Source of the DNA: an uncultured Acidobacteriota bacterium | Lineage (GTDB): Bacteria > Acidobacteriota > Vicinamibacteria > Vicinamibacterales > CAVVIG01 | Assembly (NCBI GenBank): GCA_963773035.1 | Contig: CAVYZX010000026.1 | Span: 70,151 to 134,150, forward strand | DNA: 64,000 nt | Direction of reading: 5' to 3' | Part shown: positions 1-64,000 of the stretch, piece after piece | Layout: the number at the start of each line of letters is the position of its first letter | How positions within the stretch are numbered: position 1 is the first letter of the stretch | Position numbers and translations under genes: made by a program | Notes under the pieces: model-generated | What the model saw: only the letters and a program-made list of their open reading frames with translations | The model's database searches: none | Told to the model about the DNA's origin: nothing

Positions 1-1
1 C

Positions 2-346
2 GCATCGCAGTCGGCCAACTACAACGTGACGAGCGCGATCCTTCAGCAGTCGACGCTCGGCCGGCCTCTGGCGACCGGTCTGGCGTTCCAAACGGTGGAT
101 TTGACGCTGCCCGGAGATGTCTATCCGGACCGGATCAGCGCACTCGACTTGCGCCTGGCGAAAATCCTGAGGTTCGGACGCACCAGAACCAACGTCGGGA
201 TCGATTTCTATAACCTCTTCAACGCCAACACGGGCACGGCGTACAACCAGGTCTTCGACGTCCAGACGGCAGGCGCCACCTGGCTGCGGCCGACGACGGT
301 CCTCGCGGCACGGTTTGCGCGGTTCAATGTGACAGTGGACTTCTAA
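2..346 (+). CDS. C-terminal fragment of an outer-membrane beta-barrel protein (TonB-dependent-receptor-like), 5' end outside the window
   Basis: Reading frame is open to the window edge. Alternating strand-like sequence, 'GIDFYNLFNANT', and a terminal aromatic residue (...NVTVDF-stop) are typical of OM barrel C-termini. Confidence 0.5.
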   Translation, partial: ASQSANYNVTSAILQQSTLGRPLATGLAFQTVDLTLPGDVYPDRISALDLRLAKILRFGRTRTNVGIDFYNLFNANTGTAYNQVFDVQTAGATWLRPTTVLAARFARFNVTVDF

Positions 347-453
347 GAAGGCAAGGCCACTTGAATCGATGAGTGCATGATTGATGATCGATGATCTGGA
401 TTGCCAACGATGGCCAATCAGATCATTCGATCATCGTTGATCAGATCATCGAT

Positions 454-1824
454 TCACGCGAACTCAATCACGCCGGTGATGATCGTTCGATCTGCGGTGT
501 CCTGAACCGCCTGCCGGCTGTCGGCGAGCGTGTAGCGCTTGGTGATCACCGACTTCGCATCGATCTTTCCCTTCTCGATCAACTTCACGTAGCGCGGGAT
601 GTCGCGCAGGATGTGAAGCCCGCCCTGCTGCCCCGGATGAATCGTGCGGCCCAATAACGCCAGCGAGAGTCCCGGGAACGGGACGGCCAGCATCGTGAAA
701 CCCATCAGCATCACGTGTCCACCCATCCGGGTGCAGTCCCACGCTTGTAGAACCGTTTTGACGTTCGTGGGATCGGGTTGCGCCTCGACCTTCGGCGGAA
801 ATGCCTGCAGCCCGGCGGCTTCGACGACGAAGTCTGCGCCCCTCGCCATGACGGCATTCCCCGCCCGTCCCCAGCTGACTCCTCCGGCGAATCTCCGGTC
901 GTTCGGTCCCCTGCACAGCTCGCGCACGCGCTCGACCAGGCCCTCGCCTTCCGCCACAGGATCGAGCGCAAGGGTCGCACCCATCTTGAGCGCAAATTCG
1001 CGACGGTACTTGATCGGGTCGATCGCGATCACCTGACCCGCGCCCGTGACGCGGCCCGCCTGGATCGCGCCAAGGCCGACGGGGCCGCAGCCGAAGACCA
1101 CGACATCCGAGCCGGGTTCGAAGTGCATGTCCGCATGCCCCGCGGCAAAGCCCGAAGCCAGTTGATCTCCCAGCAGCGTGAGCTCTGCGGCCGGCAGGTC
1201 GGTGAACACCGGCACGCAGTATTCCTCGAACGCCGTCATGATCTCGCTCATGCCGCCGATGCCGGCCTGGGCGTAGACAGGCGTGCCATCGCGCATCTCG
1301 GCAAACGGCGGGAAGGGTTCCACGCCTTGAGCATTCGAGAAAAACGTGAACTGGCAATAGTCGGGGCGGCCGTGAAGACACTGATAGCACTGTCCGCACT
1401 GCGAGGTGCCGGCGACGACGACCCTGTCGCCCACCTGCACACGCTTCACCATGGCGCCCACGGCCTCGACGACCCCGAAACCGCAATGGTTTGGAACCTC
1501 CGCACGGCCGATGGTGTTGGTTCCGAGCGCGCCGCGCACGATTGTGTAGCACGGCGCCACGGCCGTGGAACGGATTACCACCTGACGCGGGTCGACCGGC
1601 CGAAGACGCAGCTCCTGAACGTCGAGCGTGTTGGAATGCCGAACGAGTCCGCGGAACCCACGACCGGTCTGTGTGCCGGCGAGCACCGCAGGCGCCTGGG
1701 TGTCCCGGGCGTCAGGTGCCGCGGTGCCGGTGAGAAAGGCCGCGCTCCCGCCAAGCGCGGCCGCGCCCGTTCTCAAGACCTGCCGCCTGGAGACCGGTCG
1801 CTTCCTCTTGAACTGAGCGGACAT
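454..1824 (-). CDS. Zn-dependent alcohol dehydrogenase family oxidoreductase with twin-arginine (Tat) signal
   Basis: ORF 454..2151 trimmed to the ATG at 1824, which has a GGAGAAGGAGA SD upstream. N-terminus is MSAQFKRKRPVSRRQVLRTGAAALGG. It has a CGQCYQC..C structural-Zn-like cysteine cluster and a VVVFGCGPVGLG Rossmann motif. Confidence 0.85.
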   Translation of the reverse strand: MSAQFKRKRPVSRRQVLRTGAAALGGSAAFLTGTAAPDARDTQAPAVLAGTQTGRGFRGLVRHSNTLDVQELRLRPVDPRQVVIRSTAVAPCYTIVRGALGTNTIGRAEVPNHCGFGVVEAVGAMVKRVQVGDRVVVAGTSQCGQCYQCLHGRPDYCQFTFFSNAQGVEPFPPFAEMRDGTPVYAQAGIGGMSEIMTAFEEYCVPVFTDLPAAELTLLGDQLASGFAAGHADMHFEPGSDVVVFGCGPVGLGAIQAGRVTGAGQVIAIDPIKYRREFALKMGATLALDPVAEGEGLVERVRELCRGPNDRRFAGGVSWGRAGNAVMARGADFVVEAAGLQAFPPKVEAQPDPTNVKTVLQAWDCTRMGGHVMLMGFTMLAVPFPGLSLALLGRTIHPGQQGGLHILRDIPRYVKLIEKGKIDAKSVITKRYTLADSRQAVQDTADRTIITGVIEFA

Positions 1825-1859
1825 GGTCGTTCTCCTTCTCCGCCAGATTCGGACGTGGC

Positions 1860-2939
1860 TCAGCGCCGGCCCGCAGCGTCGAGAAGCTCGTAGATTCTGG
1901 TGACCGCGATCAGAGGCACGCCAGGACCTTGAATGCCGGGAAAGTGATCCTTGTGTTTCGTCAGATCTGCGCGCTGCGCGGCCTGTTCTGCCGGAACACC
2001 CTGTTGCTTCAATCGACCGACCTCGGTCCAGACGTCGCGCAGGTATGCCTGAAAATAGTCGATCTTGGCTTTGTCGGTGAACGCTTCGCCATGGCCCGGC
2101 AGCACCGTGTCGAAGTCGAGCTTCTTCAGCTCGTCCAATGACGTGACCCATTCGTTCACGAACGCGTCGCTCATGTTCGAGAGCGCAGCTGTGAGAAAGT
2201 CGCCGGTGCAGACGACCTTCTCCTTCGGAAGAAAGACGACGACGTCGCCGGCGGTGTGTCCCCGGCCGACAAAGCGAATCTGAATCTCCCGCTCGCCCCG
2301 GAACAGCGTCATCTGAGTTTTGAGCGTGACGTTGGGCGGAGTTGGCTTGAGCTCGGCCTGCGCGAGGACGTTGTTCTCGGCGGCTTGAAGCTGCGTCTGG
2401 AGCGCGGCTTTTCGCGCGGCGTCGGACTCTGCGGCGACTCGCTGTTTGAGCTGTTCGACCTGTTGTGGCAGGCCGGCAAGGTAGTTTTTGAACAGCGGCA
2501 TGTTGGTCGATCCGCCGAGCAGCATCTGGCGTGTGAATTCGTGGCCGATGATGTCGACGCTCCTGTCGAACACCTGGTTGCCGTGCGCGTGGTCGAAATG
2601 GAAATGGGTATTGATGACGTAACGCACCGGCTTGTCGGTGATCTCTTTCAGCTCGTCGAGCAGGACCCAGGCAGCGGCCGGCGAGACGTGGTCATCAACG
2701 ACGATGACGTCGTTGTCGTTGACGATGACCGCCGAATTGCCAACGACCGCAAGGGAGCCTGTCCCGATGGCGTGGTAGATTCCATCTTTCACCTTGTTGA
2801 AGCGGAACGCTTTTCCGGTATGGCTCGTGCCTGCCGGGGCTTGCCGGGCTTGCGCCGCGACGCGCCCGAGCGACGGGAGTGGCGCCACAGCGACCGCGAT
2901 GAGAATCAGGCTCGTGACCAACGCCAGCACAATTCGCAT
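1860..2939 (-). CDS. MBL-fold metallo-hydrolase, exported (canonical HxHxDH)
   Basis: Trimmed to MRIVLALVTSLILIAVAVAPLPS (signal peptide). Contains NTHFHFDHAHGN, later GHTAGD and PGHG motifs. Confidence 0.85.
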   Translation of the reverse strand: MRIVLALVTSLILIAVAVAPLPSLGRVAAQARQAPAGTSHTGKAFRFNKVKDGIYHAIGTGSLAVVGNSAVIVNDNDVIVVDDHVSPAAAWVLLDELKEITDKPVRYVINTHFHFDHAHGNQVFDRSVDIIGHEFTRQMLLGGSTNMPLFKNYLAGLPQQVEQLKQRVAAESDAARKAALQTQLQAAENNVLAQAELKPTPPNVTLKTQMTLFRGEREIQIRFVGRGHTAGDVVVFLPKEKVVCTGDFLTAALSNMSDAFVNEWVTSLDELKKLDFDTVLPGHGEAFTDKAKIDYFQAYLRDVWTEVGRLKQQGVPAEQAAQRADLTKHKDHFPGIQGPGVPLIAVTRIYELLDAAGRR

Positions 2940-3127
2940 GTTTCCGTCCTCTTCATTGAAAGTCGACAAATCGTAGCAGATTGCACATCTGTTGGTGTCC
3001 GCCGCGACAGCCCTGGGCCGCTCGAATTCGAACACCACGGTACGCCAATCGCGGGAAGTGTCTTGCTTAAAAACATCCTACGGTAGTAGGTTTCAACCGG
3101 ACAAAAAATTGGAACGGAGAATCCGAC

Positions 3128-4519
3128 ATGGAAACGCTTGCGACGACAGCAGAGGGTACACAAGCCACACTCGGGGATGGACACCTGAAAGAACTGCAAA
3201 ATGCGATTCGCGGGGAGCTGATCGCGAATGATCACACCGGCTATGACGGGGCGCGTCGAGTGTGGAACGGCAACATCGATCGCCGGCCCGCGCTCATCGT
3301 CCGCTGCGCGGGCGTGGCGGACGTCCAGCAATCGGTGAATTTCGCACGTGCGCACAACCTGCGTCTGTCGGTACGGGGCGGGGGCCACAGCGCGCCCGGG
3401 TACGGGACAAACGACGGCGGCCTGGTGATCGATCAGTCGCTGCTCAAGGGGATTCAAGTCGACCCGGACGCGCGCACGGTTCGAGTGCAAGGCGGAGCGC
3501 TCTGGCGCGATCTCGATCACGAAACACAAGCGTTCGGTCTCGCCAGCACGGGCGGCACGGTGTCCAATACCGGCGTGGCCGGACTCACGACCGGCGGCGG
3601 GCTGGGCTGGTTGATGGGCAAGTACGGGCTCGCCATCGACAACCTGCTTTCAGCAGACATCGTCACGGCGGACGGACAGTTCCACAAAGCGAGCGCCAGC
3701 AAAGATCCTGACCTCTTTTGGGCAATCCGCGGTGGCGGCGGCAACTTCGGTGTCGCCACGTCGCTCGAATTCAGACTGCACCCGGTGTCGCAGGTCCTCG
3801 GCGGACTCGTGCTCTATCCGCTGGATCAGGCTCGAGATATGCTCCGCTTCTACCGCGATTTCTGTCCGACCTTGCCGGACGAGGCAGAAGCGTACGCGGC
3901 AGTGCTGACCGCGCCGCAAGGGATGCCCGTCGCAGCATTCATCCTCGGATACAACGGTCCGATCGGGGACGGCGAGAAGATTCTGGCGCCGGCCCGTCAA
4001 TTCGGAAAACCGATCGCAGATCTCGTCGGCCCAATGCCGTATTCCGCGCGACAAAGGCTCCTGGACGAACCGAACGCCACGCACGGTCTGCACCGTTACT
4101 GGCGCTCCGCGTTCACGGAGAAAATCTCGGACGACCTCGTGGACACGCTCGTCGAAGCCGCATCGCGTTTCAGTTCGCCGCTGAGCGCGTTCATCTTCTT
4201 CCACATGCACGGCGCGGCGGCGCGTGTCTCGCCCACCGAGACGGCCTTTGCCCCAAGGCGCGCGCAGTGGGATTTCGACGCCATCGGTCAGTGGGCGAAC
4301 GGAGCGGAGTCGGCGCAACATATTCAGTGGGTACGGTCCCTGTGGGACAAGATCGAGCCACAGCTGCAGGGCAGCGCGTACGTCAATCACCTGTCGCAAG
4401 ACGACAAGCCGGAAAAGATTCGTGCATCGTATGGAAGCAATTACGCGAGACTGCGTGAAATCAAACGGACTTACGACCCGAACAATCTGTTTCGGCTGAA
4501 CGCCAATATCGTGCCGTAA
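3128..4519 (+). CDS. FAD-linked oxidase (FAD_binding_4 / berberine-bridge-enzyme-like C-terminus)
   Basis: LSVRGGGHSAPGYG FAD-binding motif. The C-terminal ...YDPNNLFRLNANIVP is typical of BBE-like domains. No signal peptide. Confidence 0.85.
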   Translation: METLATTAEGTQATLGDGHLKELQNAIRGELIANDHTGYDGARRVWNGNIDRRPALIVRCAGVADVQQSVNFARAHNLRLSVRGGGHSAPGYGTNDGGLVIDQSLLKGIQVDPDARTVRVQGGALWRDLDHETQAFGLASTGGTVSNTGVAGLTTGGGLGWLMGKYGLAIDNLLSADIVTADGQFHKASASKDPDLFWAIRGGGGNFGVATSLEFRLHPVSQVLGGLVLYPLDQARDMLRFYRDFCPTLPDEAEAYAAVLTAPQGMPVAAFILGYNGPIGDGEKILAPARQFGKPIADLVGPMPYSARQRLLDEPNATHGLHRYWRSAFTEKISDDLVDTLVEAASRFSSPLSAFIFFHMHGAAARVSPTETAFAPRRAQWDFDAIGQWANGAESAQHIQWVRSLWDKIEPQLQGSAYVNHLSQDDKPEKIRASYGSNYARLREIKRTYDPNNLFRLNANIVP

Positions 4520-4654
4520 CAGGTTGCTGAAATAACCAGCAACCTGAAGTCTGAAGGGAGAGTTAAAAGGAAGAAGTGAGTCCACAGAGATTTCATCCGA
4601 CTTCTTCGTTCTGACTTCTGAATTCTCACTTCAGGCTGCGTTTTCAGCAGCCTG
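4520..4654. repeat. MITE-like palindromic element (repeat family R3, copy 1), bounded by hairpins whose arms resemble the IS5-family IS termini
   Basis: Starts directly after the TAA stop at 4517-4519. Left hairpin is caggttgctg-aaataac-cagcaacctg. Right hairpin is caggctgc-gttttca-gcagcctg. The internal purine-rich and pyrimidine-rich arms are homologous (in reverse complement) to 23895..24016. Confidence 0.7.
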
Positions 4655-4757
4655 CTTAGCTCAACCGTCGGGCCGCCGTTGCGGGGTTTTCCGTCCTCTG
4701 TCGCGTTAGGTGGCAGCGGAAAGACCAGTGAGCCAGACCACTGGGTTAGGAGGACGG

Positions 4758-5828
4758 ATGAAACGGCTGATCGTCACGCTGATGTTGCTCGCTGCGAGCG
4801 CACCGCTCGGAGCGCAATGGTTGAGATACCCGACTCCTGGCTTGCCGCGAACCCCCGACGGCAAACCCAATCTCACGGCGCCCGCACCCCGAACGGCCGA
4901 CGGAAAGCCTGACCTGTCGGGCCTCTGGCGGCTGAACGGTTTGGGGTATTCATTCAATATCTTCGGCGCCCAGAAGGTAGAGATGCTGCCATGGGCGGAG
5001 GCCGTGTTCGCCGAGCGCAGCGCGCGCTACGGGAAGGACGGCCCTTCGGCACACTGTCTCCCTCCCGGTCCGCGTGCGGGGCTGTTCGGTCAGGAACCGG
5101 TCAAATTCGTGCAGACACCCGGGCTGCTGCTCGTGCTCTACGAGGACGCACCCACCCGTCAGATCTTCATGGACGGCCGGGAACTTCCCAAGGATCCCAA
5201 TCCTGCCTGGATGGGGTACTCAGTGGCCCGTTGGGAGGGCGACACGTTCGTCGTCGAAAGCTCGGGGTTCAACGACAGAACCTGGCTGGATCTGACCGGC
5301 CACCCGCACACCGAGGCCTTGCACGTCACCGAGCGCTTTCATCGTCTGGACTACGGTCACATGCAGCTCGAGATGACGTTCAACGATCCGATGACGTACC
5401 GGAAACCCTGGACCATTGCGGTTGACGTCGAGTTGATCCCTGACACTGAGCTGCTCGAGAACGTGTGCAATGAAAACGAGAAGGACCGCGGGCATCTCGT
5501 CGGAACCGTCGCGGACGAAAAACAGGGAGAAGTGACGGTCTCGGAGGCGATTCTGTTCAACTATGCCGGCACCTACATGGCGGGACCGTTGGGCCACATT
5601 CGAATCACGGTCGATCACGGCCATCTGGCGTTCAATCTGTCCGGTGGCGGTGGACAATTTCTCGCGTTTGCGAAATCCGAAGAAGACTTCATTCTTCCCG
5701 CTTTGGGAGGAGTGGCGCTGAAGTTCGAGAAAGACGCGCACGGCGCGGTCGCGTTCCTTCGCATCACGTCGGTTGAAGGGGACATCAGAGCACCGCGGCT
5801 GCCCGACAACGCGGGCGGAATCGACTGA
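4758..5828 (+). CDS. Exported 'WEGD-motif' family protein, subfamily B, with an extra C-terminal domain of about 100 aa
   Basis: ATG at 4758 follows a TAGGAGG SD. Signal peptide MKRLIVTLMLLAASAPLGAQ. Motifs ADGKPDLSGLW, AHCLPPG, GYSVARWEGDTFVVE, LHVTERF, DP..Y.KPW, ENVCNENE. Confidence 0.8.
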   Translation: MKRLIVTLMLLAASAPLGAQWLRYPTPGLPRTPDGKPNLTAPAPRTADGKPDLSGLWRLNGLGYSFNIFGAQKVEMLPWAEAVFAERSARYGKDGPSAHCLPPGPRAGLFGQEPVKFVQTPGLLLVLYEDAPTRQIFMDGRELPKDPNPAWMGYSVARWEGDTFVVESSGFNDRTWLDLTGHPHTEALHVTERFHRLDYGHMQLEMTFNDPMTYRKPWTIAVDVELIPDTELLENVCNENEKDRGHLVGTVADEKQGEVTVSEAILFNYAGTYMAGPLGHIRITVDHGHLAFNLSGGGGQFLAFAKSEEDFILPALGGVALKFEKDAHGAVAFLRITSVEGDIRAPRLPDNAGGID

Positions 5829-5853
5829 CGCACGCGATCAATACGAATTCCGT

Positions 5854-5949
5854 CGAACCACGAAGAGACACGAGGCACACGAAGCTCTCCACTGTAGCTT
5901 CCGGCTTAAGCCGGAAGCCACTTTCGTGTGTCTTCGTTCTTCGTGGTTT
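5854..5949. repeat. REP-like hairpin (family R1, copy 1) nested inside 'cacgaag' inverted arms
   Basis: Core is gcttccggcttaagccggaagc (5897..5918). It is flanked by gaaccacgaagagacacgaggcacacgaag and the imperfect complement ctttcgtgtgtcttcgttcttcgtggttt. Confidence 0.75.
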
Positions 5950-5987
5950 ACCAGCGATCGGCCCAGCTCTGGCGCGCCGATGATGAT

Positions 5988-7298
5988 TCAGGCCTGTGAA
6001 GAGAGAGCCTTGACTCGGACCCCACCACGAGCGCGGTCGTAGATCCAGATCAAACCGAAAACCAGAAGCAGGATGGCGGGAAGGACGGCGACGGCTCGGA
6101 AGGACGTCTGCGCCGCGAGGCCTAGGATGCGCTCGAGCTCGGGCCCTGGTAGAAGCGCGTTGAACGCGGCTTCACCGCCCGCCACGTCAATTTTTCTGTT
6201 GTCGTAGATCGATCCCATGATCGGCAGCACGAAGCGGATCGACAACGTCCCGGCCGTGCCCATCAGCCCCATCAACAAAGCGCCGCCGCGCGGAAACCGC
6301 TCCGACGCCGTCGCCAGCATCGTCGGCCACAGATAGCAGACTCCCGTCCCCCACACGGTCGCCGCCAGCAGACCCGTCAACGGCGAATTCGCAGCACTCA
6401 ATGAGAGAAGGCCGAGCGAGGCCATGAGGCACGAGCACCACAGCAGCCCAATCGACGACAACTTGTGGACGAGGGGACCCGCAAAGTGGCGCATTACGAA
6501 CATGAGCGCGCTGACGTAGACCAGCAACAGGATCCCCGGCATGTGCACGGTTCGACTCAAGGCGAAGTCGACCCACTGGCCGGGCGCGAGCTCGGAAGCC
6601 GCTGTCAGGAACATCGACAGAAAGAGGACGATGAAGAGAGGATTCCGAAGCTCGCGGAACATCTCGGCCACCGATACGCCGGCTGCGGCCCGCTCGGTCG
6701 GTGGAAACCTGACGCCGATGCACAAGGTCACGACGGCGATGGCTGGCAAGACCACGACGAGGAGCTTGGGCTGCCAACCGATACCGGTAGCTGACATCGC
6801 GACGCCGAGCAGCCCTCCAATCACCAGGCCGCCTGGCCACCACGCGTGCAGACTATTCAGCTTCCCGGCTTTTTCTTTCGGATAGAGTGAGGCGATCAGC
6901 GGATTGATGACTGTTTCAACCAGCCCCCATCCGATTCCCGTGATCAGCGCTCCGATCCAGATGCTCGTATAGACGCTCGGGCCCGCCGACAGGGATCCGG
7001 CAGAGACCATGAGAAGGGCGCCGATCGCGAAGCAGACTCCCGCCAGGGGCAGCAGCAGGCCCATGCCGATGTAATCGAGAAGTGGACTGCCGATTGCGAT
7101 CGTGAGCGCGAATCCCAGAAACGGCAGGCCAAGGATGTTCGCGATCATCTCGGCGGAATGCGTCTTGTCGATCGGATCGAAGAAGACGCGCTGCAGATCG
7201 CTGGCCGTGTTGGCCCGCAGCGCCGCGCCGATGCCGGCCATCGCCAGTGCCAGGCTGCTGACGAGATAGAGACGGGTCTTGGAGTACCTCTCGTTCAT
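5988..7298 (-). CDS. MFS transporter
   Basis: ORF 5988..7763 trimmed to MNERYSKTRLYLVSSLALAMAG. The upstream extension reads through a REP repeat. About 12 hydrophobic segments over the full length. Confidence 0.8.
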   Translation of the reverse strand: MNERYSKTRLYLVSSLALAMAGIGAALRANTASDLQRVFFDPIDKTHSAEMIANILGLPFLGFALTIAIGSPLLDYIGMGLLLPLAGVCFAIGALLMVSAGSLSAGPSVYTSIWIGALITGIGWGLVETVINPLIASLYPKEKAGKLNSLHAWWPGGLVIGGLLGVAMSATGIGWQPKLLVVVLPAIAVVTLCIGVRFPPTERAAAGVSVAEMFRELRNPLFIVLFLSMFLTAASELAPGQWVDFALSRTVHMPGILLLVYVSALMFVMRHFAGPLVHKLSSIGLLWCSCLMASLGLLSLSAANSPLTGLLAATVWGTGVCYLWPTMLATASERFPRGGALLMGLMGTAGTLSIRFVLPIMGSIYDNRKIDVAGGEAAFNALLPGPELERILGLAAQTSFRAVAVLPAILLLVFGLIWIYDRARGGVRVKALSSQA

Positions 7299-7299
7299 G

Positions 7300-7348
7300 G
7301 CATTGATCTTCCGGCTGAAGCCGGAAGCTACACACGCGATTGATTCAC
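7300..7348. repeat. REP-like hairpin (family R1, copy 2)
   Basis: gcattgatcttccggctgaagccggaagctacacacgcgattgattcac. Lies between the MFS start and the stop of the upstream TIM-barrel gene. Confidence 0.8.
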
Positions 7349-7362
7349 AGGCTACATCCTGG

Positions 7363-8574
7363 CTACGAACGAAACGGCTCGCGGCCCGTCCCCTGGGCCG
7401 GGATCCCTTGATCGGCCAACACCTCGTGCTGCAGCGCAAACATGCACGCAGCGGCCTGATCGATGGCGCGGACGAAGCCGATCGAAGCTTGGAGGATCGG
7501 CTTGAGGCGCTCGCGATCCTGGAAGCGCGCCTTCGGGAACTCGTGCTCGACCACGAGATGCGTCTGCGCGATGTCGAGCGCCAGGAGCTCTCGAGCCGCA
7601 AGCTGATGGTCGAGCCAGTCCACCGTGCGGTTCTGAAGGTAGGCCAGCGGGTCGTGGCGCGCCGTCCCCGGCAGTTCGTGCTCGGCCAACACCGTTTGCT
7701 TCTTCCAGGCGTTGAGCTGATCCGCAGGCCGCGAAGACGGGCGGCCATCCAGCCAGTCGCCACGTTCCACTGTTTGGCCGCCGTACCCCCAGGCCGCTAT
7801 TCCCTTGCCGTCGATGACCTGGCCTTTCACGTGAAAGCCGTCGATCAGGAATGGGTACCCGCTGTCTTTCAGATACTGGAAGACGGAGCGCGAGTCCTGC
7901 CCCATCAGAATGGCGTGCGACGGGTCGTAGTGAATACGGAACTGGTCGCCGACGCCGTGCTTCTCGCAGATGCGATGCAACGCGATCCACGTTCCGGGCG
8001 TGTAGGCGATGTTGTTGTGGAAGCTGTCCCCGCTCGTCCATCCTGGCATGGGACACTGCTCGACCCGATAGATCAGACCGCACGCTTTCACGTCTTTGAG
8101 AAGCGGAATGAACTGCTCCTCGAAATCCCGCAGGTTCTCGTCCATGCTGTGCGACTGGTTCCGGCCGACGAAGCCGCAGATGGCCTTGACGCCGAGCAAC
8201 GAGGCGGCGTCCAGGACGCGCCGCATGAACGCATGCTTGGTCGCGCGGATCGCCGGATCGTGGTGCAGCATGTTGTCGAAATACCCGATGTCCGACAGCA
8301 CCAGGCCGGTGGCTTCGAGCGCGTCCTCCACCCGGCGGGCCCGCGTCGAGTCGAACGGCCGGCGGAGGTCGAGCGTGTTTGCAACCGGGTCGAGCATCGC
8401 TTCGGGCGGGACGTCGGCCTGATCCGGGTGAATGGCCGCGGACAGCTGGATGCCGTCGACACCAAGCTCCTGCGCGAACGCGATCCAGTCTTCAATCGCA
8501 CGATCCGGATCGGCGTCCCGTACCTCGCGCGGCGTCAACTCCTGCAGCGCTGCAGTGAGCACGCCCACCTGCAT
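7363..8574 (-). CDS. Sugar phosphate isomerase/epimerase family protein (xylose-isomerase-like TIM barrel, long form)
   Basis: Trimmed to [16 protein letters not shown]-barrel-like pattern (GVDGIQLSA..., ICGFVGRN..., HYDPSH). Confidence 0.65.
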
Positions 8575-8645
8575 GAACTTTGGCTCGAACGCCCGCACCG
8601 GCCGATTGTATCCGGTCGCACGCGGTTCCTCGGCCGGCTCAGTCC

Positions 8646-9572
8646 TTACGACAGGATTCGCTTCGCGTACTCGAAGCACTTTGCGACCTCTTGAATCGGC
8701 GTTCCCGCGCCGCGGTACTGGTACTCGATGTAGGTTCGGATCGGCCACTTCTCCCGTTTGAGCATCACGAGCACCTCGCGGATCGGCGTGTCGCCTTCCC
8801 CCCAGGAGACGTTGTCGCCCTCGTTCTTCTTACGGTCCTTGAGGTGAAGGTTCGTGATGTCGGCGTGGTGCTGCCGAATGTAGGCAACGGCGTCGAAATC
8901 GGCCGCGGTGAAGTGGCCGATGTCAAGATTGACCTTGAAATACTTCGACAGCTTCATCGCGGCGTCGAAGCTCTCCGGCGTGCAGAACTCGTTCGGATCC
9001 GTCCGGTTCGAGTGGCCGTGCATCGCCACGATCATTCGATGCTTGTCGGCAAACGGCACGACGCGCTTCGCAACCGTCAGATTGGTGGACGCCGTGATGA
9101 TCTCGGCACCCAAAGCCTTCGCCATCTCGAAGCCACGGTCGATCTCGGCGTCGGTCATGTCGCCGCTGAAGCTGTAGTTGTAGGCGTAGATGGAGATGCC
9201 CGCAGCGTCGAATCTTTTCTTGATCGCGCGGAAGTGGTCCAGACCCGTGTTGGTCCGCCAGGCACGCAGATCCTCTCTGGCTTTCTGCCGCGCGCGGTCG
9301 GCCTCGGGCGTGCTCGGTGCGCCTCGCCCGACGTTCGGACCTCGCGGCTCGACCTGTGGGGCCCACAACTCGCAGTCGCTCAGACCGCAATCGGTCATCG
9401 CCTTGATGACGAGATCGATGACGTTACCGTCCTGCGGCTTGGGAAGATCGCGAAAGCTATAGGTCTGCACGCCGAGCCGAACGCCCCCGAACGTCGAGTC
9501 GGCAAGACCGCTGAAGAGCGGCAACGCCAGCCCCGTCAGCGTCAGTCGTCCGAATTCACGTCGTGTATGCAT
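8646..9572 (-). CDS. Sugar phosphate isomerase/epimerase (xylose-isomerase-like TIM barrel) with Tat signal
   Basis: Trimmed to [22 protein letters not shown] (twin-arginine). Then GVQTYSFRD..., [15 protein letters not shown], which are typical of AP-endonuclease-2 / xylose-isomerase-like folds. Confidence 0.8.
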
Positions 9573-9805
9573 GGGACCTCGCTGATCGAGCGAAACGGCG
9601 CGATCAAATGTTTCTGGGTTGCCCGCTGGCGCTATCACACCACCAATCGTCGCTTTTGTGAAATCGATTCCAATGGCCTGCAAGATGGCATTTCTAAATT
9701 ATAGGCAGACTGACGGCGCTCGAACTTCAGGAACCCCGTGATCGGGAAAAGCGGCCATATAATCCCGCACGCACAGGATCCGCCATTTCGGATCCAGGAG
9801 TCGAC

Positions 9806-12071
9806 ATGTTCGCGGCTGCACTTCTTGTGTTTTGTGCGTCGGGATTCGCGGCGCTCGTCTATCAGGTGATCTGGCAGCGCCTTCTGACGATCTTTTCCGG
9901 TGCGGATGTTCAGTCGGCCACGCTGGTCGTGGCCGCGTTCATGACCGGACTGGGTTGCGGCAGCCTGGTCGGCGGGCAGGTTGCCGATCGCGTGTCGCGT
10001 CCGGTGAGCCTGATGCTGTTTGTCGCCGCCGAGCTGGCCGTCTGTGCGTTCGGCTTTGCGAGCGACTCTTTCTTCTACGGATTCCTGTATCAACGCGTCG
10101 TTCCGCTCGGCCTCGGCCCGGTGCCGACGAGCGGGATTCTGTTCATGAGTCTCCTCTGGCCCACGTTCTTCATGGGTGCATCGCTGCCGCTCCTCGCGCG
10201 GGCCATGACGCGCCAGATCACCGGAGCGGCGTCGACAATCGGGTGGTTGTACGCTGCCAATACGATGGGGGCGGCGGCCGGAGCGTTTTGCACGAGCTGG
10301 TGGTTTTTTCCGCGAAACGGCCTCGACGGAAGCCTCCGGATTGCTGCCGTCGTCAACATCGGCTGCGCAATTGCGGCCCTTGCGATGACCGTTTCGGCTT
10401 CGCGCGGGGCACGCGACTCAGCCGAAAACGGAAGCAACCGCCAAGCGGCAGTTCCCGAACTGTCGTCATTGCTTCGCTCTGCGTCGCCGACCGCCCCGAA
10501 TCTCACGGTGTGCGCGCTGGTGTTCGCCTTGTCTGGTTTTCTCGCGCTTTCGTTCGAGATCGTCTGGTTCAGACTCCTTGGTGTGATGTTGAAGTCCACG
10601 ACGCTCACGTTCGGGACCCTGCTCGCCATCTACCTGCTCGGTCTTGGAGCTGGCGCTGCGTTGGGGAGCGCCGTCGCCAAACGGATTGGGCGACCTGGCG
10701 GGGTGTTCGCCGGGCTCGTTCTGGGCGCTGGCACCTGGGCGGCGTTGAGCGTCACGCTGCTCGCCGCGCGCCTCAATGAGTGGCCGTTGCTCACGTGGCT
10801 GCCTTCGCCCTACTCCGGCTCCGAAAACATCGACGTCATCAAGGTGTATTTCGTCCTGCCGATGCTGCTCGTTGGCCCGGCAACGGTCCTGATGGGCTGC
10901 AGCTTTCCAATCCTGCAGAAGCTCGCTCAGACCGATCTGGACTACGTGGGTCGTCGCGTCGGCATTCTACTGGCCGCGAACATCGCAGGGAGCACAATTG
11001 GCGCATTCGTCACCGGCTGGATCTTTCTCGACCGGCTCGGCACCGCCGGGACGCTGCGGCTTCTGGTTGTCCTGAGTGGCCTTGTCGCGGCGGCGGCAGC
11101 GTGGTGGTGGACCGGCACGGCCGGCCGGCTCCGAGCTTATCACATACGGTGCCTTCGTCACCGTTGCGGCGGGTGTGGCAGCGGTCGTGCCAAACAGTCG
11201 GAGCCTGTGGGCGACCCTGCACGGTTCGGAGTTGAATCACGTGATCATGGCTGAAGACCGTTCTGGACTCGCGCTGCTGAAGATTGAAGGGCCTTCTCGG
11301 CACGGAAGAGCGACACCGCGTGTCGTCGTGTTCGTCAACGGCCTCGGTCAGAGCTGGCTTCCGTATGGCGGGATTCACACGGTTCTCGGTGCCTTGCCAG
11401 CATTCATTCACCCACACCCCCGGCAGGCGGCCATCATCGGGCTCGGGTCTGGCGACACGTTGTTCGCCATGGCGGGACGCAAGGAGATCGAGCAGATTGT
11501 TTCGATCGAGATCATCCGCCCCCAGCTCACGGCGCTGCGGGAGCTCTCGCAGCTCTACAACTATCCGGGTCTGCTTCCCATTCTCGACCGCACGCGGGTT
11601 CACCACGCATTCGGTGATGGCCGGCAGTTCTTGAGCCGAAGCACCCGGACGTTCGACATCATCGAAGCCGATGCGTTGTACCCGACCGCTGCCTATGCTG
11701 GCAATCTGTACTCGGACGCTTACTTCGAGCTCCTGCGCCGGCGCTTGAATCCAGGTGGCATCGCGGTGAGTTGGGCGCCAACCCCGCGGGTCTTTCGGAC
11801 ATTTCTCAAAGTCTTTCCGTACACCTGGCACTCCGGCGATGTGGTGATGGGCAGCAACGATCCGATCCAAATGGATCGAGCGGCGATCATGGCGCGGTTG
11901 ACCGACTCGAGCACGGACAGCTACTACCGGCGGGCCGGCGTGGAGATCGCTCAGCTGCTTCGCCCGTACGTAGAGGGCCAGTGGAGACGCTTCGGCCCCG
12001 ATCACGACCGGGCGTCGCTCGTCGACGTCAACACCGACATGTACCCGAAGGATGAATTCGCCGTACCGTAG
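9806..12071 (+). pseudogene. Fused polytopic-membrane / spermidine-synthase-like protein, interrupted by an apparent +1 frameshift near 11115-11135 (real pseudogene or assembly indel)
   Basis: ORF 9806..11254 is multi-TM. ORF 11076..12071 has a methyltransferase/spermidine-synthase-like core (IIGLGSGDT, DIIEADA). The two overlap in adjacent frames. The TM-like sequence continues in the second frame (SELITYGAFVTVAAGVAAVV) after a ggccggccgg run. Confidence 0.65.
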
Positions 12072-12167
12072 CGGGAACTATCTTTCCGTGCGGGCGTCAC
12101 TACTGTAGGATGCTCGGCACGCTTCTCCCCGATCCTGGAACCGTAACCTCACGAAAGCGAGGACACT

Positions 12168-12866
12168 ATGAGCTGGTTGCCGTTGGCCCGTCGTTCTTTC
12201 CTCTCACACATTGGCACGGGAGCTTCTGCCGTGTTTGGCGCTGCTCTGGTGGGCGGCCCGGCGCTGCAGGCACAGACCGCCGGAAGTGGACCACGGCAGC
12301 CAAAACGTTACGCTCAGGATGACTGGCTCGACCAGCTGCCCGGTCAGCATCGTCTCCTCCTCGACACCACTACACCCAACGGTCTTGGTAGTGCGCTGTT
12401 GTACGCGAACAACTTTCTGAGAGCCAGCGAGGCGTCCTACGGCCTGAAGGACTCCGATTCGGCCGTGGTCATCGTGGTGCGTCATTTCTCGACCGTGTTC
12501 GCGTACAACGACGCCATCTGGGCGAAGTACGGCGCGGTGATCTCACAACGGATCAACTTCAACGACCCGCAAACCAATCAGCCGCCCAAGATCAACGTCT
12601 ACAACTCAGCTTCGCATGTGGGGGCGCTGCCGAGCCTTGGCAACACGCTGGATGCCGTGCTCAAGCGAGGCGTGCATCTCGCTGTGTGTCAGATGGCGAC
12701 CCGACTGTTCTCCGCGGGGCTCGCGCAGGCAACGGGCGGAACGGCGGAAGCCGTGTACAACGAGGTCGTGGGCAACCTGGTCGCCAACTCCCACATCGTG
12801 CCAGCAGGGATTGTGGCCGTCAGCCGGGCGCAAGAACGGGGATATACGTTCGCCTCGGTGGTGTAA
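12168..12866 (+). CDS. DsrE/DsrF-like (COG1416-like) protein with Tat signal
   Basis: MSWLPLARRSFLSHIGTGASAVFGAAL twin-arginine signal. C-terminal GVHLAVCQMA...VPAGIVAVSRAQERGYTF resembles DsrE-family proteins. Confidence 0.5.
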   Translation: MSWLPLARRSFLSHIGTGASAVFGAALVGGPALQAQTAGSGPRQPKRYAQDDWLDQLPGQHRLLLDTTTPNGLGSALLYANNFLRASEASYGLKDSDSAVVIVVRHFSTVFAYNDAIWAKYGAVISQRINFNDPQTNQPPKINVYNSASHVGALPSLGNTLDAVLKRGVHLAVCQMATRLFSAGLAQATGGTAEAVYNEVVGNLVANSHIVPAGIVAVSRAQERGYTFASVV

Positions 12867-12951
12867 GCGCTGACGCGTGCCACGCAAGCGCGATCTCCGT
12901 CGCAAGAAACCGACTCGTGCGTCGCGCACGGGACGTAGGCGCCTGAAGCCT

Positions 12952-13281
12952 ATGAAAGTGACGGAGAGCTTCCGCCTGTTCGTCCTGGAGCAGCTCGCCG
13001 GCGTCGATCAAATCCACGCACGGGCAATGTTCGGCGGCGTCGGTCTTTACGCCGCCGAGGTCTTCTTCGGCATCCTCGCAGCCGATACGCTCTATTTCAA
13101 AGTGGACGATTCGAACCGATCCGCGTACGAGTCTGCGGGCATGAAAGCGTTCCAGCCGTACGCCGACAGGGCAATGAGCAGGTCGTACTACGAGGTGCCG
13201 GCCGCCGTGATCGAAGATCCGGAACGTCTGACCGCCTGGGCGAGCGCGGCGATTCGTGCGGCAAAAGGCGCAAAGAGTTGA
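12952..13281 (+). CDS. TfoX N-terminal-domain protein
   Basis: MKVTESFRLFVLEQLAG...RAMFGGVGLY...FGILAADTLYFKVDD...YYEVP...EDPERLTAWA matches the TfoX_N pattern. An upstream start at 12877, which adds a basic 25-aa extension, cannot be excluded. Confidence 0.75.
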   Translation: MKVTESFRLFVLEQLAGVDQIHARAMFGGVGLYAAEVFFGILAADTLYFKVDDSNRSAYESAGMKAFQPYADRAMSRSYYEVPAAVIEDPERLTAWASAAIRAAKGAKS

Positions 13282-13286
13282 ATCTT

Positions 13287-13357
13287 GGAACCACAACGGT
13301 CACAAAGAACACAAAGACGTTTGAATTTCTTTGTGATCTTCGTGGTCTTTGTGGTTC
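13287..13357. terminator. Imperfect long hairpin of the 'cacaaag/cacgaag' type just after the TfoX stop (probable terminator or REP relative)
   Basis: ggaaccacaacggtcacaaagaacacaaagac ... ctttgtgatcttcgtggtctttgtggttc inverted arms. No U-tract, so terminator function is inferred from position only. Confidence 0.4.
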
Positions 13358-13446
13358 GTCGAATCACTCTAAGGTGTTGCCATAAGCGGTGCAGCGGACG
13401 TAACCTCGCGCCGTTGTGCCTGGGCATCGGGTCAAAGGAGGCTGAC

Positions 13447-15385
13447 ATGATTCGGTTTCTTCGACAAACTGCCTGGCTGCCGCTCGTGTTCCTGATTGCA
13501 CCTGTCTTCGTCAACGCAGAGGTATCGCGCGTTGACATCACGTCGCGCCGGGACGTGGCCGGCGGACGATCGTTTGGATCGGTGGGCCCGTACCGAGCGG
13601 TTAGCCGGGAAGCTCTATTTCCTCATCGATCCGGCTAACAAGCGAAATCAGGTGATCGCGGATCTCGAGAAAGCGCGAAGGAACAGCGATGGGAAAGTCG
13701 AGATGTCGGCCGACCTGGTGATCTTGCGGCCCCGCGATCTCAGCCGGGGAAACGGTATTGCTCTGTTCGACATCGTAAATCGTGGCGGCACCGTTGCACT
13801 CACCATATTCGACGGGCCCGTGACGAACACACCGGAAGGCGAAGTTGGAGACGGCTTTCTCCTGAACCGCGGCTACACGATCGTGCAGGTCGGCTGGGAG
13901 TTCGATGCGCGGCGTGAAGGCGCGGTTCGAGTTGACTTGCCAGAAGCCGTCGGTGTCAGCGGCCTGGTTCGAGCGACCTTCATCCCCAGCAATCGAAATC
14001 CCACGACCGTTGGCGATCTGGTCGGCTACACGCCGAGCGATCCGGCGTCGCCGCAAAACACCCTGAGGGTCCGCACCAAGCTAGGCGCCGAGTGGGTGAC
14101 GATTCCGCGGGCCACGTGGACGCTGGCCGGGAACACCGTGAGCTTGGAGGGCGGCTTCGAGCCAGGGCAGACCTACGAGCTGGCATATCTCGCCCACGAT
14201 CCGCCGGTAGCCGGCCTGGGATTCGCCGCAGTGAGGGACGCCGCCGCGTGGGTGAAGTATGCCAGTCATGACGCGGCCTCAGCGAAGTACACGATCGCAT
14301 TTGGATCGTCTCAGACCGGCCGCTGGCTGCGGGATTTTCTCTACGAAGGCTTCAACGCAGACGAGCGCAACCGGCAGGTGTTCGACGGCGTGATGCCACA
14401 TCTAGGCGGAGGCGGAGGTGTCGTTCTGAATCAACGCTGGTCGACGCCGACATCGTTGCTGATGGAAACGGCCACGCACTTTCCGTTCTCGGATAAAAAG
14501 CAGCGCGATCCGGTGACAGGCATCGAGGAAGGACTTCTCGAGAACGTCCGTGCTGCAGAGCACCAGCCCAAGATCTTCTACACCTATTCGGACACCGAGT
14601 ATTGGGAACGCAGCGTGGCGCTGACTCACACGACACCCGATGGGTCGAAGGATATCGTGCCGCCGAGCCACGTGCGCCTGTACCACTTTGCCAGCAGCTC
14701 GCACAACATCGGCAGGTTTCCACCGGCACTTACCAACGGCGAAACTCAGGACAATCCGTTCGACTACCGGATTTCGATGCGTGCGTTGATCATGGCCATG
14801 GAAAAGTGGCTGCGCGACGGCACGGCTCCGCCACCCAGTCGTTACCCACGCTTGCAGGATGGCACGTTGGTCCGTGCCACCGACGTGGCGTTTCCGAATC
14901 TTCAAGGCGTAACCTCACCACGAACCGGCTACGCCGGGGTCCGGGGACCAAATCGTTTATTGTCCAGAGACGGCGTCGGCACATCCTTGCCGTATCTCGT
15001 GCCACAGGTCGATCGCGACGGCAACGCCGTCGGCGGCCTTCGGCTGCCGGACGTCACCGTGCCGCTCGCAACCTACACGGGTTGGAGTTTTCGCAACAAG
15101 GGAATCGGCGGCACTGAACAGTTCTTTCCGCTCATTGGCTCCTACGTTCCGTTCGCCACCACGAAAACCGAACGTGAACGAAACAGCGATCCACGTCCTT
15201 CGATTCAGGAGCGGTATCAATCACGCGATCAGTATTTGAAGCTGGTCGAAGAGGCAGCCGCTCCGCTCGTGAAGGCCGGCTATTTGCTGGCGGACGATGT
15301 GCCTACCGTCGTCAAGCGCGCGGGCGCCCAGTGGGACTTGGTGATCCAACCCACGACGACTGCGAGCTCGCGAGCAGAACGATAG
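13447..15385 (+). pseudogene. Exported alpha/beta-hydrolase-like protein (about 640 aa) with an apparent single-C insertion (+1 frameshift) at about 13594
   Basis: ATG at 13447 encodes signal peptide MIRFLRQTAWLPLVFLIAPVFVNA and ...GRSFGSVGPY in frame A. The long ORF 13496..15385 continues as E-RLAGKLYFLIDP in frame B. The sequence tac-c-gag-cgg would read ...GPYERLAGK... if one c were removed. Confidence 0.6.
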
Positions 15386-15552
15386 CGGTGGTTGTGCTAC
15401 TTCCCGCTTGTAGGCGCGTGACGGCAGCGATCTGATAGGCCAACCACTGTGCGCGAGCTGAACCATTGCGTGTGGATTTACTGATGGGTTTCGGAATTGC
15501 TGGCATCGCCTTTGCGGAGATGGAATCCATTAATCACTGATGGAGGAGTTGT

Positions 15553-15777
15553 ATGCCAGTTACACGCGCCATCCTGTCGACAAGCCTCGGAGTAGGTGTT
15601 GGACTGATGTATTTCTTGCACGCCCGGCATGCCCGTCGGCAGGCGAGCATGCGTGGCAAGCTCGCCTACGCAGCCACTCGAAGCTGGAAGGCGATGCGCC
15701 ATGCGGGATACGACCTGGCCGAACGCACTCACCGCACATCCGGCATCGTCGCTCGTCGGCTACGCGCGGCTTCTTGA
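15553..15777 (+). CDS. Small hypothetical membrane-anchored protein (74 aa)
   Basis: Strong GGAGGAG SD 4 nt upstream of the ATG. N-terminal hydrophobic helix (ILSTSLGVGVGLMYFL) followed by a basic tail. I recognise no family. Confidence 0.4.
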   Translation: MPVTRAILSTSLGVGVGLMYFLHARHARRQASMRGKLAYAATRSWKAMRHAGYDLAERTHRTSGIVARRLRAAS

Positions 15778-15972
15778 TGGCGAGTTGATAGCCAGGCGGA
15801 AACGCTAAGCGCCTCAGAGTAGGAGCTTGCGGAAAGAACACAACGATCACCGCAGAGACCGCTGAGCTCGCAGAGGGATCCTCGGGTACAACTCTCGGTG
15901 GGCTCAGCGTCTTCGGCGGTGTCGTTGGACGCGTAGGCCAGCCACCGGCCGTCCCGTTGAGACTCGGCGAAG

Positions 15973-16362
15973 TCAGTCTCTCAGTTTCGCCCCTTTGTCG
16001 AGCAGCAACTCGCGGAGCAGCGAGCGATGACAGCGTGACTGATCAGCGCAGTAACAGCCGACCGAGAAGTTGGTGTGGTGCGAGAGCGCAGCCAGCGTTT
16101 CCAGAACGCGTGCGATGTCCGGAGCCTTCATCTCGGCACGATAGCGCCGGGCGAATGCCTTCCACCCGCGTTCGTCCGCGACCGACAGACCTTCCTTCAG
16201 CAGCGCTTCACTCGGCGCGAGATTCGGCAGCCACACGTCGTAGAAGTTTCTCGATGCGAATTCGCTCTTGGGAACGCCCCGCGGTGGTCTGCGCACCGTG
16301 CCGATGCGAAGTCCTTCGGCAGGCGCCCGCTCGCTACCGAGGCGGACGATGCGAATGCTCAT
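15973..16362 (-). CDS. DUF488 family protein
   Basis: MSIRIVRL...YDVWLPNLAPSEALL...FSVGCYCAD..RCHRSLL is the characteristic DUF488 (YeaO-like) pattern. Confidence 0.85.
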   Translation of the reverse strand: MSIRIVRLGSERAPAEGLRIGTVRRPPRGVPKSEFASRNFYDVWLPNLAPSEALLKEGLSVADERGWKAFARRYRAEMKAPDIARVLETLAALSHHTNFSVGCYCADQSRCHRSLLRELLLDKGAKLRD

Positions 16363-16377
16363 GGAGGAAGACTCTCT

Positions 16378-16442
16378 GAATCAATCGCGAGTGTGGCTTC
16401 CGGGGATGTGGCTTCCGGCTTCAGCCGGAAGATCAATGCGCG
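16378..16442. repeat. REP-like hairpin (family R1, copy 3, with a partial internal duplication)
   Basis: gaatcaatcgcgagtgtggcttccggggatgtggcttccggcttcagccggaagatcaatgcgcg. This is the reverse orientation of copies 2, 4 and 5. Confidence 0.8.
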
Positions 16443-16487
16443 TGGCTCTCTTCCGCCTACGGCATTTTTCAGATCGATGTAGAGACG

Positions 16488-16687
16488 GAACCACGAATCG
16501 ACGAAGACGCGAAGCGTCACGAAGGTTGTGCCACGGAGTCACCGGGCCACAGAGGCGCTCGACACGGACGGCCTGCAAAGCAGGCCGGGTCTCAGACCCA
16601 CGTTTTCTCTGTGACTCGGTGATTCAGTGGCGAAACTGCCTTCGGGCGACTGCTCGTCTTCGTGATATTTCGCGCCTTCGTGGTGGA
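16488..16687. repeat. Nested palindromic intergenic repeat (family R2, copy A, short form)
   Basis: Outer cacgaag-type inverted arms enclose gccacggagtcacc...ccacagaggcgctcgacacggacggcctgcaaagcaggccgggtctc...gtgactcggtg. Homologous to parts of 38851.., 56885.. and 60313... Confidence 0.7.
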
Positions 16688-16794
16688 CAAGTGCCTCGAC
16701 GCTAACACCGAACTGAAAATTGCTCTAAAAGGCGGAAGCCACACGAGAAGAATTCACGCCTTTCGATCGCAGCCCTAAAGGGCTGCGCCACGGA

Positions 16795-17775
16795 TCATCG
16801 AACACCCTTCGCAGCGGCTTCGGCCTTTGCGTCATCCACGCGCGCCCCTCTGAGGATGTTCTCCAACCCGTAGTTCCCTTCCGTGCAGGCGTACTCGTAG
16901 AGCGGACCTTGCATCTGTCTCATCGGGATCTCGGCGCTCCACGATCGCGTCCACGTCGTCGGATCGTCGGCGGTGAATTCGTAGCGAATCGTATCGGCAT
17001 CGACGCGCGTGAACCGCTCGGTCACGTGTAACTTCTCTCCCGACCCCCGGAACGCGGTCTTGTCGGTGTAGTTGACCGTGTCGACAACGAGGGTGTTGCC
17101 CTCCCAATGTCCGCGCGAGTCTCCGATCCATTGATGCAAGTTCGGTCCCAGATGGGGACGTCCATCGAGAGGAATGATCCGGGCGCTATGGATCGTCTCC
17201 GTCATGACGACGACGTAGCCAGGGCTCTGGATGATTTGCAGGTTGGCGTAGTAGACGGCCGGCAGCAGCGGTGGAATGTCGGCGCCCCACGTGAGGCAGC
17301 GCTCGAGCAGCGTGCGGTTCTCCGCGGCGTCGGCCGGATTCCCACGTCGCCTCGCGCGCTCGGCCGCGCGTTTCTGCCCCTCGGGCGTCAGGGGAGGAAT
17401 TCGTCCATCACGCGGGTCGGTAATTAACGAGGTGCGTAAGCCTGAAACGCCCTTCCTGTACGTCTCGGTCTGCCAGATGGCGTCGTCGTAGTGGATATTG
17501 TCTGCGGGTTGACCGAGGAACGCGTCGATCCGCTGCTTTTCATAAGCAGCGGCCTCCTCGGCAGTGAAGAATTCTTTCCCGGCAAACTCGGCCGGGCGCT
17601 CCAGCGGTGTGAACGTCGCGTTGGTCCAATATCCTTGCAGGTCCGGCTGTCCGTCTGGCGTTCGAGTCGGCGTCCAGCTCGACTTCGTCGACGGCGCCTG
17701 ACCGGCGGACTGGGCTCCCGCAAGAGCAACAATGGCGAGGACAACGGCCGGAATGCCGATGAATCGATATGCCAT
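16795..17775 (-). CDS. Exported 'WEGD-motif' family protein, subfamily A
   Basis: Signal peptide MAYRFIGIPAVVLAIVALAGAQ. Motifs TPDGQPDLQGYWTN, ERCLTWG, RIIPLDGRPH, GDSRGHWEGNTLVVDT, LHVTERFTRVD, EYACTEGNY. Confidence 0.85.
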   Translation of the reverse strand: MAYRFIGIPAVVLAIVALAGAQSAGQAPSTKSSWTPTRTPDGQPDLQGYWTNATFTPLERPAEFAGKEFFTAEEAAAYEKQRIDAFLGQPADNIHYDDAIWQTETYRKGVSGLRTSLITDPRDGRIPPLTPEGQKRAAERARRRGNPADAAENRTLLERCLTWGADIPPLLPAVYYANLQIIQSPGYVVVMTETIHSARIIPLDGRPHLGPNLHQWIGDSRGHWEGNTLVVDTVNYTDKTAFRGSGEKLHVTERFTRVDADTIRYEFTADDPTTWTRSWSAEIPMRQMQGPLYEYACTEGNYGLENILRGARVDDAKAEAAAKGVR

Positions 17776-17814
17776 GCCGAAATGATAGCCGAGATGAGGA
17801 GCCAGGGCTCGTTC

Positions 17815-18819
17815 CTACCTCTTCAACGGCGATCGTTCCTCGGCCCGCGCTCCGGACAGTATGGCCGCGATGCCGTAGTTCCCTTCGTGGCACGCATATT
17901 CGAACACCGGACCCACAATCTTCTTCATGGGAATCTCTGCCGACCACGATCTCACCCACGTCGTCGGATCGTCGACGGTGAAGTGATAGAGGAGCGTGTC
18001 CTCGTCAACGCGAGTGAATCGCTCGACGATGTGGAGATTCTCACCGGAGCCTCTGAAATTCGTCCTGTCCGTGAAGTTGGTGGTGTCCACGACCAGCGTG
18101 TCGCCTTCCCACCGGCCGCGCGAGTCTCCCAGCATCTGACGGATGGTCTTGCCGATGTGAGGCCGGCCGTCGAGCGGGATGATTCGCGGGTCGTGAATCA
18201 TCTCGACCACGATGGCGATCGACCCTGGGCTCTGCACAATCTGATAATTGCTGCTGTAGTTGGCCGGCATCATGGGCGGCCCCGCCTGCGGCATGGAGAT
18301 GCAGCGTTCGGCCAGCGATCGATTCTCGGCGCCGTCGAAGGCCCCACCCATCCGCCGGCGCGCCTCAGCACGTTGCGCGCTGTTCCGCTCGCCCTCGGGC
18401 GTCAAGGGCGGCACCCGCCCGTCGCGCGGGTCAACTATCAAAGAAGATCGCCGGGTCGATACAGACTTGCCTCGCTCCCGCCAGAACTCGTTGTACGCGC
18501 GGCCGACGTCGGTTTCGGCCGGACCGTCGCGGCGATCGGCATTCACTTCGGTCACGGCGCGGCGCTCGAATTCATCCGCTTCCGCGTCCGTCAAGAACTC
18601 CTTCCCCGCGAACTCCGCGGGGCGTTCGAGAGGCGTCACCGTGGCGTTGGTCCAGATCCCCTCGAGGCTTGGCCGGCCGTCCGGCGTGCGCGGGAGAACC
18701 CGGGGCCGTGCCGCTGAGGAAGGAGCCTGTGCGACAACCGGCCCAGGCCCGATGCCAACGGCCACACCGACAAACGTCAATGCACCGACTGAGGCGAGAA
18801 TTCCGAGATTCATCTGCAA
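17815..18819 (-). CDS. Exported 'WEGD-motif' family protein, subfamily A
   Basis: Signal peptide. Motifs TPDGRPSLEGIWTN, ERCISMP, RIIPLDGRPH, GDSRGRWEGDTLVVDT, LHIVERFTRVD, EYACHEGNY. Lies 39 nt upstream of its paralog. Confidence 0.85.
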   Translation of the reverse strand: MQMNLGILASVGALTFVGVAVGIGPGPVVAQAPSSAARPRVLPRTPDGRPSLEGIWTNATVTPLERPAEFAGKEFLTDAEADEFERRAVTEVNADRRDGPAETDVGRAYNEFWRERGKSVSTRRSSLIVDPRDGRVPPLTPEGERNSAQRAEARRRMGGAFDGAENRSLAERCISMPQAGPPMMPANYSSNYQIVQSPGSIAIVVEMIHDPRIIPLDGRPHIGKTIRQMLGDSRGRWEGDTLVVDTTNFTDRTNFRGSGENLHIVERFTRVDEDTLLYHFTVDDPTTWVRSWSAEIPMKKIVGPVFEYACHEGNYGIAAILSGARAEERSPLKR

Positions 18820-18835
18820 CCTCCTTCGGGCACAG

Positions 18836-19369
18836 CTAAGGCCTTTGACTCCTCGGTGGTGTAATCCCGTTCAACCGTAGATACACGGCCATCTGACCGT
18901 AAATGTCCCACGTGTGGCCGATGAGAAAGTAGATCACGCGTGCTTTCGATGAAGGCCCCAGATAGGCATTCGTCTGGATGATCTGCATCATTGATTGATC
19001 GGTCTGTTCCTTGATGAGCGCCGAGCCGTAGTCGAACGAGTCGGAGAGCGCCTTGAGGATCTCGGCTTTCGACGTGGCGCCGCGGTTGATGGACGGCGCC
19101 GCGGCTTTTCCGCCGAAGGACTGCAAATACATGATGTTTCCGCCGGCGACGTGCAGGATCTGTTGTCCATAGTCGCGCTGCGCGGGTGTGCTTTTGAACG
19201 CGAACTTCTCTTCGGGCATCGCGTCGGCGATCTTCATCATGATCGCCTTCTGATCGTCCCAGTCCTTCAGCAGTTCCGCGTTCAGGTTTGCCGACTGCCC
19301 GGCAGTCGCGCTTGGCATCGCGAGAAACGAGGCGCCGATGAGGACGAACGTCAGGAGGATCCTTCTCAT
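18836..19369 (-). CDS. DinB-family protein with signal peptide
   Basis: Trimmed to MRRILLTFVLIGASFLAMPSATA. ILHVAGGN... and LIGHTWDIYGQMAVYLRLNG resemble the DinB_2 four-helix-bundle His motifs. Confidence 0.7.
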   Translation of the reverse strand: MRRILLTFVLIGASFLAMPSATAGQSANLNAELLKDWDDQKAIMMKIADAMPEEKFAFKSTPAQRDYGQQILHVAGGNIMYLQSFGGKAAAPSINRGATSKAEILKALSDSFDYGSALIKEQTDQSMMQIIQTNAYLGPSSKARVIYFLIGHTWDIYGQMAVYLRLNGITPPRSQRP

Positions 19370-19391
19370 TGCGTATTCCCTTGGATAGCCG

Positions 19392-20345
19392 CTATTGCCG
19401 TGGCGGTGGCGCCCCACCCCGGCCGGCCGGAGGTGCAGGAGGCGCGGGAGGACCACCACAGTTGGACGTGCACGGCGGCGGAAGCACGTACTTGTCCTTG
19501 AGCTTCTTGCGGAACTCGGGATACATCGTTTCCGGACCGCCGAGCACCGCTTCGACCGGGATGTTGCGTTTCTCGGTCAGCTCGTTCACGAACGGATTTT
19601 TTTCCGGCAGGTAGTGGGGAACGATGGCCAGGTTCTCGTGCAGGTAGGGCAACTCCTCGATCGGTTCGCACGCCGTCGCCGGGAAGATGCTCGCACCGCT
19701 TGGATCCAGCTTGAACGGCGTGGTCAACACGTACGGCTCCGCAAAGATGGCAGGGTCCTCCATGATGCCCATCACGGTCAGGATGTCTCCGTGGCGAACG
19801 AAGTACTCGGTGATGGTCGCTTCGTCGCTGTTGAATCCTCGATGACGCTTGATATCGCCAACCTTGAAGTGTGTCGTGTGCACCCTGAGCGTATCGCCTT
19901 CCCAGTCACCGGTCGTAAAACCGCCATGCGGATGAGGAGCGTTCTTGGACGGATGCGACCGGCCGTCCATCCAGATTGTCGTCGCGTCGCGATCGATCCA
20001 TCCCGCGATGTTCCACGCCACCAGTTTCTGCGTAATCGGATCGGGCTCGATGGTGATTTGCAGGCCGAAGGGGCCGGTGTGCGTGTAGAACGGCGTGTAC
20101 ATCTGACACTGACGCTCCGTCACCGACAGAGCGGCAATGTTGTAGCTCAAAGCTTTCGCGCGGCCATCTTCGTTGAACGGCATCCCGAGGTAGTCAACCG
20201 GCTCTTGAGCGTAGCTGTTGTCCTGGTGGTTCCTCTTCGCCCAAAGGCCCGTCAGATCGACCTGGGCAAACACCGGCACTCCAGACAGCAGCGCGGTCAG
20301 CACCAGCATGGCGCTTCGAACGCGGGGCAATTTGATGATGGTCAT
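19392..20345 (-). CDS. Exported divergent 'WEGD-motif' family protein, subfamily D (member D2), with C-x3-C plus a polyproline tail
   Basis: ORF 19392..21002 trimmed to MTIIKLPRVRSAMLVLTALLSGVPVFAQ at 20345. The upstream 219 codons overlap the neighbouring gene in another frame. Motifs DLTGLW, RQCQMY, TTGDWEGDTLRVHTTHF, EDP, ATACEP. Tail is CTSNCGGPPAPPAPPAGRGGAPPP. Confidence 0.75.
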   Translation of the reverse strand: MTIIKLPRVRSAMLVLTALLSGVPVFAQVDLTGLWAKRNHQDNSYAQEPVDYLGMPFNEDGRAKALSYNIAALSVTERQCQMYTPFYTHTGPFGLQITIEPDPITQKLVAWNIAGWIDRDATTIWMDGRSHPSKNAPHPHGGFTTGDWEGDTLRVHTTHFKVGDIKRHRGFNSDEATITEYFVRHGDILTVMGIMEDPAIFAEPYVLTTPFKLDPSGASIFPATACEPIEELPYLHENLAIVPHYLPEKNPFVNELTEKRNIPVEAVLGGPETMYPEFRKKLKDKYVLPPPCTSNCGGPPAPPAPPAGRGGAPPPRQ

Positions 20346-20356
20346 GAGTGTCTGTC

Positions 20357-21184
20357 CTACCAGCGCGACGAGCAGGGCGTGGGATCCCATTTCGCGCCGT
20401 TCGGTTCCTTCTTGAAATGAAGCCCGATCAGACGCGGCTCGCGGAGGTAGACCGGATCCTCGATCTGCGTCGTGATCGCGAGCCATTCGTCTCCGTTCTG
20501 GCGCTTGAAGACATCCCAGTACTCGGTCAGCGTCGTGTTTGCGCTGTACGGGATACCGTTCTTCCGCAAGTAACCGGGACGAAGATGCGTAGTGACGACT
20601 TTCAGCGATCCGCCCGTCGGCGCCGGCGCCGGCACGTTCCCCGCGGTTCGCGGCACAGGCCGCAGAAATAGCGGGGTGTTCGGCCGAGGGGTTTGCCACA
20701 CGCCCACCGAATCTCCCTGCCACGTCGCTGGCGCGCCACGCTCTCCCTTCCAGTCGCCAAAGTGGAGCATGCGAGTCTGCATGCCCGCATCGGTCTCGAC
20801 CTTCAGCGTGTTCTCGTCCTGCCAGGTGACATGCAGCCGGCCAGGAACGCTCATGAGGGCTGGGGCGCCGTAAGACTTGCACTGTTCGCCAGCCGCTTCG
20901 TCCTTCGCCGGATCCCAAGCGTCGGCGATCTTCTTCGCCTCGAGATTGATCGGGATGTACATGTAGTCGCCTTTGGCAGGCGTCACCATCCGCCAGCGCC
21001 AATCCTGGGTGACGACCGACACCCAGTACCCGGTCAAATCGATCGGAGCCGCGGCTTTAGGCGTCCGAGAAACAGCAGGTGGACCACCGCCCCGCTGCGC
21101 ATGAACGTAGGCGACCGCACCAGACGCCACCACAACCGATGTCACCGCCGCTATCACCGTGCGCAACACACCATCCTCCTGCAT
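20357..21184 (-). CDS. Exported divergent 'WEGD-motif'-related protein, subfamily D (member D1)
   Basis: Signal peptide. Motifs DLTGYW, EQCKSYG, WQGDSVGVW, SLKVVTTHLRPGYLRKNG, EDPVYL, PTPCSS. Lies 11 nt upstream of D2. Confidence 0.7.
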   Translation of the reverse strand: MQEDGVLRTVIAAVTSVVVASGAVAYVHAQRGGGPPAVSRTPKAAAPIDLTGYWVSVVTQDWRWRMVTPAKGDYMYIPINLEAKKIADAWDPAKDEAAGEQCKSYGAPALMSVPGRLHVTWQDENTLKVETDAGMQTRMLHFGDWKGERGAPATWQGDSVGVWQTPRPNTPLFLRPVPRTAGNVPAPAPTGGSLKVVTTHLRPGYLRKNGIPYSANTTLTEYWDVFKRQNGDEWLAITTQIEDPVYLREPRLIGLHFKKEPNGAKWDPTPCSSRW

Positions 21185-21223
21185 TTACTTTTCACTTACT
21201 TTCCACTTTCCACTTTCCACTTT
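21185..21223 (-). repeat. A/G-rich (AAGTGGA)n leader element (family R4, copy 1) filling the whole MBL-D1 intercistronic spacer
   Basis: Minus strand reads TAA-aaagtggaaagtggaaagtggaaagtaagtgaaaagtaa-ATG. A 31-nt block (21217->21187) is identical to 58835..58865. Confidence 0.8.
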
Positions 21224-22252
21224 TTACTTCTTCTGCGTAAGTTCCCTGTAGACCAGCTCGACGAACCTGTCGGTGGTCCACGGACCCGAGTCCGATCCGT
21301 ATCGCCGGCGGTACGACAACGTAGGATTCGCAGCCTTCACCTGTTCCAGCGTCTTGCCTTGATCGATCAGATCCTGAATCCGGTCGCGGATCACCGTCAC
21401 CATGTCCCGGTACTCCAGCAGATCGATTTTGTCGAGTACGCGACCGTGGCCGGGGACCAGGAGGGTACGGTCGGGATTCCACTGAATGGGAAGGTTGGGA
21501 ATGCTCAAGTCCATCAGGTGGTTCAGCGCGTCGATCTCACCCTGCAGCGTCCCACCCTTTTCCACATCGATCACCGGGAAGCGAGTGGTGTCGATGATGT
21601 CGCCGGTCGCGATCACGTCGCCGCGCCGGAAAAAGACGATGGTGTCGCCGTCGGTGTGTGCCGCCGGCTCGTGAATCACCTGGATTCCTTCGCCGTTCAA
21701 GTACATGGAATAGGTCTTGGCAGCAAACGTCTTCGTTGGCCACAGTCCGAGCGGGAATAGAGACTGTTTGCCGGTTGGAGCAGACATCCGCGTCAGGACG
21801 TTTTCGTGCGCCAGCACGCTGGCGCCGCCTGAATTGGTCACCAGGTCGTCGCTCAATCCAGCCCCGGCCGCAATCGCACCAGCCAGGATGCTGAGTCCCG
21901 CTTTCGCGATCGTCTCGTTGCCACCGACATGGTCGGCTTCCATGCTTGTATTAATGATGTAGCGAACCGGCAACGGCGTGATGCGCCGGATCGCCGCCAA
22001 CACTTTGTCCGACATCGCCGTCGAACCAGAATCCACCAGAATCACGCCCACTGGACCGATCTGGATGACGATGTTGCCGCCGGCTCCTGCGATGACGTAG
22101 AAGTTCGGCCGCAGCTCGATGACGTCGAGAGCGTCACGGCTGGGCTCCTGGGCGATCGCGTTCGGCGCCCGGACCGCAGGAGCGAGAATTGCCGCGAACG
22201 TGAGCAGCCAGGCCGCAACCCGCCCGCTGAAAAGACTAGCCATTCGGTTCAC
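21224..22252 (-). CDS. MBL-fold protein, exported, with a degenerate metal motif (SMEADH instead of HxHxDH)
   Basis: Signal peptide MNRMASLFSGRVAAWLLTFAAILAPAVRA. Overall collinear with the MBL at 1860..2939, but the motif reads NTSMEADHVGGN. Keeps AHTDGD and PGHG. Confidence 0.75.
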   Translation of the reverse strand: MNRMASLFSGRVAAWLLTFAAILAPAVRAPNAIAQEPSRDALDVIELRPNFYVIAGAGGNIVIQIGPVGVILVDSGSTAMSDKVLAAIRRITPLPVRYIINTSMEADHVGGNETIAKAGLSILAGAIAAGAGLSDDLVTNSGGASVLAHENVLTRMSAPTGKQSLFPLGLWPTKTFAAKTYSMYLNGEGIQVIHEPAAHTDGDTIVFFRRGDVIATGDIIDTTRFPVIDVEKGGTLQGEIDALNHLMDLSIPNLPIQWNPDRTLLVPGHGRVLDKIDLLEYRDMVTVIRDRIQDLIDQGKTLEQVKAANPTLSYRRRYGSDSGPWTTDRFVELVYRELTQKK

Positions 22253-22303
22253 GGTCGATGATTATGCCGCGGTCGTCACATCGATGGTCAAGAAAAGGGA
22301 TTT

Positions 22304-23884
22304 ATGACTCGGTTGCCTCGCCATCCATGGCTGGCCGCCTGCCTCCCGGCCGCGCTCGCCGGCGCCCTGACAGCCATTGCGTTCCTCGATAACACCGGGA
22401 GGAACCTGGTCGTAAGGCGGACGCTGCTTGCGGCCGCTTTCATCATTCTGGTGTGGAACGCGGTGCTGACCGTACGAGCGCGCCGCCGGTTCACCGTCAA
22501 CCTCCACCTGCGGCCGCAGCACTACATCCAGGCAAGCGCACAGGGCTTGGTCCTGCTGTATTGGGGCTGGTACTGGCGACCGGTTTATGACGCCGTCCCG
22601 CTCATCGCTGCACAGCTGATCTTTGCCTACGCCTTCGACATACTCCTCGGCTGGTCGCGCCGCGGCACTTACACACTTGGCTTCGGTCCCGTCCCCGTGA
22701 TCTTCAGCATCAACCTGTTCCTCTGGTTCAAGCCCGACTGGTTTTACCTACAGTTCTTGATGCTGGCGGCAGGCTTCACGGCCAAGGAGCTGATTCGCTG
22801 GAAGCGGGACGAACGGGTCGTCCACATCTTCAACCCCTCCTCTTTCGCGCTCGCATTGATCTCGCTCGGACTGATCCTTACGGGTACGAGCGATATGACG
22901 CGAGGGCAGGACATCGCGATCAGCCAGTTCTATCCACCTCATATGTACTTGATGCTGTTCCTGATTGCCCTGCCCGGGCAGTTCTTGTTCGGGGTCGCGT
23001 CCATGACGTTGTCAGCGGTCCTAACGACTTACCTGTTCGGCGCGGTGTATTTCGCCGTGACAGGCACGTACTTTTTCTACGACTCGTTTGTGCCGATCTC
23101 GGTTTTCCTCGGCATGCACCTTCTTTTCACGGATCCATCGACGTCGCCGCGTTCGGAGCTCGGACGTGTGATCTTTGGCGTGCTCTACGGGCTGAGCGCG
23201 GTTGCTTTGTACCAACTGCTGGGTGCAGCAGGAGTGCCGACTTTCTACGACAAGCTCTTGCAGGTGCCACTCCTGAACCTCTCGGTCCGGCTGTTGGATC
23301 GGGCGTCGCGCTCGAGATGGCTCGAACCATTCAACCCCGCGCGACTCGGTCGATCGCTCGCTCTGCGCCAGCGTCACGTGGCGTACCTGGCGCTGTGGGC
23401 AGTCGTGTTCGCACTGTTGAGCTCGACTCAGGGTGTCGGCGATCATCATCCGGGGCAGTGGCTGCCGTTCTGGGAGCGGGCGTGCAGAGAGGGTCGACCG
23501 CGCGCGTGTGCGTATCTCGCGAGTCTGCAGTCGATCTTCTGCAACGCGGGATCCGGATGGGCGTGCAACGAAGCCGGCATCTTCCAACACGAACGCCCGC
23601 CAGCGGGCCGTGGCGAGATTCCGTCCGATCTCGCGCGAATGAGCGCTTCATTCGCGAGAGGTTGCAATCTCGGGTTCGTGCCCGCGTGCCGGAATGCGGT
23701 CCGGACATCAAACGGGAACCGGCCGTTCGAGCGGTCGGTGCCGACGCTGTCCGACTATCAGATCGTCCTCCGGGGCAGCAAGGGGCCGATCACCGATCGC
23801 ACTACGGCAGCGCTGAACGCACGAGCCTGCGAGCAGGGCTGGCCGGACACATGCGGTCGCACCACAAGCGCGCTGCGAGATTGA
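22304..23884 (+). CDS. Polytopic membrane protein with a C-terminal Cys-rich repeat domain
   Basis: About 9-10 hydrophobic segments (HIFNPSSFALALISLGLIL etc.). C-terminal region of about 130 aa with repeated C-x(4-8)-C pairs (ACREGRPRACAYL, FCNAGSGWACNE, GCNLGFVPACRN, ACEQGWPDTC). Confidence 0.7.
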   Translation: MTRLPRHPWLAACLPAALAGALTAIAFLDNTGRNLVVRRTLLAAAFIILVWNAVLTVRARRRFTVNLHLRPQHYIQASAQGLVLLYWGWYWRPVYDAVPLIAAQLIFAYAFDILLGWSRRGTYTLGFGPVPVIFSINLFLWFKPDWFYLQFLMLAAGFTAKELIRWKRDERVVHIFNPSSFALALISLGLILTGTSDMTRGQDIAISQFYPPHMYLMLFLIALPGQFLFGVASMTLSAVLTTYLFGAVYFAVTGTYFFYDSFVPISVFLGMHLLFTDPSTSPRSELGRVIFGVLYGLSAVALYQLLGAAGVPTFYDKLLQVPLLNLSVRLLDRASRSRWLEPFNPARLGRSLALRQRHVAYLALWAVVFALLSSTQGVGDHHPGQWLPFWERACREGRPRACAYLASLQSIFCNAGSGWACNEAGIFQHERPPAGRGEIPSDLARMSASFARGCNLGFVPACRNAVRTSNGNRPFERSVPTLSDYQIVLRGSKGPITDRTTAALNARACEQGWPDTCGRTTSALRD

Positions 23885-23894
23885 CGTAGCGCCG

Positions 23895-24016
23895 CCTGAA
23901 GTGAGAATTCAGAAGGTTGAAGGAAGAAGGCCGACGAGATCTGGACAGATTCTCCACTTCTTTCTTCTGACTTCTTATTTCGTACTTCAGGTTGCCGGTT
24001 CTTTCAGAGCAACCTG
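23895..24016. repeat. MITE-like element (family R3, copy 2, one terminal hairpin only)
   Basis: Reverse-complement homolog of 4520..4654. Fills the gap between convergent stops 23884 and 24017. Ends in ...tttcagagcaacctgtta, where tta is the stop codon of the small gene. Confidence 0.7.
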
Positions 24017-24463
24017 TTAGGGCTGCGGCGAAGGCTTCTGATTCAGTTCGTAAGGCGCCCCGGTGCCGGACGATCCCATGAACAGCCTCTTGCCATCTTC
24101 AAACGTGATATCCCGCCCATTCGCCCTGTGCGTCCCGTCCTTCGCCTGGTAACCGTCAATGGCGACCACAGTACCTGGCAGAAGGGACTTTCTCGTGAAG
24201 CCGCGCCGAAAGAGCACGTTTGGAGTGCCCGCCTCGAACGCCCAGTTCTCCACTTTGCCGTCCGGCTTCTTGACATCCAGGTGCAGCCAGACGTGCGGGT
24301 TGACCCACTCCATCTTCGTGACGGTCCCCTTCATCGTCACGGGCTTGTTCGCGTCGAACTCGGCGGCGAACGCGTGGTGCGCCGACAGCGACGCGGCTGT
24401 GACGACCAGAGAGAGACCGAGCCCCGCGGCAGCAACGACGAGCTTCGTTTGCATCTGATTCAA
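24017..24463 (-). CDS. Small exported DUF6152-like protein; predicted mature N-terminus is HHAFAAEFD
   Basis: Signal peptide ...VVTAASLSA followed by HHAFAAEFD, then GTVTKMEWVNPHVWLHLDV. Paralog of 26832..27296. The family name is from memory of the AHHSF...NPH pattern. Confidence 0.75.
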   Translation of the reverse strand: MNQMQTKLVVAAAGLGLSLVVTAASLSAHHAFAAEFDANKPVTMKGTVTKMEWVNPHVWLHLDVKKPDGKVENWAFEAGTPNVLFRRGFTRKSLLPGTVVAIDGYQAKDGTHRANGRDITFEDGKRLFMGSSGTGAPYELNQKPSPQP

Positions 24464-24499
24464 CCTCCTGCGGTCAACTGCGCTCCTCGGATTGACTGC

Positions 24500-25471
24500 T
24501 CACCTTCGGTACCACTCGTGGAGCTTGTCGCCTTCCGGAACCTTACGCGTGATATCGACGATGAGCGTCTCACCCTCCCAGTGCTTGACCAGCGGCTGCC
24601 TGCGCAGGCCGCCGTACATGAACTCTTCAGCGAACTCCATGCAGCGGTATTCGAGCAGCTGCGCGTTTGGTTCCAACCGTCGATAGAGCGGCATGGAGAT
24701 CTTCCACGGCCCGGTGAACACGTTTGGATCCTCGATGGTGACTTCGTACTGGATCGCGTCCTTTGTGATCGGGGTGAAGCGCTCAATCAAATGCAGCGCT
24801 TCGCTGTGATAGTTGCCGGCCCTATCGAACCAGTTCTTGCCGTTGAACTCCGTGACGTCCACGACCAGCGTATCGCCTTCCCACCGGCCGACCGAATGTC
24901 CCATGTAGGTCAGGTCCGGCGGTTCTTCCACCTCGTCGAGGTGGATCGTACGGCCGGTGCTGCTGAATTCGAACGCCATGTGAATCTTGTTGGCGCTCTG
25001 GAAGATCTGGAAAGGATAGGGCATGTACATCGCGCGCGGAATGCCGGGAAGATAGCACTTGAGCTCGGGATCGCGGTCGATCCAACTCTCGCCGTTCTCT
25101 TTCTTGATTTTCGCCGCCTCCGGCTTATAAGGAATGAGGCCGCCGCCTTCGATAACACCTACCGAACCGGGAACTCCGCCCGCTGCACCGAGCGCAAGCA
25201 CGGGCGCCGCGGCTACTCTCGTGTATTCGAATGGATAGGCGCCTTGTTGCGTGACCGCAGCCGGTCGCGCCTCATGAGCCTCGAGGTCCCAATGCGCTTC
25301 GTTCAGCGCCTGCCAGATTCCGCTGAAATCCGGCTTGCCATCGGCTGTACGCGCCACGGTTGGCGTTTGTGACCGGCGACCGGACTGCGTCACTGCCAAG
25401 GTGACAAGGGCGCCAACCACCGCCGCTGCTGCCGCAACAGCAATCGTCGAACCGCTGAACTGACGTGCCAT
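24500..25471 (-). CDS. Exported 'WEGD-motif' family protein, subfamily B
   Basis: Signal/TM N-terminus. Motifs ADGKPDFSGIW, LKCYLPGIP, GHSVGRWEGDTLVVDVTEF, LHLIERF, EDPNVFTGPW, EYRCMEF. Confidence 0.85.
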   Translation of the reverse strand: MARQFSGSTIAVAAAAAVVGALVTLAVTQSGRRSQTPTVARTADGKPDFSGIWQALNEAHWDLEAHEARPAAVTQQGAYPFEYTRVAAAPVLALGAAGGVPGSVGVIEGGGLIPYKPEAAKIKKENGESWIDRDPELKCYLPGIPRAMYMPYPFQIFQSANKIHMAFEFSSTGRTIHLDEVEEPPDLTYMGHSVGRWEGDTLVVDVTEFNGKNWFDRAGNYHSEALHLIERFTPITKDAIQYEVTIEDPNVFTGPWKISMPLYRRLEPNAQLLEYRCMEFAEEFMYGGLRRQPLVKHWEGETLIVDITRKVPEGDKLHEWYRR

Positions 25472-25480
25472 GAACGGCTC

Positions 25481-26746
25481 CTATCTGGTCAACGGATTGG
25501 CTTCCTCTCCAGTGTCGGCAAATCCGCCGGCGAATCCGCCGCACCCCGCGCTGCACAATGTGGCCGGATCCGGCCCACGCCGTTGAGCGAAAGCTTTCTC
25601 CTCCGCGCGCGCGCCCGCGAGCAGGGCTGGCATACCGTAGTTACCTTCGTGGCACCGCGGTTCCTTGTAGATGCGGTTGGCCCGATCGGGCTGCTTGGTA
25701 TATTCCTGTTTCACTGTCCATGGACGGGTCCACGTGGTTGGATCCTCGATCTTTACGACGTACTCCAGCGTGTCCGCATCGACACGAGTCCAGCGCTCGA
25801 CCAGGTGAAGGTTCTCGCGCGAACCCTGGAAATCGGTCTTGGGCGAAAAATTGGTCACATCGACCACCAGCGTCTGACCTTCCCATCGGCCTCGCGAGTC
25901 GCCCCACCATTGGCGGATGTGCTCGGGGAGGTGCGGCCGATCGGTGATGGGAATCACTCGCTGCCACCCTTGGCCCTGCCCCGTGTCGTAGAAGATAGAA
26001 ACCGCCTGGGGCGACTGAATGATCTGCGGGAAGAAGCCGGCGGCTCCGCCGAAGTCCGGGAGCATGGCGGCCATGCATCTCTCACCGAGCGTCCGATCCT
26101 CGGGGCCGTCGGCGCGATTGATGGCGCCCCCGCCTGCGCCACCGGCGGCCACGTACGATGGCGGCGTTTCCGGACGTTTGGGTGAGGGCGGGCTGTACTT
26201 TCCGCCTTCGCAGCCTGGGAGCTTGTTCTTGCAGACGTCGGTCGGTTGAAGCAAGGCGAGCTGGAACTCACGCATGGCCTGCCTGCGCTTCATGGCTTCC
26301 GGAGTCAGCGGCGGAATCTTGCCGTCCGGAGGATCGATGATCAGCGACGTGCGGCGGCCCATCGGTTTGTGCGTCAGAAAGATGTTCGTCGCGTAGGCCC
26401 CACCCACGTCTTGCTCGCTTCCTCGCTCGTAGCGCCGCACGTCTTGGCTCACGATAGCGGTGCGCTGCTTGTCGAGCTCCGCCCGCTCTTCGTCAGTGAA
26501 GAACTCTTTGCCGGCGTAACGGGCCGGCCGTTGCAATGGGACCTCGTAGGTGTTGGTCCAGATCCCTTGCAGATCTGGAGCGCCCCATGACGTCTTCGGT
26601 GCAGGGCCCGATTTCTTTGCCGTTCCGTCGAGTGGTGCCGGTGTCTGCGTCTGACCTTTGACTGAAGGCGGTCCAAGCTTCAGCAGGAACGCCAGCACGA
26701 GCAACGCCACCGCCACACCAATCGACTGCAGAGATCGCTTGGCCAT
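25481..26746 (-). CDS. Exported 'WEGD-motif' family protein, subfamily A (longest A member; carries a Cys- and Pro-rich insertion)
   Basis: Trimmed to MAKRSLQSIGVAVALLVLAFLL. Motifs APDLQGIWTN, ERCMAAM, GDSRGRWEGQTLVVDVTNF, LHLVERWTRVD, PRCHEGNY. Insertion is ...CKNKLPGCEGGKYSPPSPKRPETPP... Confidence 0.85.
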   Translation of the reverse strand: MAKRSLQSIGVAVALLVLAFLLKLGPPSVKGQTQTPAPLDGTAKKSGPAPKTSWGAPDLQGIWTNTYEVPLQRPARYAGKEFFTDEERAELDKQRTAIVSQDVRRYERGSEQDVGGAYATNIFLTHKPMGRRTSLIIDPPDGKIPPLTPEAMKRRQAMREFQLALLQPTDVCKNKLPGCEGGKYSPPSPKRPETPPSYVAAGGAGGGAINRADGPEDRTLGERCMAAMLPDFGGAAGFFPQIIQSPQAVSIFYDTGQGQGWQRVIPITDRPHLPEHIRQWWGDSRGRWEGQTLVVDVTNFSPKTDFQGSRENLHLVERWTRVDADTLEYVVKIEDPTTWTRPWTVKQEYTKQPDRANRIYKEPRCHEGNYGMPALLAGARAEEKAFAQRRGPDPATLCSAGCGGFAGGFADTGEEANPLTR

Positions 26747-26831
26747 CTCAAAGCTCCTGGGAGGCCCTTTCTCTACACCCACCCCTTCGTACTGTCAAGG
26801 AGTTGCCCAGCTCCAACTTCGCGGTGAACTG

Positions 26832-27296
26832 TCATCGCGATCGAACGGGCGCGTCGGCTGCCTTGGGATTCTTGGCCTTCCAACGATCCAGGGCCTGTTG
26901 ACCGATGTTGCCGACGTCGTTCGGCAGCGTAATGCTGCCGTCCGCATGCTGCACGAATTTCAAGACACCTCCCGGTCGACCGTCTTTGAGCGGCCCGGCG
27001 AGAACCATCACCTTCGAACCGACCTTGTAGGTGTCGATGTTGATCCCCTTGGGAATGAGCTGCGCGACGGCAGCGGCCTCGAACGACCAGTCCGTCTGCG
27101 TCCCGTCAGGATTGGTCACCGTGATGGTGAGCCACGAATGCGGGTTGATGAGCGCCCATTGTTTGACCACGCCCGTGACGGCAATTTCGGCGTCGGGCCG
27201 CATGTCGAACATGTTGAACGAATGATGCGCGAGCACCGGCTTACTGGCGAGTGCACCAACAAGGACGACAACGGTTCCGACAGATCGCAGATTCAT
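26832..27296 (-). CDS. Small exported DUF6152-like protein; predicted mature N-terminus is HHSFNMFD
   Basis: Signal peptide ...ALASKPVLA followed by HHSFNMFD, then GVVKQWALINPHSWLTITV. Starts 22 nt after the stop of the upstream subfamily-C gene. Confidence 0.75.
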   Translation of the reverse strand: MNLRSVGTVVVLVGALASKPVLAHHSFNMFDMRPDAEIAVTGVVKQWALINPHSWLTITVTNPDGTQTDWSFEAAAVAQLIPKGINIDTYKVGSKVMVLAGPLKDGRPGGVLKFVQHADGSITLPNDVGNIGQQALDRWKAKNPKAADAPVRSR

Positions 27297-27318
27297 GGGT
27301 GTCCTTTCCGATGTGCCG

Positions 27319-28254
27319 CTACCGCGATTTGCTGCTTTCCGGCGTTCTCGTCACGTCGTTCTGAGGCTGCTTGTGGCCCTGTTCCCCAGGAAGAATCGTC
27401 GTGGTTTTGCCGTCAGCTCCGAGCACGTCGTTGCTCGTCAAGGCGCAGTCCCAATAGCGAATCCGATACTCGTAGTCGGCCTTGACGTAAGACATCGCGA
27501 CGTTCCATGGAGCGGTGAGGCCGACCGAATCGTACATGGTCGCCTGCACGACGATGCGGTCGGGCCGGCCGTTCTGGCCTTTGACGCGCTGCCACACCTC
27601 GATGCCCTGGAGCTCTGCGCTGTTGTCGGGATACCCACGCAAGTAGTCCGCAGCCTTGACGGCGGTCGTCCAGACGACGAGCTTGTCGCCGTCCCAGAAA
27701 CCGATTGAATCACCGAGCCATGTGTGCCCTTCAGGTGTGGCGTGAGGGCTGCCGTCGGTGTAGACGCGGCGCGTCTCGTTCATGTACTCCTGCATCAGCC
27801 ATTGCTGTTTCACACCGAGCGCGAATTCCTTGTGATAGGGCTCGACGAGCCAGCGCGGGTAGGCCGACGGCTCGCAGTGCGTCAGCCGGTCGTAGTAGAC
27901 CTCGCCGATCTCACGTTCCTGTCTTTGCTTTTCTTCGTAGTTGGCGCGATAGGCGGGCGAGAGCGGCGCGTCGACCGGATGGGCCATGCTCATGGTCGCG
28001 ATGCCCGACTGCCAGATCCCGGACCAGTCCGGAAGCGAGGTGACTGTATGTTTGGTGCCGCCGTTGGCGTTCTTGAGGAGAGCGTTGTAGTGCTCCTCGG
28101 CTGACGCATATCGCGCCGGCGGCTGAACAACCCGTTCACGCTGTTCCGGCAACGACCCAAGCGCCTCACGTTGCGCGAGCGCACTGGGCATGAACGCGAC
28201 GGCACAGGATAGACAGAGGCCGGCGAGCGCCAACGACCTGGTGAGAACCCTCAT
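27319..28254 (-). CDS. Exported 'WEGD-motif' family protein, subfamily C (W-D-G-D variant)
   Basis: Trimmed to MRVLTRSLALAGLCLSCAVAFMPSALAQ, with a GGAGG SD upstream. Motifs LPDWSGIWQ, THCEPSAYPRW, LGDSIGFWDGDKLVVWT, YWDCAL. Confidence 0.8.
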   Translation of the reverse strand: MRVLTRSLALAGLCLSCAVAFMPSALAQREALGSLPEQRERVVQPPARYASAEEHYNALLKNANGGTKHTVTSLPDWSGIWQSGIATMSMAHPVDAPLSPAYRANYEEKQRQEREIGEVYYDRLTHCEPSAYPRWLVEPYHKEFALGVKQQWLMQEYMNETRRVYTDGSPHATPEGHTWLGDSIGFWDGDKLVVWTTAVKAADYLRGYPDNSAELQGIEVWQRVKGQNGRPDRIVVQATMYDSVGLTAPWNVAMSYVKADYEYRIRYWDCALTSNDVLGADGKTTTILPGEQGHKQPQNDVTRTPESSKSR

Positions 28255-28411
28255 ACAACCTCCGGTTTCAGCGCTAAAGAATAACCAGTCGGTCCACCCC
28301 ACGCCACTTCCTTCAGTCACGACTCTGGAGCCCCGCTCAAGTCACTACCGCGGGAATGCGCCGGGACGTTCTAGTCCTGTGATGTGATCCGTCTAATATC
28401 ACCTCATATAT

Positions 28412-28440
28412 ATGATGTGTTATATTTACAATCACATCAT
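28412..28440. promoter_or_regulatory. Candidate operator: perfect 8-bp inverted repeat ATGATGTG-N13-CACATCAT in an AT-rich patch, overlapping the regulator's start codon
   Basis: Sequence is gatgtgatccgtctaatatcacctcatatatATGATGTGttatatttacaatCACATCATg. A second, smaller dyad (tgtgat..atcac) lies about 20 nt upstream. The surrounding DNA is strongly GC-rich. Confidence 0.45.
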
Positions 28441-29437
28441 GCACTCGAGAACGGACACGGTGCGAGGCCTCGTCGCACGCCGCGGCGTCGTGGCGAACCG
28501 CGACGTGGCCACGGCGCTCGGGGTGTCGCCCGCCACGAGCCACCGCTTGTTGCGCGCCCTGGTGAAAATCGGGATGCTCCAGCTCCACGGTCGTGGACCC
28601 GCGGCCCGCTATCGGCTGCGCCACGTCCGGCGTCGTTTCCCGCTGGCGGGGCTTGAAGAAGACAGAGTCTGGCGCCAGCTGGCCGGCGACATCGGCCGCA
28701 TTCGCCCGCTGTCTCCCGACGAGGAACACAGCCTCCAGTACGCCGCCAGCGAAATCATCAACAATGCCATCGACCATTCCGGGGGCGCCACCGCGGCCAT
28801 CACCGTCTCCTTCGAAGCCGGCGGCACGACGATCGCTACGATCCGGGACGACGGTGTGGGTGTGTTCCGCAAGGTTCGTGCGGATTTCGGCATCGGCACG
28901 CCCCAGGAGGCCATCGTGCAGCTCGAGAAAGGCAAGCTCACGAGCGACCCGTCGCGCCACAGCGGCGAAGGATTGTTCTTCTCCTCGAAAGCCGTCGCAC
29001 GGTTCCGACTCGAGAGCCAGGGGGTCGCGTGGATCGTCGACAACCTGGTGGGCGACAGCGCGGTAGGTGCGAGCGCAGTACGGAAGGGCACGCAGGTCGT
29101 GCTCACCGTGATTCACGGACGTACGCCCCGCCTGGAAGATGTGTTCCGCGTCTACACCGATCCCGACGTCCTCCGTTTCACGCGCACGCGGAGCACAATC
29201 AAGCTCGGCACGATCGGCGCGACTCTGATGTCGCGCTCGGAGGCACGGCGTGTCGTCCAGCGACTCACCGAGTTCACCCACGCAGTGCTCGACTTCTCCG
29301 GCGTCGATGTCGTCGGGCAAGGTTTCTGCGACGAGGTCTTCCGCGTGTTCGCACGCACGCACCCCGAGGTGACGCTTGAGCCCGTCGGAATGAACGACGC
29401 GGTGGCGTTCATGGTGGCGCGGGCGCGGGCGGCGTGA
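28439..29437 (+). CDS. wHTH - GHKL (HATPase_c-like) - STAS-like (DUF4325-like) fusion protein, putative regulator
   Basis: N-terminal LVARRGVVANRDVATALGVSPATSHRLLRALVKIG is an HTH. EIINNAIDHSGG...IRDDGVGV...GEGLFF are the N/G1/G2-like boxes of anti-sigma-kinase-type ATPases. The C-terminal LDFSGVDVVGQGFCDEVFRVF is STAS-like. Confidence 0.65.
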   Translation: MHSRTDTVRGLVARRGVVANRDVATALGVSPATSHRLLRALVKIGMLQLHGRGPAARYRLRHVRRRFPLAGLEEDRVWRQLAGDIGRIRPLSPDEEHSLQYAASEIINNAIDHSGGATAAITVSFEAGGTTIATIRDDGVGVFRKVRADFGIGTPQEAIVQLEKGKLTSDPSRHSGEGLFFSSKAVARFRLESQGVAWIVDNLVGDSAVGASAVRKGTQVVLTVIHGRTPRLEDVFRVYTDPDVLRFTRTRSTIKLGTIGATLMSRSEARRVVQRLTEFTHAVLDFSGVDVVGQGFCDEVFRVFARTHPEVTLEPVGMNDAVAFMVARARAA

Positions 29438-29517
29438 CACGTCACTTGCATTCTCGGCGGTTCTCAGGCGAAGCTGTCCCTGCGATTCGGGCCGCGGGCA
29501 ACGGAGGCTGGTGAACA

Positions 29518-31461
29518 ATGGCCAAACCTACCGACAACGGAGTCGATCGTCGAGTGTTCATCAGACAGGCGGCCACGGGAGCTGCCGCGCTGACATCGAC
29601 CTCTGCGATCGCCGGCGGCCGGCCCGATGACTCTCAAGCTCCTGCTGCGGACACGACGGGAGCAGCTCAGGGCGGGGCGCCACGCGAAGCGGAAGTCTTG
29701 ACCCAGAGCTCGAGCGGCTCCGACTACATGGTGGATGTCCTCAAGTCGCTCGGCCTCGACTACGTCTGCGCCAACCCCGGATCGTCGTTCCGCGGCCTGC
29801 ACGAGTCGGTGGTCAACCACGGTGGGAATACGAGTCCCGAGTTCATCACCTGTTGTCACGAAGAGTCGTCAGTAGCGATGGCGCACGGCTACTTCAAGGT
29901 CGAAGGAAAACCGCTCGGCGTCTTCGCGCACGGCACCGTCGGCCTGCAGCACGCGTCGATGGCGATCTACAACGCGTACTGCGATCGAGTTCCGGTCTAC
30001 ATCGTGCTCGGCAACACGCTCGACGCGACGATGCGGCAGCCGGGCTTCGAGTGGTTGCACAGCGTGCAGGACGCGGCCGCGATGGTGCGCGACTACACGA
30101 AATGGGACGACACGCCAGCCTCGTTGCAGCACTTCGGCGAGTCGGCGGTTCGCGCCTACAAGATCGCGATGACGCCGCCGTACGGACCGGTCGTGATCGT
30201 CGCCGACACCGAGCTGCAGGAGAGGCCGCCAGCGGAAGAATCGACGCTGCGAGTGCCGAAGCTGACGCTCGCCGCACCGCCACAGGGCGATTCCGGCGCC
30301 GTCGCGGAAGTGGCGCGCCTGCTCGTCGCTGCCGAGAATCCGGTGCTCGTTGCCGACAAGATGGCGCGCACTGCCGCAGGGCTGCAACACCTGATCGAGC
30401 TTGCGGAGCTGTTGCAGGCGGCCGTCATCAGCCAGAACGGCCGCATGAATTTTCCGTCCCAGCACCCGCTGAACCACTCGATGCGGAGTGAAGCGGCAGT
30501 CGGTGATGGCGACATGATCCTCGCCCTCGAGGCCGCCAACTTCTTCGGCGCCCTCCACGGCTTCCGCGATCAGCTGCACCGCACCTTCCGGCCGCTTACG
30601 AAGAGTGGAGTCAAGCTGGCCAGCATCACCGCCGGTGATCTTTACCTGAAGGCCAATTACCAGGACTTTCAACGCTACCCCGAGGTGGACGTCGCAATCG
30701 CCGCCGATGCGGAAGCGACACTCCCTTCCTTGATCGAAGCGGTCAAACGGCTGATCACCGACGACCGCCGCCGGGCGTTCCAGGAACGAGGAGCACGGCT
30801 GGCCGCCGCCAGCCAGGCGTCGTTCGAACGCGCGCGCACCGACGCCTCGTACGGATGGGACGCCAGCCCGATCAGCACGGCACGCGCGGCCGCGGAGCTG
30901 TGGGCGCAGATTCGCACCGAGGACTGGGCGCTCGTGTCGGCCTCGGTTGGTCCGTCGGCCGCCGGCTGGGCCGGGTGGCCGCAGCGGTTGTGGAAGTTCG
31001 AGAAGCACTACCACCACATCGGCAGCACGGGCGCCGCCGGCATCGGCTACGGCGCACCGGCCACCGTGGGAGCGGCGTTGGCGAACCGCAAGTACGGCCG
31101 GTTGTCGGTGAGCATTCAGAACGACGGCGATCTCATGTACGGCCCGGGCGCGCTCTGGACCGCCGCTCATCACCGAATCCCGCTGCTGATCGTCATGAAC
31201 AACAACCGGGCGTATCACGAGGAAGTGATGCACCTGCAGCGGATGGCCGGCCGCCGCAGCCGAGGGATCGATCGTGCGGGCCTCGGGACGACGATGGAGA
31301 ACCCGACGATCGATTTCGCAAAACTCGCGCAGAGTCTTGGCGTTTACGCCGAGGGACCGGTATCGAACCCGCGCGATCTCGGACCGGCCATCAAACGTGC
31401 GCTCGACGTCGTGAAGCGCGGGGAGCCAGCGCTGGTAGACGCGGTGATGCAGCCTCGGTAA
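29518..31461 (+). CDS. Thiamine-pyrophosphate-dependent enzyme (acetolactate-synthase-like fold) with an N-terminal Tat-type signal
   Basis: MAKPTDNGVDRRVFIRQAATGAAALTSTSAIAGG, then the TPP_enzyme_N pattern (DYMVDVLKSLGLDYVCANPGSS), and a C-terminal GIGYGAPATVGAALA...IQNDGDLMY TPP-binding motif. Confidence 0.8.
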   Translation: MAKPTDNGVDRRVFIRQAATGAAALTSTSAIAGGRPDDSQAPAADTTGAAQGGAPREAEVLTQSSSGSDYMVDVLKSLGLDYVCANPGSSFRGLHESVVNHGGNTSPEFITCCHEESSVAMAHGYFKVEGKPLGVFAHGTVGLQHASMAIYNAYCDRVPVYIVLGNTLDATMRQPGFEWLHSVQDAAAMVRDYTKWDDTPASLQHFGESAVRAYKIAMTPPYGPVVIVADTELQERPPAEESTLRVPKLTLAAPPQGDSGAVAEVARLLVAAENPVLVADKMARTAAGLQHLIELAELLQAAVISQNGRMNFPSQHPLNHSMRSEAAVGDGDMILALEAANFFGALHGFRDQLHRTFRPLTKSGVKLASITAGDLYLKANYQDFQRYPEVDVAIAADAEATLPSLIEAVKRLITDDRRRAFQERGARLAAASQASFERARTDASYGWDASPISTARAAAELWAQIRTEDWALVSASVGPSAAGWAGWPQRLWKFEKHYHHIGSTGAAGIGYGAPATVGAALANRKYGRLSVSIQNDGDLMYGPGALWTAAHHRIPLLIVMNNNRAYHEEVMHLQRMAGRRSRGIDRAGLGTTMENPTIDFAKLAQSLGVYAEGPVSNPRDLGPAIKRALDVVKRGEPALVDAVMQPR

Positions 31462-31471
31462 GAACCCCCTG

Positions 31472-32512
31472 CTAGCGGCTCGATTCCTTCTCTTGTGCGC
31501 GTGCGCCGGTCAGGATTCCCTCGAGGCCGGTATTGTCTTCATGACACGCGTATTCGTAAATCTGTTCGCTCGTGTGCTTCAACGGAATCATCACGGTCCA
31601 CGGCCTCACCCAAGTGGCCGGATCGTCGAACGTCACTTCGTACTTGATCGTGTCCGCCGCCACTCGGGTGAGACGCTCCGTGACATGCAGGTTTTCAGTC
31701 GACCCCATGAGGCGACTCTTGGGTGAGTAGTTCTTCGTGTCGATGACGAGCGTGTCGCCCTCCCAGTGTCCCCGTGAGTCGCCCAGCCATTGCTGGATGT
31801 TCGAACCGACGTGCGGCCGGTTGTCGAGCGGAATGATCCGCGAGTCGTGAATCGTCTCCATCGTGATCACGACATGGTCGCGGGTCTGCTGGATCTGATA
31901 GTAGCTGTTGTAGCCGGCACCAAGGCGCGGGGAGCCGAACGTGATGCAGCGCTCGGACAGGCTGCGATCTTCCCACGAGTCTGCGAGCGGACTGTCGAAG
32001 CTTGGCGCGGGTCTGGCGGCAGCACGTCGCTGCGCTTCCGGGGTGAGCGCAGGAATCCGACCGTCGGCCGGGTCGGTAATCAGCGACGTGCGGTTGTCGA
32101 ATTCTCGTTCGACCAACCAGAAATGATTGTAGTCGCCGGTGCGGCCGTCGACCGAGGTGAACGATTTCGCGCGCTCGAGCGCAGCTTCGAACACGCTGTC
32201 ACCGAACGCGGCGTCGCCATCGCCGCTGAAGAGCTCGGCGGCAGCGGCCTTCACGGCTGCCAGCTCCTCGGGCGTCAGCACCGCCTTGCCGGCAAGCGAC
32301 GGTGGCCGTTGCAGCGGCGTCGCCACGTTGTTCCCCCAGACGCCCTGCAGATCGGGCTGACCATCGACGGTACGAGAAACCGTCCACCGGCCGTCCTTTG
32401 CAGCAGGCGCCTTGCTTGTCGATTGCGCCAGGACCGAAGGCGATATCCACGTCAACGGGCCCGCACCGAACACTGTCAATGTTGCGATGATTACGACGTG
32501 TTGTCGGCTCAT
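31472..32512 (-). CDS. Exported 'WEGD-motif' family protein, subfamily A
   Basis: Trimmed to MSRQHVVIIATLTVFGAGPL. Motifs VDGQPDLQGVWGN, ERCITFG, RIIPLDNRPH, GDSRGHWEGDTLVIDT, LHVTERLTRV, EYACHEDN. Confidence 0.85.
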   Translation of the reverse strand: MSRQHVVIIATLTVFGAGPLTWISPSVLAQSTSKAPAAKDGRWTVSRTVDGQPDLQGVWGNNVATPLQRPPSLAGKAVLTPEELAAVKAAAAELFSGDGDAAFGDSVFEAALERAKSFTSVDGRTGDYNHFWLVEREFDNRTSLITDPADGRIPALTPEAQRRAAARPAPSFDSPLADSWEDRSLSERCITFGSPRLGAGYNSYYQIQQTRDHVVITMETIHDSRIIPLDNRPHVGSNIQQWLGDSRGHWEGDTLVIDTKNYSPKSRLMGSTENLHVTERLTRVAADTIKYEVTFDDPATWVRPWTVMIPLKHTSEQIYEYACHEDNTGLEGILTGARAQEKESSR

Positions 32513-32580
32513 GTGAAGCTCCTTGCTTCTCACCTCACAGAAAGCGCTCGTCTTGTCGCCCCATCTGGTTTGGTTGCAAA

Positions 32581-33390
32581 TCAAGGGGTGGCGATGGGCG
32601 TGGTCGCCATGCCTTCTGTGATCTCGATCTCAGTGCCCCACGGGTCGGTGATGTAGACGATTCGGAGACCCGATGCGTTGGCGCTGTTGCGGATGGCGGC
32701 ATCGGTTTTGATGCCCGCTGCCTGCAACTTAGCGACGAAGGCATCGATGTTCTTCACCTCGAATCCGATGTGATCGACCGAGCGGCCCTTTGTCGGAGCC
32801 TGGGCCGTTTCCGCTTTGGCCATCGCGATTTCCGTGCCCGGCACGTTGGCCGTCTCGAACGGACCTCGCTTCCCTGCCACGGCGCCAAAGGTCTGCACGT
32901 ACCACTTCTGTGCTTCCAGCGGATCCGGAACGCTCAGATGAATATGGTGCATTTGAATCGGTGCAGAAATCGATGTGTTTTCGTAGATCTCAATCCGGAC
33001 ATTGTCGGGGCCCGTCAGAAATCCCTGACCGACCTGCGGGTTGTTCGCTGGTTCCCACGTCAAGCCGGCCGCCTTCCATTTGGCGACCGAACCGGCAAAG
33101 TCTCTGACGTAGAAGCCGAAGTGATTCATCGTCGATCCAACCGTCCCTCCGGTGGGATCCTGTTTCCGAAGCAGGATGTAGATGCCTGGAAACTGGACCA
33201 TCGTGAGCTTCTCGCGCTGCACGATGATGCCGCCGACGGTCGTCCAGAAACGCGACTGGACGTCCACATCAGTCGCATTGAGGTGGATGTGTCCGATGGC
33301 TGCGCCGGCGGCGTTGGGCGGCGCGAGTTGGGCGAACGCGGGCGTCGGAATGAGTGCGGCAAGAGCGAGCAGGAGAAGAGGTGTCTTCAT
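32581..33390 (-). CDS. VOC (glyoxalase/bleomycin-resistance/dioxygenase) family protein, two domains, exported
   Basis: Signal peptide MKTPLLLLALAALIPTPAFA. Repeated IGHIHLNA / MHHIHLSV / VDHIGFEV beta-alpha-beta-beta-beta module starts. Confidence 0.8.
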   Translation of the reverse strand: MKTPLLLLALAALIPTPAFAQLAPPNAAGAAIGHIHLNATDVDVQSRFWTTVGGIIVQREKLTMVQFPGIYILLRKQDPTGGTVGSTMNHFGFYVRDFAGSVAKWKAAGLTWEPANNPQVGQGFLTGPDNVRIEIYENTSISAPIQMHHIHLSVPDPLEAQKWYVQTFGAVAGKRGPFETANVPGTEIAMAKAETAQAPTKGRSVDHIGFEVKNIDAFVAKLQAAGIKTDAAIRNSANASGLRIVYITDPWGTEIEITEGMATTPIATP

Positions 33391-33483
33391 AGCGGTCTAC
33401 TCTATCAGCTTGAGAAGTGACGTGAGCATCGAGTCTTGCCGGAGCGACACGAAGGTCGTATGCTCCAAGCGGTCTCAGCGAAA

Positions 33484-33891
33484 ATGATGCGCTCAGCGAT
33501 TGTCGTCTCCGTGCTTGTCTGCAGCATCGCCACTCCGCGTGCTGAAGCCGGTCAGCAGACAGCCGCGCCAACGGGTCAGGCAAGTGGCGCAGCACAATCC
33601 ACCGCGGCCACAAGTACCGGCAACGCTGACGCAGGTCGCGACACGTATGTGAAGAAAGGTTGCCATGCGTGCCACGGTCGCGAAGGCCAGGGCTCGCCGA
33701 CCGCCGGATCGCGGCTCGGACCGAATCCCACGGCGCTCGCGGCATTCACGCGCTACGTCCGCGCGCCGCGCGGAACGATGCCGCCGTACACCGAAAAGGT
33801 GCTATCGGACCGAGAGCTGGCAGACATCCACGCGTTTCTGCAGGCGAGGCCGCGTCCTGTGTCGATCGACAGCGTCCTGCCGCCCAAGTAG
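33484..33891 (+). CDS. Class I c-type cytochrome, exported
   Basis: Signal peptide MMRSAIVVSVLVCSIATPRAEA. Single CHACHG heme-binding site and a distal M-P-P-Y Met ligand region. Starts at 33436 or 33460 are also possible. Confidence 0.8.
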   Translation: MMRSAIVVSVLVCSIATPRAEAGQQTAAPTGQASGAAQSTAATSTGNADAGRDTYVKKGCHACHGREGQGSPTAGSRLGPNPTALAAFTRYVRAPRGTMPPYTEKVLSDRELADIHAFLQARPRPVSIDSVLPPK

Positions 33892-33936
33892 GCGCGGCGG
33901 CCCTCCGTCTGGCTATACTTTGCCCGGCCCCAACAG

Positions 33937-36588
33937 ATGGCGCTGCAGCCCGGCACTCGCCTCGAATCCTATGAAGTCGTCGCCGCGCTTGGCGCTGGCG
34001 GCATGGGAGAGGTGTATCGCGCCCGCGACTGCACCCTCAACCGCGACGTTGCGCTGAAGATTCTGCCGGAGCTGTTTGCCAGCGACCCGGATCGGCTGGC
34101 GCGCTTCACGCGCGAGGCGCAGATGCTGGCCGCTCTCAATCACCCAAACATCGCGCAGATCTATGGAGTGGTCGAGAGCCCACCGATTGCAGGACGCGCC
34201 ATGACCCGCGCGCTCGTCATGGAGTTGGTCGAGGGCGAGGATCTCGCCCAGCGCCTCGTCCGCGGTCCTATCCCCGTCAAAGAGGCCTTGACCATCGCGC
34301 AACAGGTCGTTGACGCGCTCGATACCGCGCACGAGCGAGGCATCGTTCACCGCGACCTGAAGCCCGCCAATATCAAGGTCGCTCCGGCCGGAACGGTGAA
34401 GATTCTCGATTTTGGGCTGGCCAAGAAGTGGGAGCCGGCACAGGAGACGACGTCGGGCCTCTCTAACACACCGACAGCGTTCGACATCACCGTGTCCGGG
34501 GCGATCCTGGGCACCCCTGCCTACATGTCGCCGGAGCAGGCACGTGGCAAGCCGGCCGACCGTGCCGCGGACGTCTGGGCCTTTGCGTGCCTGCTGTACG
34601 AGATGCTCACGGGCATCAAAGCTTTCAGCGGAGAGACGGCCACCGACACTCTTGCTGCCATCGTGACAGCCGAACCTGACTGGGGCGCTCTGCGGAGTGA
34701 TGTCCCACCCTCGATCCAGCGTCTGTTGCGCCGGTGTCTCGCAAAGGATCGTCGTCTTCGCCTGCGCGACGCGGGAGCCGTGCTGCTGGAATTGACTGAA
34801 GTTCCCCTGGACAGAACCACTCCGCTGGCGACACCCGCGCGCGAGCGATGGGCATGGATCGGAGTGACCGCCCTTCTTGCTTCAGCGGCCCTCGGGACGC
34901 TGATGTTCGCACGTCGTCCCGCGGCCGCGGCGCCAGAACTTCGCGTTGAGATCAGCACACCACCGACCGAAGACGAGCTGTCGCTAGCCCTGTCTGCGGA
35001 CGGGCAGAAGATTGTGTTTGCGGCGGCGGCGGCCGGCGGTGAGTCGCAACTCTGGCTGCGATCGCTTGACTCGAGCGCGGCTCGACCCCTCAGCGGGACT
35101 AATGGGGCCACCTATCCGTTCTGGTCGCCAGACGGACGAGCCGTCGCATTCTTCGCAGACAACAAGATCAAGCGGATTGACGTCGCCGGTGGGCCGCCCC
35201 AGACACTGGTCAGTACGTCCCCCGGCCGCGGCGGCGCATGGAATACCTCGGGTGTGATCGTGTTTGCCGCAACAGACGGCCCTCTCCGTCGTGTGTCCGA
35301 GAAGGGGGGCGAATCGACGCCGCTGACTCGCGTGGAAACGCCGCAACAACTGAATCACCGGTTCCCGCAGTTCCTGCCTGACGGGCAACATTTCCTGTTC
35401 TACGTGCGCGGTGCTCCTGAAGTACAGGGCATTTACGTCGCCTCGCTGGACGGAGCGCCGATGCGGCGACTGCTCGATGCCGATCCAGCAACCCCATACT
35501 ACACAGCGCGTCATTTGCTCTTCATCAGGCAGGGCGCGCTGCTCGCGCAGCCATTCGACGTGGATCGGCTCGAGCTCAACGGCAGCCCGTTTCCGGTCGC
35601 CGAACCAATCGCAGTCGATCCGGTCGGCCTCGGCGCGCCTCTTTCGGTGGCGGCGGCGGGCTCGCTCGCTTTTCGGCCGACCGTGGGCGGCCGGCGGCAC
35701 CAACTGATCTGGTTCGATCGCAAGGGGCACGAGATCAGCACGGTCGGAAACCCCGACACCGCAACTCCTCTTCATCCCGAGCTCTCCTCTGACGGCCGGC
35801 GTGTGGCGATCTCACGAAGCGTCAACGGGAACGTGGATATCTGGCTGCTCGAGACAGATCGGGGCCTCTTGAATCCCTTGACGTTCGACGCAGCCGTTGA
35901 CGACTTTCCACTTTGGTCCCCAGACGGCCATCAAATCGTGTTCACCTCGAACCGGAAGGGCGCCTTCGATCTCTACCGTAAGGCGACCAACGGAGAGGAT
36001 GGCGAAGATCTGCTTCTGTCCGCTCCCAACTTCAAAAGTGCCACTGACTGGTCTCGAGACGGTCGCTTCATCCTCTTCCGCATGACCAGCCCGGAAACAG
36101 GTTACGACCTGTGGGCCCTGCCGATCGGCGGCGACAACAAACCGATCCCGATCGCTCGAACCAATGCTGAAGAGCGCGACGGTCAGTTTTCGCCGGACGG
36201 CAAGTGGATCGCATACCAGTCGAACGAGTCGGGCCGCTTCGAGATCTACCTACAGGCGTTTCCAGGACCAGGGACCAAGTCGCGGATTTCGACAAACGGC
36301 GGCGCGCAGGTCCGCTGGCGGCAGGATTCCAGGGAACTGTTCTACGTTGCGCTGGACGGACAGTTGATGGCAGTGCCGATCCGTCTCGACTCAAACAGTC
36401 AGACCGTCGAGGCAGGGGCTCCGACCGCACTGTTCCGGACGCGTGGGGTTGGAGGAGCTGTGCGAGGCGTAAACCGCCAGCAATACGTCGTGTCCCCGGA
36501 CGGCCAACGGTTCCTGATCAATGCGCTCTCAGAGGAAAGCGTCGTTGCTCCAATCACGCTCATCCTCAACTGGAGGCCGGGCCGGTGA
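33937..36588 (+). CDS. Ser/Thr protein kinase fused to a TM segment and TolB-like beta-propeller repeats
   Basis: GAGGMGEVYRARD..VALK, HRDLKPANI, DFGLA and SPEQ kinase motifs. A TM helix at about residue 310. Repeated ...SPDG..(I/V)AF... propeller blades follow. Confidence 0.9.
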   Translation: MALQPGTRLESYEVVAALGAGGMGEVYRARDCTLNRDVALKILPELFASDPDRLARFTREAQMLAALNHPNIAQIYGVVESPPIAGRAMTRALVMELVEGEDLAQRLVRGPIPVKEALTIAQQVVDALDTAHERGIVHRDLKPANIKVAPAGTVKILDFGLAKKWEPAQETTSGLSNTPTAFDITVSGAILGTPAYMSPEQARGKPADRAADVWAFACLLYEMLTGIKAFSGETATDTLAAIVTAEPDWGALRSDVPPSIQRLLRRCLAKDRRLRLRDAGAVLLELTEVPLDRTTPLATPARERWAWIGVTALLASAALGTLMFARRPAAAAPELRVEISTPPTEDELSLALSADGQKIVFAAAAAGGESQLWLRSLDSSAARPLSGTNGATYPFWSPDGRAVAFFADNKIKRIDVAGGPPQTLVSTSPGRGGAWNTSGVIVFAATDGPLRRVSEKGGESTPLTRVETPQQLNHRFPQFLPDGQHFLFYVRGAPEVQGIYVASLDGAPMRRLLDADPATPYYTARHLLFIRQGALLAQPFDVDRLELNGSPFPVAEPIAVDPVGLGAPLSVAAAGSLAFRPTVGGRRHQLIWFDRKGHEISTVGNPDTATPLHPELSSDGRRVAISRSVNGNVDIWLLETDRGLLNPLTFDAAVDDFPLWSPDGHQIVFTSNRKGAFDLYRKATNGEDGEDLLLSAPNFKSATDWSRDGRFILFRMTSPETGYDLWALPIGGDNKPIPIARTNAEERDGQFSPDGKWIAYQSNESGRFEIYLQAFPGPGTKSRISTNGGAQVRWRQDSRELFYVALDGQLMAVPIRLDSNSQTVEAGAPTALFRTRGVGGAVRGVNRQQYVVSPDGQRFLINALSEESVVAPITLILNWRPGR

Positions 36589-36597
36589 TGCGACCCT

Positions 36598-37104
36598 TCA
36601 AGGTTTCGACTTCATCCAGCCCGGCGCCAGCGTCACCTGATCCCAGTGCTCGACGAACTTTCCGTCCTTGATCCGGACGGTCTCGAAAGCGAACGCTTCG
36701 TAGGTTCGCGTCTTGTCGTCCGGATCGGGCAGCGTGCCTTTGTAGATGGCGGTGACGAGATCGCCTTCGGCCATGATGATGACCGGATTGCGCAGCTGAA
36801 TCCCGCCCAGCTCCACGAGCCGGATCCCGCGCTTCTCGGCTTCTTCGAACGCGGCGACCCAGGCGTGACGGCCCTTGGCTCTGGTGATCTCGTCGATCCG
36901 CAGCGCTCGCGGGTTGTGCTGGATGTAGTCTTCGGCTTGAAACCGCTTCGACCGCTCCTCGCGCGTGCCCTGGGACGCAAAGAAGTCGAGAAGGAGCTTC
37001 TTGTTCGCCTCGAGCTGGGCCTGGGTCGGAGTTGTTGGCGCAGTTTGAGCGTGTGGCGAGACTGCCGCCAAGACGAGCGACGCCGTCAGCATGATCCACT
37101 TCAT
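36598..37104 (-). CDS. SnoaL-like / NTF2-like fold protein, exported
   Basis: Signal peptide MKWIMLTASLVLAAVSPHAQ. ...YIQHNP...DGKFVEHWD is typical of the SnoaL-like polyketide-cyclase fold. Confidence 0.65.
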   Translation of the reverse strand: MKWIMLTASLVLAAVSPHAQTAPTTPTQAQLEANKKLLLDFFASQGTREERSKRFQAEDYIQHNPRALRIDEITRAKGRHAWVAAFEEAEKRGIRLVELGGIQLRNPVIIMAEGDLVTAIYKGTLPDPDDKTRTYEAFAFETVRIKDGKFVEHWDQVTLAPGWMKSKP

Positions 37105-37147
37105 GGCGATTCCTCCTTCAGAAGGGTCCTGTGAAGTCCGAGGGCTC

Positions 37148-38668
37148 TCAGAGAACCAGCAGCGACACGAGCTCCCGCGCGTCGCGCAACTCTTCGAGCG
37201 TGTTCACCCGCCGGATGACGGCTTCCGCACGCTCGGCGCCGAGAACCGGCGTCAAGAGGTCGCGGGCCTTCGCGTTCACGCCCTCCGTGTTCAGCGGATT
37301 CTCTTTCGTGCCGGGCGGGTGCTTCGTGAAGTGATTCACCTTCCGGCCGTCGTGCAGCGTCATCTCCACGAATCCGCTGCGGGGCGCGTCGGGAACCATC
37401 AATGCCTTGTCGCCCACGAGTTGCACCCGCTCCTTGACGGCGCGCACGCGCGGGTCCGCCATGCGCTCGCGGGAGTGGCTGTCGGCGAACGTGACGCGGC
37501 CGTCGACCAGCGCGAGGGCGACGAGGTGCTGGCAGTTCACGTCCGGCATGGCGCTGTTGTTGACGATGCGGGCGCCGTCTTCCGGGAGCTTGACCAAGAC
37601 GTGCGCCACACTATCGGCGGTCAGCCCGTGCATGCGGCGCAGGACAAGCGTCGCGTCCAGAGCGGCCTGAATCGGATAGCCCACCGAGAAGGTCTTGATC
37701 GCGGTCTCCGTCACATAGAACCGGCTGCCCAGGCCGGCCACCATTTCCTCGGGCCGCGGTTCTCTGGAGAGCGCCTGCAGCATGTTGTGCTCGCCGTCGA
37801 GCACGTCGCGCACGCCGGTGAAGCCGTGATCCACCATGACGGCGGCCGTGACACCGTTGCGGGCGCCCATGCCGGCGAAGTCGAAGGCCTTCTCGATATG
37901 CTCTTCATCCCCGACCCAGCTCCAGAGACCGGACACCTGCTGGGCTGCGTAGGAGAGCGCGACGCGCATCCGCATTTCGTCGAACCGGGCGAGGCACGCC
38001 GCAGCTCCGACGCTCCCGAACGTGGAGCTCGTTCCCTCGGCGCTGCGATGCGTAGCTCGAACGTGGTCCGGGCCGAGCGCCATGAGGAAACGGCAGCACA
38101 GGTCGTAGCCGAGGACGACAGCCTTCAGCACGTCGAGGCCCGAACCGCCGTTGCGCTCGACCATGGCCAGTGCGGCGGGCACGACGGCGCAGCCGGGGTG
38201 CGCCTTGGTGACCGGCTCGAAATCGTCGGTCTCGTCCGAATGGCCGAACATCGCGTTGGCCAGGGCGGCGTTGATTGCCGTGGTTCTGATGTTCGTTGTG
38301 AGGACGGTAGCCTCCGCGGCCCCACCTTGTCCTCGGATGAACCGGATCGCCGCTTCGCCGGGCTTGAGACGAGCGCCCGAGACGACCGCTCCAATCGTAT
38401 CGAGGACCCGATGCTTGCCTTCGCGGATGACGTCGGCCGGAAGATCTCGGTCCCGAGCGGCCACCATGTAGCGGGCCAGCCGGCCTGTGATATCGGGCGT
38501 TGCCAATGGAGCCGCGCCCTGACCCGCCCGGCCCAGGGCCAACACGTGCGGCGTCTTCGTGGAAAACGCGGCGGTCGCGATGAGTCCACTCGCGCGCTGC
38601 AACATTCGACGCCGCGTGATGGGCGAGTGATCCTTGTCGGTGGCTCTGTCGTCGCGAGGATCGGTCAC
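37148..38668 (-). CDS. MmgE/PrpD family protein with a Tat-type signal
   Basis: ...SPITRRRMLQRASGLIATAAFS precedes a full-length MmgE/PrpD-like body (VLDTIGAVVSGA..., FGHSDETDD..., HPGCAV...). Confidence 0.8.
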   Translation of the reverse strand: MTDPRDDRATDKDHSPITRRRMLQRASGLIATAAFSTKTPHVLALGRAGQGAAPLATPDITGRLARYMVAARDRDLPADVIREGKHRVLDTIGAVVSGARLKPGEAAIRFIRGQGGAAEATVLTTNIRTTAINAALANAMFGHSDETDDFEPVTKAHPGCAVVPAALAMVERNGGSGLDVLKAVVLGYDLCCRFLMALGPDHVRATHRSAEGTSSTFGSVGAAACLARFDEMRMRVALSYAAQQVSGLWSWVGDEEHIEKAFDFAGMGARNGVTAAVMVDHGFTGVRDVLDGEHNMLQALSREPRPEEMVAGLGSRFYVTETAIKTFSVGYPIQAALDATLVLRRMHGLTADSVAHVLVKLPEDGARIVNNSAMPDVNCQHLVALALVDGRVTFADSHSRERMADPRVRAVKERVQLVGDKALMVPDAPRSGFVEMTLHDGRKVNHFTKHPPGTKENPLNTEGVNAKARDLLTPVLGAERAEAVIRRVNTLEELRDARELVSLLVL

Positions 38669-38850
38669 GGGAGCCTCCTCGAACGGCCAATTGCTGGTTC
38701 GTCTTCCGTTACGGGCTTCGTCGGGGACTTTATCACCACCGGCGTCCTTCTGACGGACCGGCGGGCAGTCTCGACGCGGGCGATGCGACGGCCTATGATG
38801 GCGACGATTATTCAGGTTTTCACTTCGGTATAGGCTCAGGGCGCTTGTAA

Positions 38851-39043
38851 ATCACGAAGGCACGAAGGCCTCGAATTGTCACGAAGACGAGCAGTCGGTG
38901 GAAACCAGTTTCTGCCACGGAGTCACCGAGTCGCTGAGAGACTTGTCTGAGAGCGCTCGACGCGGCGCCGCGCAGCGGCGGCTCATTGACTCTGTGGCAG
39001 CGACATTTCGCGACCGTTCGTGTTTTCGTGACTTCGTGGTTCC
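38851..39043. repeat. Nested palindromic intergenic repeat (family R2, copy B, left-arm form)
   Basis: atcacgaaggcacgaagg...acgaagacgagcagtcg...gccacggagtcaccgagtcgctgagag...gagcgctcgacgcggcgccgcgcagcggcggctc...cgtgttttcgtgacttcgtggttcc. Lies in a divergent promoter region. Confidence 0.7.
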
Positions 39044-39073
39044 GTCTTATGTTCAGCGAAAAATGCATGAGGA

Positions 39074-40507
39074 GTGTCGCAGATGCATCAGTCGAAAAGC
39101 ACGCGCGCTGTTGTCGGTGCGCTGATCGTGGCAACCTCGCTCACGTGCTCGACGAGCGACAAGTCGCAAATCGGATTCAAGAGCGTGGGGCGCGGCGCCC
39201 CTCTCACGCCAGCCATCCCCGCCGACCTCTGGGCGAAGGCCGACGACATCGAGGCGTTTCCCTTCACCGAGATCAAGGACTATCCGGAGAAGCACTGGCT
39301 CGTTGGCCCGTTCGATCCCGCAGCCTCCGGCAACCGGCTGACCGGATTCGTCGGCTCCGCACAGAACGGCGCCACACCGGAAGGGATCGAACCGTTGAAG
39401 GTCGACGTCTTCACGTCCAAGGACTTCTACGCCGACCGCGCGCTTTGGACCGACAAGCGGTACTTCCGGTGCAACAGCCCCTATGGTCTCGAGGCGCAGT
39501 GGCGGGGCGGGATGATCGGGGACAAGCCACCGGCCTCGGCTTCATGGGGCTTCTGCGATCGCGACTACCCGCGGGAGGCGATCGTCAGCCCCTATACGTT
39601 CAAGACGGCACAGGCTCACTACGAGGCGCTGCTCGACGAGACACGCCGCCGCGGCGGGCCGACAGAGCACACCTACGCCACGGTGCCCGGCGAGTGGAGC
39701 GGGCGCTACGTGTGGCACCGGGGACAGAACTGGTACGCCGAGCTGCTGTGGAATCAGTATCCGACCATCCTGTCGCTGCTCACCGACGAGTACCAGACGC
39801 GGATGGTGCAGGAGGCGTATCACGACGCGCACGACAACGCGCCGCAGTGGCCGGCGCAGTACTGCTGGCCCGAAGGCTTCATGCGGCGCTGGCACTACCA
39901 TGCGGTCACGAACCAGCCCCATTCGGTGATCGTCACACCCACGCTCGTCCAGTTCCTGGCCGGTGACGCCGACAACTTCATCACCAACGTTCACATCGGC
40001 CGCTCGTTCAACATGGACGGCGGCGCACCGCATCTCGGCGCTGAGGTCCCGCGCTGGTACGGCGACACGATCGGCTTCTGGGATGGCGACGCGCTGATCA
40101 CCTGGACGTCGAACATCCAGGGCTGGAAAGTGCACGGAAACCCGGAGTTCTCGAGCAAGCTGCAAACCGTCGAAATCTACACGTCGAACCGAGACAAGGC
40201 CGGCAAGCTTGTGGGCCTGGACCACGAAGGCATCTTTTACGATCCGGAAGCACTCGTGGAACCGATCCGAATGCTCCGCACGCTCGAGCGGAACAGCGGC
40301 TTCGAAACCGGCGAGCCCTACACTTTCATCGAGTGCATTCAGACGATCTTCCCGATCGACGGACGCGCCAAACCGGTGGTCGCGGGTACTGTCGTTCCCT
40401 ACAAGGTGCCCAACATGTACGACCGACCCTGGGCGAAGATCTGGGAGGAACACCACGAGAAAGGCATGCAGCGGCCGCCAGAGAAGGAGATCATTTCCTT
40501 CCGCTGA
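39074..40507 (+). CDS. 'WEGD-motif' family protein, subfamily C, long form (possible lipoprotein)
   Basis: N-terminal ...[17 protein letters not shown] is lipobox-like. Motifs [46 protein letters not shown]. Collinear with 27319..28254, plus an N-terminal extension of about 150 aa. Confidence 0.75.
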
Positions 40508-40597
40508 TCTAACACGTCTGGCTCCCACATCGGGGTACGCCACTGCGCATCGGCCTCGTGAGGTAGCCGCGCGACGTGACGCACCCCCGCCAGACTC

Positions 40598-42952
40598 TTA
40601 CTGCCGCGCCATCGCTATCCGCATCGTCGCGTCGTCGTCTTTGATCAGGTCACCGCTGACATCGATGACGGCGGTGTGAATGGTGCCGGTGAACGCGTAC
40701 GGCGGCTTGTAGAGTTCCGTGACCGGCGAACCGGGATCCGCACCGGCCGTGACGCCGCCGCCGAGGCCTACGCAGAGAGGAATCGTCTTGGCCAGATCGA
40801 CTTGGCCGACGAGTTTCCCGTCGATGTAGAGCTGCCCTCGCCCGGGAGCGCCGAGGCCCTTGGCGACATCCGCCTTTCCACTCGGCTCGAACTCGTACCG
40901 CAGCTTGCGGCGTCCCGCCGGTATGGCTTCCTTGGATTCGACGTGATACTGCGTATCGGCGACGTAGTTGTAGGCGTAGTGCAGCTTGCCGCCCTGGACG
41001 TAGAACGAGAAGCCGCCGTCGTTTCCGCCGTGCGAGAGGAGGACGCCTTCAGCGCCGGATGCCGGGATCTCGGCATCCACGGTGATGCTGTAGGGCCGGT
41101 TCAAGGTATTCACCGCCGCGTTGGTCGGCACGGTTTGCGTGCCCTGGTAGTACTGATAGCTCTTTCGGTCGACAGAGAGCTGGGGACGGGGCTCGCCGAG
41201 ACGCAGCTGTCCGCGTGAATCGATTGGCAGCACGTTGTACTTGCCCGCCTCGACATACCACAAGCTGATCATCTCGATCAGCTTGTCGCGGTTCGATTCG
41301 GCGAGGTTGTGGTTCTCGGCGAAGTCCTTCTCGATGTGATAGAGCTCCCAGTGCTTCGCGTCCTGCTCGCTCAGTGTCTTGGCGTCCATCGGCGCGCCGA
41401 ACTGGCGGCCCGATTCCGTGAACGACGTGCCTGGCCACGGGCAGACCGCGCGCCAGCCGTCGTGGTAGATCGATCGATGGCCGAACATCTCGAAGTACTG
41501 CGTGATGTGCTTGCTTGGCGCCTTGGCGTCGTCGAAGGCGTGCGCGAAGCTATGGCCTTCGATCGGCGACTGAGTGACGCCCTTGATCGAGGTCGGGGCC
41601 TCGAGTCCAAGCGCGTCGAGCACCGTCGGCACCATATCGATGGCGTGCGCGTATTGCGTCCGGATCTCTCCCTTGGCCTTGATCCCTTTCGGCCAATGGA
41701 CCATGAACGGATCGCTGATGCCGCCGCGATACGTCTCGCGCTTCCAGCGCCGGAACGGCGTGTTGCCGGCGAAGGTCCAGCCCCACGAGTAGTGGTTGAA
41801 GTACTTCGGGCCGCCGATGTCGTCGATCGCCGCCAGGTTCTGCTGCAGGTTGTCGGGGACGTTGTTGAAGAACTTGTTCTCGTTGACCGACCCGCTCGGC
41901 CCGCCCTCGGCGCTGGCGCCGTTGTCGGAGATGAACATGACGAGCGTGTTCTCCCACTCGCCGATGCTCTTGAGGAACTCGAACAGGCGGCCGTACTGAT
42001 GGTCGGTGTGCTCCAGGAAGCCGGCGAACACTTCCATCATCCGTGCGTAGAGCTTGCGCTCGTCCGCTGGCAGGTCCTTCCATGCCGCGACGTCCGGATC
42101 GTGACGCGACAACTCGGCGTCCTTCGGGATGATGCCGAGCTCCTTCTGCCGCGCGAACGTCTTCTCGCGGTAGACGTCCCAGCCCTCGTCGAACTTGCCC
42201 TTGTACTTGTCGGCCCACTCCTTCGGGACGTGATGTGGCGCGTGCATCGCGCCGGGGGCGAAGTACATGAAGAAGGGCTTGTTCGGAGCGACCTGCTTGG
42301 CGTCGGCGATGAAGCTGATCGCGTGATCGACGAGATCGACCGTGAGGTGATAGCCCTCTTCAGGGGTTTTCTCCGGCTCGACGGTGTGGTTGTCGTACAC
42401 CAGCTCGGGGTAGTACTGATGCGTGTCGCCACCGAGGAAGCCGTAGTAGCGCTCGAAGCCGCGGCCGAGCGGCCAGCGGCTGTACGGCCCGGCCGCGCTC
42501 GTCTGCTCGCTCGGCGCCAGGTGCCACTTCCCCAGGCAATACGTGTTGTAGCCATTCTCGAGGAGGATGTCCGAGAGGAATCCGTTCTCGAACGGGACGT
42601 AGCCATTGCCACCGGGATATCCGGTCGAGCCCTCAGTGATGCACGACATCGCGTTCGAGTGGTGGTTGCGTCCCGTCAAGATGCACGAGCGCGTCGGCGA
42701 ACAGAGCGCGGTCGTGTGCATGTTCATGAACCGCAATCCGCCCTTGGCCAGCGCGTCGAGGTTCGGCGTCGCGATCGGGCTGCCGAAGCAGCCGAGCTGT
42801 CCGAAGCCCGTGTCGTCCTGCACGATGAAGAGCACGTTCGGAGCGCCCTCCTTCGAGCGGAGCGGCTCTGGCCACGCGGGCGACGACTTGTCGAATGTCC
42901 GTCCGATGACACCGGGGAACGCAGTTCCGGGTTTGTATTCTTTGAGAGCCAT
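40598..42952 (-). CDS. Arylsulfatase (Cys-type, formylglycine-dependent sulfatase family), long form, no signal peptide
   Basis: NVLFIVQDDTGFG...CSPTRSCILTGR (C-x-P-x-R signature), then GKWH. AAGGAGG SD upstream of the ATG at 42952. Confidence 0.9.
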   Translation of the reverse strand: MALKEYKPGTAFPGVIGRTFDKSSPAWPEPLRSKEGAPNVLFIVQDDTGFGQLGCFGSPIATPNLDALAKGGLRFMNMHTTALCSPTRSCILTGRNHHSNAMSCITEGSTGYPGGNGYVPFENGFLSDILLENGYNTYCLGKWHLAPSEQTSAAGPYSRWPLGRGFERYYGFLGGDTHQYYPELVYDNHTVEPEKTPEEGYHLTVDLVDHAISFIADAKQVAPNKPFFMYFAPGAMHAPHHVPKEWADKYKGKFDEGWDVYREKTFARQKELGIIPKDAELSRHDPDVAAWKDLPADERKLYARMMEVFAGFLEHTDHQYGRLFEFLKSIGEWENTLVMFISDNGASAEGGPSGSVNENKFFNNVPDNLQQNLAAIDDIGGPKYFNHYSWGWTFAGNTPFRRWKRETYRGGISDPFMVHWPKGIKAKGEIRTQYAHAIDMVPTVLDALGLEAPTSIKGVTQSPIEGHSFAHAFDDAKAPSKHITQYFEMFGHRSIYHDGWRAVCPWPGTSFTESGRQFGAPMDAKTLSEQDAKHWELYHIEKDFAENHNLAESNRDKLIEMISLWYVEAGKYNVLPIDSRGQLRLGEPRPQLSVDRKSYQYYQGTQTVPTNAAVNTLNRPYSITVDAEIPASGAEGVLLSHGGNDGGFSFYVQGGKLHYAYNYVADTQYHVESKEAIPAGRRKLRYEFEPSGKADVAKGLGAPGRGQLYIDGKLVGQVDLAKTIPLCVGLGGGVTAGADPGSPVTELYKPPYAFTGTIHTAVIDVSGDLIKDDDATMRIAMARQ

Positions 42953-43401
42953 TGTTTATCTGACCTCCTTGACGATTACCGTCGCCGACTTGGTTACGCC
43001 CACATCGTGTGTTCGGGATCTGAGTGAAGTGGCATTCGCGCGCCTGTGTGATAGGTTCAGCCTCCGCCGGCGAGTGCAACATACGGACCCGCCTGTGGCC
43101 CACGAACGCCAATAAATCCGCCGTGTCTGACTCGCCGCGCCACGACATGTCGTGACCTCATTCTCGAGTCACGATGTCTTCCATGGCGTTGTCCTCGGCG
43201 ATCGCAACATTCAATGTACCGGGAGAGCGGCGGCTGTCCCGCTCGGCTCTTCTGCAACCGCGACAGTGGGGTTCCGCCAGCCTGCCGTGAGCAGGACTAT
43301 GGAGTTGCCACAGAGGACGCTATAGGACGAAGGATCTAGGCGGGCTGCTAGCTCGTCGAATATTGGTCACGGATCGATCGAAGTCTCGTGCCGGAACCAG
43401 T

Positions 43402-44295
43402 TCAATCGATCTTGACGAGCCGCCGGAACTGCTGATTCTCGTTGCAGATGAACTCGATAATCTCATCGTCGGGCGCGATCTGCTGATTGACGCGAACCGT
43501 AACCGGTCTCGTGTAGGCCTTCGAATCGTCAAGCGTGACGTCGATTTCCAACCTGCCGTATGTCGGCCGGCGAATGCGCTCAGTGAACCTGGCCTGGTCC
43601 GTGTAGGGGCTGCCGCGCACGTCGAGCCATCCGTCGTAGGGGCCCGATTCCGCTCCCCTCAAGTTGTTGGTCTCGACGACGAGCGTGTCGCCTTCCCATC
43701 TTCCTACCGAGTACCCGTACCAGAACGGCTGCACACTGCCCTGCGGCGGCAGCGTGCGCCCGTCGATGTAAATGTAGCGAAGGCCGTAGTTCGCCTCGTA
43801 CATGATCGCGATCACCCCGGAGTTCTGCATGATCTTGCGCGGCTGGCCATGCGTGTGGAACTGCGTCAGACCCATCGGCAGGCAATTCGCATCGGGGTTT
43901 TCCTTGTTGTCCGCGGCCATCCGCTGCTTCTTCAACTCTTCAGCCCATGGCGTGAGCGGCAAGCCCCCCGGGACGTTCGCGCCGATCTCCCAGAAGGCGG
44001 CAATCGGGGGCGAGTTCGGATCCGTAGGCGGCGCCGGCGTCTGGGCGGCAGCCGGCCGGTTGCGGAACAGACCGGCGAGCTCCGGGGCGGCGAAGGCCCC
44101 TTCGCCTCTGATCCGGATCCAGTTGCCCGTCAAGTCGGGCTTCCCATCCGGCATCCGCGGCGTCGGAGCGTCCATCCGGACACCGCCCTCCGCGTCGCGC
44201 GGGACGCCAGGAGCCTGATACTTCGGCCACTGTGCCGCCGGTGACACCGAACATATCGCGACGATGACGCCTACGACTGCGATTGCGCGTCTCAT
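43402..44295 (-). CDS. Exported 'WEGD-motif' family protein, subfamily B
   Basis: Signal peptide MRRAIAVVGVIVAICSVSPAAQ. Motifs PDGKPDLTGNW, ANCLPMG, GYSVGRWEGDTLVVETNN, FTERIRR, EFICNENQ. Confidence 0.85.
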   Translation of the reverse strand: MRRAIAVVGVIVAICSVSPAAQWPKYQAPGVPRDAEGGVRMDAPTPRMPDGKPDLTGNWIRIRGEGAFAAPELAGLFRNRPAAAQTPAPPTDPNSPPIAAFWEIGANVPGGLPLTPWAEELKKQRMAADNKENPDANCLPMGLTQFHTHGQPRKIMQNSGVIAIMYEANYGLRYIYIDGRTLPPQGSVQPFWYGYSVGRWEGDTLVVETNNLRGAESGPYDGWLDVRGSPYTDQARFTERIRRPTYGRLEIDVTLDDSKAYTRPVTVRVNQQIAPDDEIIEFICNENQQFRRLVKID

Positions 44296-44320
44296 GTCAA
44301 TGCTCCTGACAAATCATCGA

Positions 44321-44947
44321 TCAACTGGCCTCGACTACTTCAGCGATAACGACCGGCGCAGGAGCATCCTTGAATTTCCTGTACTTTCCGAGGACCATTC
44401 CGATTGTGTACACGATTGGAATGACGATGCGACGCACGACGGCAGGCAGCTCGAGCAGCGCGAATTCATTTCGGTACCGTGTCACCAGGAAGGCTGCGTC
44501 GAAGAGTCCAGGCCGTCGGCCGCCATTCGCTTTCGTTGACGAGAACAGCGTAGTAAGAAAGAACTCGACATTGTGAGGCGGACTGCACCAGCCGGTCATG
44601 TGCAGCTCGTCGCTCCCCGCATTCCACCACTTGTGTGGCGTGCCGGCGGGCCAGACAACGAGTTCGTCCGGACCGGCGAATTGTGGCTGGCCACCAAACA
44701 TCTGATATCCGAGTCGTCCGCGGACGACTCGCGCGGCCTCTTCTTGAAGGTAGTGAACGTGCATCGGCGGGCCGGCACCTGGTTGCGCAACACCGTCGGC
44801 TCCCAGACGAACGCCACTCGGCCCCTGGGTGAGGCCTGTGAACGTGAGGAGCTCACCGTGTCCATTGTCGATCGTGTACGGGTAGACGTTGTTCATCCTG
44901 AGCGTAGCCCTGGGCGGCGATGTGCGCACGTGTTCGAATGAAATCAT
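44321..44947 (-). CDS. Cupin-domain protein with a C-terminal hydrophobic segment
   Basis: GPPMHVHYLQEE...VVWPAGTPHKWWNAG cupin motifs. C-terminal IVIPIVYTIGMVLG helix. Alternative start at MNNVYPY (44896). Confidence 0.7.
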   Translation of the reverse strand: MISFEHVRTSPPRATLRMNNVYPYTIDNGHGELLTFTGLTQGPSGVRLGADGVAQPGAGPPMHVHYLQEEAARVVRGRLGYQMFGGQPQFAGPDELVVWPAGTPHKWWNAGSDELHMTGWCSPPHNVEFFLTTLFSSTKANGGRRPGLFDAAFLVTRYRNEFALLELPAVVRRIVIPIVYTIGMVLGKYRKFKDAPAPVVIAEVVEAS

Positions 44948-44965
44948 CGATCATCGTTCATCCGA

Positions 44966-46456
44966 TCATCGCTGCCAGCGCGCCTGCCACCGAGCGCGCA
45001 AGCCCGCGCGGTCGATTTCCTGACCACGCAGGTACACCTTATTGATCCGGCGAGAGTTTGCGATGTCTTCGAGTGGGTTCGCGTCGAGGACAATGAAATC
45101 CGCGCTCTTGCCGGGTGCAACCATTCCTGTGTCGATCTTCGCCACGGCCGCCGCGTCGCGGGTGGCCATGACTATCGCCTCGGCCGGCGTGAAGCCCATC
45201 GTCACCCAGTTCTCGAACCGTAATTGCTCGTACCAGCCGAATCCTCGGCCGGCCGCTCCGTTGTCGCTTCCGTACACGAGCTTCATGCCGGCGCCGATCA
45301 GCTGCTTCGCCACGTCACCAGTTGCTTTCGAGCTCCGGCGCGCTCGCTCGATCGCTTCAGGCGTCATCCGCTTCAGCTCGTCGCCCTGCTGTTGTTGAAC
45401 CTGTTCGCGGGGAAGCATCTCCCACAGCAGCGGGTCGTCCCACGCCTTCGGCCCCAAAGCGACTGAGGAGCCTGGCTCGTTGAACCAGATCGGACGGCTG
45501 CTTCTGGCGACTCGCTCTCTGACAATCGTGAGAAATTCGGCGTCCGGTACATCGCCGCCTCGCACTGGAATGTGAGTGGCGCCTTCGAGTCCGGCCCGGT
45601 ACAACTCTTTGGCATCGGCCAGCTTCACGGTGTGGGCCACGACTGGAATGTTGAAGGTGGATGCTTCTTGAATGATCGCGCGGTACAGCTCCGGCGTCAG
45701 CGTCTTGAGCGTGCCACCCCGGTCGTCAACCCAGATCTTGACGAACTCCGGCTTGGTCTTCACGTAATCTCGAACCGCACGTCGAGCCTCGTCGACGGTC
45801 GTCACCGGGTACATGACGTCGTTTCGTGACGAGTGTCCGCCGGCGCCGGCTCCTGGCCATGAAATGCCAGGACCTGCGGTTCGAAACAGCGCCGCATTCG
45901 GAATCACTTCGTCGCGTACGCGAAGCGGCACGTCGCCCCAGGGGAAACGACCCGATTTCGGCATCAGCGGATCCCTGGGAGCCTGGAACACATCGAGATG
46001 GTCGGCCGGCATGATTTCTCGCTCGGCGAGATCCGCGATGCTGACGACCGCACTGAATCCCATGTACGCGAACCGTTCCAAATGATCGATCAGGTTCTCG
46101 CGAGTGAAGTTCGCCTTGGAAGTCGTGCCCTCGATCACGTTCTCGTATCCGAGATGTCCGTGCGTATCCACCTTCGCCGGCATGACGGTCTTCCCGGTGA
46201 GGTCGACTCGTACAGCGTCAGGTGCGTCGATTTCGCCGCGGCGTCCAACGCGCGTGAATTGGTCGTTCTGCACGACGAACACCGAGTTCTCGATCGGCGC
46301 GCGGCCGTCGCCGGTGATGAGCCGGGCGCCCTCGAATATCGTGGTGCGGCCCTGACCGCTCGCAGGCCAGAAGGCAGCCGTCGCCAGAAGCAGCGAAACA
46401 ACGAGGAGCGATCGCGCCACTGCCATCATCCGCGCTATCCTCTCACGAAAAGTCAC
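44966..46456 (-). CDS. Amidohydrolase family protein, exported
   Basis: Signal-like N-terminus ...ARSLLVVSLLLATAAFWPASG. ...GKTVMPAKVDTHGHLGY metal-binding start and HTVKLAD... later. GTG start at 46456, or ATG at 46429. Confidence 0.8.
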   Translation of the reverse strand: MTFRERIARMMAVARSLLVVSLLLATAAFWPASGQGRTTIFEGARLITGDGRAPIENSVFVVQNDQFTRVGRRGEIDAPDAVRVDLTGKTVMPAKVDTHGHLGYENVIEGTTSKANFTRENLIDHLERFAYMGFSAVVSIADLAEREIMPADHLDVFQAPRDPLMPKSGRFPWGDVPLRVRDEVIPNAALFRTAGPGISWPGAGAGGHSSRNDVMYPVTTVDEARRAVRDYVKTKPEFVKIWVDDRGGTLKTLTPELYRAIIQEASTFNIPVVAHTVKLADAKELYRAGLEGATHIPVRGGDVPDAEFLTIVRERVARSSRPIWFNEPGSSVALGPKAWDDPLLWEMLPREQVQQQQGDELKRMTPEAIERARRSSKATGDVAKQLIGAGMKLVYGSDNGAAGRGFGWYEQLRFENWVTMGFTPAEAIVMATRDAAAVAKIDTGMVAPGKSADFIVLDANPLEDIANSRRINKVYLRGQEIDRAGLRARWQARWQR

Positions 46457-46461
46457 TGTAG

Positions 46462-47739
46462 CTTCCGCCTAACAGGTTGTTGAAAAAGTGACCTCATCGG
46501 GCAAAGTCGTACTACACTGCGCGCGACCTTTCAGGAGGGCCGCTGCACGATGCGAGGAGCTGACGATCGATCGGATTTCCTGTTTAGCTACGTGTCTCCG
46601 GAACATCGCGTACCGGCCGACCATCCGCTGCGGCCGATCCGCAACATGACCGACGCCGCATTGGAGCGGCTGTCGGAGCGGTTCGAGCGGATGTACTCGG
46701 AGATGGGCCGACCCTCGATTCCACCGGAGCAGTTGCTGCGGGCGCTGCTGCTGCAGCACCTCTATAGCATTCGAAGCGAGCGGCTGCTGATCGAGCAGCT
46801 GGACTACAACCTCTTGTTTCGCTGGTTTGTGGGCCTCGGGATGGATGAGCCGATTTGGGATCACTCGACGTTTTCGAAAAACCGCGACCGCTTGCTGGCG
46901 GGCGACGTGGCGACGGCGTTGTTTGACGCGGTGCTGGCCGAGGCCCGCACGCATCGGTTGTTGTCCGACGAGCACTTTACCGTGGATGGCACGCTGCTCG
47001 AAGCGTGGGCCAGTCACAAGAGTGTTCGTCCGAAGGACCGCGACCCGAGCGACCCCCCGGATGATCCAGGGAACCCCACCGTCAATTTCCGCGGCGAGCA
47101 GCGGAAGAACGACACGCATCAGTCGACGACCGATCCCGACGCGCGGTTGTACAAGAAGGGCGTCGGCCGCCCCGCGCAGCTCGCCTATCTCGGCCACGTG
47201 CTGATGGAGAACCGCTCGGGCCTCGTCGTCGACACGCGCGTGACACCTGCGGACGGGTACGGGGAACGCGATGCGGCGCTGAGGATGGTGGCCGATTTGC
47301 CCGGGGGGCGAGTGACCCTCGGCGGCGACAAGGGCTACGACTATCCCCACTTCGTCGCCGACCTGCGATGCCTGCGTGTCACGCCCCACGTCGCCCAAAA
47401 CGTGACGAATCGGCGGAGTGCGATCGACGCACGAACGACGCGACACGGTGGCTATGCGATCAGTCAGCGGATGCGGAAACGCGTCGAAGAAGTGTTTGGG
47501 TGGATGAAGACGATCGGGCTGTTGCGGAAGCTGCGCCATCGTGGCGGCCCGACGGTCGATTGGATTTTCCGCTTCGCGGCGGCGGCCTACAACCTGATTC
47601 GGATTCGAAATCTCGTCTATGCGGCAGGCTAATGGCTCACGGCGACAGACGATGAGGTCGGGCGGCCCACCGACGAGTCGCGCGCCAACACAAGATATCG
47701 ATTTTCGGGTCACTTTTTCAACGCCCTGTTAGGCGGAAG
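46462..47739 (+). mobile_element. IS5-family insertion sequence (about 1.28 kb) with imperfect terminal inverted repeats of about 30 bp
   Basis: IRL is cttccgcctaacaggttgttgaaaaagtgacc. IRR is ggtcactttttcaacgccctgttaggcggaag, with 2 internal mismatches. Single DDE transposase ORF. No unambiguous target-site duplication found. Confidence 0.8.
46550..47632 (+). CDS. IS5-family DDE transposase
   Basis: N-terminal ...HPLRPIR...MYSEMGRPSIPPEQLLRALLLQHLYSIRSERLLIEQLDYNLLFRWFVGL (transposase N-terminal domain). C-terminal ...GDKGYD...VEEVFGWMK...RHRG. Confidence 0.9.
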   Translation: MRGADDRSDFLFSYVSPEHRVPADHPLRPIRNMTDAALERLSERFERMYSEMGRPSIPPEQLLRALLLQHLYSIRSERLLIEQLDYNLLFRWFVGLGMDEPIWDHSTFSKNRDRLLAGDVATALFDAVLAEARTHRLLSDEHFTVDGTLLEAWASHKSVRPKDRDPSDPPDDPGNPTVNFRGEQRKNDTHQSTTDPDARLYKKGVGRPAQLAYLGHVLMENRSGLVVDTRVTPADGYGERDAALRMVADLPGGRVTLGGDKGYDYPHFVADLRCLRVTPHVAQNVTNRRSAIDARTTRHGGYAISQRMRKRVEEVFGWMKTIGLLRKLRHRGGPTVDWIFRFAAAAYNLIRIRNLVYAAG

Positions 47740-47752
47740 AGAGCCGCCGGCA

Positions 47753-47798
47753 GTGATCTTCCGGCTGAAGCCGGAAGCCACACACGCAATTGATTCAC
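47753..47798. repeat. REP-like hairpin (family R1, copy 4)
   Basis: gtgatcttccggctgaagccggaagccacacacgcaattgattcac. Starts 14 nt to the right of the IS. Confidence 0.8.
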
Positions 47799-47843
47799 CT
47801 GCCATCGCGGCTTCAGGCCATCAGACCTGCTAGAGTGAAGCGC

Positions 47844-48833
47844 ATGACTGCGACCAATACTACGTTACGCGTTCTCTCCGCCGAAGACGTGATCGCGGGG
47901 ATGAAGTCGCTCCGCGCCCGGCAGCCCGTCAACTACTCGGCCTTTTATTCGAGCCAGCTCGGCGGAGTCGTCACCGATCCGGCGCTGATGATGATTCCGT
48001 TCGACGACCATATGGTCCACCGGGGGCACGGCATCTTCGACACCGCGGCGCTCGTCGACGGAAACATTTACGATCTCGATGCCCACCTCGACCGCTTCGA
48101 ACGGTCCGCCGGGCGATCGAAACTTCGGTTTCCGGCCTCCCGGGAAGAGATCCGCGACATCATCGTGAAGACAGCGGCAGCCAGCAGACGCCGAGATGGC
48201 GCGATTCGTTATTGGCTCTCGTCCGGCCCGGGCAGCCTCGAGCTGAGTCCGGCAGCTGGCGCCGAGCCGGGGTTCTTCGTCATGGTGTTCGCGGGCCTCT
48301 CGTATCCAGAGCGCTGGTACACGGAAGGGCTGCGGGTCATGACCACGACGTACCCGATCAAGCCGCCGCTCTACGCGATTACGAAGTCCACGAACTACCT
48401 CCCGAACGTCCTGATGCAGATGGAGGCCAAGGAGGCTGGATTCGACAACGGGGTGTTCATCGACGAAGCGGGCCACGTCGGCGAGGGCTCCAACATGAAC
48501 GTCGCGTTCGTTACCAGCGATGGCGCGCTCAAGCATCCGAAGTTCGATCACATCCTCTCGGGCTGCACGTCGTTGCGGTTGCTGGAACTCGCACGCGCGC
48601 TCCAGGATCGGGGGCTGCTCCGTCGTATCGACGTCTGCGACATCACCGTCGCCGAGGGACGTGCGGCGCGGGAGATGCTTCTCCTCGGCAGCTCTGTCAA
48701 GGTCGCGCCTATCGTGCAGTGGGATGCCGAGACGATTGGCGATGGACGGCCGGGACCTGTCGCGAAGGCGCTTTTGCAACTCCTCGACGAGGACATGCGC
48801 AAAAGCGAGCGCCTGATCGAGGTGGCCTACTGA
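47844..48833 (+). CDS. Class IV aminotransferase (branched-chain / D-amino-acid aminotransferase fold)
   Basis: Trimmed to MTATNTTLRVL. ...DHMVHRGHGIFDTAALVDGNIYDLDAHLDRFERSA...YLPNVL...EGSNMNV pattern of the fold-type IV PLP enzymes. Confidence 0.8.
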   Translation: MTATNTTLRVLSAEDVIAGMKSLRARQPVNYSAFYSSQLGGVVTDPALMMIPFDDHMVHRGHGIFDTAALVDGNIYDLDAHLDRFERSAGRSKLRFPASREEIRDIIVKTAAASRRRDGAIRYWLSSGPGSLELSPAAGAEPGFFVMVFAGLSYPERWYTEGLRVMTTTYPIKPPLYAITKSTNYLPNVLMQMEAKEAGFDNGVFIDEAGHVGEGSNMNVAFVTSDGALKHPKFDHILSGCTSLRLLELARALQDRGLLRRIDVCDITVAEGRAAREMLLLGSSVKVAPIVQWDAETIGDGRPGPVAKALLQLLDEDMRKSERLIEVAY

Positions 48834-50821
48834 TCAAAGAGAGGCGCATTGATCTTCCGGCTGAAGCCGGAAGCCACACTGCCCTCTGTGATGGAGATTT
48901 CCTGCCGGGAACTAATGTGCGCAACCGCCCTGAGCTCGCCGCTCTTGAACCCGCGCGCGGCGATGTCGTGTTTGCCGGCGCCCGGATCCGGGATCTCCAC
49001 TGTGGCCGTTCCGTCGGCGACGTCGATAGTTCCTCGCGGCCGGGCGTCGACTGTCACGTCTACGCGATCCAATCCTTTCGTCGTCAGGGTGACGTTGCGC
49101 TTGCCCGAGACGGCCGGACCCACCTGAACGCCGAGGGTCACGTTAGGGAGCGCCGCCAGTAACTGCGCAGCCTTCGCGATCAGGTCGACGTTGCTGTTGA
49201 GCACGTCGTTCTTCGTCATCCGGTGCAGCTGATCGGGCTGAACGCCGAGATCCTCGAGTGGCACGCCCTGATGCGTACCGGCGCGGATGACGCGCCGGAC
49301 CGAAACGCGGAACGACGCGCCTTTCGGCAGCGGCGAGAACGGGTTCTTGGAAGCGGGGAGCACCTGCTGCAGCAGCTCGTGGTCCCAGACATTGGCGCCG
49401 CCGGCGCCAGTTCGGCCGCCCGCCGAGAGAATCGGCCCGATTTGGTTGTCCTGAAAACCCGCTGAAAAGATGTCCGTGGCCGAATAGCACAACGGATCGG
49501 TAATGAGCGCCACAGGCCCCTGATAGCGTTGACCGAGCCGGTTGTACTCCTCCGCTGGCGCAATCGAGAAGCCCTGCGAGTAGATCTCACCAGTCTCCAC
49601 GGCCTGCGCGATAGACGGCTTCCACTCGGAAACGAAGCTGTTGCGCGCGCAGATTTCGAGCGTGAGCGCTGAATTGATGAATGACAGCAGCGTCGGCTCG
49701 ACGGTCCGCGGCGTGAGCACCTGCAGCAGGTTCTCGGCGCACAGGATGTTGCCACCGCCGTTTCCACGCACGTCGACAATCAAACCGTTCTGCGGCAGCA
49801 AGTTCGACATGCGTACGAATTCGGCCACAAACGCTTTCTCGTTGTCGACCATGAACGTCCAGATGCGGATGTAGCCGAACGTGCCGGACGGCGTCGACAC
49901 GCTGTGAAAACTGAACACGTCGGGCATGGTGCTCGTGTCGGCCAGGTTGATGTTCGGCTTACCCCGCCCGGTCCGCACCGCCGCACGCTCGGTCGCCATC
50001 GCGCTTGGGTTGAACAGCACCTTCTTTGCCCGACGCGCGAGCTCGGTGCGGAGGTCGAGACCAAGCCGCGCGCGTGCGCGCCCGGTGCCGCCTCCGGCGT
50101 CGCCGCCCGGCGTGGGATCCGGCTCGAACACCTGCCAGTCGAGTCGCAGCTCCCTCGCAACGCCGCCGTCGTCGTAGCCCACCACCACCCAGCGCTCGTC
50201 GGGCGGCGAAGACATGGCCATCGCCCGAATGGTCAGCGCTTCAAGTCCGCGAGCATGGCTCGCGTCCGGATTGCTGCCCGCTTGCCGCTCGGCGTTCAGA
50301 TCCACGGCCCGATCGATGGGCACCCCGCTCCAGCTGGTGACGATGACACCAGGCTTGAAGGTGGCATGGGTAAATCCCGCCAACATCTTCGAAACGAGAT
50401 AGCGGCGCCGGCCGCTCTCGAAAAATTCCTCGAGCAGAAACGGCAGAAAGGCGGTTTTCGTCGCGTACGGAGCCGGCAGAATGTAGTTGGTGTGAAGGTC
50501 GCGCAGGTCGACGAAGATGTCGATCATCGCGTCGTGGAATTGGCGCTCACTCAGCTCCGCCAGGTGGAAGCGGAGCAGCTTGAGACGCTGTACCGGATCG
50601 GTGGCATGCATCGATCGCTTGAGCGGCAGATGCACGTACAGCTCGCGGAGCATGGTCTCCGCCTGGTCGACGATGGCGCCGCGCTGCGCGGCGGTCAGGG
50701 TTCCGGTCGATGCCAGAAACTGTTCGAGCGTCTGGATCGCGCCGCTCGTCGTTGAGGATCTTTTTCGCTTCTTGCGATTCTTCGGGCTGGCTTTCCTGGT
50801 TTTCTTTCGCTTTGGCGTCAT
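48827..50821 (-). CDS. S41-family peptidase with a poly-basic N-terminus, no signal peptide
   Basis: LIVDVRGNGGGN and ALITDPLCYSATDIFSAGFQD S41 motifs. N-terminus is MTPKRKKTRKASPKNRKKRKRSS. The last 20 or so codons are REP-derived and overlap the convergent aminotransferase by 7 nt. Confidence 0.75.
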   Translation of the reverse strand: MTPKRKKTRKASPKNRKKRKRSSTTSGAIQTLEQFLASTGTLTAAQRGAIVDQAETMLRELYVHLPLKRSMHATDPVQRLKLLRFHLAELSERQFHDAMIDIFVDLRDLHTNYILPAPYATKTAFLPFLLEEFFESGRRRYLVSKMLAGFTHATFKPGVIVTSWSGVPIDRAVDLNAERQAGSNPDASHARGLEALTIRAMAMSSPPDERWVVVGYDDGGVARELRLDWQVFEPDPTPGGDAGGGTGRARARLGLDLRTELARRAKKVLFNPSAMATERAAVRTGRGKPNINLADTSTMPDVFSFHSVSTPSGTFGYIRIWTFMVDNEKAFVAEFVRMSNLLPQNGLIVDVRGNGGGNILCAENLLQVLTPRTVEPTLLSFINSALTLEICARNSFVSEWKPSIAQAVETGEIYSQGFSIAPAEEYNRLGQRYQGPVALITDPLCYSATDIFSAGFQDNQIGPILSAGGRTGAGGANVWDHELLQQVLPASKNPFSPLPKGASFRVSVRRVIRAGTHQGVPLEDLGVQPDQLHRMTKNDVLNSNVDLIAKAAQLLAALPNVTLGVQVGPAVSGKRNVTLTTKGLDRVDVTVDARPRGTIDVADGTATVEIPDPGAGKHDIAARGFKSGELRAVAHISSRQEISITEGSVASGFSRKINAPLFDQ
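48844..48880. repeat. REP-like hairpin (family R1, copy 5), lying inside the 3' end of the S41 peptidase ORF
   Basis: gcgcattgatcttccggctgaagccggaagccacact. On the minus strand it translates as ...SVASGFSRKINAPLFDQ-stop. Confidence 0.8.
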
Positions 50822-50846
50822 GATCGGGCCCTCGAGGCGGCGTGCA

Positions 50847-51197
50847 CTATTTTTTCGAAGCTGAGCTGCGCGTCAGGTAGGACACGATCGCGTCGAGATC
50901 GGCGTCGGTGACTTCCGTCTTCCGGAACCTTGGCATCACGAACACCCCGTTTCGCACTGCCGTCTTGATTCCAGCAGCCGTCAAGTCGGTGCGCTCGACG
51001 AGCACAGCCGGCTTGGCGCCTTTGTAGAGCGCCGCCGCCGCAATCGTGCCAGGCTTCCCTTCTCCTGCACCGTGGCAGGGCGTGCACCATTTGTCGTACA
51101 CCTGACGGCCGCGTTCGGCCGCCGGCTCCTGCGCGGTCGCGCCGCCAGAGTGAAGTGCCCAAGCCAACACGGCGAGGGCCACGAGCCTGATTCTCAT
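50847..51197 (-). CDS. c-type cytochrome, exported (candidate PchC-like subunit)
   Basis: Trimmed to MRIRLVALAVLAWALHSGGATAQ. Single CTPCHG site. The ATG overlaps the upstream flavoprotein stop (ATGA at 51194-51197). Confidence 0.8.
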   Translation of the reverse strand: MRIRLVALAVLAWALHSGGATAQEPAAERGRQVYDKWCTPCHGAGEGKPGTIAAAALYKGAKPAVLVERTDLTAAGIKTAVRNGVFVMPRFRKTEVTDADLDAIVSYLTRSSASKK

Positions 51198-52780
51198 GCT
51201 CTCGCCTTTCGCATGCCCTTGGGCCAGACGCCGTTCTTTCCAGGGGCCAGGATGCCGTTCGGATCGAGGGCATCCTTCAGTGTTTCGTGCAAGCGCCACA
51301 GGGCGTGGTTGTTGAAGGAGTACGCTTCCGCAATGTCGTCCATGAACGCGATGTGCGTTCGGTATTCGCCCCACCCGTGCTCCGCCGCTGTCTTCACCAG
51401 CCGCTTGAAGATCTCACGATTTCGCCGGTTCTTCTCCACGTCGTGTTCAATCGGGAAGAAATAGATGATGACGAAGGCTCGCGCGAAGAACGACCAGATC
51501 GGGAGGCCGGGAAGCGCTCCAGCCGGCGCGCCGAGATCTTTGTAGACCTGCTCGAAGACCCGCGTTGCCTCGACGACCGCTTCGCCGGTCATCGGGATGA
51601 TCGGCGAGAACCACATGTGCCCCTGACTGCGCGGGCCTCCGATGGCGAAGGTCGTGAGGCTGGGCACGCCGATCGGAACCGGATTGGGAATCTTCTCGAG
51701 CGCCGCCGCGTCGAGCGGAAACCGGTACGAGGCGCCGTCGCGAAAGGTGACGCCGGGGATCCGCGAGAACTTCTCCTTCGCATACTCCCACTGCGCGGCA
51801 ATGACCTTCGCCGGTCCGTAGAACGGCAGGTCGATCGTCCAGTAGCCGAGGCCTTTCTGTGCGACGTAGCGTTCGAGGTCGATGGTCGACGAGCCCACAC
51901 GGATTCGAGCGAGCTCCGGATCGGGCGGTCCGAAATCGACGGTGTTGAGGACGCTCGTCGTGCCTTGAACGACGCCCGAGTTCAGCAGGTGAGCCAGCGT
52001 CTCGACGAGCGCGTGAATGTCGTCGTGCTTCGGCACCATCACGTTGCCCGAAAAGTACGCCTCGGGCTCCGGGTACAACCAGAAACCCATCTTGGTGACA
52101 ATCCCGAAGTTCGACTGCGAGAAGATGCCGTCGACGTGAGGCCCGAATCCATACTTGTATTGCTGCCAGGTCTTCGCGTTGGGCAGCGCACCCATGCCGG
52201 TACGGACCACGTCGCCGTTCGCCAGCACGACTTCCATGCCGCAATGCGCGTCGAAGTGATCGCGCATCGGCGTGTACCCGCCGCCCCGCTCCAGCGCGTT
52301 CCCGACGAGGCTGCCCCAACCGGGATCGGGCGGGTCGATCCACACTTTGAGACGTTTCTCTTGAATGTAGCGATACAGATCGAAATAGCTGACACCCGGC
52401 TCGACGAGCGCGTAGTGGTTCTTGTCGTCGACCTCGAGGACGCGATTCATGCGCTTCAAGTCGACAACGACGCTGCCGGACAGCTTCGGCGCAGAACCGC
52501 CGTAACCCAGGTTCTTGCCGGTCGAGATGGTCCACAGCGGGATCTTGTAGCGGCCGGCGATCCTGACGATCTCCTGCACCTGCTCGACACGATCGGGCGC
52601 CACCGCTGCCGACGGCACTGGATCCTCTTGCTCGTGCCAGAACGGTGAGTACGCGTCGCGATAGAGGTCGACGTCCTCGTCGGACGAAAACACCCACTCC
52701 TTGCCCACCGCCGCCTCGAATTGCGTCAGCGCTCGCGAGAAATCTCGCTGGCTTACTCCTGGAGGAAGTCTCATGGCCAT
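51194..52780 (-). CDS. VAO/PCMH-family FAD-binding oxidoreductase (p-cresol methylhydroxylase / vanillyl-alcohol oxidase-like flavoprotein)
   Basis: ...AAVAPDRVEQVQEIVRIAGRYKIPLWTISTGKNLGYGGSAP... FAD_binding_4 pattern, with a VAO-type cap and C-terminal domain. About 528 aa, as in PchF/VAO. Confidence 0.8.
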   Translation of the reverse strand: MAMRLPPGVSQRDFSRALTQFEAAVGKEWVFSSDEDVDLYRDAYSPFWHEQEDPVPSAAVAPDRVEQVQEIVRIAGRYKIPLWTISTGKNLGYGGSAPKLSGSVVVDLKRMNRVLEVDDKNHYALVEPGVSYFDLYRYIQEKRLKVWIDPPDPGWGSLVGNALERGGGYTPMRDHFDAHCGMEVVLANGDVVRTGMGALPNAKTWQQYKYGFGPHVDGIFSQSNFGIVTKMGFWLYPEPEAYFSGNVMVPKHDDIHALVETLAHLLNSGVVQGTTSVLNTVDFGPPDPELARIRVGSSTIDLERYVAQKGLGYWTIDLPFYGPAKVIAAQWEYAKEKFSRIPGVTFRDGASYRFPLDAAALEKIPNPVPIGVPSLTTFAIGGPRSQGHMWFSPIIPMTGEAVVEATRVFEQVYKDLGAPAGALPGLPIWSFFARAFVIIYFFPIEHDVEKNRRNREIFKRLVKTAAEHGWGEYRTHIAFMDDIAEAYSFNNHALWRLHETLKDALDPNGILAPGKNGVWPKGMRKARA

Positions 52781-52868
52781 GCCGGCTGATTATTGCCATC
52801 TGTGGCGAGGGTGATCAAGGTGCGTGCTCCCTGTCGACCGGCGGCATCATTGTGGACGCCGGCAAAGG

Positions 52869-53750
52869 TCATCGTGACCCCGTTTGCTGACCGAAATATC
52901 CGCGCCTGGCGGTTACACGTCCAGGCTTGTTCTTCAACCGCACCGTCAGCGTGTGCCAGCCGCCGGCCTCGACGCCGCTCGGCGAGTAGGTCAACAGATA
53001 TCGGGAGCGCATCTCTTGCAGCATGGCCAGGAAGACAGTGCTCAGACGTTCGGGCGCCTCGACTCGAACCAGCCGGCCGCCGGTGGCTTCGGCAAGTTCC
53101 TTCAGAAGTACCTCGTCGGGACCGGCCGAGCCAATCGGCTTGTGCGCGATCGCGTAGACAATGGCCTCCGATTCCCGCGCGACGGCTTGCACCTCGCGCT
53201 GTGACAGCCAGCTCTGATTGTCGAGCCCATCGCTGAAAAGCAGAATCAACGTTCGTCGGCTGCGTCCTTCTGCCAGGGTGAGGGACGCATACAACGCATC
53301 GAGCAGCGCCGTCCCACCCCCTGCCGCGAGGCGACCGATCGCGGCCCGAAGGGCGGATTGGTCGGCAGTCAGCGGAGGCTTCAGCAGAAACGACTGATCG
53401 AATGTCATGAGCGCCGCCCGGTCCGCCGGCTCCAGCTGGTCGATGACTGCGCCAGAGGCGTCCTTCAGCCGGACCAGCGTTTCACCTCGAATGCTTCCGC
53501 TGCGGTCGAACGTGAAGAACACATCGAGCGGTTCGCTCCGACCGGCCAACGACTCAATCGTCTGCGGGACGCCGTTGTCGAACACCTCGAAGTCGTTTGC
53601 GACCAGATTCTGGACGGGTCGATTTCGATCAGTGACGAGCACATCGATGCGAACTCCGTTCGTCACCGCGCGAAACGTCGGGTTCTGTGCAACAACGAGC
53701 GCGCTTCCACACAAGGCCAGGACCAGAACGCCGAATAGTCGTCTGGTCAC
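52869..53750 (-). CDS. VWA-domain protein, exported
   Basis: GTG start at 53750 overlaps the upstream stop (GTGA). Signal peptide (V)TRRLFGVLVLALCGSALVVAQ. MIDAS-like FTFDRSGS...T...LFSDG motifs. Confidence 0.75.
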   Translation of the reverse strand: MTRRLFGVLVLALCGSALVVAQNPTFRAVTNGVRIDVLVTDRNRPVQNLVANDFEVFDNGVPQTIESLAGRSEPLDVFFTFDRSGSIRGETLVRLKDASGAVIDQLEPADRAALMTFDQSFLLKPPLTADQSALRAAIGRLAAGGGTALLDALYASLTLAEGRSRRTLILLFSDGLDNQSWLSQREVQAVARESEAIVYAIAHKPIGSAGPDEVLLKELAEATGGRLVRVEAPERLSTVFLAMLQEMRSRYLLTYSPSGVEAGGWHTLTVRLKNKPGRVTARRGYFGQQTGSR

Positions 53751-54844
53751 CGGGCAACATCCTTTCGCATCTCTTGGAGCGCAGAATCGAACCGCCCCGC
53801 CTGTCCGAAATGGTAGGACCACCACGGATCGTCGCATTGCGACCCGGCCACCGCCACGCGAAGCAGCATGCCCAAAGCAGCTGCTCGCTCGCCCTTGTTG
53901 CGAAGGGCGTTGCTCAGAGCGACCTCTGGTGTTTGGCATCCTGGATACCGAACCGCGGCGGCGCGATAAGCGGCGATCGCCTTGTCGAGGTCGTTGCGGC
54001 GCTGCTCGGCGGCGCCTTCGAAGAGCAAGGCAAGATACTTGAGCGGTGCCGGCGCTTCACCGTCACCGATCGGCTTCAGCAGTGCCAACGCTTCGTCGGG
54101 ACGATCCAATTCGTTCATCATGCGCGCGAGTCGAAGGCGCGCTTCGTCGAGGGACGGCGACACGGTAAGGGCGTGTCGAAACGCTCCGGCTGCCTCCTCT
54201 TGGATTTTGCGTTGGCCGCGGTCTTCGAGAGATCTCAGGATGGCTGGGTGAGGATCGTCCGGAATGCCGCGGGCTCCAGCAACGGCTCCCGACAGATCGA
54301 TCGGCGGTTCACGCGACCATCCGAGCGCCTCATAAAGCGAGCCCAGCGCCAGCAGCACGTCACCGTCGGCCGGAAAGCGCTTGACCATCGCATCCACATG
54401 GCGAACCAGATCCTCGAACCGGAGTTCCGACTGCAGGTGCCATGCGACGAGCAGGTACCATCGGCGCCGGAATTCGGTCGGCACCGCAACACGTCGATTG
54501 ATGATCCAGTCGGCGGCCGAGAGGTGAATGGCGCCGACACTTCCGGTGGGCGCGTTCCATGCGGACTCGGTGTGAAGCAGCGCCGCTGCTTCCAGGTCGA
54601 CTGGTGGCCATTTGGCGCGATCCAAGAGCCGAAGCGCGTCCTCGACCCATCGGCGATCGCGGGCAACCATCTCTGCAACCGCGGTGTCGATCTGACCCTG
54701 TCTGTATCCGTCGACCATCGCCGCATAGGCGTTCAGCGTCGCCGACGAGGAAACGCCCTGCCGAGCTGCTAGGGAGGCGGAAAGCGCGATGGGTGCCAGC
54801 GCGCCGGCAAACCAACGTGCATTGCGCCGCACCATCGTGCTCAT
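53747..54844 (-). CDS. Hypothetical exported protein with a TPR-like helical-repeat C-terminus
   Basis: MSTMVRRNARWFAGALAPIALSASLAA signal. C-terminal ...AIAAYRAAAVRYP...ALSNALRNKGERAAALGML is helical-repeat-like. Alternative start at 54874. Confidence 0.5.
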   Translation of the reverse strand: MSTMVRRNARWFAGALAPIALSASLAARQGVSSSATLNAYAAMVDGYRQGQIDTAVAEMVARDRRWVEDALRLLDRAKWPPVDLEAAALLHTESAWNAPTGSVGAIHLSAADWIINRRVAVPTEFRRRWYLLVAWHLQSELRFEDLVRHVDAMVKRFPADGDVLLALGSLYEALGWSREPPIDLSGAVAGARGIPDDPHPAILRSLEDRGQRKIQEEAAGAFRHALTVSPSLDEARLRLARMMNELDRPDEALALLKPIGDGEAPAPLKYLALLFEGAAEQRRNDLDKAIAAYRAAAVRYPGCQTPEVALSNALRNKGERAAALGMLLRVAVAGSQCDDPWWSYHFGQAGRFDSALQEMRKDVAR

Positions 54845-54973
54845 AACCAAGTGGGCTCCGTGGATTGTATCCAAGGCCGGCGAAGAGGTGGATAATACCG
54901 CCCAAAAAGGCTAGTACGCTTTGCGGCCCAGCCGGAGTACTCTCTTGAGAAATTGCAGATGGGAGGAGTTGAC

Positions 54974-55690
54974 ATGATCAGGTCGATCTTCGTTCTGGCG
55001 ATTGTTTCGTCATTGACCGTTGCTTGCTCGAGCCCGGCTCCCCAACAGACGGCTGGAGCGGGCGGTGATGCTTCAGCGCCTCCGGCAGCGGCAGCTCCGG
55101 CGGCGGCGCCCCAGGCATCCACTTCGGCTCCAGCAGCCGCGCCAGCGCCACCGCCCGAACCGCCGAAGCCGAAGTTTCGTGAAGTGACCATTCCCACCGG
55201 CACCACACTGAGCGTGACGTTGGCCACGCCGCTCGCCTCCGATTCGAGCAAGCCCGAGGATCGGGTCAAGGGAGCCCTCGCCCAGTCGGTCGTCGTCTCT
55301 GGCGCAACTGCGTTGCCCAAGGGAGCAGACCTGAGCGGATCGGTGATCGAGGTGAAGGAGTCGGGACGCGTGAAGGGCAAGGCCGTGATCGTGTTTCAGT
55401 TCGACCAACTCACTGTGAACGGCGAGAGTCATCGGATCTCCGCCGCGCGGATCACGAGCGAGGCCGCGGCAAATCGGAAACAGGATGCCAAGAAGGGAGC
55501 CGTCGGCGGCGGCCTTGGCGCGGTCGTTGGCGGCATCGCCGGCGGCGGGAAGGGCGCAGCGATTGGTGCGGTGGCCGGCAGCGCGGGCACCATCGCGGCC
55601 ACCAAGGGTGATGAGGTGAAACTCGATGCCGGAACGGCCGTGAGCACCGTACTCCAGGAGCCTCTGACGGTAACGGTGCCCGTCGACTGA
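54974..55690 (+). CDS. Lipoprotein with a C-terminal glycine-zipper segment
   Basis: MIRSIFVLAIVSSLTVAC lipobox. Ala/Pro-rich linker. GAVGGGLGAVVGGIAGGGKGAAIGAVAGSAG Gly-zipper. Confidence 0.7.
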   Translation: MIRSIFVLAIVSSLTVACSSPAPQQTAGAGGDASAPPAAAAPAAAPQASTSAPAAAPAPPPEPPKPKFREVTIPTGTTLSVTLATPLASDSSKPEDRVKGALAQSVVVSGATALPKGADLSGSVIEVKESGRVKGKAVIVFQFDQLTVNGESHRISAARITSEAAANRKQDAKKGAVGGGLGAVVGGIAGGGKGAAIGAVAGSAGTIAATKGDEVKLDAGTAVSTVLQEPLTVTVPVD

Positions 55691-55789
55691 TCAGAGCAGC
55701 TCTCAGCGGTCAGCTCTCAGCCGTCGGCTATCAGATCGTTCCAGACCGAGCATCTGAAGGCCGACGGCTGAAAGCCGATAGCTGTCGTG

Positions 55790-56827
55790 TCAGAAGATCG
55801 CCAAAGGATTTACCGGCGATCCTGTCCCTCCCTCGACCGGAAGCGGCGCGAACGTCACGAGGAATTCGTACTGACGTGCGCGCCGCGCTTCTTCGACCGC
55901 GCGCTCCAGGTTGAGGTTCTCGACGATGTTGATGCCCATCCAGTTGAGGACTGCGATGTGGATCGGGTTGCGCACGCCTTCCCAGCCCGGTCGCGGATTC
56001 CAGTCGATATTGAAGTCGTGGCCGACAAACGCGGGCAGCCGCTCGTGCAGCCACGGAATCGTGTCGGCGTAGTAGCCCGAGACCTGGCCCGCCCACGGAC
56101 CCACCTTTTCGCGCCGCTTCCACCGGCCGATATAAAGCAGGACCACATCTCCGGGACTGGCTTTCACGCCGGCGCGTTTCTCCCAGGCCTCGAGATCGGC
56201 CCGTGTGATCGGCGTGCCTGGCTCGACCCATTCGACTCCCTTCAATTGTGCGATGTCGTACAGGACGGCGCGTGTGAAGATCCCGTCCTTCCAGTTCATC
56301 ACGCCGCCTTTGATGCAGCCTGCTTCCGGCGTGATGTTGTCCTTTGCTGGAATGCCGTTGTACATCTGACCGTTCTCGATGAAGTGACACCAGCTGTCGA
56401 TGTGCGAGACCGTGAGCCCGTGATAGCTCACCGAATACGTGTCCGTCGTCCCTCCTTCGGTGATGGCGTTCGTCGTCCGCCGGAAGAGGCCATTGGCGCC
56501 GACGTCGGCGGCCACTTGCTGCGGCTCGTTCGCGGCCAGGGAAACGACCGTCCCACGCTTCACGAGCTTGATCGCGCTCAAGACTTTCTGCGGCGTGATC
56601 AGATTTGACGTCCCTTTGTTGTCGTCGGCGCCCCAGCGGTTCCAGGTCTTGAATTCCGTACGCCATCGCTCGTAATTGGCGCGCATCGCGGCGGTGTCGG
56701 CGGGAGCCGATGGCGCGGGCTGTTGGGCGGCTCCCGGAGGCGCCTGTGCCCGCAGATGGAAGCCGCCGGCCATTCCGGCGACGACCAGACCGATTGACAG
56801 ACATGCCCTTTTCACGTCACTCCACAT
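55790..56827 (-). CDS. Cyclase-family protein (kynurenine-formamidase-like), exported
   Basis: Signal peptide. ...WNRWGADDNKGTSNLITPQKVLSAIKLVKRGTVVSL... and ...SHIDSWCHF... resemble the putative cyclase (PF04199-like) pattern. Confidence 0.55.
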   Translation of the reverse strand: MWSDVKRACLSIGLVVAGMAGGFHLRAQAPPGAAQQPAPSAPADTAAMRANYERWRTEFKTWNRWGADDNKGTSNLITPQKVLSAIKLVKRGTVVSLAANEPQQVAADVGANGLFRRTTNAITEGGTTDTYSVSYHGLTVSHIDSWCHFIENGQMYNGIPAKDNITPEAGCIKGGVMNWKDGIFTRAVLYDIAQLKGVEWVEPGTPITRADLEAWEKRAGVKASPGDVVLLYIGRWKRREKVGPWAGQVSGYYADTIPWLHERLPAFVGHDFNIDWNPRPGWEGVRNPIHIAVLNWMGINIVENLNLERAVEEARRARQYEFLVTFAPLPVEGGTGSPVNPLAIF

Positions 56828-56884
56828 GCTGACCTCCTGCCTCGATTCGACGCGCTATTGCATTTTTCGGATAGACGTAGATAC

Positions 56885-57130
56885 GGAATCACGAAACCAC
56901 GAACACGAATGTTGTGCCACGGAGTCACTGAGTCACTGAGAACATGACGGCCAACGAGCGTTCGATGCGGTGCCGCGCAGCGGCGGCTCCGGCACGACAG
57001 CCCGCCAGATGAACGATAAGGCGCCAGCAACGAGAAAATCGTTCATCTGGCGGGCTGTCGTGCCAGAGACCCGGCCTGCTCCGCAGGCCGTCCGCGTCGA
57101 ACGCCTCTGTGGCTCAGTGACTCGGTGGCA
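56885..57130. repeat. Nested palindromic intergenic repeat (family R2, copy C, full form with a perfect 26-bp stem)
   Basis: Stem is ggcacgacagcccgccagatgaacga (56991..57016) pairing with tcgttcatctggcgggctgtcgtgcc (57039..57064). Outer imperfect arms are gccacggagtcactgag... and ...ctcagtgactcggtggc. Confidence 0.8.
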
Positions 57131-57260
57131 AAACTGGGGCGAACCATACCGAAGTGAAAACCCAGTATAGCCAGCCGGCCACAGATTCTATTCCTGCAAC
57201 AGCCGCGAGCCCTTCGCGTTATACTCGCGCCGCCGACGGACGACAACAAGGGAGGCATCA

Positions 57261-58358
57261 ATGAACCGCTCACTCATCGTCTCGAGCGCGCTGCTGCTGG
57301 CCGTACTGGTCTGCGCCCAGCTTGGAGGCGGAGCACAGGGACAAGGACCAAGCCCCGAACAGCAGGTCGCGCTCGCCAAGCAGGCGGCGCTCGAACAGGC
57401 GACACCGCAGCTTCAGATCACCGAAGAGGTGCTGAGCTTGTCGGTCCCGGGGCACACCATCGGTGAAGCCGTCGGGGTTGCCAAGAACTCCAAGGGCCAT
57501 TTGTTCGTGTTCACCCGCAGCGGCAGTGCCGGCCCCGCTCGCGGCGCGACTGGTTCGCAGCTCTTCGAATTCGATCAGAACCTGAAATTCGTGAAGCAGT
57601 GGGGCCCGGACAACTACGCGGCATCGTTTGCGCACACCGTTCGTGTGGACAAGTACGACAACGTGTGGATGACGGACGAAGGCTCCAACATGGTCGTCAA
57701 GTTCACTTCTGCGGGCATGGTCTCGATGGTGCTCGGCAGAAAGCCCGAGGCCATCGATTTCTTCGAACGCTTCATCGAACGCGGCGAGAAGGACGAGGTG
57801 CGCGCGCCGGTCGGCGGTGTCGGAACCTTCAATCGGCCGACCGACGTGACCTGGGATTCCCAGGACAACATCTTCGTGGCCGATGGCTACAACAACTCAC
57901 GCGTCGTGAAATTGGGCAAGGACGGCACCTGGGGCAAGGCTCTCGGCACGAGAGGCAATGGCCAGAACCAGTTCAATACCGTGCACGGCATCACGTCCGA
58001 CGCGAAGAACAACATCTACGTGGCCGACCGCGGCAACCGGCGCATCCAGGTCTACGATCCGGAGTTGAACTACGTCAAGTCGTTCAGCAACATCGGCGCG
58101 CCGTGGACCGTGTGCACGTCGCCGGCCCCCAATCAATATCTGTTCAGCGGTGACGGAAACGGAAAGCTCTACAAGCTCGACTTGGACGGAAATTTGCTCG
58201 GATGGGCGCAGACGAGCAAAGGACACGGCCAGGCGGGATGCTTGATCCACGAGATCCACTGCGAGTCGGACAGCATCATCTACAAGGGTGACTGCTCGAC
58301 GTGGACGGTGGAAAAAATCACTATCAAGGGTGGCGGAAAGACGGCGGCTACGCGGTAA
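57261..58358 (+). CDS. NHL-repeat six-bladed beta-propeller protein, exported
   Basis: Signal peptide MNRSLIVSSALLLAVLVCAQ. Repeated ...P.DV..DS.DNI(F/Y)VAD..N.R(V/I)... NHL blades. Confidence 0.8.
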   Translation: MNRSLIVSSALLLAVLVCAQLGGGAQGQGPSPEQQVALAKQAALEQATPQLQITEEVLSLSVPGHTIGEAVGVAKNSKGHLFVFTRSGSAGPARGATGSQLFEFDQNLKFVKQWGPDNYAASFAHTVRVDKYDNVWMTDEGSNMVVKFTSAGMVSMVLGRKPEAIDFFERFIERGEKDEVRAPVGGVGTFNRPTDVTWDSQDNIFVADGYNNSRVVKLGKDGTWGKALGTRGNGQNQFNTVHGITSDAKNNIYVADRGNRRIQVYDPELNYVKSFSNIGAPWTVCTSPAPNQYLFSGDGNGKLYKLDLDGNLLGWAQTSKGHGQAGCLIHEIHCESDSIIYKGDCSTWTVEKITIKGGGKTAATR

Positions 58359-58789
58359 CGACGCTTAACCACTCCACCACGGAGGACGCGGAGGACACGG
58401 AGTGCTTCTATGGGCTCTTTCTGTGCCCGAAGCGCCACACTAGAAAGGCCGTCAGCACGCCCAAGGCGACGAGCAAGTTGGCGTTCGGTCGACGGATTGA
58501 GCGGATCGCGCGCGACCTTCAATTCGAGTCGCGTGCGAGTCCACCCTCTCTTCTCGTATAGCTCGTCATACGTGCGTGTCTGAAGGTCGTGAGCGTCAAC
58601 GGCGGCCGGGTCGTCGCTGAGTCCGATGGCGAGCGGCCCCGGCAGTGTCGGCAATCGGTCGCCAGGATCGACGGCCCAGTTGACGAACTTGATCGCCACG
58701 CTGCGGTCCTCGGCAGGCGGCCACAGCGCCACAATCAGCAAGGTCGTCACGAGCAGAACCCACCATTGCGCGTGGCCGGGCTGCCACAT
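58280..58789 (-). CDS. Hypothetical small membrane protein (weak call)
   Basis: ORF 58280..59005 trimmed to MWQPGHAQWWVLLVTTLLIVALWPP. The 3' end overlaps the NHL gene by 79 nt, so the true extent is uncertain. Confidence 0.3.
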   Translation of the reverse strand: MWQPGHAQWWVLLVTTLLIVALWPPAEDRSVAIKFVNWAVDPGDRLPTLPGPLAIGLSDDPAAVDAHDLQTRTYDELYEKRGWTRTRLELKVARDPLNPSTERQLARRLGRADGLSSVALRAQKEPIEALRVLRVLRGGVVKRRYRVAAVFPPPLIVIFSTVHVEQSPL

Positions 58790-58828
58790 GTGTGCCGAGG
58801 AGAATACACCGGCTGGAGAAAAGTTGAG

Positions 58829-58868
58829 GAAGTAGAAAGTGGAAAGTGGAAAGTAAGTGAAAAGTGAA
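58829..58868 (+). repeat. A/G-rich (AAGTGGA)n leader element (family R4, copy 2)
   Basis: gaagtagaaagtggaaagtggaaagtaagtgaaaagtgaa. Positions 58835..58865 are identical to the minus strand of 21187..21217. Lies just upstream of GGAGGG-N6-GTG (58884). Confidence 0.8.
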
Positions 58869-58883
58869 CGCGGAGGGATCGCC

Positions 58884-60287
58884 GTGACACATTGCTTTTC
58901 GAAAAGAGGCTTGTGGGTGAGCGCCGGGTGGTCCGCGATCGTTGCGGGTCTGATGTCGATTGGGCTTTCGAGTGCCCCGTCGGTGTACCCCACCGGCACG
59001 ACCATCTATCACCCCGATAAGACCTGGAGCGGATACACCGTCTTCATCACGCCGGAGACCGAAGGCGTCATCGTGATCGACATGAACGGCCGCGTCGTGA
59101 AGCAGTGGACCGGCCTGTCCGGTGTGGCCGGCGGACCGGCTCGTATTCTGCCTGGCGGGTCCGTCATTGCCGGGACCGGCAGTGGGGCGCCGAATCAGGA
59201 ATCGCTCGCCCTCGTGCAGCTCGATTGGGATGGCAAGGAGGTTTGGCGCTTCGATCGGACCGAGCAGGTCAAATCACAAGGTGGGCAGATGGTATGGTCG
59301 GCGCGCCAGCACCATGATTGGCAGCGTCCAGGTCTTGCCGCTGGATACTACGCGCCCGGCATGCCCGCCATCTCGAACGATCGTACGTTGGTGCTCACTC
59401 ACAGCAACCTGACCAACCCCAAGGTGAGCGACCGCAGGCTGGAGGACGATCGACTGATCGAGGTGTCGCAGGACGGCAAGGTGCTGTGGGATTGGCGGGC
59501 CAGCGATCATGCCGACGAATTTGGATTCTCCGACGACGCCCGCGCGGCGATTCGCCAAGCCATCGGCTTCAGCAGCGCCCGCGACAGCTACGACTGGCTG
59601 CACGTCAACGCCGCGTCTTACGTCGGCCCGAATCATTGGTCCGACGACGGCGACACGCGCTTCGCACCCGACAATGTCGTCATCAGCAGCCGCGAGTCGA
59701 ACATCATCGCGATCGTGGGCCGCTCCGGAAAGATTGTCTGGCGCATGGGCCCGGACTACCGCGAGTCCGATGCGCTTCGCCAGCTGGGCCAGATCATCGG
59801 TCAACACAATCCTCACATCATTCCGAAAGGATTAGCCGGAGCGGGCAATCTGCTGGTGTTCGACAACGGCGGCGCAGCGGGGTACGGAGCTGCCAATCCG
59901 GCCGCACCTGACGGACGGAATGCCGTACGGCGCGGTAATTCGAGGGTTGTCGAAGTGAACCCGGTGACGTTCGCAAAGGTCTGGGAGTATTCGGTCGCCG
60001 GCGCGGAGAGCTATCGCTTTTTCAGCCATTACGTAAGCGGGGCGCAAAGGCTGCCCAACGGCAACACGATGATCACTGAAGGCGCCGACGGACGGGTATT
60101 TGAAGTCACGACGACCGGCGAGATTGTCTGGGAGTACGTCAGTCCGTATTTCACGCAGAACGGAGGAACCAATCGTGTCTACCGTGCCTACCGCGTGCCG
60201 TACGACTGGATCCCGCAGCTCGCGAAGCCAGCAGAACGATCCGTCGTGCCGCCTAACGTCAGGGATTTCCGGATCGCGGCGCAATAG
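58884..60287 (+). CDS. Aryl-sulfate sulfotransferase (ASST)-like beta-propeller protein, membrane-anchored or exported
   Basis: GTG at 58884 with a GGAGGG SD. The track start 58857 lies inside the repeat. ...TIYHPDKTWSGYTVFITPETEGVIVIDMNGRVVKQW... and ...LPNGNTMITEG...YRAYRVPYDWIP match my memory of the ASST family. Confidence 0.55.
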   Translation: MTHCFSKRGLWVSAGWSAIVAGLMSIGLSSAPSVYPTGTTIYHPDKTWSGYTVFITPETEGVIVIDMNGRVVKQWTGLSGVAGGPARILPGGSVIAGTGSGAPNQESLALVQLDWDGKEVWRFDRTEQVKSQGGQMVWSARQHHDWQRPGLAAGYYAPGMPAISNDRTLVLTHSNLTNPKVSDRRLEDDRLIEVSQDGKVLWDWRASDHADEFGFSDDARAAIRQAIGFSSARDSYDWLHVNAASYVGPNHWSDDGDTRFAPDNVVISSRESNIIAIVGRSGKIVWRMGPDYRESDALRQLGQIIGQHNPHIIPKGLAGAGNLLVFDNGGAAGYGAANPAAPDGRNAVRRGNSRVVEVNPVTFAKVWEYSVAGAESYRFFSHYVSGAQRLPNGNTMITEGADGRVFEVTTTGEIVWEYVSPYFTQNGGTNRVYRAYRVPYDWIPQLAKPAERSVVPPNVRDFRIAAQ

Positions 60288-60312
60288 AGTGAACCAGTGC
60301 TTTCGGGCTGTC

Positions 60313-60590
60313 AGAAGGCGAAGGCGCGAAGGCCACGAAACGTCGCTAAGACGAGCAGTCGCTCGAAGCCAATTTTCAGCCACTGAGTCACAGGGTCACC
60401 GAGGTAACGTGGGTCTGAGAGCGCTCGACGCGGCGCCGCGCAGCGGCGGTTCAGGCACGAAACCCGCCAGATGAACGACTTTCTTGCTGCTGGTTTGTCG
60501 TTCATCTGGCCGGTTTCGTGCTTGACACCCGGCCTGCTCCGCAGGCCGTCCGCGTCGAGCGCCTCTGTGGCCCCGTGGCTCTGTGGCCGG
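60313..60590. repeat. Nested palindromic intergenic repeat (family R2, copy D, full form)
   Basis: Stem is gcacgaaacccgccagatgaacgac (60454..60478) pairing with gtcgttcatctggccggtttcgtgc (60496..60520), with 1 mismatch. The loop is unrelated to that of copy C. The outer arms are shared with copies A-C. Confidence 0.8.
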
Positions 60591-60701
60591 ATTCTTAGTG
60601 CGGGTTCCCGTTTCTCGTCCAATCAGAATGCGGTGATCGCGTGGGCTCAGAAGGATGCGTGACCGATGAGCGACCGCGTCGCTCGTCAGGCGGGTGAAGC
60701 A

Positions 60702-62045
60702 ATGAAGAAGAGACGACTGCTCCTTGCGCTCGTGATCGTCGCGGGCGTCGCGATCGCCGCGCTCTCGGCTCAACCCCCACAAGGCTCGCCCGCGCCATTG
60801 GCTCTGGTCGGCGGCACGCTGATCGACGGAGGGCCGGGTCAGCCGGTCCGCAACAGCGTGGTGCTGATTCGAGGCGATCGTATCGAGAAGGTGGGAACCG
60901 TCGAATCGCTGCCGGTTCCAGCAGGCTACGAGCTAATTCCCACCGAGGGGATGACAGTACTGCCGGGCCTCTGGGACCTGCACGTCCACCTTATATATAG
61001 CGGCCACCCGAACGCCCGCTATTGGTTCAAGTACGCCGCCGAGTTCGAGAAGGTCACGATACCTGCGGCCGCCGAGCAGATGCTGATGGCCGGCGTCACG
61101 AGCCTGCGCGATCTCGCCGCGCCGGCTGCCGCCATCCTCGCCGTCAAAAAACGCATTGCGAACGGTGAGATCCCGGGGCCGACGATGTACGTCGCTGGTC
61201 CGGCGCTGACCGGGAACCGCACCGCGACTCTCACGCCACAGTTCCTGGCCATTCAGGACGCCGCCGACGCACGGGCCAAAGCCAAGAAACTCATCGACGA
61301 TGGCGTGGACGTTGTCAAGATCTTCAACCCCGAGCTGATGTCGGTCGAGGAGCGTCGCGCGATCGTCGCCGAGGCGCACGGACGCGGATTGAAAGTGGCG
61401 GCCCACGGTACGACCGACCGAGACATCCGCCTCGGACTCGAATTCGGCGTGGACGACTTTCAACACATCGGGGCTGACACCCCCGAATTTCCTGCCGACA
61501 TCGTCGCGGCGATCCGCGAGCGCGTGCGGACCGGCCCGCCGCTCTATTGGACGCCGACGATTGGCGCGAACGGGCTGCTCAACCTGCCATATCTCGCGAC
61601 GCACCCGGAATTCGTCGACGATCCGGCGGGCTTTCGCGGTCTGCCACTTCCGCTGGCCGAGGATGTCCGCAAAGGGTGGGCCGAATTCAAACCGCCCGCG
61701 GTAAATCCCAGCACAGTGCCAAACGTGAAACGTCGGATTGCGCAGCTCCAAGCGCTGGGTGTCATCCTGGCGTTTGGTACCGACGAAGGCAGCATGGGAC
61801 AGATCCCCAGTCAATCGACCTGGATGGATGCAGACCTGTGGGTGCGCGAGATCGGGATGGAGCCGATGACCGTCATCCGCATGATGACGTCGGAGGCCGC
61901 GAAAGTTCAGGGCGTCGATCACACCGGCACGGTGACCGCAGGGAAGTACGCCGACGTGGTCGCGGTCCGCGGCGACCCGTTGCGGCATATCGACGTCCTG
62001 CGTGAGCCGAAGATCGTCATCAAGCACGGTCGCCGCTACCGCTAG
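60702..62045 (+). CDS. Amidohydrolase family protein, exported
   Basis: Trimmed to MKKRRLLLALVIVAGVAIAALSA. LVGGTLIDGG...VLPGLWDLHVHL metal-binding start. VAAHGT... and ...FGTDEG... later motifs. Confidence 0.85.
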   Translation: MKKRRLLLALVIVAGVAIAALSAQPPQGSPAPLALVGGTLIDGGPGQPVRNSVVLIRGDRIEKVGTVESLPVPAGYELIPTEGMTVLPGLWDLHVHLIYSGHPNARYWFKYAAEFEKVTIPAAAEQMLMAGVTSLRDLAAPAAAILAVKKRIANGEIPGPTMYVAGPALTGNRTATLTPQFLAIQDAADARAKAKKLIDDGVDVVKIFNPELMSVEERRAIVAEAHGRGLKVAAHGTTDRDIRLGLEFGVDDFQHIGADTPEFPADIVAAIRERVRTGPPLYWTPTIGANGLLNLPYLATHPEFVDDPAGFRGLPLPLAEDVRKGWAEFKPPAVNPSTVPNVKRRIAQLQALGVILAFGTDEGSMGQIPSQSTWMDADLWVREIGMEPMTVIRMMTSEAAKVQGVDHTGTVTAGKYADVVAVRGDPLRHIDVLREPKIVIKHGRRYR

Positions 62046-62185
62046 CTTCCCGCCATGGCCAGATAGCGGCCCCAGCCCCCTACGGCTCAGCTTCAGCAGT
62101 CCCTTTTTTTATCGGCGCCATACGAATGACACACTTCCGGAGTCTGATAGGAGAAGCCAGCGTCCGAGCCGGAGGTCAAGTGAAC

Positions 62186-62554
62186 ATGGAAGGAACCCGA
62201 GAGACGGGTCCCCGCATCGCCAAGGGACAAGACCCCGAATATCCGTGGGGAATCAAAGAAGTCAATCTCAGCGTTAAGGGAGAACGCTGGCAGGTCCACC
62301 TGTCGGATGTGTGGGCCCTCAATCCGCACTGGTTCGTCCGGTTCATCGCAACCGGTCCGCAGACGTGCACGATCTTCGTGGGTACCGATCGGGCTCCGAA
62401 CACCAATGAGGAGTGCCGCCGGCTTATTGCCTACGTTCTCGACTCGTTGGTCCGCAGCGATCGGCGCTCGTTTGTCTTTCTCGATTTGACTGCGAAGCGT
62501 GAGCCCGCCGGGAGTTCGTTTGAGGCAACGAATCTCGGCGACCTCGCCGGTTAG
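62186..62554 (+). CDS. Orphan hypothetical protein (122 aa from the ATG at 62186; the track ORF starts at 62126)
   Basis: GGAGG upstream of the 62186 ATG. No recognisable motif. Codon third positions look less GC-biased than in the neighbours (by eye). Overlaps the convergent gene's stop by 4 nt. Confidence 0.35.
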   Translation: MEGTRETGPRIAKGQDPEYPWGIKEVNLSVKGERWQVHLSDVWALNPHWFVRFIATGPQTCTIFVGTDRAPNTNEECRRLIAYVLDSLVRSDRRSFVFLDLTAKREPAGSSFEATNLGDLAG

Positions 62555-63588
62555 CGCACTGAGGAGTCGGCGTGCCCTCCGGCCGCAGCCTCCTCATCGC
62601 GCGCGGTGCTCAGGATGTTCTCCATCGAGAGATTTCCTTCGTGGCAGGCGTACTCGAAGATCGGACCGTCGGATCGTTTCATCGGGATCTCTCCAGTCCA
62701 CGGCCTGGTGAACGACTGCGGGTCGTCGACCGTGAATTGGTAGAGCAGCGTGCTCTCATCCGTGCGCGTGAAGCGTTCGACCACGCGCAGGTGTTCGCCG
62801 GATCCTCTGAAGTTGGTCATACCGGTGAAATTCGTCGTTTCGACGACAAGCGTCGTACCTTCCCAACGGCCACGGGAGTCGCCCGTCAGACGCTGCACGT
62901 TCTTGGAGAGATGAGGGCGCCCATCCAAGGGAATGATGCGAACGTCGTGAATCATCTCGATGAGAATCGCGACGAATTCCGGCGCCTGCAGGATCTGATA
63001 GTTGTTGTTGTAGCCGGCCGGCATCATCGGCGGACCCGCGTTCCCCCGCACGATACAGCGGTCCGCCAATGAACGGTCTTCCGGACCGTCGGCGGGACGT
63101 GCTCTCCTCGCGGCTGCGGCGTCGGTGGCTCTCTTCTGAGCTTCAGGTGTCAGCGGAGGAATTCTCCCGTCCGGCGGATCGACGATGAGGGACGTCCGCC
63201 TGGTCGACACGACCGCTGCTCCTCGCTCCCACCAGACGTCGTTGTAGCCGACAGCGAGGTCGGCCTCGGCGTTGCTATCGCGGCGATCGGCATTGTTTCG
63301 CGCCCGCAGCTGTCGGGCATATTCAGCCGCTTCCGCTTCTGTGAAGAATTCTTTCCCGGCGAGCTCGCGAGGGCGCTCGAGTGGCGTCAGCGTAGCGTTG
63401 GTCCAGATGCCCTGCAGGTCGGGCTGCCCGTCGACAGTCCGAGGCAGAGTCCAAGGCTTGGCTTTTTCGGTCGCAGTCTGGCCGGCTATCAACGCAGGAG
63501 CGAGCGTCGCCAACGCAACGGCTACGAACAGTCCGGCCTTGAACGCCACCAATCGGCACCTCGACATGCTTGCCTTGACGTCTCTCAT
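62551..63588 (-). CDS. Exported 'WEGD-motif' family protein, subfamily A
   Basis: Signal peptide ...LVAFKAGLFVAVALATLAPALIAGQ. Motifs VDGQPDLQGIWTN, DRCIVRG, RIIPLDGRPH, GDSRGRWEGTTLVVETTNF, LRVVERFTRTD, EYACHEGN. Alternative start at 63567. Confidence 0.85.
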   Translation of the reverse strand: MRDVKASMSRCRLVAFKAGLFVAVALATLAPALIAGQTATEKAKPWTLPRTVDGQPDLQGIWTNATLTPLERPRELAGKEFFTEAEAAEYARQLRARNNADRRDSNAEADLAVGYNDVWWERGAAVVSTRRTSLIVDPPDGRIPPLTPEAQKRATDAAAARRARPADGPEDRSLADRCIVRGNAGPPMMPAGYNNNYQILQAPEFVAILIEMIHDVRIIPLDGRPHLSKNVQRLTGDSRGRWEGTTLVVETTNFTGMTNFRGSGEHLRVVERFTRTDESTLLYQFTVDDPQSFTRPWTGEIPMKRSDGPIFEYACHEGNLSMENILSTARDEEAAAGGHADSSVR

Positions 63589-63692
63589 GTCCGATACCCC
63601 GTGCCGGCCCAGGATACAGTGTTTGTGACCATCAGGCGTTAACCTTTCGACGTGTTTCTCGTCTTATCTACCGGCTCGAGGCTTCAGAGGCC

Positions 63693-63791
63693 GTGGCTCT
63701 GATCGTGTTGGCGGCTGCTGGGCTGGCGTCACTCGCTCCGTCAGTCCGAGGCGCGCTGGTCGAGCCGATGATGGTGCTCCGCGACGAATAG
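63693..63791 (+). pseudogene. Possible remnant of an FtsX/ADOP-type permease C-terminus (about 32 codons)
   Basis: Translates as (V)ALIVLAAAGLASLAPSVRGALVEPMMVLRDE-stop. This resembles the last TM helix plus the ...P..RA..VDP..ALR.E terminus of MacB/FtsX-like permeases. The frame opens just after an in-frame TGA near 63566, and the run up to the stop at 63791 has no matching gene body. Confidence 0.3.
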
Positions 63792-63851
63792 GTTCGAAGG
63801 AACGGAGCAGCCATTCCGCCGCGAAGGCGAAATCGGCGCTACTATGCGCAG

Positions 63852-64000
63852 ATGCAAAGACGAGTGAACGCCCCCAGACTCGCGTGCGCAATATCGATCG
63901 TCGTCAGTCTGTTGGTCGTATGCCGACTCGCTGGCGCCCAATCGGCGGCGCAGGACCAGCCGCAAACGCTCCCGTCGGTGATTCCAATCTTCCCGCTCGA
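63852..64000 (+). CDS. 5' fragment of an exported protein (continues beyond the window)
   Basis: ATG at 63852. MQRRVNAPRLACAISIVVSLLVVCRLAGAQSAAQDQ... is a signal peptide. The frame is open to the window end. Confidence 0.4.
   Translation, partial: MQRRVNAPRLACAISIVVSLLVVCRLAGAQSAAQDQPQTLPSVIPIFPL

Follow-up and report, generated by a model that had tools for sequence, protein, structure and literature searches.

Do the twelve exported proteins that share a few motifs and two cysteines, all encoded in one 64,000-nucleotide stretch of DNA from a soil bacterium (the window, i.e. the whole stretch analysed here), form a single family, and what could they do? The first-pass annotation had reported twelve CDS, covering 12,420 nt or about 19% of the window, each with a signal peptide, in four subfamilies of 5, 3, 2 and 2 members (A, B, C and D respectively). 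All 12 ORFs were verified at the coordinates and strands below (members are named hereafter by their first coordinate). Their summed length is indeed 12,420 nt, i.e. 19.4% of the window, and all-against-all BLASTP reproduced the four groups:

4758..5828, + strand: subfamily B, 356 aa, additional C-terminal domain of ~100 aa (B profile 448 bits)
16795..17775, - strand: subfamily A, 326 aa, second of an A-A tandem (BLASTP 54% identity to 17815)
17815..18819, - strand: subfamily A, 332 aa from the more likely start, ATG 18813 (AF2 model pLDDT 75.6, pTM 0.74)
19392..20345, - strand: subfamily D, 317 aa, tail rich in proline (A+B profile E 1.5e-12; hhalign 96.5%)
20357..21184, - strand: subfamily D, 275 aa, most divergent copy (A+B+C profile E 1.1e-4)
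24500..25471, - strand: subfamily B, 323 aa (B profile 500 bits; Cys 139 and 277)
25481..26746, - strand: subfamily A, 421 aa, Cys/Pro-rich insert and C-terminal CxxxC (A profile 517 bits)
27319..28254, - strand: subfamily C, 311 aa, W-D-G-D variant (A+B profile E 3.5e-14; hhalign 96.7%)
31472..32512, - strand: subfamily A, 346 aa (BLASTP against other A members 1e-80 to 1e-91)
39074..40507, + strand: subfamily C, 477 aa, long N-terminal extension (BLASTP to 27319 ~5e-14)
43402..44295, - strand: subfamily B, 297 aa, most compact copy (AF2 model pLDDT 77.0, pTM 0.77)
62551..63588, - strand: subfamily A, 345 aa (BLASTP 60% identity to 17815, E about 1e-135 to 1e-138)

Profile searches across the window ORFs did not find a thirteenth copy. 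All 12 members start with a hydrophobic stretch that could serve as a Sec leader, as judged by heuristic inspection of N-terminal hydrophobicity. For 17815 the ATG at 18813 is the more likely true start because GGAGG lies upstream of it and the close homologs are 332 aa long; the homolog P0001 is 98% identical. BLASTP of 16795 against 17815 gives an E of about 1e-113 to 1e-118. The additions that had been described for single members were all recovered: the Cys/Pro-rich insert of 25481 (extra cysteines at 172, 179, 398 and 402), the proline tail of 19392, the C-terminal domain of 4758 and the N-terminal extension of 39074, which matched no family in a Pfam search. The lipobox proposed on 39074 reads S-L-T-C and is non-canonical. 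The counterpart of 19392 in another locus (L001) is annotated at 359 aa, i.e. 42 aa longer. Truncation of 19392 at an indel was rejected, the window stop being inside an aligned region of ~95% identity; judged from this alignment, the gap in length is a frame or stop difference.

One reading is that the motifs are shared by coincidence and that C and D do not belong with A and B. Indeed, when 20357, the weakest member, was compared directly with the A, B and C proteins by BLASTP, no match was significant, and its link to the family runs mainly via 19392 (BLASTP 3e-7). Coincidence is nevertheless contradicted by the profile comparisons. Leave-out profiles built without C and D recover them at E from 1e-14 to 1e-3 (39074 is found by the A+B profile at 1.4e-6), and hhalign of A+B gives a probability of 96.5% with D (E 7.6e-10, 136 columns) and 96.7% with C (E 3.3e-10, 144 columns). 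There is also a clean gap after the family members, the next window ORF scoring at E above 1. The twelve genes are paralogs of one family, with homology far beyond chance, and a coincidence of motifs is practically excluded. These paralogs, 22-60% identical among themselves, are old.

No match to the family core was found in Pfam-A, NCBIfam or the PDB sequences, in line with the first reading, which had recognised no named domain. Every database homolog is labelled 'hypothetical protein' and lacks a precomputed Pfam domain. A profile search collected 31,049 representatives (50% identity clusters) at E<=1e-3 and 16,812 at E<=1e-10; the clusters come mainly from Acidobacteriota MAGs. Family copies number 2.4 on average per locus of ~20 kb (maximum 8). 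In 80 genome loci, 105 of the 192 family ORFs have a family neighbour on the same strand, and the tandem pairs are B-then-A (27), A-then-A (20) and A-then-B (7). The family is thus very large, unannotated, broad and tandem-organised. The density seen in the window is just moderately high, because tandem arrays are usual across the family: the heavy amplification first described holds for the twelve paralogs, but with ~31,000 clusters it is neither local nor lineage-specific. Tandem internal duplications also occur within some family homologs.

Both cysteines are kept in 648 of 653 aligned homologs. In mature A and B members they are two in number and 134-146 residues apart; 16795 (positions 160 and 297) and 4758 (Cys100 and Cys237) have no others. 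The conserved pair of the first description therefore stands, except that in C and D members the second Cys is out of register by one or a few columns of the alignment. Over 162 sequences conservation reaches 99% for Cys1 and 97% for Cys2, 96% and 86% for the G and W of the N-terminal motif, and 98% for R211, 99% for E265, 97% for D283, 94% for E205, 94% for Q195 and 96% for E311. The His of the RPH and CHEGN motifs is found in A and absent from B.

Two independent AF2 models, resting on alignments of just 51-53 sequences, were obtained for an A-type (17815, pTM 0.74) and a B-type member (43402, pTM 0.77). In both, the strands, including the N-terminal G-x-W strand, have a pLDDT above 90, while the regions of the two cysteines are poorly modelled (below 50-65 for both). 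A helical insert of 90-130 residues separates the PDLxGxW motif from the barrel in the models. Against the PDB, Foldseek gave CRBP and FABP as best matches of the A-type model (E 7e-4), and CRBP, CRABP, FABP, SAHS and streptavidin for the B-type model. For both models the matches have an E of 7e-4 to 3e-3, a probability of 0.96-1.0 and a target-normalised TM of ~0.5, and are weak in rmsd (4.5-9 Å) and identity (10-15%). The N-terminal P-D-L-x-G-x-W fits the calycin signature strand, and the family is predicted to adopt a calycin (FABP/avidin-like) architecture. The novelty initially claimed would thus hold for the sequence, which is unnamed, but not for the fold, calycin-like in the two models. 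Fusions to lipocalin-like modules also occur at the C-terminus of individual members: Lipocalin_5 (PF13924) in P0210 (E 2e-23) and DUF3471 (PF11954), presumably a lipocalin-like family, in 4758 (residues 258-337, E 4.9e-6; 27.3 bits, below the 29.3-bit gathering cut-off). They cover the appended domain only, and the family core matches neither. Several strands are hydrophobic on both faces; the sheet may therefore pack on the helical region, without an open ligand cavity.

What both models resemble most are FABP/CRBP/CRABP and, more widely, calycins (lipocalins, avidins). Like them, the family has about 10 predicted antiparallel strands, with G-x-W on the first and a helical element placed between this strand and the remaining barrel. 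Disparities nevertheless appear: there is no sequence-profile match to calycins and the TM is ~0.5; the family proteins are probably exported and measure 275-477 aa, FABP being cytosolic and ~130 aa; the insert of 90-130 residues stands in place of a 20-residue helix-turn-helix; and FABPs do not have the conserved Cys pair, the tandem heterotypic pairs or the DUF6152 partner described below. Blc, YceI and ZinT/YodA are periplasmic lipocalin-like proteins for which transport of lipids, isoprenoids or metals has been proposed or shown. DUF2147/HP1028 has been proposed as the hopanoid shuttle HpnT (10.1101/2025.07.29.667474). The family proteins, as predicted here, would likewise be exported calycin-like barrels of diderm bacteria. 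However, the Pfam models of Blc, YceI, ZinT/YodA and DUF2147 did not match the family at E<=1, and those proteins are single-domain, ~150-200 aa, without its long insert, Cys pair and DUF6152 partner.

The neighbours first noticed in the window, i.e. DUF6152 (two genes), metallo-beta-lactamase (MBL, two genes) and DinB, are all real. Four of them are needed here:

18836..19369, - strand: DinB-family gene, exported, between D and A genes (DinB PF05163 E 1.5e-9; DinB_2 5e-7)
21224..22252, - strand: metallo-beta-lactamase-fold gene (Pfam Lactamase_B E 3.5e-11)
24017..24454, - strand: DUF6152, 45 nt downstream of the B member 24500 (PF19649 E 3.8e-33, 113.9 bits for a cut-off of 27)
26832..27296, - strand: DUF6152, 22 nt downstream of the C member 27319 (PF19649 E 6.7e-25, 87.5 bits)

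The two DUF6152 genes belong to a five-gene same-strand string from 28254 down to 24017, the C member 27319 being the first. In the genome loci a family ORF is directly upstream of 29 of the 42 DUF6152 ORFs, and nearly all the others are themselves directly upstream of a family ORF. Neighbourhood enrichment had been set as a check, and an independent scan of metagenomes that took DUF6152 as its seed bears it out: a family gene lies directly upstream in 55 of the 61 informative loci and at another place in the locus in 4 more. DUF6152 genes thus almost always adjoin a family gene, the commonest operon being B-type, A-type, DUF6152. Conversely, DUF6152 adjoins only about one fifth of the family genes, so this partner cannot account for the entire family.

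The other neighbours vary; only family genes and DUF6152 are conserved. In the window they are mostly hydrolases and oxidoreductases (two MBLs, two amidohydrolases, sulfatase, cupin, glyoxalase, BBE/FAD oxidases, DinB), some in operon-like strings: MBL (21224, at the head), D, D, DinB, A, A, an order repeated in L001, and amidohydrolase, cupin, B member.

Invariant residues of DUF6152 are H26, H27, F29, D34, N52, P53, H54, W56, W71 and E74, with A-H-H at the leader end. Mature DUF6152 probably begins with His-His; this start, with the invariant N-P-H, Asp and Glu, suggests a metal site. CopC is a copper protein with an N-terminal histidine-brace. By analogy with CopC/CopD, DUF6152 is small, exported, predicted to carry a mature N-terminal His, and found near genes for weakly CopD-like membrane proteins: DUF6644 pairs lie <=2.5 kb downstream in 7 of the 34 metagenome loci with enough sequence. 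The analogy is limited, since no sequence similarity of DUF6152 to CopC or to solved structures was detected, and DUF6644 matches CopD below the Pfam threshold (E 3.6e-4; it also resembles DUF2214 weakly). A literature search found no paper mentioning DUF6152 or DUF6644. Genes for PQQ dehydrogenases (43 clean ones, spread over about 31 of the 80 loci) and for cytochrome c also recur near family genes, a loose link as they are 1-9 genes away and the loci may share ancestry. Neither DUF6644, PQQ dehydrogenase nor reaction-centre-type cytochrome c was found in the window.

The explanation that we prefer, tentatively, is that the proteins are exported, presumably periplasmic, ligand-binding barrels working with a probably metal-binding DUF6152 partner. 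The P-D-L-x-G-x-W strand and a core of ~140 residues (RIIPLDGRPH ... GDSxGxWEGDTLVV ... ERFTR ... DDP..W) would form a calycin-type up-and-down beta-barrel of FABP-like topology. The mostly helical segment of 90-130 residues would sit after the first strand, at the position of the short helical lid of FABP. With Cys1 predicted just before the second strand and Cys2 just after the last, a putative disulfide would most likely hold the C-terminal tail against the junction of lid and barrel. The proteins may be small-molecule binders or carriers, possibly binding-dependent catalysts, whose ligand specificity would have diversified through repeated tandem duplication, and a core subset, the B-type and A-type pair, would act with DUF6152.

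Enzymes are known on calycin-like scaffolds (allene oxide cyclase, lipocalin-type prostaglandin D synthase, violaxanthin de-epoxidase), and the paralogs could be periplasmic isozymes for different scavenged organic compounds. The near-invariant polar core residues (R211 to E311 above) could serve catalysis just as they could serve binding; Glu, Arg and Asp among them might, however, form structural salt bridges. Orthologs are strongly conserved, the best 120 matches of 43402 being 71-99% identical, and the hydrolase and oxidoreductase neighbours with their operon-like strings point the same way. But an ortholog of 43402 that is 82% identical lies in a different gene context, as expected if neighbours other than family genes and DUF6152 are not conserved, and neither a catalytic motif nor an enzyme-family match (Pfam-A, NCBIfam, PDB) was recognised. 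We regard this alternative as rather unlikely. The near-obligate adjacency of DUF6152, its predicted His-His start and invariant NPH, D and E, the DUF6644 pairs and the recurrent PQQ dehydrogenase and cytochrome c genes would also be consistent with a relay in the periplasm for metal handling or redox, formed by the family and DUF6152 and at times two DUF6644 proteins, where the Cys pair would be metal ligands or a redox dithiol instead of a structural disulfide. This is improbable: besides the two Cys, no His/Met/Cys cluster is conserved across subfamilies, most family genes have no DUF6152 neighbour, and the limits of the CopC/CopD analogy, the looseness of the PQQ/cytochrome association and the gene content of the window weigh against it.

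It is very unlikely that these are structural or envelope proteins (an outer-membrane-tethered scaffold, or adhesin-like) devoid of ligand or catalysis, their copy number reflecting surface variation. All twelve have exported leaders, and the internal duplications of some homologs could be read in this way, but the proline-rich tails or inserts and the lipobox-like site are confined to single members. Moreover the core domain is compact and globular and carries invariant polar residues, and the paralogs tested, 17815 and 43402, have counterparts elsewhere in metagenomes that are 98-99% identical, which is not diversifying variation.

The new result is DUF6152 as partner of the family genes. 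The first-pass annotation had seen in this family the best candidate for an undescribed system, and the idea gains real support because the adjacency of DUF6152 is near-obligate.

Each of the twelve ORFs that the first-pass annotation had grouped as one family of exported, two-cysteine 'WEGD-motif' proteins was found at its coordinates and on its strand, and together they span 12,420 nt, i.e. 19.4% of the window. Named by their start coordinates, 4758 and 39074 lie on the plus strand and the other ten on the minus strand. All-against-all BLASTP returned the same four subfamilies as had been proposed:

Subfamily A: 16795, 17815, 25481, 31472 and 62551
Subfamily B: 4758, 24500 and 43402
Subfamily C: 27319 and 39074
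Subfamily D: 19392 and 20357

Among the four A members that lack the 25481-type insert, identity is 45-60%; 25481 itself shares 35-43% with those four. The unity of the family had been made to depend on whether C and D align with A and B. They do so significantly: a profile built from A+B retrieves the C members at E 3.5e-14 and 1.4e-6 and the D members at E 1.5e-12 and 1e-3, the best non-family ORF of the window scoring E 1.6, and hhalign aligns A+B with C over 144 columns (96.7% probability, E 3.3e-10) and with D over 136 columns (96.5% probability, E 7.6e-10). The recovery of C and D by both methods indicates that a C-terminal core of about 140 residues is, as judged from these alignments, homologous across all twelve proteins. 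The N-terminal halves vary from subfamily to subfamily. The profile search of the window ORFs gave no thirteenth copy.

The twelve proteins are 275-477 aa long, leaders included. All carry a hydrophobic N-terminal segment compatible with a Sec leader and are predicted to be exported, in agreement with the earlier reading. The N-terminal motif [PA]-D-[LF]-x-G-x-W is likewise present in all twelve genes, with an invariant W and with G in eleven (it is gap-aligned in 39074). One gene model has to be amended: the ORF of 17815 is present, but its start is probably the ATG at 18813 and not 18819, because GGAGG precedes it and close homologs are 332 aa long.

The failure to assign the family to a named one was borne out by Pfam-A, NCBIfam and PDB sequence searches, which all leave the core unmatched. 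With hmmscan against Pfam-A, the extra C-terminal domain of 4758 resembles DUF3471 below threshold (27.3 bits for a cut-off of 29.3), and none of the twelve proteins has any other match at E≤1. The core matches neither PF00061, PF08212, PF13924, PF13648, PF11954, DUF2147 nor other lipocalin-type profiles above the gathering threshold; NCBIfam gave no match for the twelve proteins, and PDB sequences searched with profiles of 12 and of 53 sequences gave nothing. With an A-type and with a B-type query alike, none of the best 120 homologs listed has a precomputed Pfam domain, and those that are named are called 'hypothetical protein'. Our literature searches on DUF6152, DUF6644 and Acidobacteria paralog or lipocalin-like proteins found no description of this family, and what was found on Acidobacteria and lipocalins is an analogy only. 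The twelve-sequence profile matches 31,049 representatives of 50%-identity clusters at E≤1e-3, 16,812 at E≤1e-10 and 3,587 at E≤1e-30. Thus, this is one homologous and very large family that lacks annotation. In some of its database members (P0121, P0126, P0187, P0197, P0258, P0242) the domain is itself tandemly duplicated, with two to four matched stretches; the N-terminal region of P0242 resembles squalene-hopene cyclase repeats (E 2e-10).

We then consider how the genes are distributed. One genome per species was scanned with two subfamily-A peptide patterns, and the best 80 of at least 599 matches were retained. These 80 loci come mainly from MAGs of Bryobacterales, Vicinamibacterales and other Acidobacteriota, and include one Gemmatimonadota MAG and one 'Candidatus Rariloculaceae' MAG. 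In about 20 kb each they hold 192 family ORFs (mean 2.4, median 2, maximum 8 per locus), 105 of which have a family neighbour on the same strand. Tandem arrays are therefore usual for the family. Among successive pairs, the mixed ones (B-then-A, 27, and A-then-B, 7) are in sum more numerous than A-then-A (20), in a sample that is skewed to A-type genes since it was found through a subfamily-A alignment. As for the heavy amplification claimed earlier, the window has rather many copies (twelve in 64 kb), though for this family the number is nothing exceptional.

The window is about 95% identical in DNA to L001, a metagenomic contig of 77.5 kb, and both window paralogs used as queries have a counterpart elsewhere that is 98-99% identical, while the paralogs within the window share only 22-60% identity. 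To judge from these identities, the duplications are old and, for the tested copies, maintained. Near window position 19384, between the D-type gene 19392-20345 and the DinB gene, about 1.35 kb with a PF00144 beta-lactamase-family gene (L001 8083-9428) is missing from the window. The counterpart of 19392-20345 is annotated 42 aa longer in L001; the window stop falls inside the aligned region, so the indel is not the cause of the shorter protein.

Among 162 diverse members the most conserved residues are Cys1 (99%), E265 (99%), R211 (98%), D283 (97%) and Cys2 (97%), followed by G230, G234, W236 and E311, which also rank among the most conserved. The two conserved cysteines noted in the first-pass annotation are both present in 648 of 653 aligned homologs, and in the other five, all of C/D type, a Cys is shifted by one or two columns. 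Mature A and B proteins, except 25481, have exactly two cysteines, 134-146 residues apart. For proteins that are predicted to be exported and have exactly two conserved cysteines, a putative disulfide joining the lid-barrel junction to the C-terminal tail is likely. Correlated loss of the two was looked for, but the 653 homologs show essentially no losses, and both Cys regions have low pLDDT in the structural models.

These models were obtained by running AlphaFold2 on 17815 (A-type; pLDDT 75.6, pTM 0.74) and 43402 (B-type; pLDDT 77.0, pTM 0.77), each with its own alignment. In both, a short N-terminal strand bearing the G-x-W motif (pLDDT >90) is followed by a mostly helical segment of 90-130 residues with mixed confidence, then by eight antiparallel strands over the conserved core (pLDDT mostly >90), giving 9-10 strands in total. 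The top Foldseek matches in the PDB are FABP, CRBP and CRABP for both models and additionally, for the B-type model, SAHS (FABP-like tardigrade proteins) and streptavidin, with E from 7e-4 to 3e-3, probability 0.96-1.0 and a target-normalised TM of about 0.5. The match to the calycin architecture is thus weak, yet consistent between the two models.

Several features can be placed on this predicted fold. The [PA]-D-[LF]-x-G-x-W motif, in which G is found in 96% and W in 86% of the 162 sequences (otherwise Y/F), we take to be the G-x-W signature of the first calycin strand. The long helical segment occupies the position of the FABP helix-turn-helix lid. R266 and R269 are candidate basic residues for the Arg/Lys of the last strand that packs across the signature Trp. 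As to an internal ligand cavity, the strands show an ambiguous pattern of hydrophobicity. The Lipocalin_5 domain fused at the C-terminus of the homolog P0210 and the DUF3471-like domain of 4758 point the same way. We thus predict, from the models, a calycin-type barrel into which a large lid is inserted. An unclosed, LolA-like barrel was considered and set aside, no result supporting it.

The closest known proteins would be the calycins (FABP, lipocalin, avidin) and the bacterial periplasmic lipocalin-like proteins Blc, YceI, ZinT and DUF2147/HpnT, the last being a proposed hopanoid shuttle (10.1101/2025.07.29.667474). The family resembles them in its predicted architecture and G-x-W strand, whereas every sequence-based test of membership failed, and it differs from them in size, in the 90-130-residue insert, in the Cys pair and in its DUF6152 partner. 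The iLBP/FABP proper are cytosolic proteins of some 130 aa in which a short helix-turn-helix connects strands A and B; in contrast, the family proteins reach 275-477 aa with leaders and have the ~90-130-residue segment after the G-x-W strand.

DUF6152 (PF19649) is a small exported protein encoded twice in the window, with scores of 113.9 and 87.5 bits for a gathering cut-off of 27. Both genes belong to a string on one strand, separated by gaps of 9-85 nt:

27319, minus strand: C-type family gene
26832-27296, minus strand: DUF6152 gene
25481, minus strand: A-type family gene
24500, minus strand: B-type family gene
24017-24454, minus strand: DUF6152 gene

The association that the first-pass annotation had put forward for testing proved to be a near-obligate adjacency, all counts being taken from six-frame HMM matches. 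In the genome loci a family ORF lies directly upstream, on the same strand, of 29 of 42 DUF6152 ORFs, and nearly all the others are themselves directly upstream of a family ORF. The commonest order is B-type, A-type, DUF6152 (12 of 29 classified cases). For a reciprocal test on an independent sample, metagenome contigs were scanned with a DUF6152 alignment; in 55 of the 61 loci with at least 300 nt upstream the gene directly upstream belongs to the family (35 B-type, 20 A-type), and four further loci have a family gene elsewhere. In 7 of the 34 metagenome loci with enough downstream sequence (e.g. L085 1998-3304, L086 4539-5840 and L105 4656-5710), DUF6152 is followed by a tandem pair of DUF6644 genes, six of these pairs being on the DUF6152 strand. 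DUF6644, absent from the window, is a membrane protein that resembles CopD and DUF2214 weakly and below threshold.

The DUF6152 leader ends in an invariant A-H-H, and F, D, N-P-H, W, W and E are invariant further on. If the leader is cleaved after Ala, the mature protein would start with His-His. In a histidine brace (CopC-like) the mature N-terminal His provides amine and imidazole ligands, together with a further His or Asp, and by analogy the His-His start may resemble such a metal site. A phmmer search of the PDB gave no similarity of DUF6152 to solved structures, NCBIfam gave nothing useful on the partner and neighbour genes, and we found no paper mentioning DUF6152 or DUF6644.

The window also contains two MBL-fold genes, two amidohydrolases, a sulfatase, a cupin, a glyoxalase, BBE/FAD oxidases, an MFS transporter, DinB, a Ser/Thr kinase and an IS5-type transposase, among others; the MBL and DinB neighbours named earlier are thus present. 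A second string on one strand runs MBL (21224), D (20357), D (19392), DinB (18836), A (17815), A (16795). No tRNA gene or Rfam match was found in the window. Other features are:

15973-16362, minus strand: DUF488 gene of the 'active N3a' subclade (E 5e-45), downstream of the A-A tandem, in the same order as in L001
22304-23884, plus strand: predicted membrane protein of 526 aa with weak sub-threshold NqrB/RnfD similarity, convergent with DUF6152 24017
33421-33891, plus strand: small c-type cytochrome gene, preceding the kinase gene
33937-36588, plus strand: Ser/Thr protein kinase fused to PD40/WD40-like beta-propeller repeats
46484-47632, plus strand: IS5-type transposase (DUF772, E 3e-27, and DDE_Tnp_1) between amidohydrolase and aminotransferase genes, the sole obvious mobile element

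Long ORFs run antisense to family genes at 17491-18717, 19395-20420, 24128-25372 and 43363-44244 (plus strand) and 39542-40543 (minus strand). They occur in many related loci too, where they reach up to about 1,000 aa over two adjacent genes; conserved enough for BLAST clustering, they were mistaken for genes by a simple GC3 caller and created a false neighbour family. A recurrent CxxCH-cytochrome neighbour was dropped on this account, about 13 of its 22 members being such antisense ORFs. Only seven of the 22 have CxxCH, one of which overlaps a family ORF, and a phmmer search of the PDB with the CxxCH protein found nothing. PQQ dehydrogenases (43 clean genes, 1-9 genes away from family genes) occur in about 31 of the 80 loci, a count uncorrected for shared ancestry of these phylogenetically related loci; the window has none, and we regard this loose association as a lead only. 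A lanthanide/XoxF link was considered and set aside, no result supporting it.

The reading we favour, tentatively and as somewhat short of an even chance, is that the proteins bind or carry ligands as periplasmic barrels which duplication has diversified, and that some of them work together with DUF6152 as a metal-binding partner. We infer small-molecule binding as the basic activity of the family; metal binding by DUF6152 would follow from its histidines, and B-type, A-type and DUF6152 proteins would cooperate. The main rival is that the same calycin-like scaffold carries enzymes. Invariant Arg, Glu and Asp residues and neighbourhoods rich in enzymes speak for it, and we consider it rather unlikely. 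That the proteins form a metal/redox relay, with a Cys pair that is functional instead of structural, is less likely and in our view quite improbable.

B-type, A-type and DUF6152 proteins, with two DUF6644 in a fifth of cases, might constitute a previously undescribed periplasmic system, a proposal that we hold to be unlikely as it stands. Such a system would occur widely among Acidobacteriota of soil, Gemmatimonadota and some of the Proteobacteria. The B-type/A-type barrel pair would capture a small molecule, e.g. a metallophore, a cofactor or an isoprenoid, and the His-brace-like DUF6152 would then deliver or extract the metal; the numerous paralogs that stand alone would be variants of different specificity, supplying one common pathway.

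The family, with some 31,000 clusters at 50% identity, has no name in Pfam, NCBIfam or the PDB, and its members fill almost one-fifth of the 64-kb window. Large unannotated families are common in metagenomes. This one abounds in Acidobacteriota, which are among the most abundant and least understood phyla of soil. The calycin placement and the DUF6152 partnership turn these 'hypothetical proteins' into a testable hypothesis, that periplasmic ligand-binding barrels act with a small, histidine-rich and probably metal-binding protein, and make the family worth defining and testing. Should its members be merely generic carriers, the result would be a useful new family definition and no new principle. 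If the hypothesis is confirmed, tens of thousands of genes would gain an annotation, and the family could show how these oligotrophs capture or process scarce compounds or metals.

Follow-up and report, generated by a model that had tools for sequence, protein, structure and literature searches.

Do six closely spaced genes with exported products form one functional unit? We address this question for a minus-strand run in a 64,000-nucleotide stretch of DNA (the window) from an uncultured Acidobacteriota bacterium, which encodes an MBL-fold protein, two proteins termed D1 and D2, a DinB-family protein, and two members of the A (WEGD) family (A1 and A2). The initial annotation had proposed a single operon with a shared periplasmic or cell-surface function. 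We consider it probable that the block is a composite, in which a conserved exported metallohydrolase cassette (MBL-D1-D2) and a separate DinB-A1-A2 set were joined by deletion.

Layout and transcription of the six genes

The run is as tight as first described, with gaps of exactly 39, 11, 22, 16, and 39 nt (Table 1). D1 probably starts at GTG 21169 rather than at 21184, because GGAGG lies 5 nt upstream and the relatives begin there; the MBL–D1 gap would then be 54 nt. For A1, ATG 18813 is a possible start, giving a 22-nt gap before it. Five of the six genes have GC3 values of 0.74–0.79, as expected for coding sequence, and D2 (GC3 of 0.66) could be scored only on a longer ORF, 19392-21002, which overlaps D1. 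The claim that all six products are exported held at the level of prediction: based on hydropathy and cleavage-type sites, every N-terminus is signal-peptide-like, with a 12-residue hydrophobic core (KD 2.1–2.9) that falls within residues 1–25 and precedes cleavage-type sites made up of small residues.

Table 1. Coordinates of genes and other features of the six-gene run in the window (the motif is given in protein residues).
Feature	Position	Strand	Basis or description
MBL-fold metallohydrolase gene	21224-22252	minus	ORF listing and reverse-strand sequence
MBL motif NTS-M-E-A-D-H-VGGN	residues 101-112		in place of HxHxDH
MBL–D1 spacer	21185-21223	minus	purine-rich, three tandem GTGGAAA heptads
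D1 gene	20357-21184	minus	ORF listing and reverse-strand sequence
D2 gene	19392-20345	minus	ORF listing and reverse-strand sequence
D2/DinB junction	19370-19391	minus	22-nt deletion scar; comparison with L004, gene maps of L004, L055, and L056
DinB gene	18836-19369	minus	ORF listing and reverse-strand sequence
A1 gene	17815-18819	minus	ORF listing and reverse-strand sequence
A2 gene	16795-17775	minus	ORF listing and reverse-strand sequence
GC-rich hairpin GCAGCCC-UUUA-GGGCUGC	16768-16788	minus	7 nt past the A2 stop

The terminator scan detected no terminator-like site between the six genes, and the intergenic spacers are unstructured; the RNA of the MBL–D1 spacer has a fold energy of 0 kcal/mol. 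Related heptad arrays of variable copy number occur at the MBL–D1 junction of four other loci (L055, L056, L010, and L005), and the junction of L012 has another heptad, AGCCGAA. The hairpin downstream of A2 (fold energy of −19.5 kcal/mol, z-score only −1.6) is possibly the 3′ end of the transcription unit; it was not called by the scan because it is without a T-run. The intergenic RNA offers nothing contrary to co-transcription of the six genes, which may occur in the window strain.

MBL, D1, and D2 form a conserved cassette

Among 43 D2-anchored loci from different genomes, 38 encode MBL, D1, and D2 in this order on one strand, and the remaining five are contig ends or frameshifted. The same arrangement was found in loci L004–L008. 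The hosts are Acidobacteriota/Vicinamibacterales, Gammaproteobacteria, and other MAGs. Any further flanking family occurs in at most 7 of 46 loci around the cassette. In most loci the distance from the D1 stop to the mature D2 motif is 60–141 nt, i.e., the gaps are about −7 to +11 nt. Across 36 triads, mean pairwise identity is 78% for MBL, 74% for D1, and 78% for D2, and the correlation of their distance matrices (r = 0.59–0.73) indicates co-inheritance. MBL-D1-D2 is thus an autonomous conserved three-gene cassette that is probably horizontally mobile. The initial annotation knew of no described pathway with the six-gene composition, and no published description was found.

DinB, A1, and A2 are lineage-specific neighbors

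The synteny check splits the block. DinB-A-A was found downstream of D2 in none of the 43 D2-anchored loci, and only 1 of 56 loci has an A-family gene after the DinB homolog. In the three nearest relatives (L004, L055, and L056), whose MBL is 93–97% identical to that of the window, D2 and DinB are separated by 1.3–2.5 kb containing a PF00144 serine beta-lactamase-family gene, whole or fragmented, plus opposite-strand ORFs in L004 and L056. Comparison of the window with L004 (5780-6000 and 8300-8460) revealed homology between the two sequences over the final ~20 nt ahead of the DinB ATG. Given this homology and the PF00144 interval of the relatives, the 22-nt D2–DinB gap is the product of a recent deletion.

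These findings bear on the proposal that the whole run is one operon whose six products (MBL, D1, D2, DinB, A1, and A2) are all required for one periplasmic pathway or complex. The shared strand, gaps of at most 54 nt, unstructured spacers, and lack of terminator-like sites between the genes are as this proposal expects, and the three nearest relatives all preserve the order MBL-D1-D2...DinB-A-A-DUF488. Furthermore, DinB homologs lie head-to-head with a type-II D2′-MBL′-D1′ cassette in 5 of 43 metagenome loci, and in L031 DinB is divergent from a type-I MBL. However, a tight junction created by deletion, the intervening genes of the relatives, and the scarcity of the pairing elsewhere argue against it, and at ~12 A-family genes per 64 kb chance adjacency is expected. 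We therefore regard a six-component pathway as unlikely. Because DinB recurs beside type-II cassettes, DinB may be functionally linked to the cassette, and with the neighborhood kept in relatives, DinB-A1-A2 may not be functionally independent.

The DinB protein itself passes the Pfam threshold (DinB, PF05163, 38.4 bits; DinB_2, 30.7 bits) and matches a solved family member (PDB 6iz2, E = 3.6e-5), and its closest homologs are all uncharacterized environmental sequences. Characterized DinB/YfiT proteins are cytoplasmic, thiol-dependent or metal-dependent enzymes, whereas the window protein has a predicted signal peptide. From its sequence, it is a putatively exported DinB/YfiT-family four-helix-bundle protein and a lineage-specific neighbor of the cassette.

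The MBL-fold protein retains the positions of a Chd-type metal site

The first gene product scores 44 bits with Pfam Lactamase_B (cut-off of 22.7), and by sequence its best-matching PDB entries are 8d2z and chlorothalonil dehalogenase (Chd, 6uxu). Pfam supports the MBL and DinB labels given to genes 1 and 4, but the description of the MBL as degenerate has to be qualified: the S-M-E-A-D-H variant of HxHxDH is present in all cassette-linked orthologs, and S-x-(D/E/N)-x-D-H is clade-wide in the 44 aligned sequences. As the Chd zinc-ligand positions are also almost fully conserved, a decayed MBL was ruled out. In the same alignment H149, H199, D218, and H269 are conserved; H108, D218, and H269 occur in every sequence, D107 is replaced by Glu in two, and the identity of residue 105 (D/E/N) changes together with that of residue 199 (H/T). 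D107, H108, D218, and H269 align with Asp116, His117, Asn216, and His257, the zinc ligands of Chd (PMC12784990).

Chd is a mononuclear-Zn enzyme that shares with the window protein the MBL fold, a C-terminal helical extension, and the replacement of the first His of HxHxDH by Ser (NTSYHGDH in Chd, NTSMEADH in the window), although overall similarity is low (28 bits, E = 7e-6). The window protein differs in having Glu/Asp in place of the general base His114 and Asp in place of Asn216, and in keeping H199 where Chd has Gln. It also carries a predicted Sec-type export signal and is always encoded with two barrel proteins; no such partners are known for Chd. The best-scoring NCBIfam models, TIGR04559 and TIGR04558 (SoxH-related “quinoprotein relay system zinc metallohydrolase”), likewise describe periplasmic MBL-fold proteins, with unproven substrate. 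However, the window protein scores 78 bits with the first, far under the cut-off of 280, and 53 bits with the second, against 300, and no PQQ dehydrogenase or SoxYZ-like carrier occurs in any neighborhood read.

A, D1, and D2 belong to an undescribed family of predicted barrels

Profile-profile comparison (hhalign) confirmed that D1 and D2, though divergent, belong to the A family, with probabilities of 98% for D1–D2 (E = 2e-14), 96% for D2–A, and 82% for D1–A. About 12 paralogs of this family were detected by blastp against the ORFs of the window. Sequence searches identified no relative of A, D1, or D2 in Pfam, NCBIfam, or PDB, and among more than 8000 A2 homolog clusters none has a Pfam domain or a functional name. 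Every barrel protein has a conserved Cys pair (C102 and C271 in D1; A1, without Pfam match, also has two conserved Cys), and an alignment shows an invariant G-x-W on the first strand. D2 ends in a Pro/Gly/Arg-rich tail.

In the AF2 model of A2 (pLDDT 78, pTM 0.74), the strand that carries G-x-W comes first and is followed by a helical insert, then by an antiparallel barrel spanning residues 178-287, and finally by a C-terminal helix. Foldseek matched this model in PDB to folds of the FABP, SAHS, streptavidin, and nitrophorin types (best E = 7e-4, TM ~0.5). The D2 model is poor overall (pLDDT 59), but the core of its barrel resembles FABP/SAHS/avidin folds. All three (A, D1, and D2) are predicted to be FABP/lipocalin-like (calycin) barrels. 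With the calycin superfamily (FABP, lipocalin, avidin, nitrophorin, and tardigrade SAHS; best Foldseek matches 5z4g, 1crb, 5xn9, 4i3b, and streptavidins) they share the predicted antiparallel up-and-down barrel, the G-x-W on the first strand, and a secreted or periplasmic location. In contrast to calycins, the window proteins are twice as large (270–330 aa), carry a ~120-residue helical insert between the first strand and the remaining barrel, and have a disulfide-type Cys pair; sequence similarity is not detectable, and the fold matches are weak (TM 0.5–0.6, E ~1e-3).

Fusions link barrel and hydrolase

Among the best 150 D2-like representatives, 20 are at least 550 aa long, and 15 of these have a C-terminal Lactamase_B domain (Pfam). 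At least 15 clusters, with proteins of ~600 aa, thus carry a D2-like domain N-terminal to an MBL domain, from which we infer that barrel and hydrolase very probably work as one enzyme. The fusion MBL domains have the motif NT[SGN]x[D/H..]xDHxGGN and are 39–44% identical to the window MBL. The fusions belong to a paralogous type-II lineage (34–40% identical to D2), not the type of the window. D1 is absent from both readable fusion loci (L052 and L054), so the fusion evidence does not support a role for D1.

An assignment of roles in which catalysis or metal/cofactor binding falls to D2, with D1, and the MBL, deficient in site 1, is an accessory or scaffold would account for the 80 invariant alignment columns of D2 (among them C80, C226, H138, H168, and H244), for motifs that resemble an active or metal site (PHxHGGFTTGxWEGD, GDIKRHRGF, and HYLPGK), and for the loss of canonical HxHxDH from the MBL. 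We judge it as improbable as the six-component pathway, given that all ligands of a Chd-type mononuclear site are present and strongly conserved in the MBL, that two fusion MBL domains have the exact Chd motif S-x-H-x-D-H (NTSFHLDH and NTSAHADH), and that neither sequence nor fold of D2 matches a known enzyme family. The unusually high conservation of D2, with many invariant His, Asp, Glu, and Arg residues, nevertheless suggests that it may be more than a passive binding barrel.

Periplasmic calycin-type metalloprotease inhibitors are encoded beside serralysin genes. By this precedent, D1 and D2 could be inhibitor, immunity, or chaperone proteins that act in the periplasm to keep an exported hydrolase folded or inactive, consistent with the calycin-like fold of the A2 and D2 models, the strict co-occurrence with the enzyme gene, and the export signals on MBL, D1, and D2. 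This is slightly less probable still, as covalent D2-like::MBL fusions in many lineages sit badly with a dissociable inhibitor, each of the two distinct barrels keeps 74–78% identity, and D1 and D2 (270–317 aa) are far bigger than known calycin inhibitors. Very improbable is that everything beyond MBL-D1-D2 is a meaningless chance rearrangement in a paralog-rich, fast-changing island: both flanks of the triad do differ among close relatives (upstream, a MacB permease versus a divergent membrane protein and extra WEGD/DUF6152 genes in the window; downstream, a full-length, fragmented, or absent PF00144 gene), but this fits our explanation of DinB-A1-A2 and so is no rival for MBL-D1-D2, and the recurrent DinB/type-II pairing argues for some selection on DinB adjacency.

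A candidate exported multi-component metallohydrolase

SdsA1-type MBL-fold alkylsulfatases carry an SCP-2-like hydrophobic-ligand domain. Their design, an MBL catalyst with a module that binds lipids or hydrophobes and so recruits a substrate of poor solubility, resembles what we propose for the cassette. The module of the cassette differs in being a predicted barrel rather than SCP-2 and in having genes of its own or, in the fusions, an N-terminal place in the MBL protein; the two are not related in sequence.

In the composite block that we favor, DinB, A1, and A2 would be separate exported proteins from the same paralog-rich genomic island, brought within 22 nt of D2 by loss of the serine-hydrolase gene, and may now share a transcript with the cassette in the window strain. 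The MBL would be the catalyst of an exported multi-component metallohydrolase: it is without the two “site-1” histidines of HxHxDH, keeps the Asp-His...Asp...His set that corresponds to the single catalytic Zn site of Chd, and has a carboxylate (or His/Asn in relatives) where the general base would be. D1 and D2, paralogous calycin-like barrels probably produced by coupled translation, would associate with it as unfused proteins and are probably partner subunits. The barrel proteins belong to an undescribed family, and the three-gene unit occurs in many soil bacteria. The barrels of the cassette may complete the metal site of the MBL, but most likely they would take up, in the periplasm, a small substrate of hydrophobic character or low solubility and hand it to the metal site.

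Composition of the six-gene block

The initial annotation described positions 16795-22252 as six consecutive minus-strand genes, all with exported products, that form an operon: an MBL-fold protein, two divergent members (D1 and D2) of an unknown family (the barrel family below), a DinB-family protein and two subfamily-A members of the same family (A1 and A2). The ORF listing agrees with the order and with spacings of 39, 11, 22, 16 and 39 nt. Pfam scores above the curated thresholds place gene 1 in the MBL fold (Lactamase_B PF00753, 44 bits, cut-off 22.7) and gene 4 in the DinB family (PF05163, 38.4 bits vs 23; DinB_2, 30.7 vs 24.8), and comparison with hhalign bears out D1 and D2 as divergent relatives of A (D1 vs D2, 98%, E 2e-14; D2 vs A, 96%, E 2.7e-9; D1 vs A, 82%, E 1e-5).

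Positions and strands of the block genes and of further barrel-family members in the window
Feature	Position	Strand	Source
MBL	21224-22252	-	ORF listing
D1	20357-21184	-	ORF listing
D2	19392-20345	-	ORF listing
DinB	18836-19369	-	ORF listing
A1	17815-18819	-	ORF listing
A2	16795-17775	-	ORF listing
Family paralog	4710-5828	+	blastp
Family paralog	24500-25471	-	blastp
Family paralog	25481-26782	-	blastp
Family paralog	27319-28320	-	blastp
Family paralog	31472-32584	-	blastp
Family paralog	43402-44295	-	blastp
Family paralog	62551-63588	-	blastp
Family paralog, weak match	39074-40507	+	blastp

GC3 values of 0.74-0.79 in five of the six genes (background GC 61-62%) indicate that these ORFs are genuine coding regions; D2 (GC3 0.66) was scorable only on a longer ORF, 19392-21002, which overlaps D1. 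The D1 start is most likely GTG 21169, judging from a GGAGG 5 nt upstream and from use of the equivalent codon as the start in relatives, and A1 may begin at ATG 18813. In all six products a hydrophobic 12-residue core (Kyte-Doolittle 2.1-2.9) falls within the N-terminal 25 residues and precedes cleavage-type sites with small residues, and each barrel protein has a conserved Cys pair. These features fit export, and the signal peptides first noted on all six products are predicted here from hydropathy and cleavage-type sites.

The intra-block spacers are unstructured as RNA, based on fold energy, and a GC-rich hairpin lies 3′ of A2 (-19.5 kcal/mol, z only -1.6). A scan for consensus promoters and terminators was uninformative, with counts not above those in shuffled sequence. 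The sequence contains no feature that speaks against co-transcription of the six genes in this strain.

The MBL-D1 spacer (21185-21223, minus strand) has tandem purine-rich heptads (GTGGAAA, three copies), and copy number at this junction differs among relatives (L055, L056, L010 and L005, loci from other genomes or metagenomes). The L005 array extends into the MBL reading frame (…KKLKSGEVESGK), and the L012 junction has another heptad, AGCCGAA, also in three copies. The heptads could be a translation element, a regulatory element or slippage-prone DNA.

MBL-D1-D2 is the conserved cassette

A2 was rejected as a synteny anchor because its family is too paralogous (contexts L001-L003 share no neighbours), and D2 was used instead. 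The first five D2 contexts, L004-L008, all have MBL, D1 and D2 in that order. With one genome per species, the D2-anchored scan comprised 43 loci from Acidobacteriota/Vicinamibacterales, Gammaproteobacteria, a Rhodospirillaceae MAG and a “delta proteobacterium” MAG. MBL, D1 and D2 follow one another on one strand in 38 of these (tblastn), the remainder being at contig ends or apparently frameshifted, and clustering of flanking ORFs revealed that any other family recurs in at most 7 of 46 loci.

Mean pairwise identity among the 36 complete triads is 78% for MBL, 74% for D1 and 78% for D2. The three distance matrices correlate (r = 0.59-0.73), indicating that the genes travel together. The distance from the D1 stop to the start of mature D2 is 60-141 nt in most loci, which leaves space for a signal peptide only and thus corresponds to a D1/D2 gap of about -7 to +11 nt. 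This spacing suggests translational coupling of D1 and D2. DinB-A-A follows D2 in none of the 43 D2-anchored loci. The six-gene operon as originally proposed therefore fails as a conserved unit, and the order kept in related genomes is MBL-D1-D2 only.

A recent deletion produced the D2-DinB junction

The nearest relatives, L004, L055 and L056 (MBL 93-97% identical), share the order MacB-type permease, MBL, D1, D2, variable segment, DinB, A, A, DUF488. Between D2 and DinB, L004 has a full PF00144 beta-lactamase-family gene (442 aa) and two opposite-strand ORFs, L055 a PF00144 gene of 408 aa, and L056 a 136-aa fragment of the PF00144 gene with one opposite-strand ORF. The window lacks this segment and has just “cgg” between the D2 stop and DinB-proximal sequence, and the ~20 nt 5′ of DinB are homologous to the L004 sequence immediately upstream of the DinB ATG. 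Given this, we conclude that the 22-nt spacing is a recent deletion junction and not an ancient operon feature; tight gene spacing by itself can mislead.

Divergent from MBL, the window encodes a 526-aa polytopic membrane protein (22304-23884, plus strand) with a Cys-rich C-terminal region and a weak resemblance to NQR2/RnfD (23 bits, under the cut-off). L004, L055 and L056 instead have the same-strand MacB-type permease upstream of MBL, so both flanks of the triad are undergoing rearrangement. On its right-hand side the neighbourhood has a boundary that this lineage keeps, as a DUF488-N3a gene (15973-16362, minus strand, 153 bits), 432 nt downstream of A2, occupies the same position in all three relatives. 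A gene for an 883-aa protein that joins a Ser/Thr protein kinase to PD40/Tricorn-type beta-propeller repeats (33937-36588, plus strand) is also found in L055 and L056, and these contigs are thus syntenic with the window over tens of kilobases.

DinB and DUF6152 neighbours

Scanning metagenomes for DinB homologs yielded 80 loci. An A-family gene lies directly 3′ of DinB in only one of the 56 loci with enough room, and DinB-A-A was therefore rejected as a conserved module in its own right. A genuine six-gene pathway would be in keeping with the compact same-strand block of this strain, but is unlikely in view of these counts and of the deletion that brought D2 next to DinB.

DinB also occurs beside a paralogous cassette, type II, with the order D2′-MBL′-D1′ (type I being MBL-D1-D2), in 5 of the 43 DinB loci with upstream sequence. 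All five DinB proteins are 56-59% identical to that of the window. The cassette is divergent from DinB, with start codons 14-143 nt apart, so that either promoter must be within the neighbouring gene or right at its margin. These head-to-head pairs of exported DinB and D2′-MBL′-D1′ are at L122 (3243-6537), L112, L124, L132 and L105. At L031 a DinB (35% identical) is divergent from a type-I MBL, and L013 has both cassette types. DinB has thus become a neighbour of MBL/barrel cassettes at least three times, in differing arrangements, which is suggestive. Such genomes generally carry many DinB-superfamily genes, and we therefore regard a functional link between DinB and the cassettes as no more than possible.

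Two DUF6152 genes were identified in the window (24017-24463 and 26832-27296, both minus strand; 114 and 88 bits). DUF6152 lies directly downstream of genes of the barrel (“WEGD”) family in the window and repeatedly elsewhere (L003, L006, L016, L031, L054), and in L054 it overlaps a gene for a fused D2′ and MBL′ (D2′::MBL′) by 4 nt. The likely cleavage site of the 24017-24463 product, between …SLSA and HHAFAAEFD, would give a His-His mature N-terminus, reminiscent of N-terminal-His metal sites. A literature search for DUF6152 found no papers.

The cassette MBL has a conserved variant metal site

The MBL had been called degenerate. This stands as far as the site-1 His is concerned: the canonical H-x-H-x-D-H is absent from the window MBL, which has S-M-E-A-D-H. 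The variant is nonetheless conserved across cassette orthologs and is not a wreck. In 42 cassette-linked orthologs position 116 is S/G/T and position 118 is D/E/N, never His, with D-H retained, and these proteins and the window MBL share the motif NT[SGT]M[DEN]xDHxGGN. Two sequences in the alignment with a canonical HxHxDH are unrelated second MBLs. Elsewhere (window numbering), H108, D218 (45/45) and H269 (46/46) are invariant, H149 is nearly so, and D107 is Asp except in two sequences with Glu. H199 is present in 38 of 45 aligned sequences, with Thr in its place where residue 105 is Asn; the two residues, 105 (D/E or N) and 199 (H or T), co-vary in six of seven cases. The downstream MBL ligands His196, Asp221 (or Cys221) and His263 are represented by H199, D218 and H269.

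Chlorothalonil dehalogenase (Chd; PDB 6UXU) is a mononuclear-Zn MBL-fold enzyme with catalytic Zn ligands Asp116, His117, Asn216 and His257, beside which His114 is highlighted in the proposed mechanism (PMC12784990). HMMER alignment to 6uxu places D107, H108, D218 and H269 on these four ligands and E105 on His114, with S103 at the first motif position. The window MBL thus differs from Chd in having Asp218 where Chd has Asn216, and Glu105 where it has His114; two fusion proteins have the Chd motif S-x-H-x-D-H. From these alignments, the window MBL is best described as a Chd-like MBL retaining site 2. By score, similarity is far too low for membership of any compared group: 28 bits overall to Chd, best scores of 19.6-34 bits to the class B beta-lactamase NCBIfam models B1/B2/B3 (cut-offs 100-240), and, for the quinoprotein relay zinc metallohydrolases, 78 bits to TIGR04559 (cut-off 280) and 53 bits to TIGR04558 (cut-off 300).

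The quinoprotein relay system, for which the literature led to the Pseudomonas ped-cluster only, was set aside because the NCBIfam score is far below cut-off. No support was found for “cyclase”, an automated JGI label of the MBL orthologs, and the C-PTE “cyclase” is of another enzyme family, placed with amidohydrolases and closest to isatin hydrolase. Mblp01 and Mblp02, MBL phytases from soil metagenomes, are members of PF12706, outside this clade, and a literature search for “8D2Z” gave irrelevant matches only. A second MBL-fold protein in the window (1860-3038, minus strand; Lactamase_B 71 bits), whose N-terminal segment is hydrophobic and whose motif is the canonical HFHFDH, shares just 23% identity with the cassette MBL; no barrel genes lie next to it.

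A, D1 and D2 are predicted calycin-like barrels

None of A1, A2, D1 and D2 has a Pfam or NCBIfam match, nor do 84 homologs (46 A-type and 38 D2-type) at E values up to 1. PDB sequence and profile searches with A, D2 and D1 gave no match, a lone lipocalin at E 0.44 being noise. A2 has >8000 homolog clusters at 90% identity, none with a Pfam domain or functional name, and 2513 clusters (50% identity) were retrieved with the D2 profile. About 12 family members, four of them in the block, were detected by blastp against the ORFs of the 64-kb window, which is an extreme local expansion for an exported family that lacks annotation. The 4710-5828 (plus strand) protein has a C-terminal DUF3471-like domain below threshold (27 vs 29.3 bits).

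The AlphaFold2 model of A2 (pLDDT 78, pTM 0.74) has a first strand with G-x-W, a ~120-residue helical insert, an antiparallel barrel (178-287) and a C-terminal helix. Foldseek matched it in the PDB to calycin-type barrels only (tardigrade SAHS, FABP/CRBP, UnaG, streptavidin, nitrophorin; best E 7e-4, TM about 0.5). The D2 model is of low confidence (pLDDT 59), and its barrel core alone was used; this core is predicted to be of the same fold class, the best calycin matches of the two models being weak (E 7e-4 to 1e-3, TM 0.5-0.6). Calycins (lipocalin/FABP/avidin) have a closed antiparallel up-and-down barrel of 8-10 strands, with a first-strand G-x-W that packs against a basic residue of the last strand. 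A candidate for this signature, an invariant G-x-W, is present in A (G48/W50), D2 (G33/W35) and D1 (TGYW). With moderate confidence, we read A, D1 and D2 as oversized calycin-like barrels.

D2 ends in a low-complexity tail (19392-19480, minus strand; alignment columns 340-485; …PPPCTSNCGGPPAPPAPPAGRGGAPPPRQ), which varies in length among homologs via repeats of GRGAAPP-like units. Its C-x-x-x-C is absent from several proteobacterial members.

Fusions link the D2-type barrel to the MBL

Among the best 150 D2-like representatives, 20 are at least 550 aa long, and in 15 of these Pfam places Lactamase_B C-terminal to the D2-like part. By tblastn, the C-terminal halves of the fusions are 39-44% identical to the window MBL, beginning exactly at the mature MBL N-terminus, and the N-terminal halves share 34-40% identity with D2. 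The fusions carry signal peptides, and their interdomain linker resembles the Pro/Gly/Arg-rich tail of unfused D2. Neither of the two readable fusion loci has a separate D1. The fusions derive from the type-II order, in which D2′ is directly 5′ of MBL′. In combination with the strict synteny, they are strong evidence that the D2-type barrel and the MBL are physical and functional partners.

Proposed function and significance

We infer an exported metallohydrolase whose metal-hydroxide centre, probably mononuclear, would be supplied by the MBL subunit. D1 and D2, probably as a heterodimer, would take up a small substrate that is hydrophobic or of low solubility, and would either hand it to this centre or complete the active site. 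Pairing of an MBL catalytic domain with a hydrophobe-binding module is already known from SdsA1-type alkylsulfatases. D1 and D2 could instead be inhibitor or chaperone barrels, which the synteny would also accommodate; the fusions fit more readily with barrels that take part in the MBL reaction. D2 as the true catalytic component is harder to reconcile with the conserved ligand positions of the MBL. Chance juxtaposition is a further, unlikely alternative, and concerns the genes other than MBL-D1-D2.

The substrate-recruiting metallohydrolase remains our preferred reading. We tentatively propose, as a view that could well prove wrong, that type I, type II and the D2′::MBL′ fusions represent an undescribed class of multi-component exported metallohydrolases, with calycin-like barrels from a very large unannotated superfamily, massively expanded in Vicinamibacterales, as obligate partner subunits and exported DinB as a recurrent third partner. 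We found neither the barrel family nor the cassette nor the fusions described in Pfam, NCBIfam, the PDB or the searchable literature.

Although they rank with the most abundant bacteria of soil, Vicinamibacterales and related Acidobacteriota are poorly understood, with much of their exported proteome “hypothetical”. The cassette is of interest as it is abundant and strongly conserved in these dominant soil lineages. An unannotated family of >8000 clusters gains a predicted fold class and, through strict synteny across phyla and gene fusions, one sub-branch gains a testable partner, namely an MBL-fold hydrolase whose metal site is Chd-like. If confirmed, this would be a substrate-recruiting architecture new to MBL enzymes and would provide a handle on the small molecules processed in the periplasm of these oligotrophs.

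Follow-up and report, generated by a model that had tools for sequence, protein, structure and literature searches.

The window analysed here, a 64,000-nucleotide stretch of DNA from an uncultured Acidobacteriota bacterium, contains a putative operon in which a large secreted protein of the WEGD family is twice followed by a small secreted protein. The locus raises the question of whether this repeated pairing is a maintained functional unit or an accident of a region crowded with paralogues, and what such a unit might do in the periplasm.

Gene organization and transcription signals

The putative operon comprises five co-oriented minus-strand genes at 24017-28254, and all five open reading frames of the original prediction are present, in the order C1, DUF6152, A3, B2, DUF6152. 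The locus is laid out as follows.

22304..23884, plus strand: RnfD-like neighbour, convergent; polytopic membrane protein of 526 aa with a Cys-rich C-terminal domain
24017..24454, minus strand: small2, DUF6152 protein of 145 aa from ATG 24454
24500..25471, minus strand: B2, secreted large protein of 323 aa, subfamily B; immediate partner of small2
25481..26746, minus strand: A3, secreted large protein of 421 aa, subfamily A; opens the A-B-DUF6152 triad
26747..26831, minus strand: inter-module gap of 85 nt with the A3 ribosome-binding site and a possible internal promoter
26832..27296, minus strand: small1, DUF6152 protein of 154 aa; predicted signal peptide, then a mature N-terminus His-His
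27319..28254, minus strand: C1, secreted large protein of 311 aa, WEGD subfamily C; opens the C-DUF6152 cassette
28255..28411: AT-rich, divergent upstream intergenic region; presumed operon promoter region
28412-29437: divergent regulator gene (HTH_IclR, HATPase_c and DUF4325 domains)

The genes share one strand with gaps of 9-85 nt, each is preceded by a ribosome-binding site, and C1 begins at an ATG with GGAGG ahead of it. The gaps first given as 22, 85, 9 and 36 nt are arithmetically correct, but the last becomes 45 nt because small2 starts at ATG 24454. The earlier start, TTG 24463, falls within the AGGAGG ribosome-binding site, while the ATG lies 9 nt past AGGAGG and yields 145 aa, the length of the homologues.

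A consensus scan for promoters and terminators finds terminator-like sites at chance level and calls no sigma-70 promoter in the region upstream of C1. The 85-nt gap contains a candidate internal promoter (TTGACA, 17 nt, TAGAGA), which the scan did not call. The C-DUF6152 and A-B-DUF6152 modules occur mostly apart in other genomes. The divergent regulator is placed outside the system because it is not conserved beside the module in any locus. Signal peptides are predicted in all five operon proteins; a defence or toxin-antitoxin reading, for which the PADLOC library gave no matches, was dropped because all products are secreted.

The small proteins belong to DUF6152

Scores against Pfam PF19649 (DUF6152) place both small proteins far above its gathering threshold of 27 bits: small1 at 87.9 bits (E=5e-25, model positions 5-97 of 98) and small2 at 114.2 bits (E=3e-33, positions 3-94 of 98). 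The check for non-homology came out negative, since the two are 24% identical with a phmmer E-value of 5e-12, and they are indeed paralogues as proposed. The Pfam entry assigns no function, a search of small2 against PDB chains returns nothing meaningful, and literature searches retrieve nothing relevant on DUF6152, hence no published link to the large family.

Judged from sequence, signal-peptide cleavage in small1 would occur in the context VLA↓HHSF, and the pattern [VLA]-x-A↓HH, followed 18-35 residues on by NPH, recurs in 125 of 128 DUF6152 sequences. H29, H30 and H57, the last being the NPH histidine, are invariant. A mature N-terminal histidine, as predicted here, is one hallmark of histidine braces of the LPMO, CopC, PmoB and YcnI type; another is a second histidine that completes the T-shaped, copper-binding site, for which the invariant His57 would be a candidate.

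Structural modelling points to an OB fold. The AF2 model of small2 has a pLDDT of 76.9, rising to near 90 in the core, and its strand and helix order fits that fold. Foldseek ranks SSB/Rim1, the LysRS anticodon domain and CcmE among its top matches, all at probability 1.0, with E-values from 9e-4 to 1e-2 and TM 0.52-0.64. The predicted structure thus has the features by which the fold was assigned, namely a closed barrel of five beta-strands in which a helix separates strands 3 and 4, together with structural similarity to known OB-fold proteins, and the assignment carries moderate confidence.

The large proteins form a vast unnamed family

C1, A3 and B2 are mutually homologous (23-37% local identity) and represent three of the four WEGD subfamilies (C, A and B), in agreement with the initial reading. 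Clustered at 50% identity, the family comprises some 29,000 clusters, of which 15,371 fall at E<=1e-10, and it is heavily expanded in Vicinamibacterales; the 64-kb window holds 12 copies. C1, A3 and B2 have no match in Pfam-A, NCBIfam or PADLOC. When all large paralogues are scanned against Pfam and NCBIfam, the sole hit is DUF3471 in one of 31 aligned members, and no family is matched consistently across the 31 at E-values up to 10. Comparison of the B2 sequence and of profiles A2 and A3 with PDB chains gives nothing meaningful, and the family was not found in the literature.

Shared motifs include RTxDGxPDLxGxW, GxSxGxWEGDTLVV, ER, DP and a conserved Cys pair (C139, C277). Residues that never vary across the family comprise Arg, Glu, Asp, Trp, Gly and Cys but no His or Met of the kind that would point to a metalloprotein, and the C-terminus of B2 repeats a WEGxTLxVD hairpin. 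Although the AF2 model of B2 reaches a pLDDT of only 62.6 overall, eight consecutive strands stand at 80-90. Foldseek returns FABP/CRBP and other calycins at low significance (E ~2e-3, TM 0.45-0.53 by target), and no calycin family matches WEGD by sequence or profile. The model weakly suggests a calycin-like barrel.

The pair is conserved beyond this genome

Across 80 genome loci the pairing far exceeds chance: 70 of 83 DUF6152 genes have a co-oriented WEGD gene that ends no more than 250 nt upstream of them, where the local WEGD density predicts about 2, although these pairs are not independent events because most loci come from related Acidobacteriota. The pair is also present in another phylum, in cultured Sphingomonadales, two of which show a doubled large-small-large-small layout. 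This recurrence across phyla marks it as a real functional module. In isolates and metagenome-assembled genomes alike, large and small genes either share 4 nt or stand end to end.

Partner choice is strict. DUF6152 genes of the small1 type always stand behind a C1-type gene (about 22 metagenome loci), and the C1 orthologues directly upstream are 71-96% identical. Those of the small2 type stand behind B2-type genes or, in Bryobacteraceae/Terriglobia, behind an A-clade gene, and DUF6152 clades match partner clades one to one. In most Vicinamibacterales loci the B2-type gene has an A3-type gene ahead of it. A3 is no bystander: A-B-DUF6152 is a conserved triad. Co-divergence of the small proteins with their partners is upheld by partial mirror-tree correlations, which favour the immediate partner (r(B,DUF|A)=0.48) over the other operon member (r(A,DUF|B)=0.17). 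The module takes at least six conserved arrangements: A-B-S, B-A'-S, C-S, S-then-w4710-type, the Sphingomonad L-S-L-S and the Croceibacterium S-S-L.

The ancient origin proposed for the pairing is also supported. The two small proteins share 24% identity and C1 and B2 about 26% local identity, and the orthologues of each cassette keep their own partners, as expected of an ancient, maintained association rather than a recent tandem duplication. Pairing is nonetheless a trait of particular subfamilies. The window holds just two DUF6152 copies and none beside its other paralogues (for example upstream of w4710), and since 10 of the 12 large genes there are unpaired, the barrel proteins do not generally depend on DUF6152.

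Membrane proteins as recurrent neighbours

The module usually adjoins a gene for a membrane protein, a feature that the original prediction had overlooked. Here the neighbour is the product of 22304-23884, which scores 23.4 bits (E=4.5e-5) against Pfam PF03116, below the cut-off of 27.7, and 17-19 bits against NCBIfam nqrB/rnfD, whose cut-offs exceed 200; its match to PDB 7zc6_D has E=0.01. By sequence it thus appears to be a distant RnfD/NqrB relative only, falling short of family thresholds, and no other Rnf or Nqr genes lie nearby. Homologues adjoin small2-type DUF6152 genes, in either orientation, in 25 of the 80 loci, and the protein is likely the membrane partner of the A-B-DUF6152 triad.

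Elsewhere the neighbours are pairs of DUF6644 genes (about 19 of 80 loci, plus Sphingobium, Novosphingobium, Azospirillum and Caballeronia), which are absent from the window. Four of 15 DUF6644 members match DUF2214 (best E=1.5e-3, 18.9 bits, under the cut-off of 34.1) and one of 15 matches CopD at a sub-threshold E of 0.013, so that a CopD-like character is only hinted at, below the level of family membership. Literature searches for DUF6644 and DUF2214 found nothing relevant. TonB-dependent receptors adjoin the module in Croceibacterium, Sphingobium and locus L110. No third conserved neighbour emerged for the C1-small1 cassette.

In Novosphingobium humi and locus L119, genes for cytochrome c'-like proteins are found close to the module; the window has none. 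Secreted enzymes abound nearby, including MBL-fold, VOC and TAT-targeted TPP enzymes, a sulfatase and a BBE oxidase.

A proposed periplasmic module

The favoured explanation, to which we assign a probability of roughly 0.5, is that WEGD and DUF6152 proteins join in a periplasmic complex, where the DUF6152 subunit handles a metal or ligand and is tied to a membrane partner. The operon would then hold two diverged copies of one extracytoplasmic module, C1+DUF6152 and A3+B2+DUF6152, in each of which a Sec-secreted WEGD beta-barrel protein, probably of calycin type, is paired with DUF6152 as a small secreted OB-fold protein. Large and small proteins would be produced at a constant ratio and come together in the periplasm, and in the triad A and B may also pair with one another, an idea consistent with P0361 and other WEGD-WEGD fusions in a single chain. 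The mature His-His and the NPH histidine could create a metal site, either made of three histidines or resembling a histidine brace, for which copper is the first candidate. At this site DUF6152 would take up a metal, or a ligand bound to one, for transfer between the barrel and a membrane protein, which here may be the RnfD-like neighbour and elsewhere the DUF6644 pair, sometimes beside a TonB-dependent receptor.

An alternative is a link that is functional and not physical. DUF6152 could be a free periplasmic carrier for DUF6644, RnfD-like proteins or TonB-dependent receptors, while WEGD proteins act in sequence as enzymes or binders of the same substrate and the genes are simply co-regulated. 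Such a carrier could well occur without a large partner, as DUF6152 does in loci L110 and L113-115 and in Azospirillum and Caballeronia, where some genes are paired solely with DUF6644 membrane proteins; it would also suit the many WEGD genes that are unpaired, which are the majority overall, and a neighbourhood full of secreted enzymes. However, the tight spacing with its 4-nt overlaps, the strict clade-to-clade partner fidelity and the tendency of DUF6152 to follow its immediate partner above the other operon member all fit a stoichiometric complex better. So does a DUF6152-WEGD fusion ORF in metagenome locus L117 (5744-6733), a sole case that could be a sequencing error; the top 150 WEGD family representatives contain only WEGD-WEGD tandems and no DUF6152 fusions. 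Taken together, these observations make the free carrier a somewhat unlikely account.

Less probable still is that DUF6152 is a dedicated accessory of the barrel, with no ligand of its own, that inhibits it, aids its maturation or acts as a chaperone in its folding or secretion. The position of the small gene immediately downstream of its partner, the specificity of the partner clades and the frequent use of OB folds as protein- or ligand-binding adaptors all agree with that role. It is hard to reconcile with three invariant histidines, one of them at the mature N-terminus, with proteobacterial DUF6152 genes that accompany DUF6644 where no WEGD gene occurs, and with the folding of most WEGD members without DUF6152. 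The idea that adjacency is meaningless, either chance in a region with 12 paralogues per 64 kb and a family that makes up 16% of related loci or a leftover of recent tandem duplication, is hardly credible given the excess of 70 pairs in 83 over about 2, the retention of the pair in another phylum, and the mere 24% identity between cassettes.

Comparison with known systems

If WEGD and DUF6152 proteins do form a metal- or ligand-handling complex, several known systems offer partial precedents. As in CopC/CopD and YcnI/YcnJ, DUF6152 is a small Sec-secreted beta protein with a predicted mature N-terminal histidine, and its relatives are encoded beside a multi-helix membrane protein. CopD is an 8-TM protein; the DUF6152 relatives have two 4-TM DUF6644 proteins with weak DUF2214/CopD matches. 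Yet DUF6152 has a predicted OB fold in place of the cupredoxin/Ig-like fold and no sequence similarity to these proteins, and copper binding is a candidate function only. The DUF6644-CopD link is sub-threshold, and in this window DUF6644 is missing altogether. Nor do the CopC/CopD pairs include any counterpart of the large WEGD protein.

CusF and SilF, the Cu(I)/Ag(I) chaperones, are likewise small periplasmic OB-like barrels and hand metal to a partner protein. CusF, however, relies on a Met/His/Trp site within its barrel and is part of an RND efflux operon, whereas DUF6152 lacks the Met motif and carries His-His at its N-terminus, and its surroundings are free of efflux genes. CcmE, a haem chaperone that holds its ligand by a histidine on a flexible end, also has a periplasmic OB fold and appears among the Foldseek matches of the small2 model at ranks 13 and 34 (TM 0.55-0.61); the cytochrome c'-like genes of Novosphingobium humi and L119 are a further point of resemblance. 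It differs in being membrane-anchored, in its C-terminal histidine, in belonging to the Ccm system and in showing no sequence similarity to DUF6152.

For the large proteins, the closest analogues may be bacterial calycins (lipocalin Blc, YceI, ZinT and nitrobindin-like proteins), which, as secreted up-and-down antiparallel barrels, may share the fold weakly suggested by the B2 model. The WEGD matches are weak and based on modelled structure only, and the family has motifs of its own.

Implications for an uncharacterized protein family

WEGD is among the bigger unnamed protein families, lacking any Pfam, NCBIfam, PDB or literature entry, and it has expanded heavily in Vicinamibacterales, a group of soil bacteria that is abundant but little understood. 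The conserved DUF6152 partner with its invariant mature His-His and the recurrent membrane neighbours provide a first handle on its function. Because the module is found in cultured Sphingomonadales, on plasmids of Novosphingobium humi, Sphingobium sp. TomTYG65 and Croceibacterium atlanticum, the question is open to experiment. The plasmid is NZ_CP117419.1 in N. humi KACC 19094 and pTomTYG65a in the Sphingobium strain. More speculatively, DUF6152 might found a new class of periplasmic metal-binding proteins with a histidine-brace-like N-terminal site on an OB fold and, with the unnamed barrel family and CopD- or RnfD-like partners, constitute a widespread, unrecognised system for handling copper, another metal or metal chelates in soil Acidobacteriota and Alphaproteobacteria; this broader view is unlikely. 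Should the histidine site bind copper, the few known histidine-brace proteins would gain a further fold in DUF6152.

Gene order and boundaries

The original prediction described five co-oriented minus-strand ORFs at 24017-28254, forming a duplicated cassette in which a large gene of the unnamed "WEGD" family precedes a small DUF6152-like gene. All five are present as described, with a membrane protein gene facing the last of them.

28254-27319, minus: C1, large secreted protein, 311 aa; GGAGG before the ATG
27296-26832, minus: small1, DUF6152 protein, 154 aa
26746-25481, minus: A3, WEGD family, 421 aa
25471-24500, minus: B2, WEGD family, 323 aa
24454-24017, minus: small2, DUF6152 protein, 145 aa from its ATG
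22304-23884, plus: polytopic membrane protein, 526 aa, with a Cys-rich C-terminal domain; convergent to small2

The predicted gaps of 22, 85, 9 and 36 nt stand, and the start of small2 moves from TTG 24463 to ATG 24454. The TTG falls within the gene's own AGGAGG ribosome-binding site, and the ATG gives the same length as all close homologues. An AT-rich divergent intergenic region bounds the run upstream and a convergent gene bounds it downstream. Inside the run, a scan found promoter and terminator consensus matches no above chance level. Because the 85-nt gap between small1 and A3 holds TTGACA and TAGAGA 17 nt apart, a second promoter may lie ahead of A3.

The divergent gene (28412-29437, plus) encodes an IclR-type HTH, a histidine-kinase-like ATPase domain and a STAS-like DUF4325 domain, and is not kept beside the module in other loci. 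The gene at 29518-31461 (plus) encodes a thiamine-diphosphate enzyme that has the full set of three TPP domains and a twin-arginine leader (DRRVFIRQAATGAAAL), which implies that the folded enzyme would be exported to the periplasm, an unusual situation.

The large protein family

C1, A3 and B2 have no relative in searches of Pfam, NCBIfam, PADLOC or PDB sequences, and no curated model for the large proteins was found in Pfam or NCBIfam. They are homologous to each other and to nine other window ORFs, making twelve paralogues in 64 kb. The grouping of these agrees with the four subfamilies proposed earlier, with C1, A3 and B2 falling in C, A and B.

WEGD paralogues in the window
16795-17775, minus: A
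17815-18819, minus: A
25481-26746, minus: A (A3)
31472-32584, minus: A
62551-63588, minus: A
4710-5828, plus: B
24500-25471, minus: B (B2)
43402-44295, minus: B
27319-28254, minus: C (C1)
39074-40507, plus: C
about 19392-20350, minus: D
20357-21184, minus: D

Searching 1.84 billion cluster representatives with a profile yielded 29,032 relatives at E<=1e-3, 15,371 of them at E<=1e-10, so the family is very large, and it is without a name; the roughly 29,000 clusters are counted at 50% identity in public data. All members have an N-terminal signal sequence and share the motifs RTxDGxPDLxGxW, GxSxGxWEGDTLVV, ER and DP, along with a conserved pair of cysteines, features that together point to a probable extracytoplasmic location.

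The B2 model (pLDDT 62.6) contains an antiparallel eight-strand core at pLDDT 80-90, whose best Foldseek matches are FABP/CRBP-type calycins (E about 2e-3). We take a calycin-like barrel as a modelled lead rather than a finding. The B2-type C-terminus (24500-24590, residues about 295-323) adds a further signature hairpin, WEGETLIVD versus WEGDTLVVD at 197-205. It is kept in all B2 orthologues and may serve for strand exchange or docking. Single chains with two tandem WEGD domains also occur (family representatives P0361, P0364, P0377, P0386 and P0413), which fits adjacent A and B proteins acting as a pair. Elsewhere in the window, co-oriented genes for secreted proteins at 18836-22252 (minus) comprise an MBL-fold hydrolase, weakly SoxH-related and of quinoprotein-relay type, the two tandem D-subfamily genes and a DinB-family protein; this may be a further operon built around the family.

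The DUF6152 proteins

Both small proteins match Pfam DUF6152 (small1, E=5e-25; small2, E=3e-33). They are homologous, as predicted, with 24% identity in mutual alignment and invariant positions common to both. The small2 model (pLDDT 76.9, core near 90) is an OB fold, with Foldseek matches to SSB/Rim1, the LysRS anticodon domain and the periplasmic haem chaperone CcmE. Class membership is established for DUF6152, on the model for the OB fold, and for no other class.

In 125 of 128 DUF6152 sequences, His-His directly follows a canonical signal-peptidase site, [VLA]-x-A, with an NPH that never varies another 18-35 residues on. This pattern is the most telling sequence feature of DUF6152. Histidine-brace copper sites have as their sequence signature a mature N-terminal histidine and another invariant histidine (PMC10952591). 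No paper mentioning DUF6152 or DUF6644 was found in the literature.

Conservation of the pairing

Eighty genome loci around small2-type and 38 metagenome loci around small1-type DUF6152 genes were examined, their six-frame ORFs being searched with HMMs from the window paralogues and a DUF6152 alignment. The window belongs to an Acidobacteriota genome near Vicinamibacterales, and protein identity reaches about 85% in the best related loci. Of the 83 DUF6152 genes whose upstream DNA extends for 1.2 kb or more, 70 have a same-strand family gene ending within 250 nt 5' (median gap about 40 nt), against about 2 expected from a binomial on local family density that ignores relatedness among genomes. 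Because of that neglect, the diversity of arrangements weighs more than the binomial figure.

A C1-type gene always precedes small1-type genes (about 22 loci), with no third conserved neighbour found in the loci. The order is A3-type, B2-type, small2-type in Vicinamibacterales, and B-like, A-clade, DUF6152 in Bryobacteraceae and Terriglobia. A third DUF6152 clade, distant from the others, is found upstream of genes of the type of the window paralogues starting at 4710 and 43402 (loci L002, L019, L043, L052 and L106). Across 30 complete A-B-DUF6152 triads, DUF6152 distances follow those of the immediate partner B (partial r 0.48 with A controlled) more than those of A (0.17 with B controlled). 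A metagenome contig (FTFB01009840.1, 5744-6733) holds the only DUF6152-WEGD fusion seen, one ORF with a signal peptide and both domains, right after an A-clade gene and reaching the contig end.

The pair also occurs in cultured Alphaproteobacteria. In Novosphingobium humi the two genes overlap by 4 nt, and in Croceibacterium atlanticum two DUF6152 genes precede a large gene and a TonB-dependent receptor. Sphingobium sp. TomTYG65 (AP027331.1, 299627-305582) and Novosphingobium sp. KACC 22771 repeat the window's doubled large-small-large-small layout. In both, two DUF6644 genes follow; the former also has a TonB-dependent receptor and, upstream on the same strand, monooxygenase and peroxiredoxin genes.

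A recent tandem duplication would explain the doubled cassette less well than ancient, maintained pairing, given the divergence of the small proteins, their clade-specific partners and the second phylum. The large/DUF6152 pairing is real, old and cross-phylum, and the reading given in the original prediction is supported with refinements.

It also has limits. Ten of the window's twelve large genes are without DUF6152. Conversely, DUF6152 genes without a large neighbour adjoin a TonB-receptor-like gene (L110), sit between amidohydrolase and DAHP synthase genes (L113-115), or have DUF6644 as only neighbour (Azospirillum, Caballeronia). The C-DUF6152 and A-B-DUF6152 units are separate in most genomes, and an A-clade gene follows small1 only in the window's closest relatives (L093, L095).

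Membrane and other neighbours

Homologues of the 22304-23884 product adjoin small2-type DUF6152 in 25 of 80 loci, convergent in some and on the same strand in others. Sub-threshold Pfam, NCBIfam and PDB matches and a TDPxTxP motif suggest a distant RnfD/NqrB relative. About 19 other loci, and the proteobacterial plasmids, have a tandem DUF6644 pair in the same slot; the 64-kb window has no DUF6644 genes. These are 4-TM proteins whose first helix has an invariant histidine, and they match DUF2214 and CopD weakly. TonB-dependent receptors and cytochrome c'-like genes lie near the module in several cases. A small cytochrome c'-like protein (CxxCH) stands beside two DUF6644 genes in N. humi (L121, 1792-3285) and in L119 (17933-19499), a neighbourhood that recurs near the module on a plasmid of an alphaproteobacterium and on a contig from an acidobacterium.

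A possible periplasmic module

Our proposal starts from what is observed, namely the order of the genes and its conservation, the secretion signals and the invariant residues; modelling adds the two predicted folds. The explanation with the best support is a periplasmic heteromeric module in which DUF6152 would be the metal- or ligand-binding subunit, dock on a specific barrel partner and communicate with a membrane protein; that the proteins form a complex, bind metal and connect to the membrane is inferred. We give this reading as a whole a probability of about 0.5, and judge copper specifically as the ligand rather less likely.

We regard it as a putative periplasmic small-chaperone/partner module. 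CopC/CopD and YcnI/YcnJ are alike in logic, combining a secreted N-terminal-histidine protein with a CopD-type membrane protein, as are the periplasmic OB-fold chaperones CusF and CcmE. None is homologous to the module or has a counterpart of the large barrel partner; CopC differs from DUF6152 in fold, and CusF in ligand residues. If the histidine site is a new metal centre, the module would be further from anything known. While the module's function is only proposed, the pairing result is solid and makes an unnamed and very abundant family of soil bacteria accessible to experiment.
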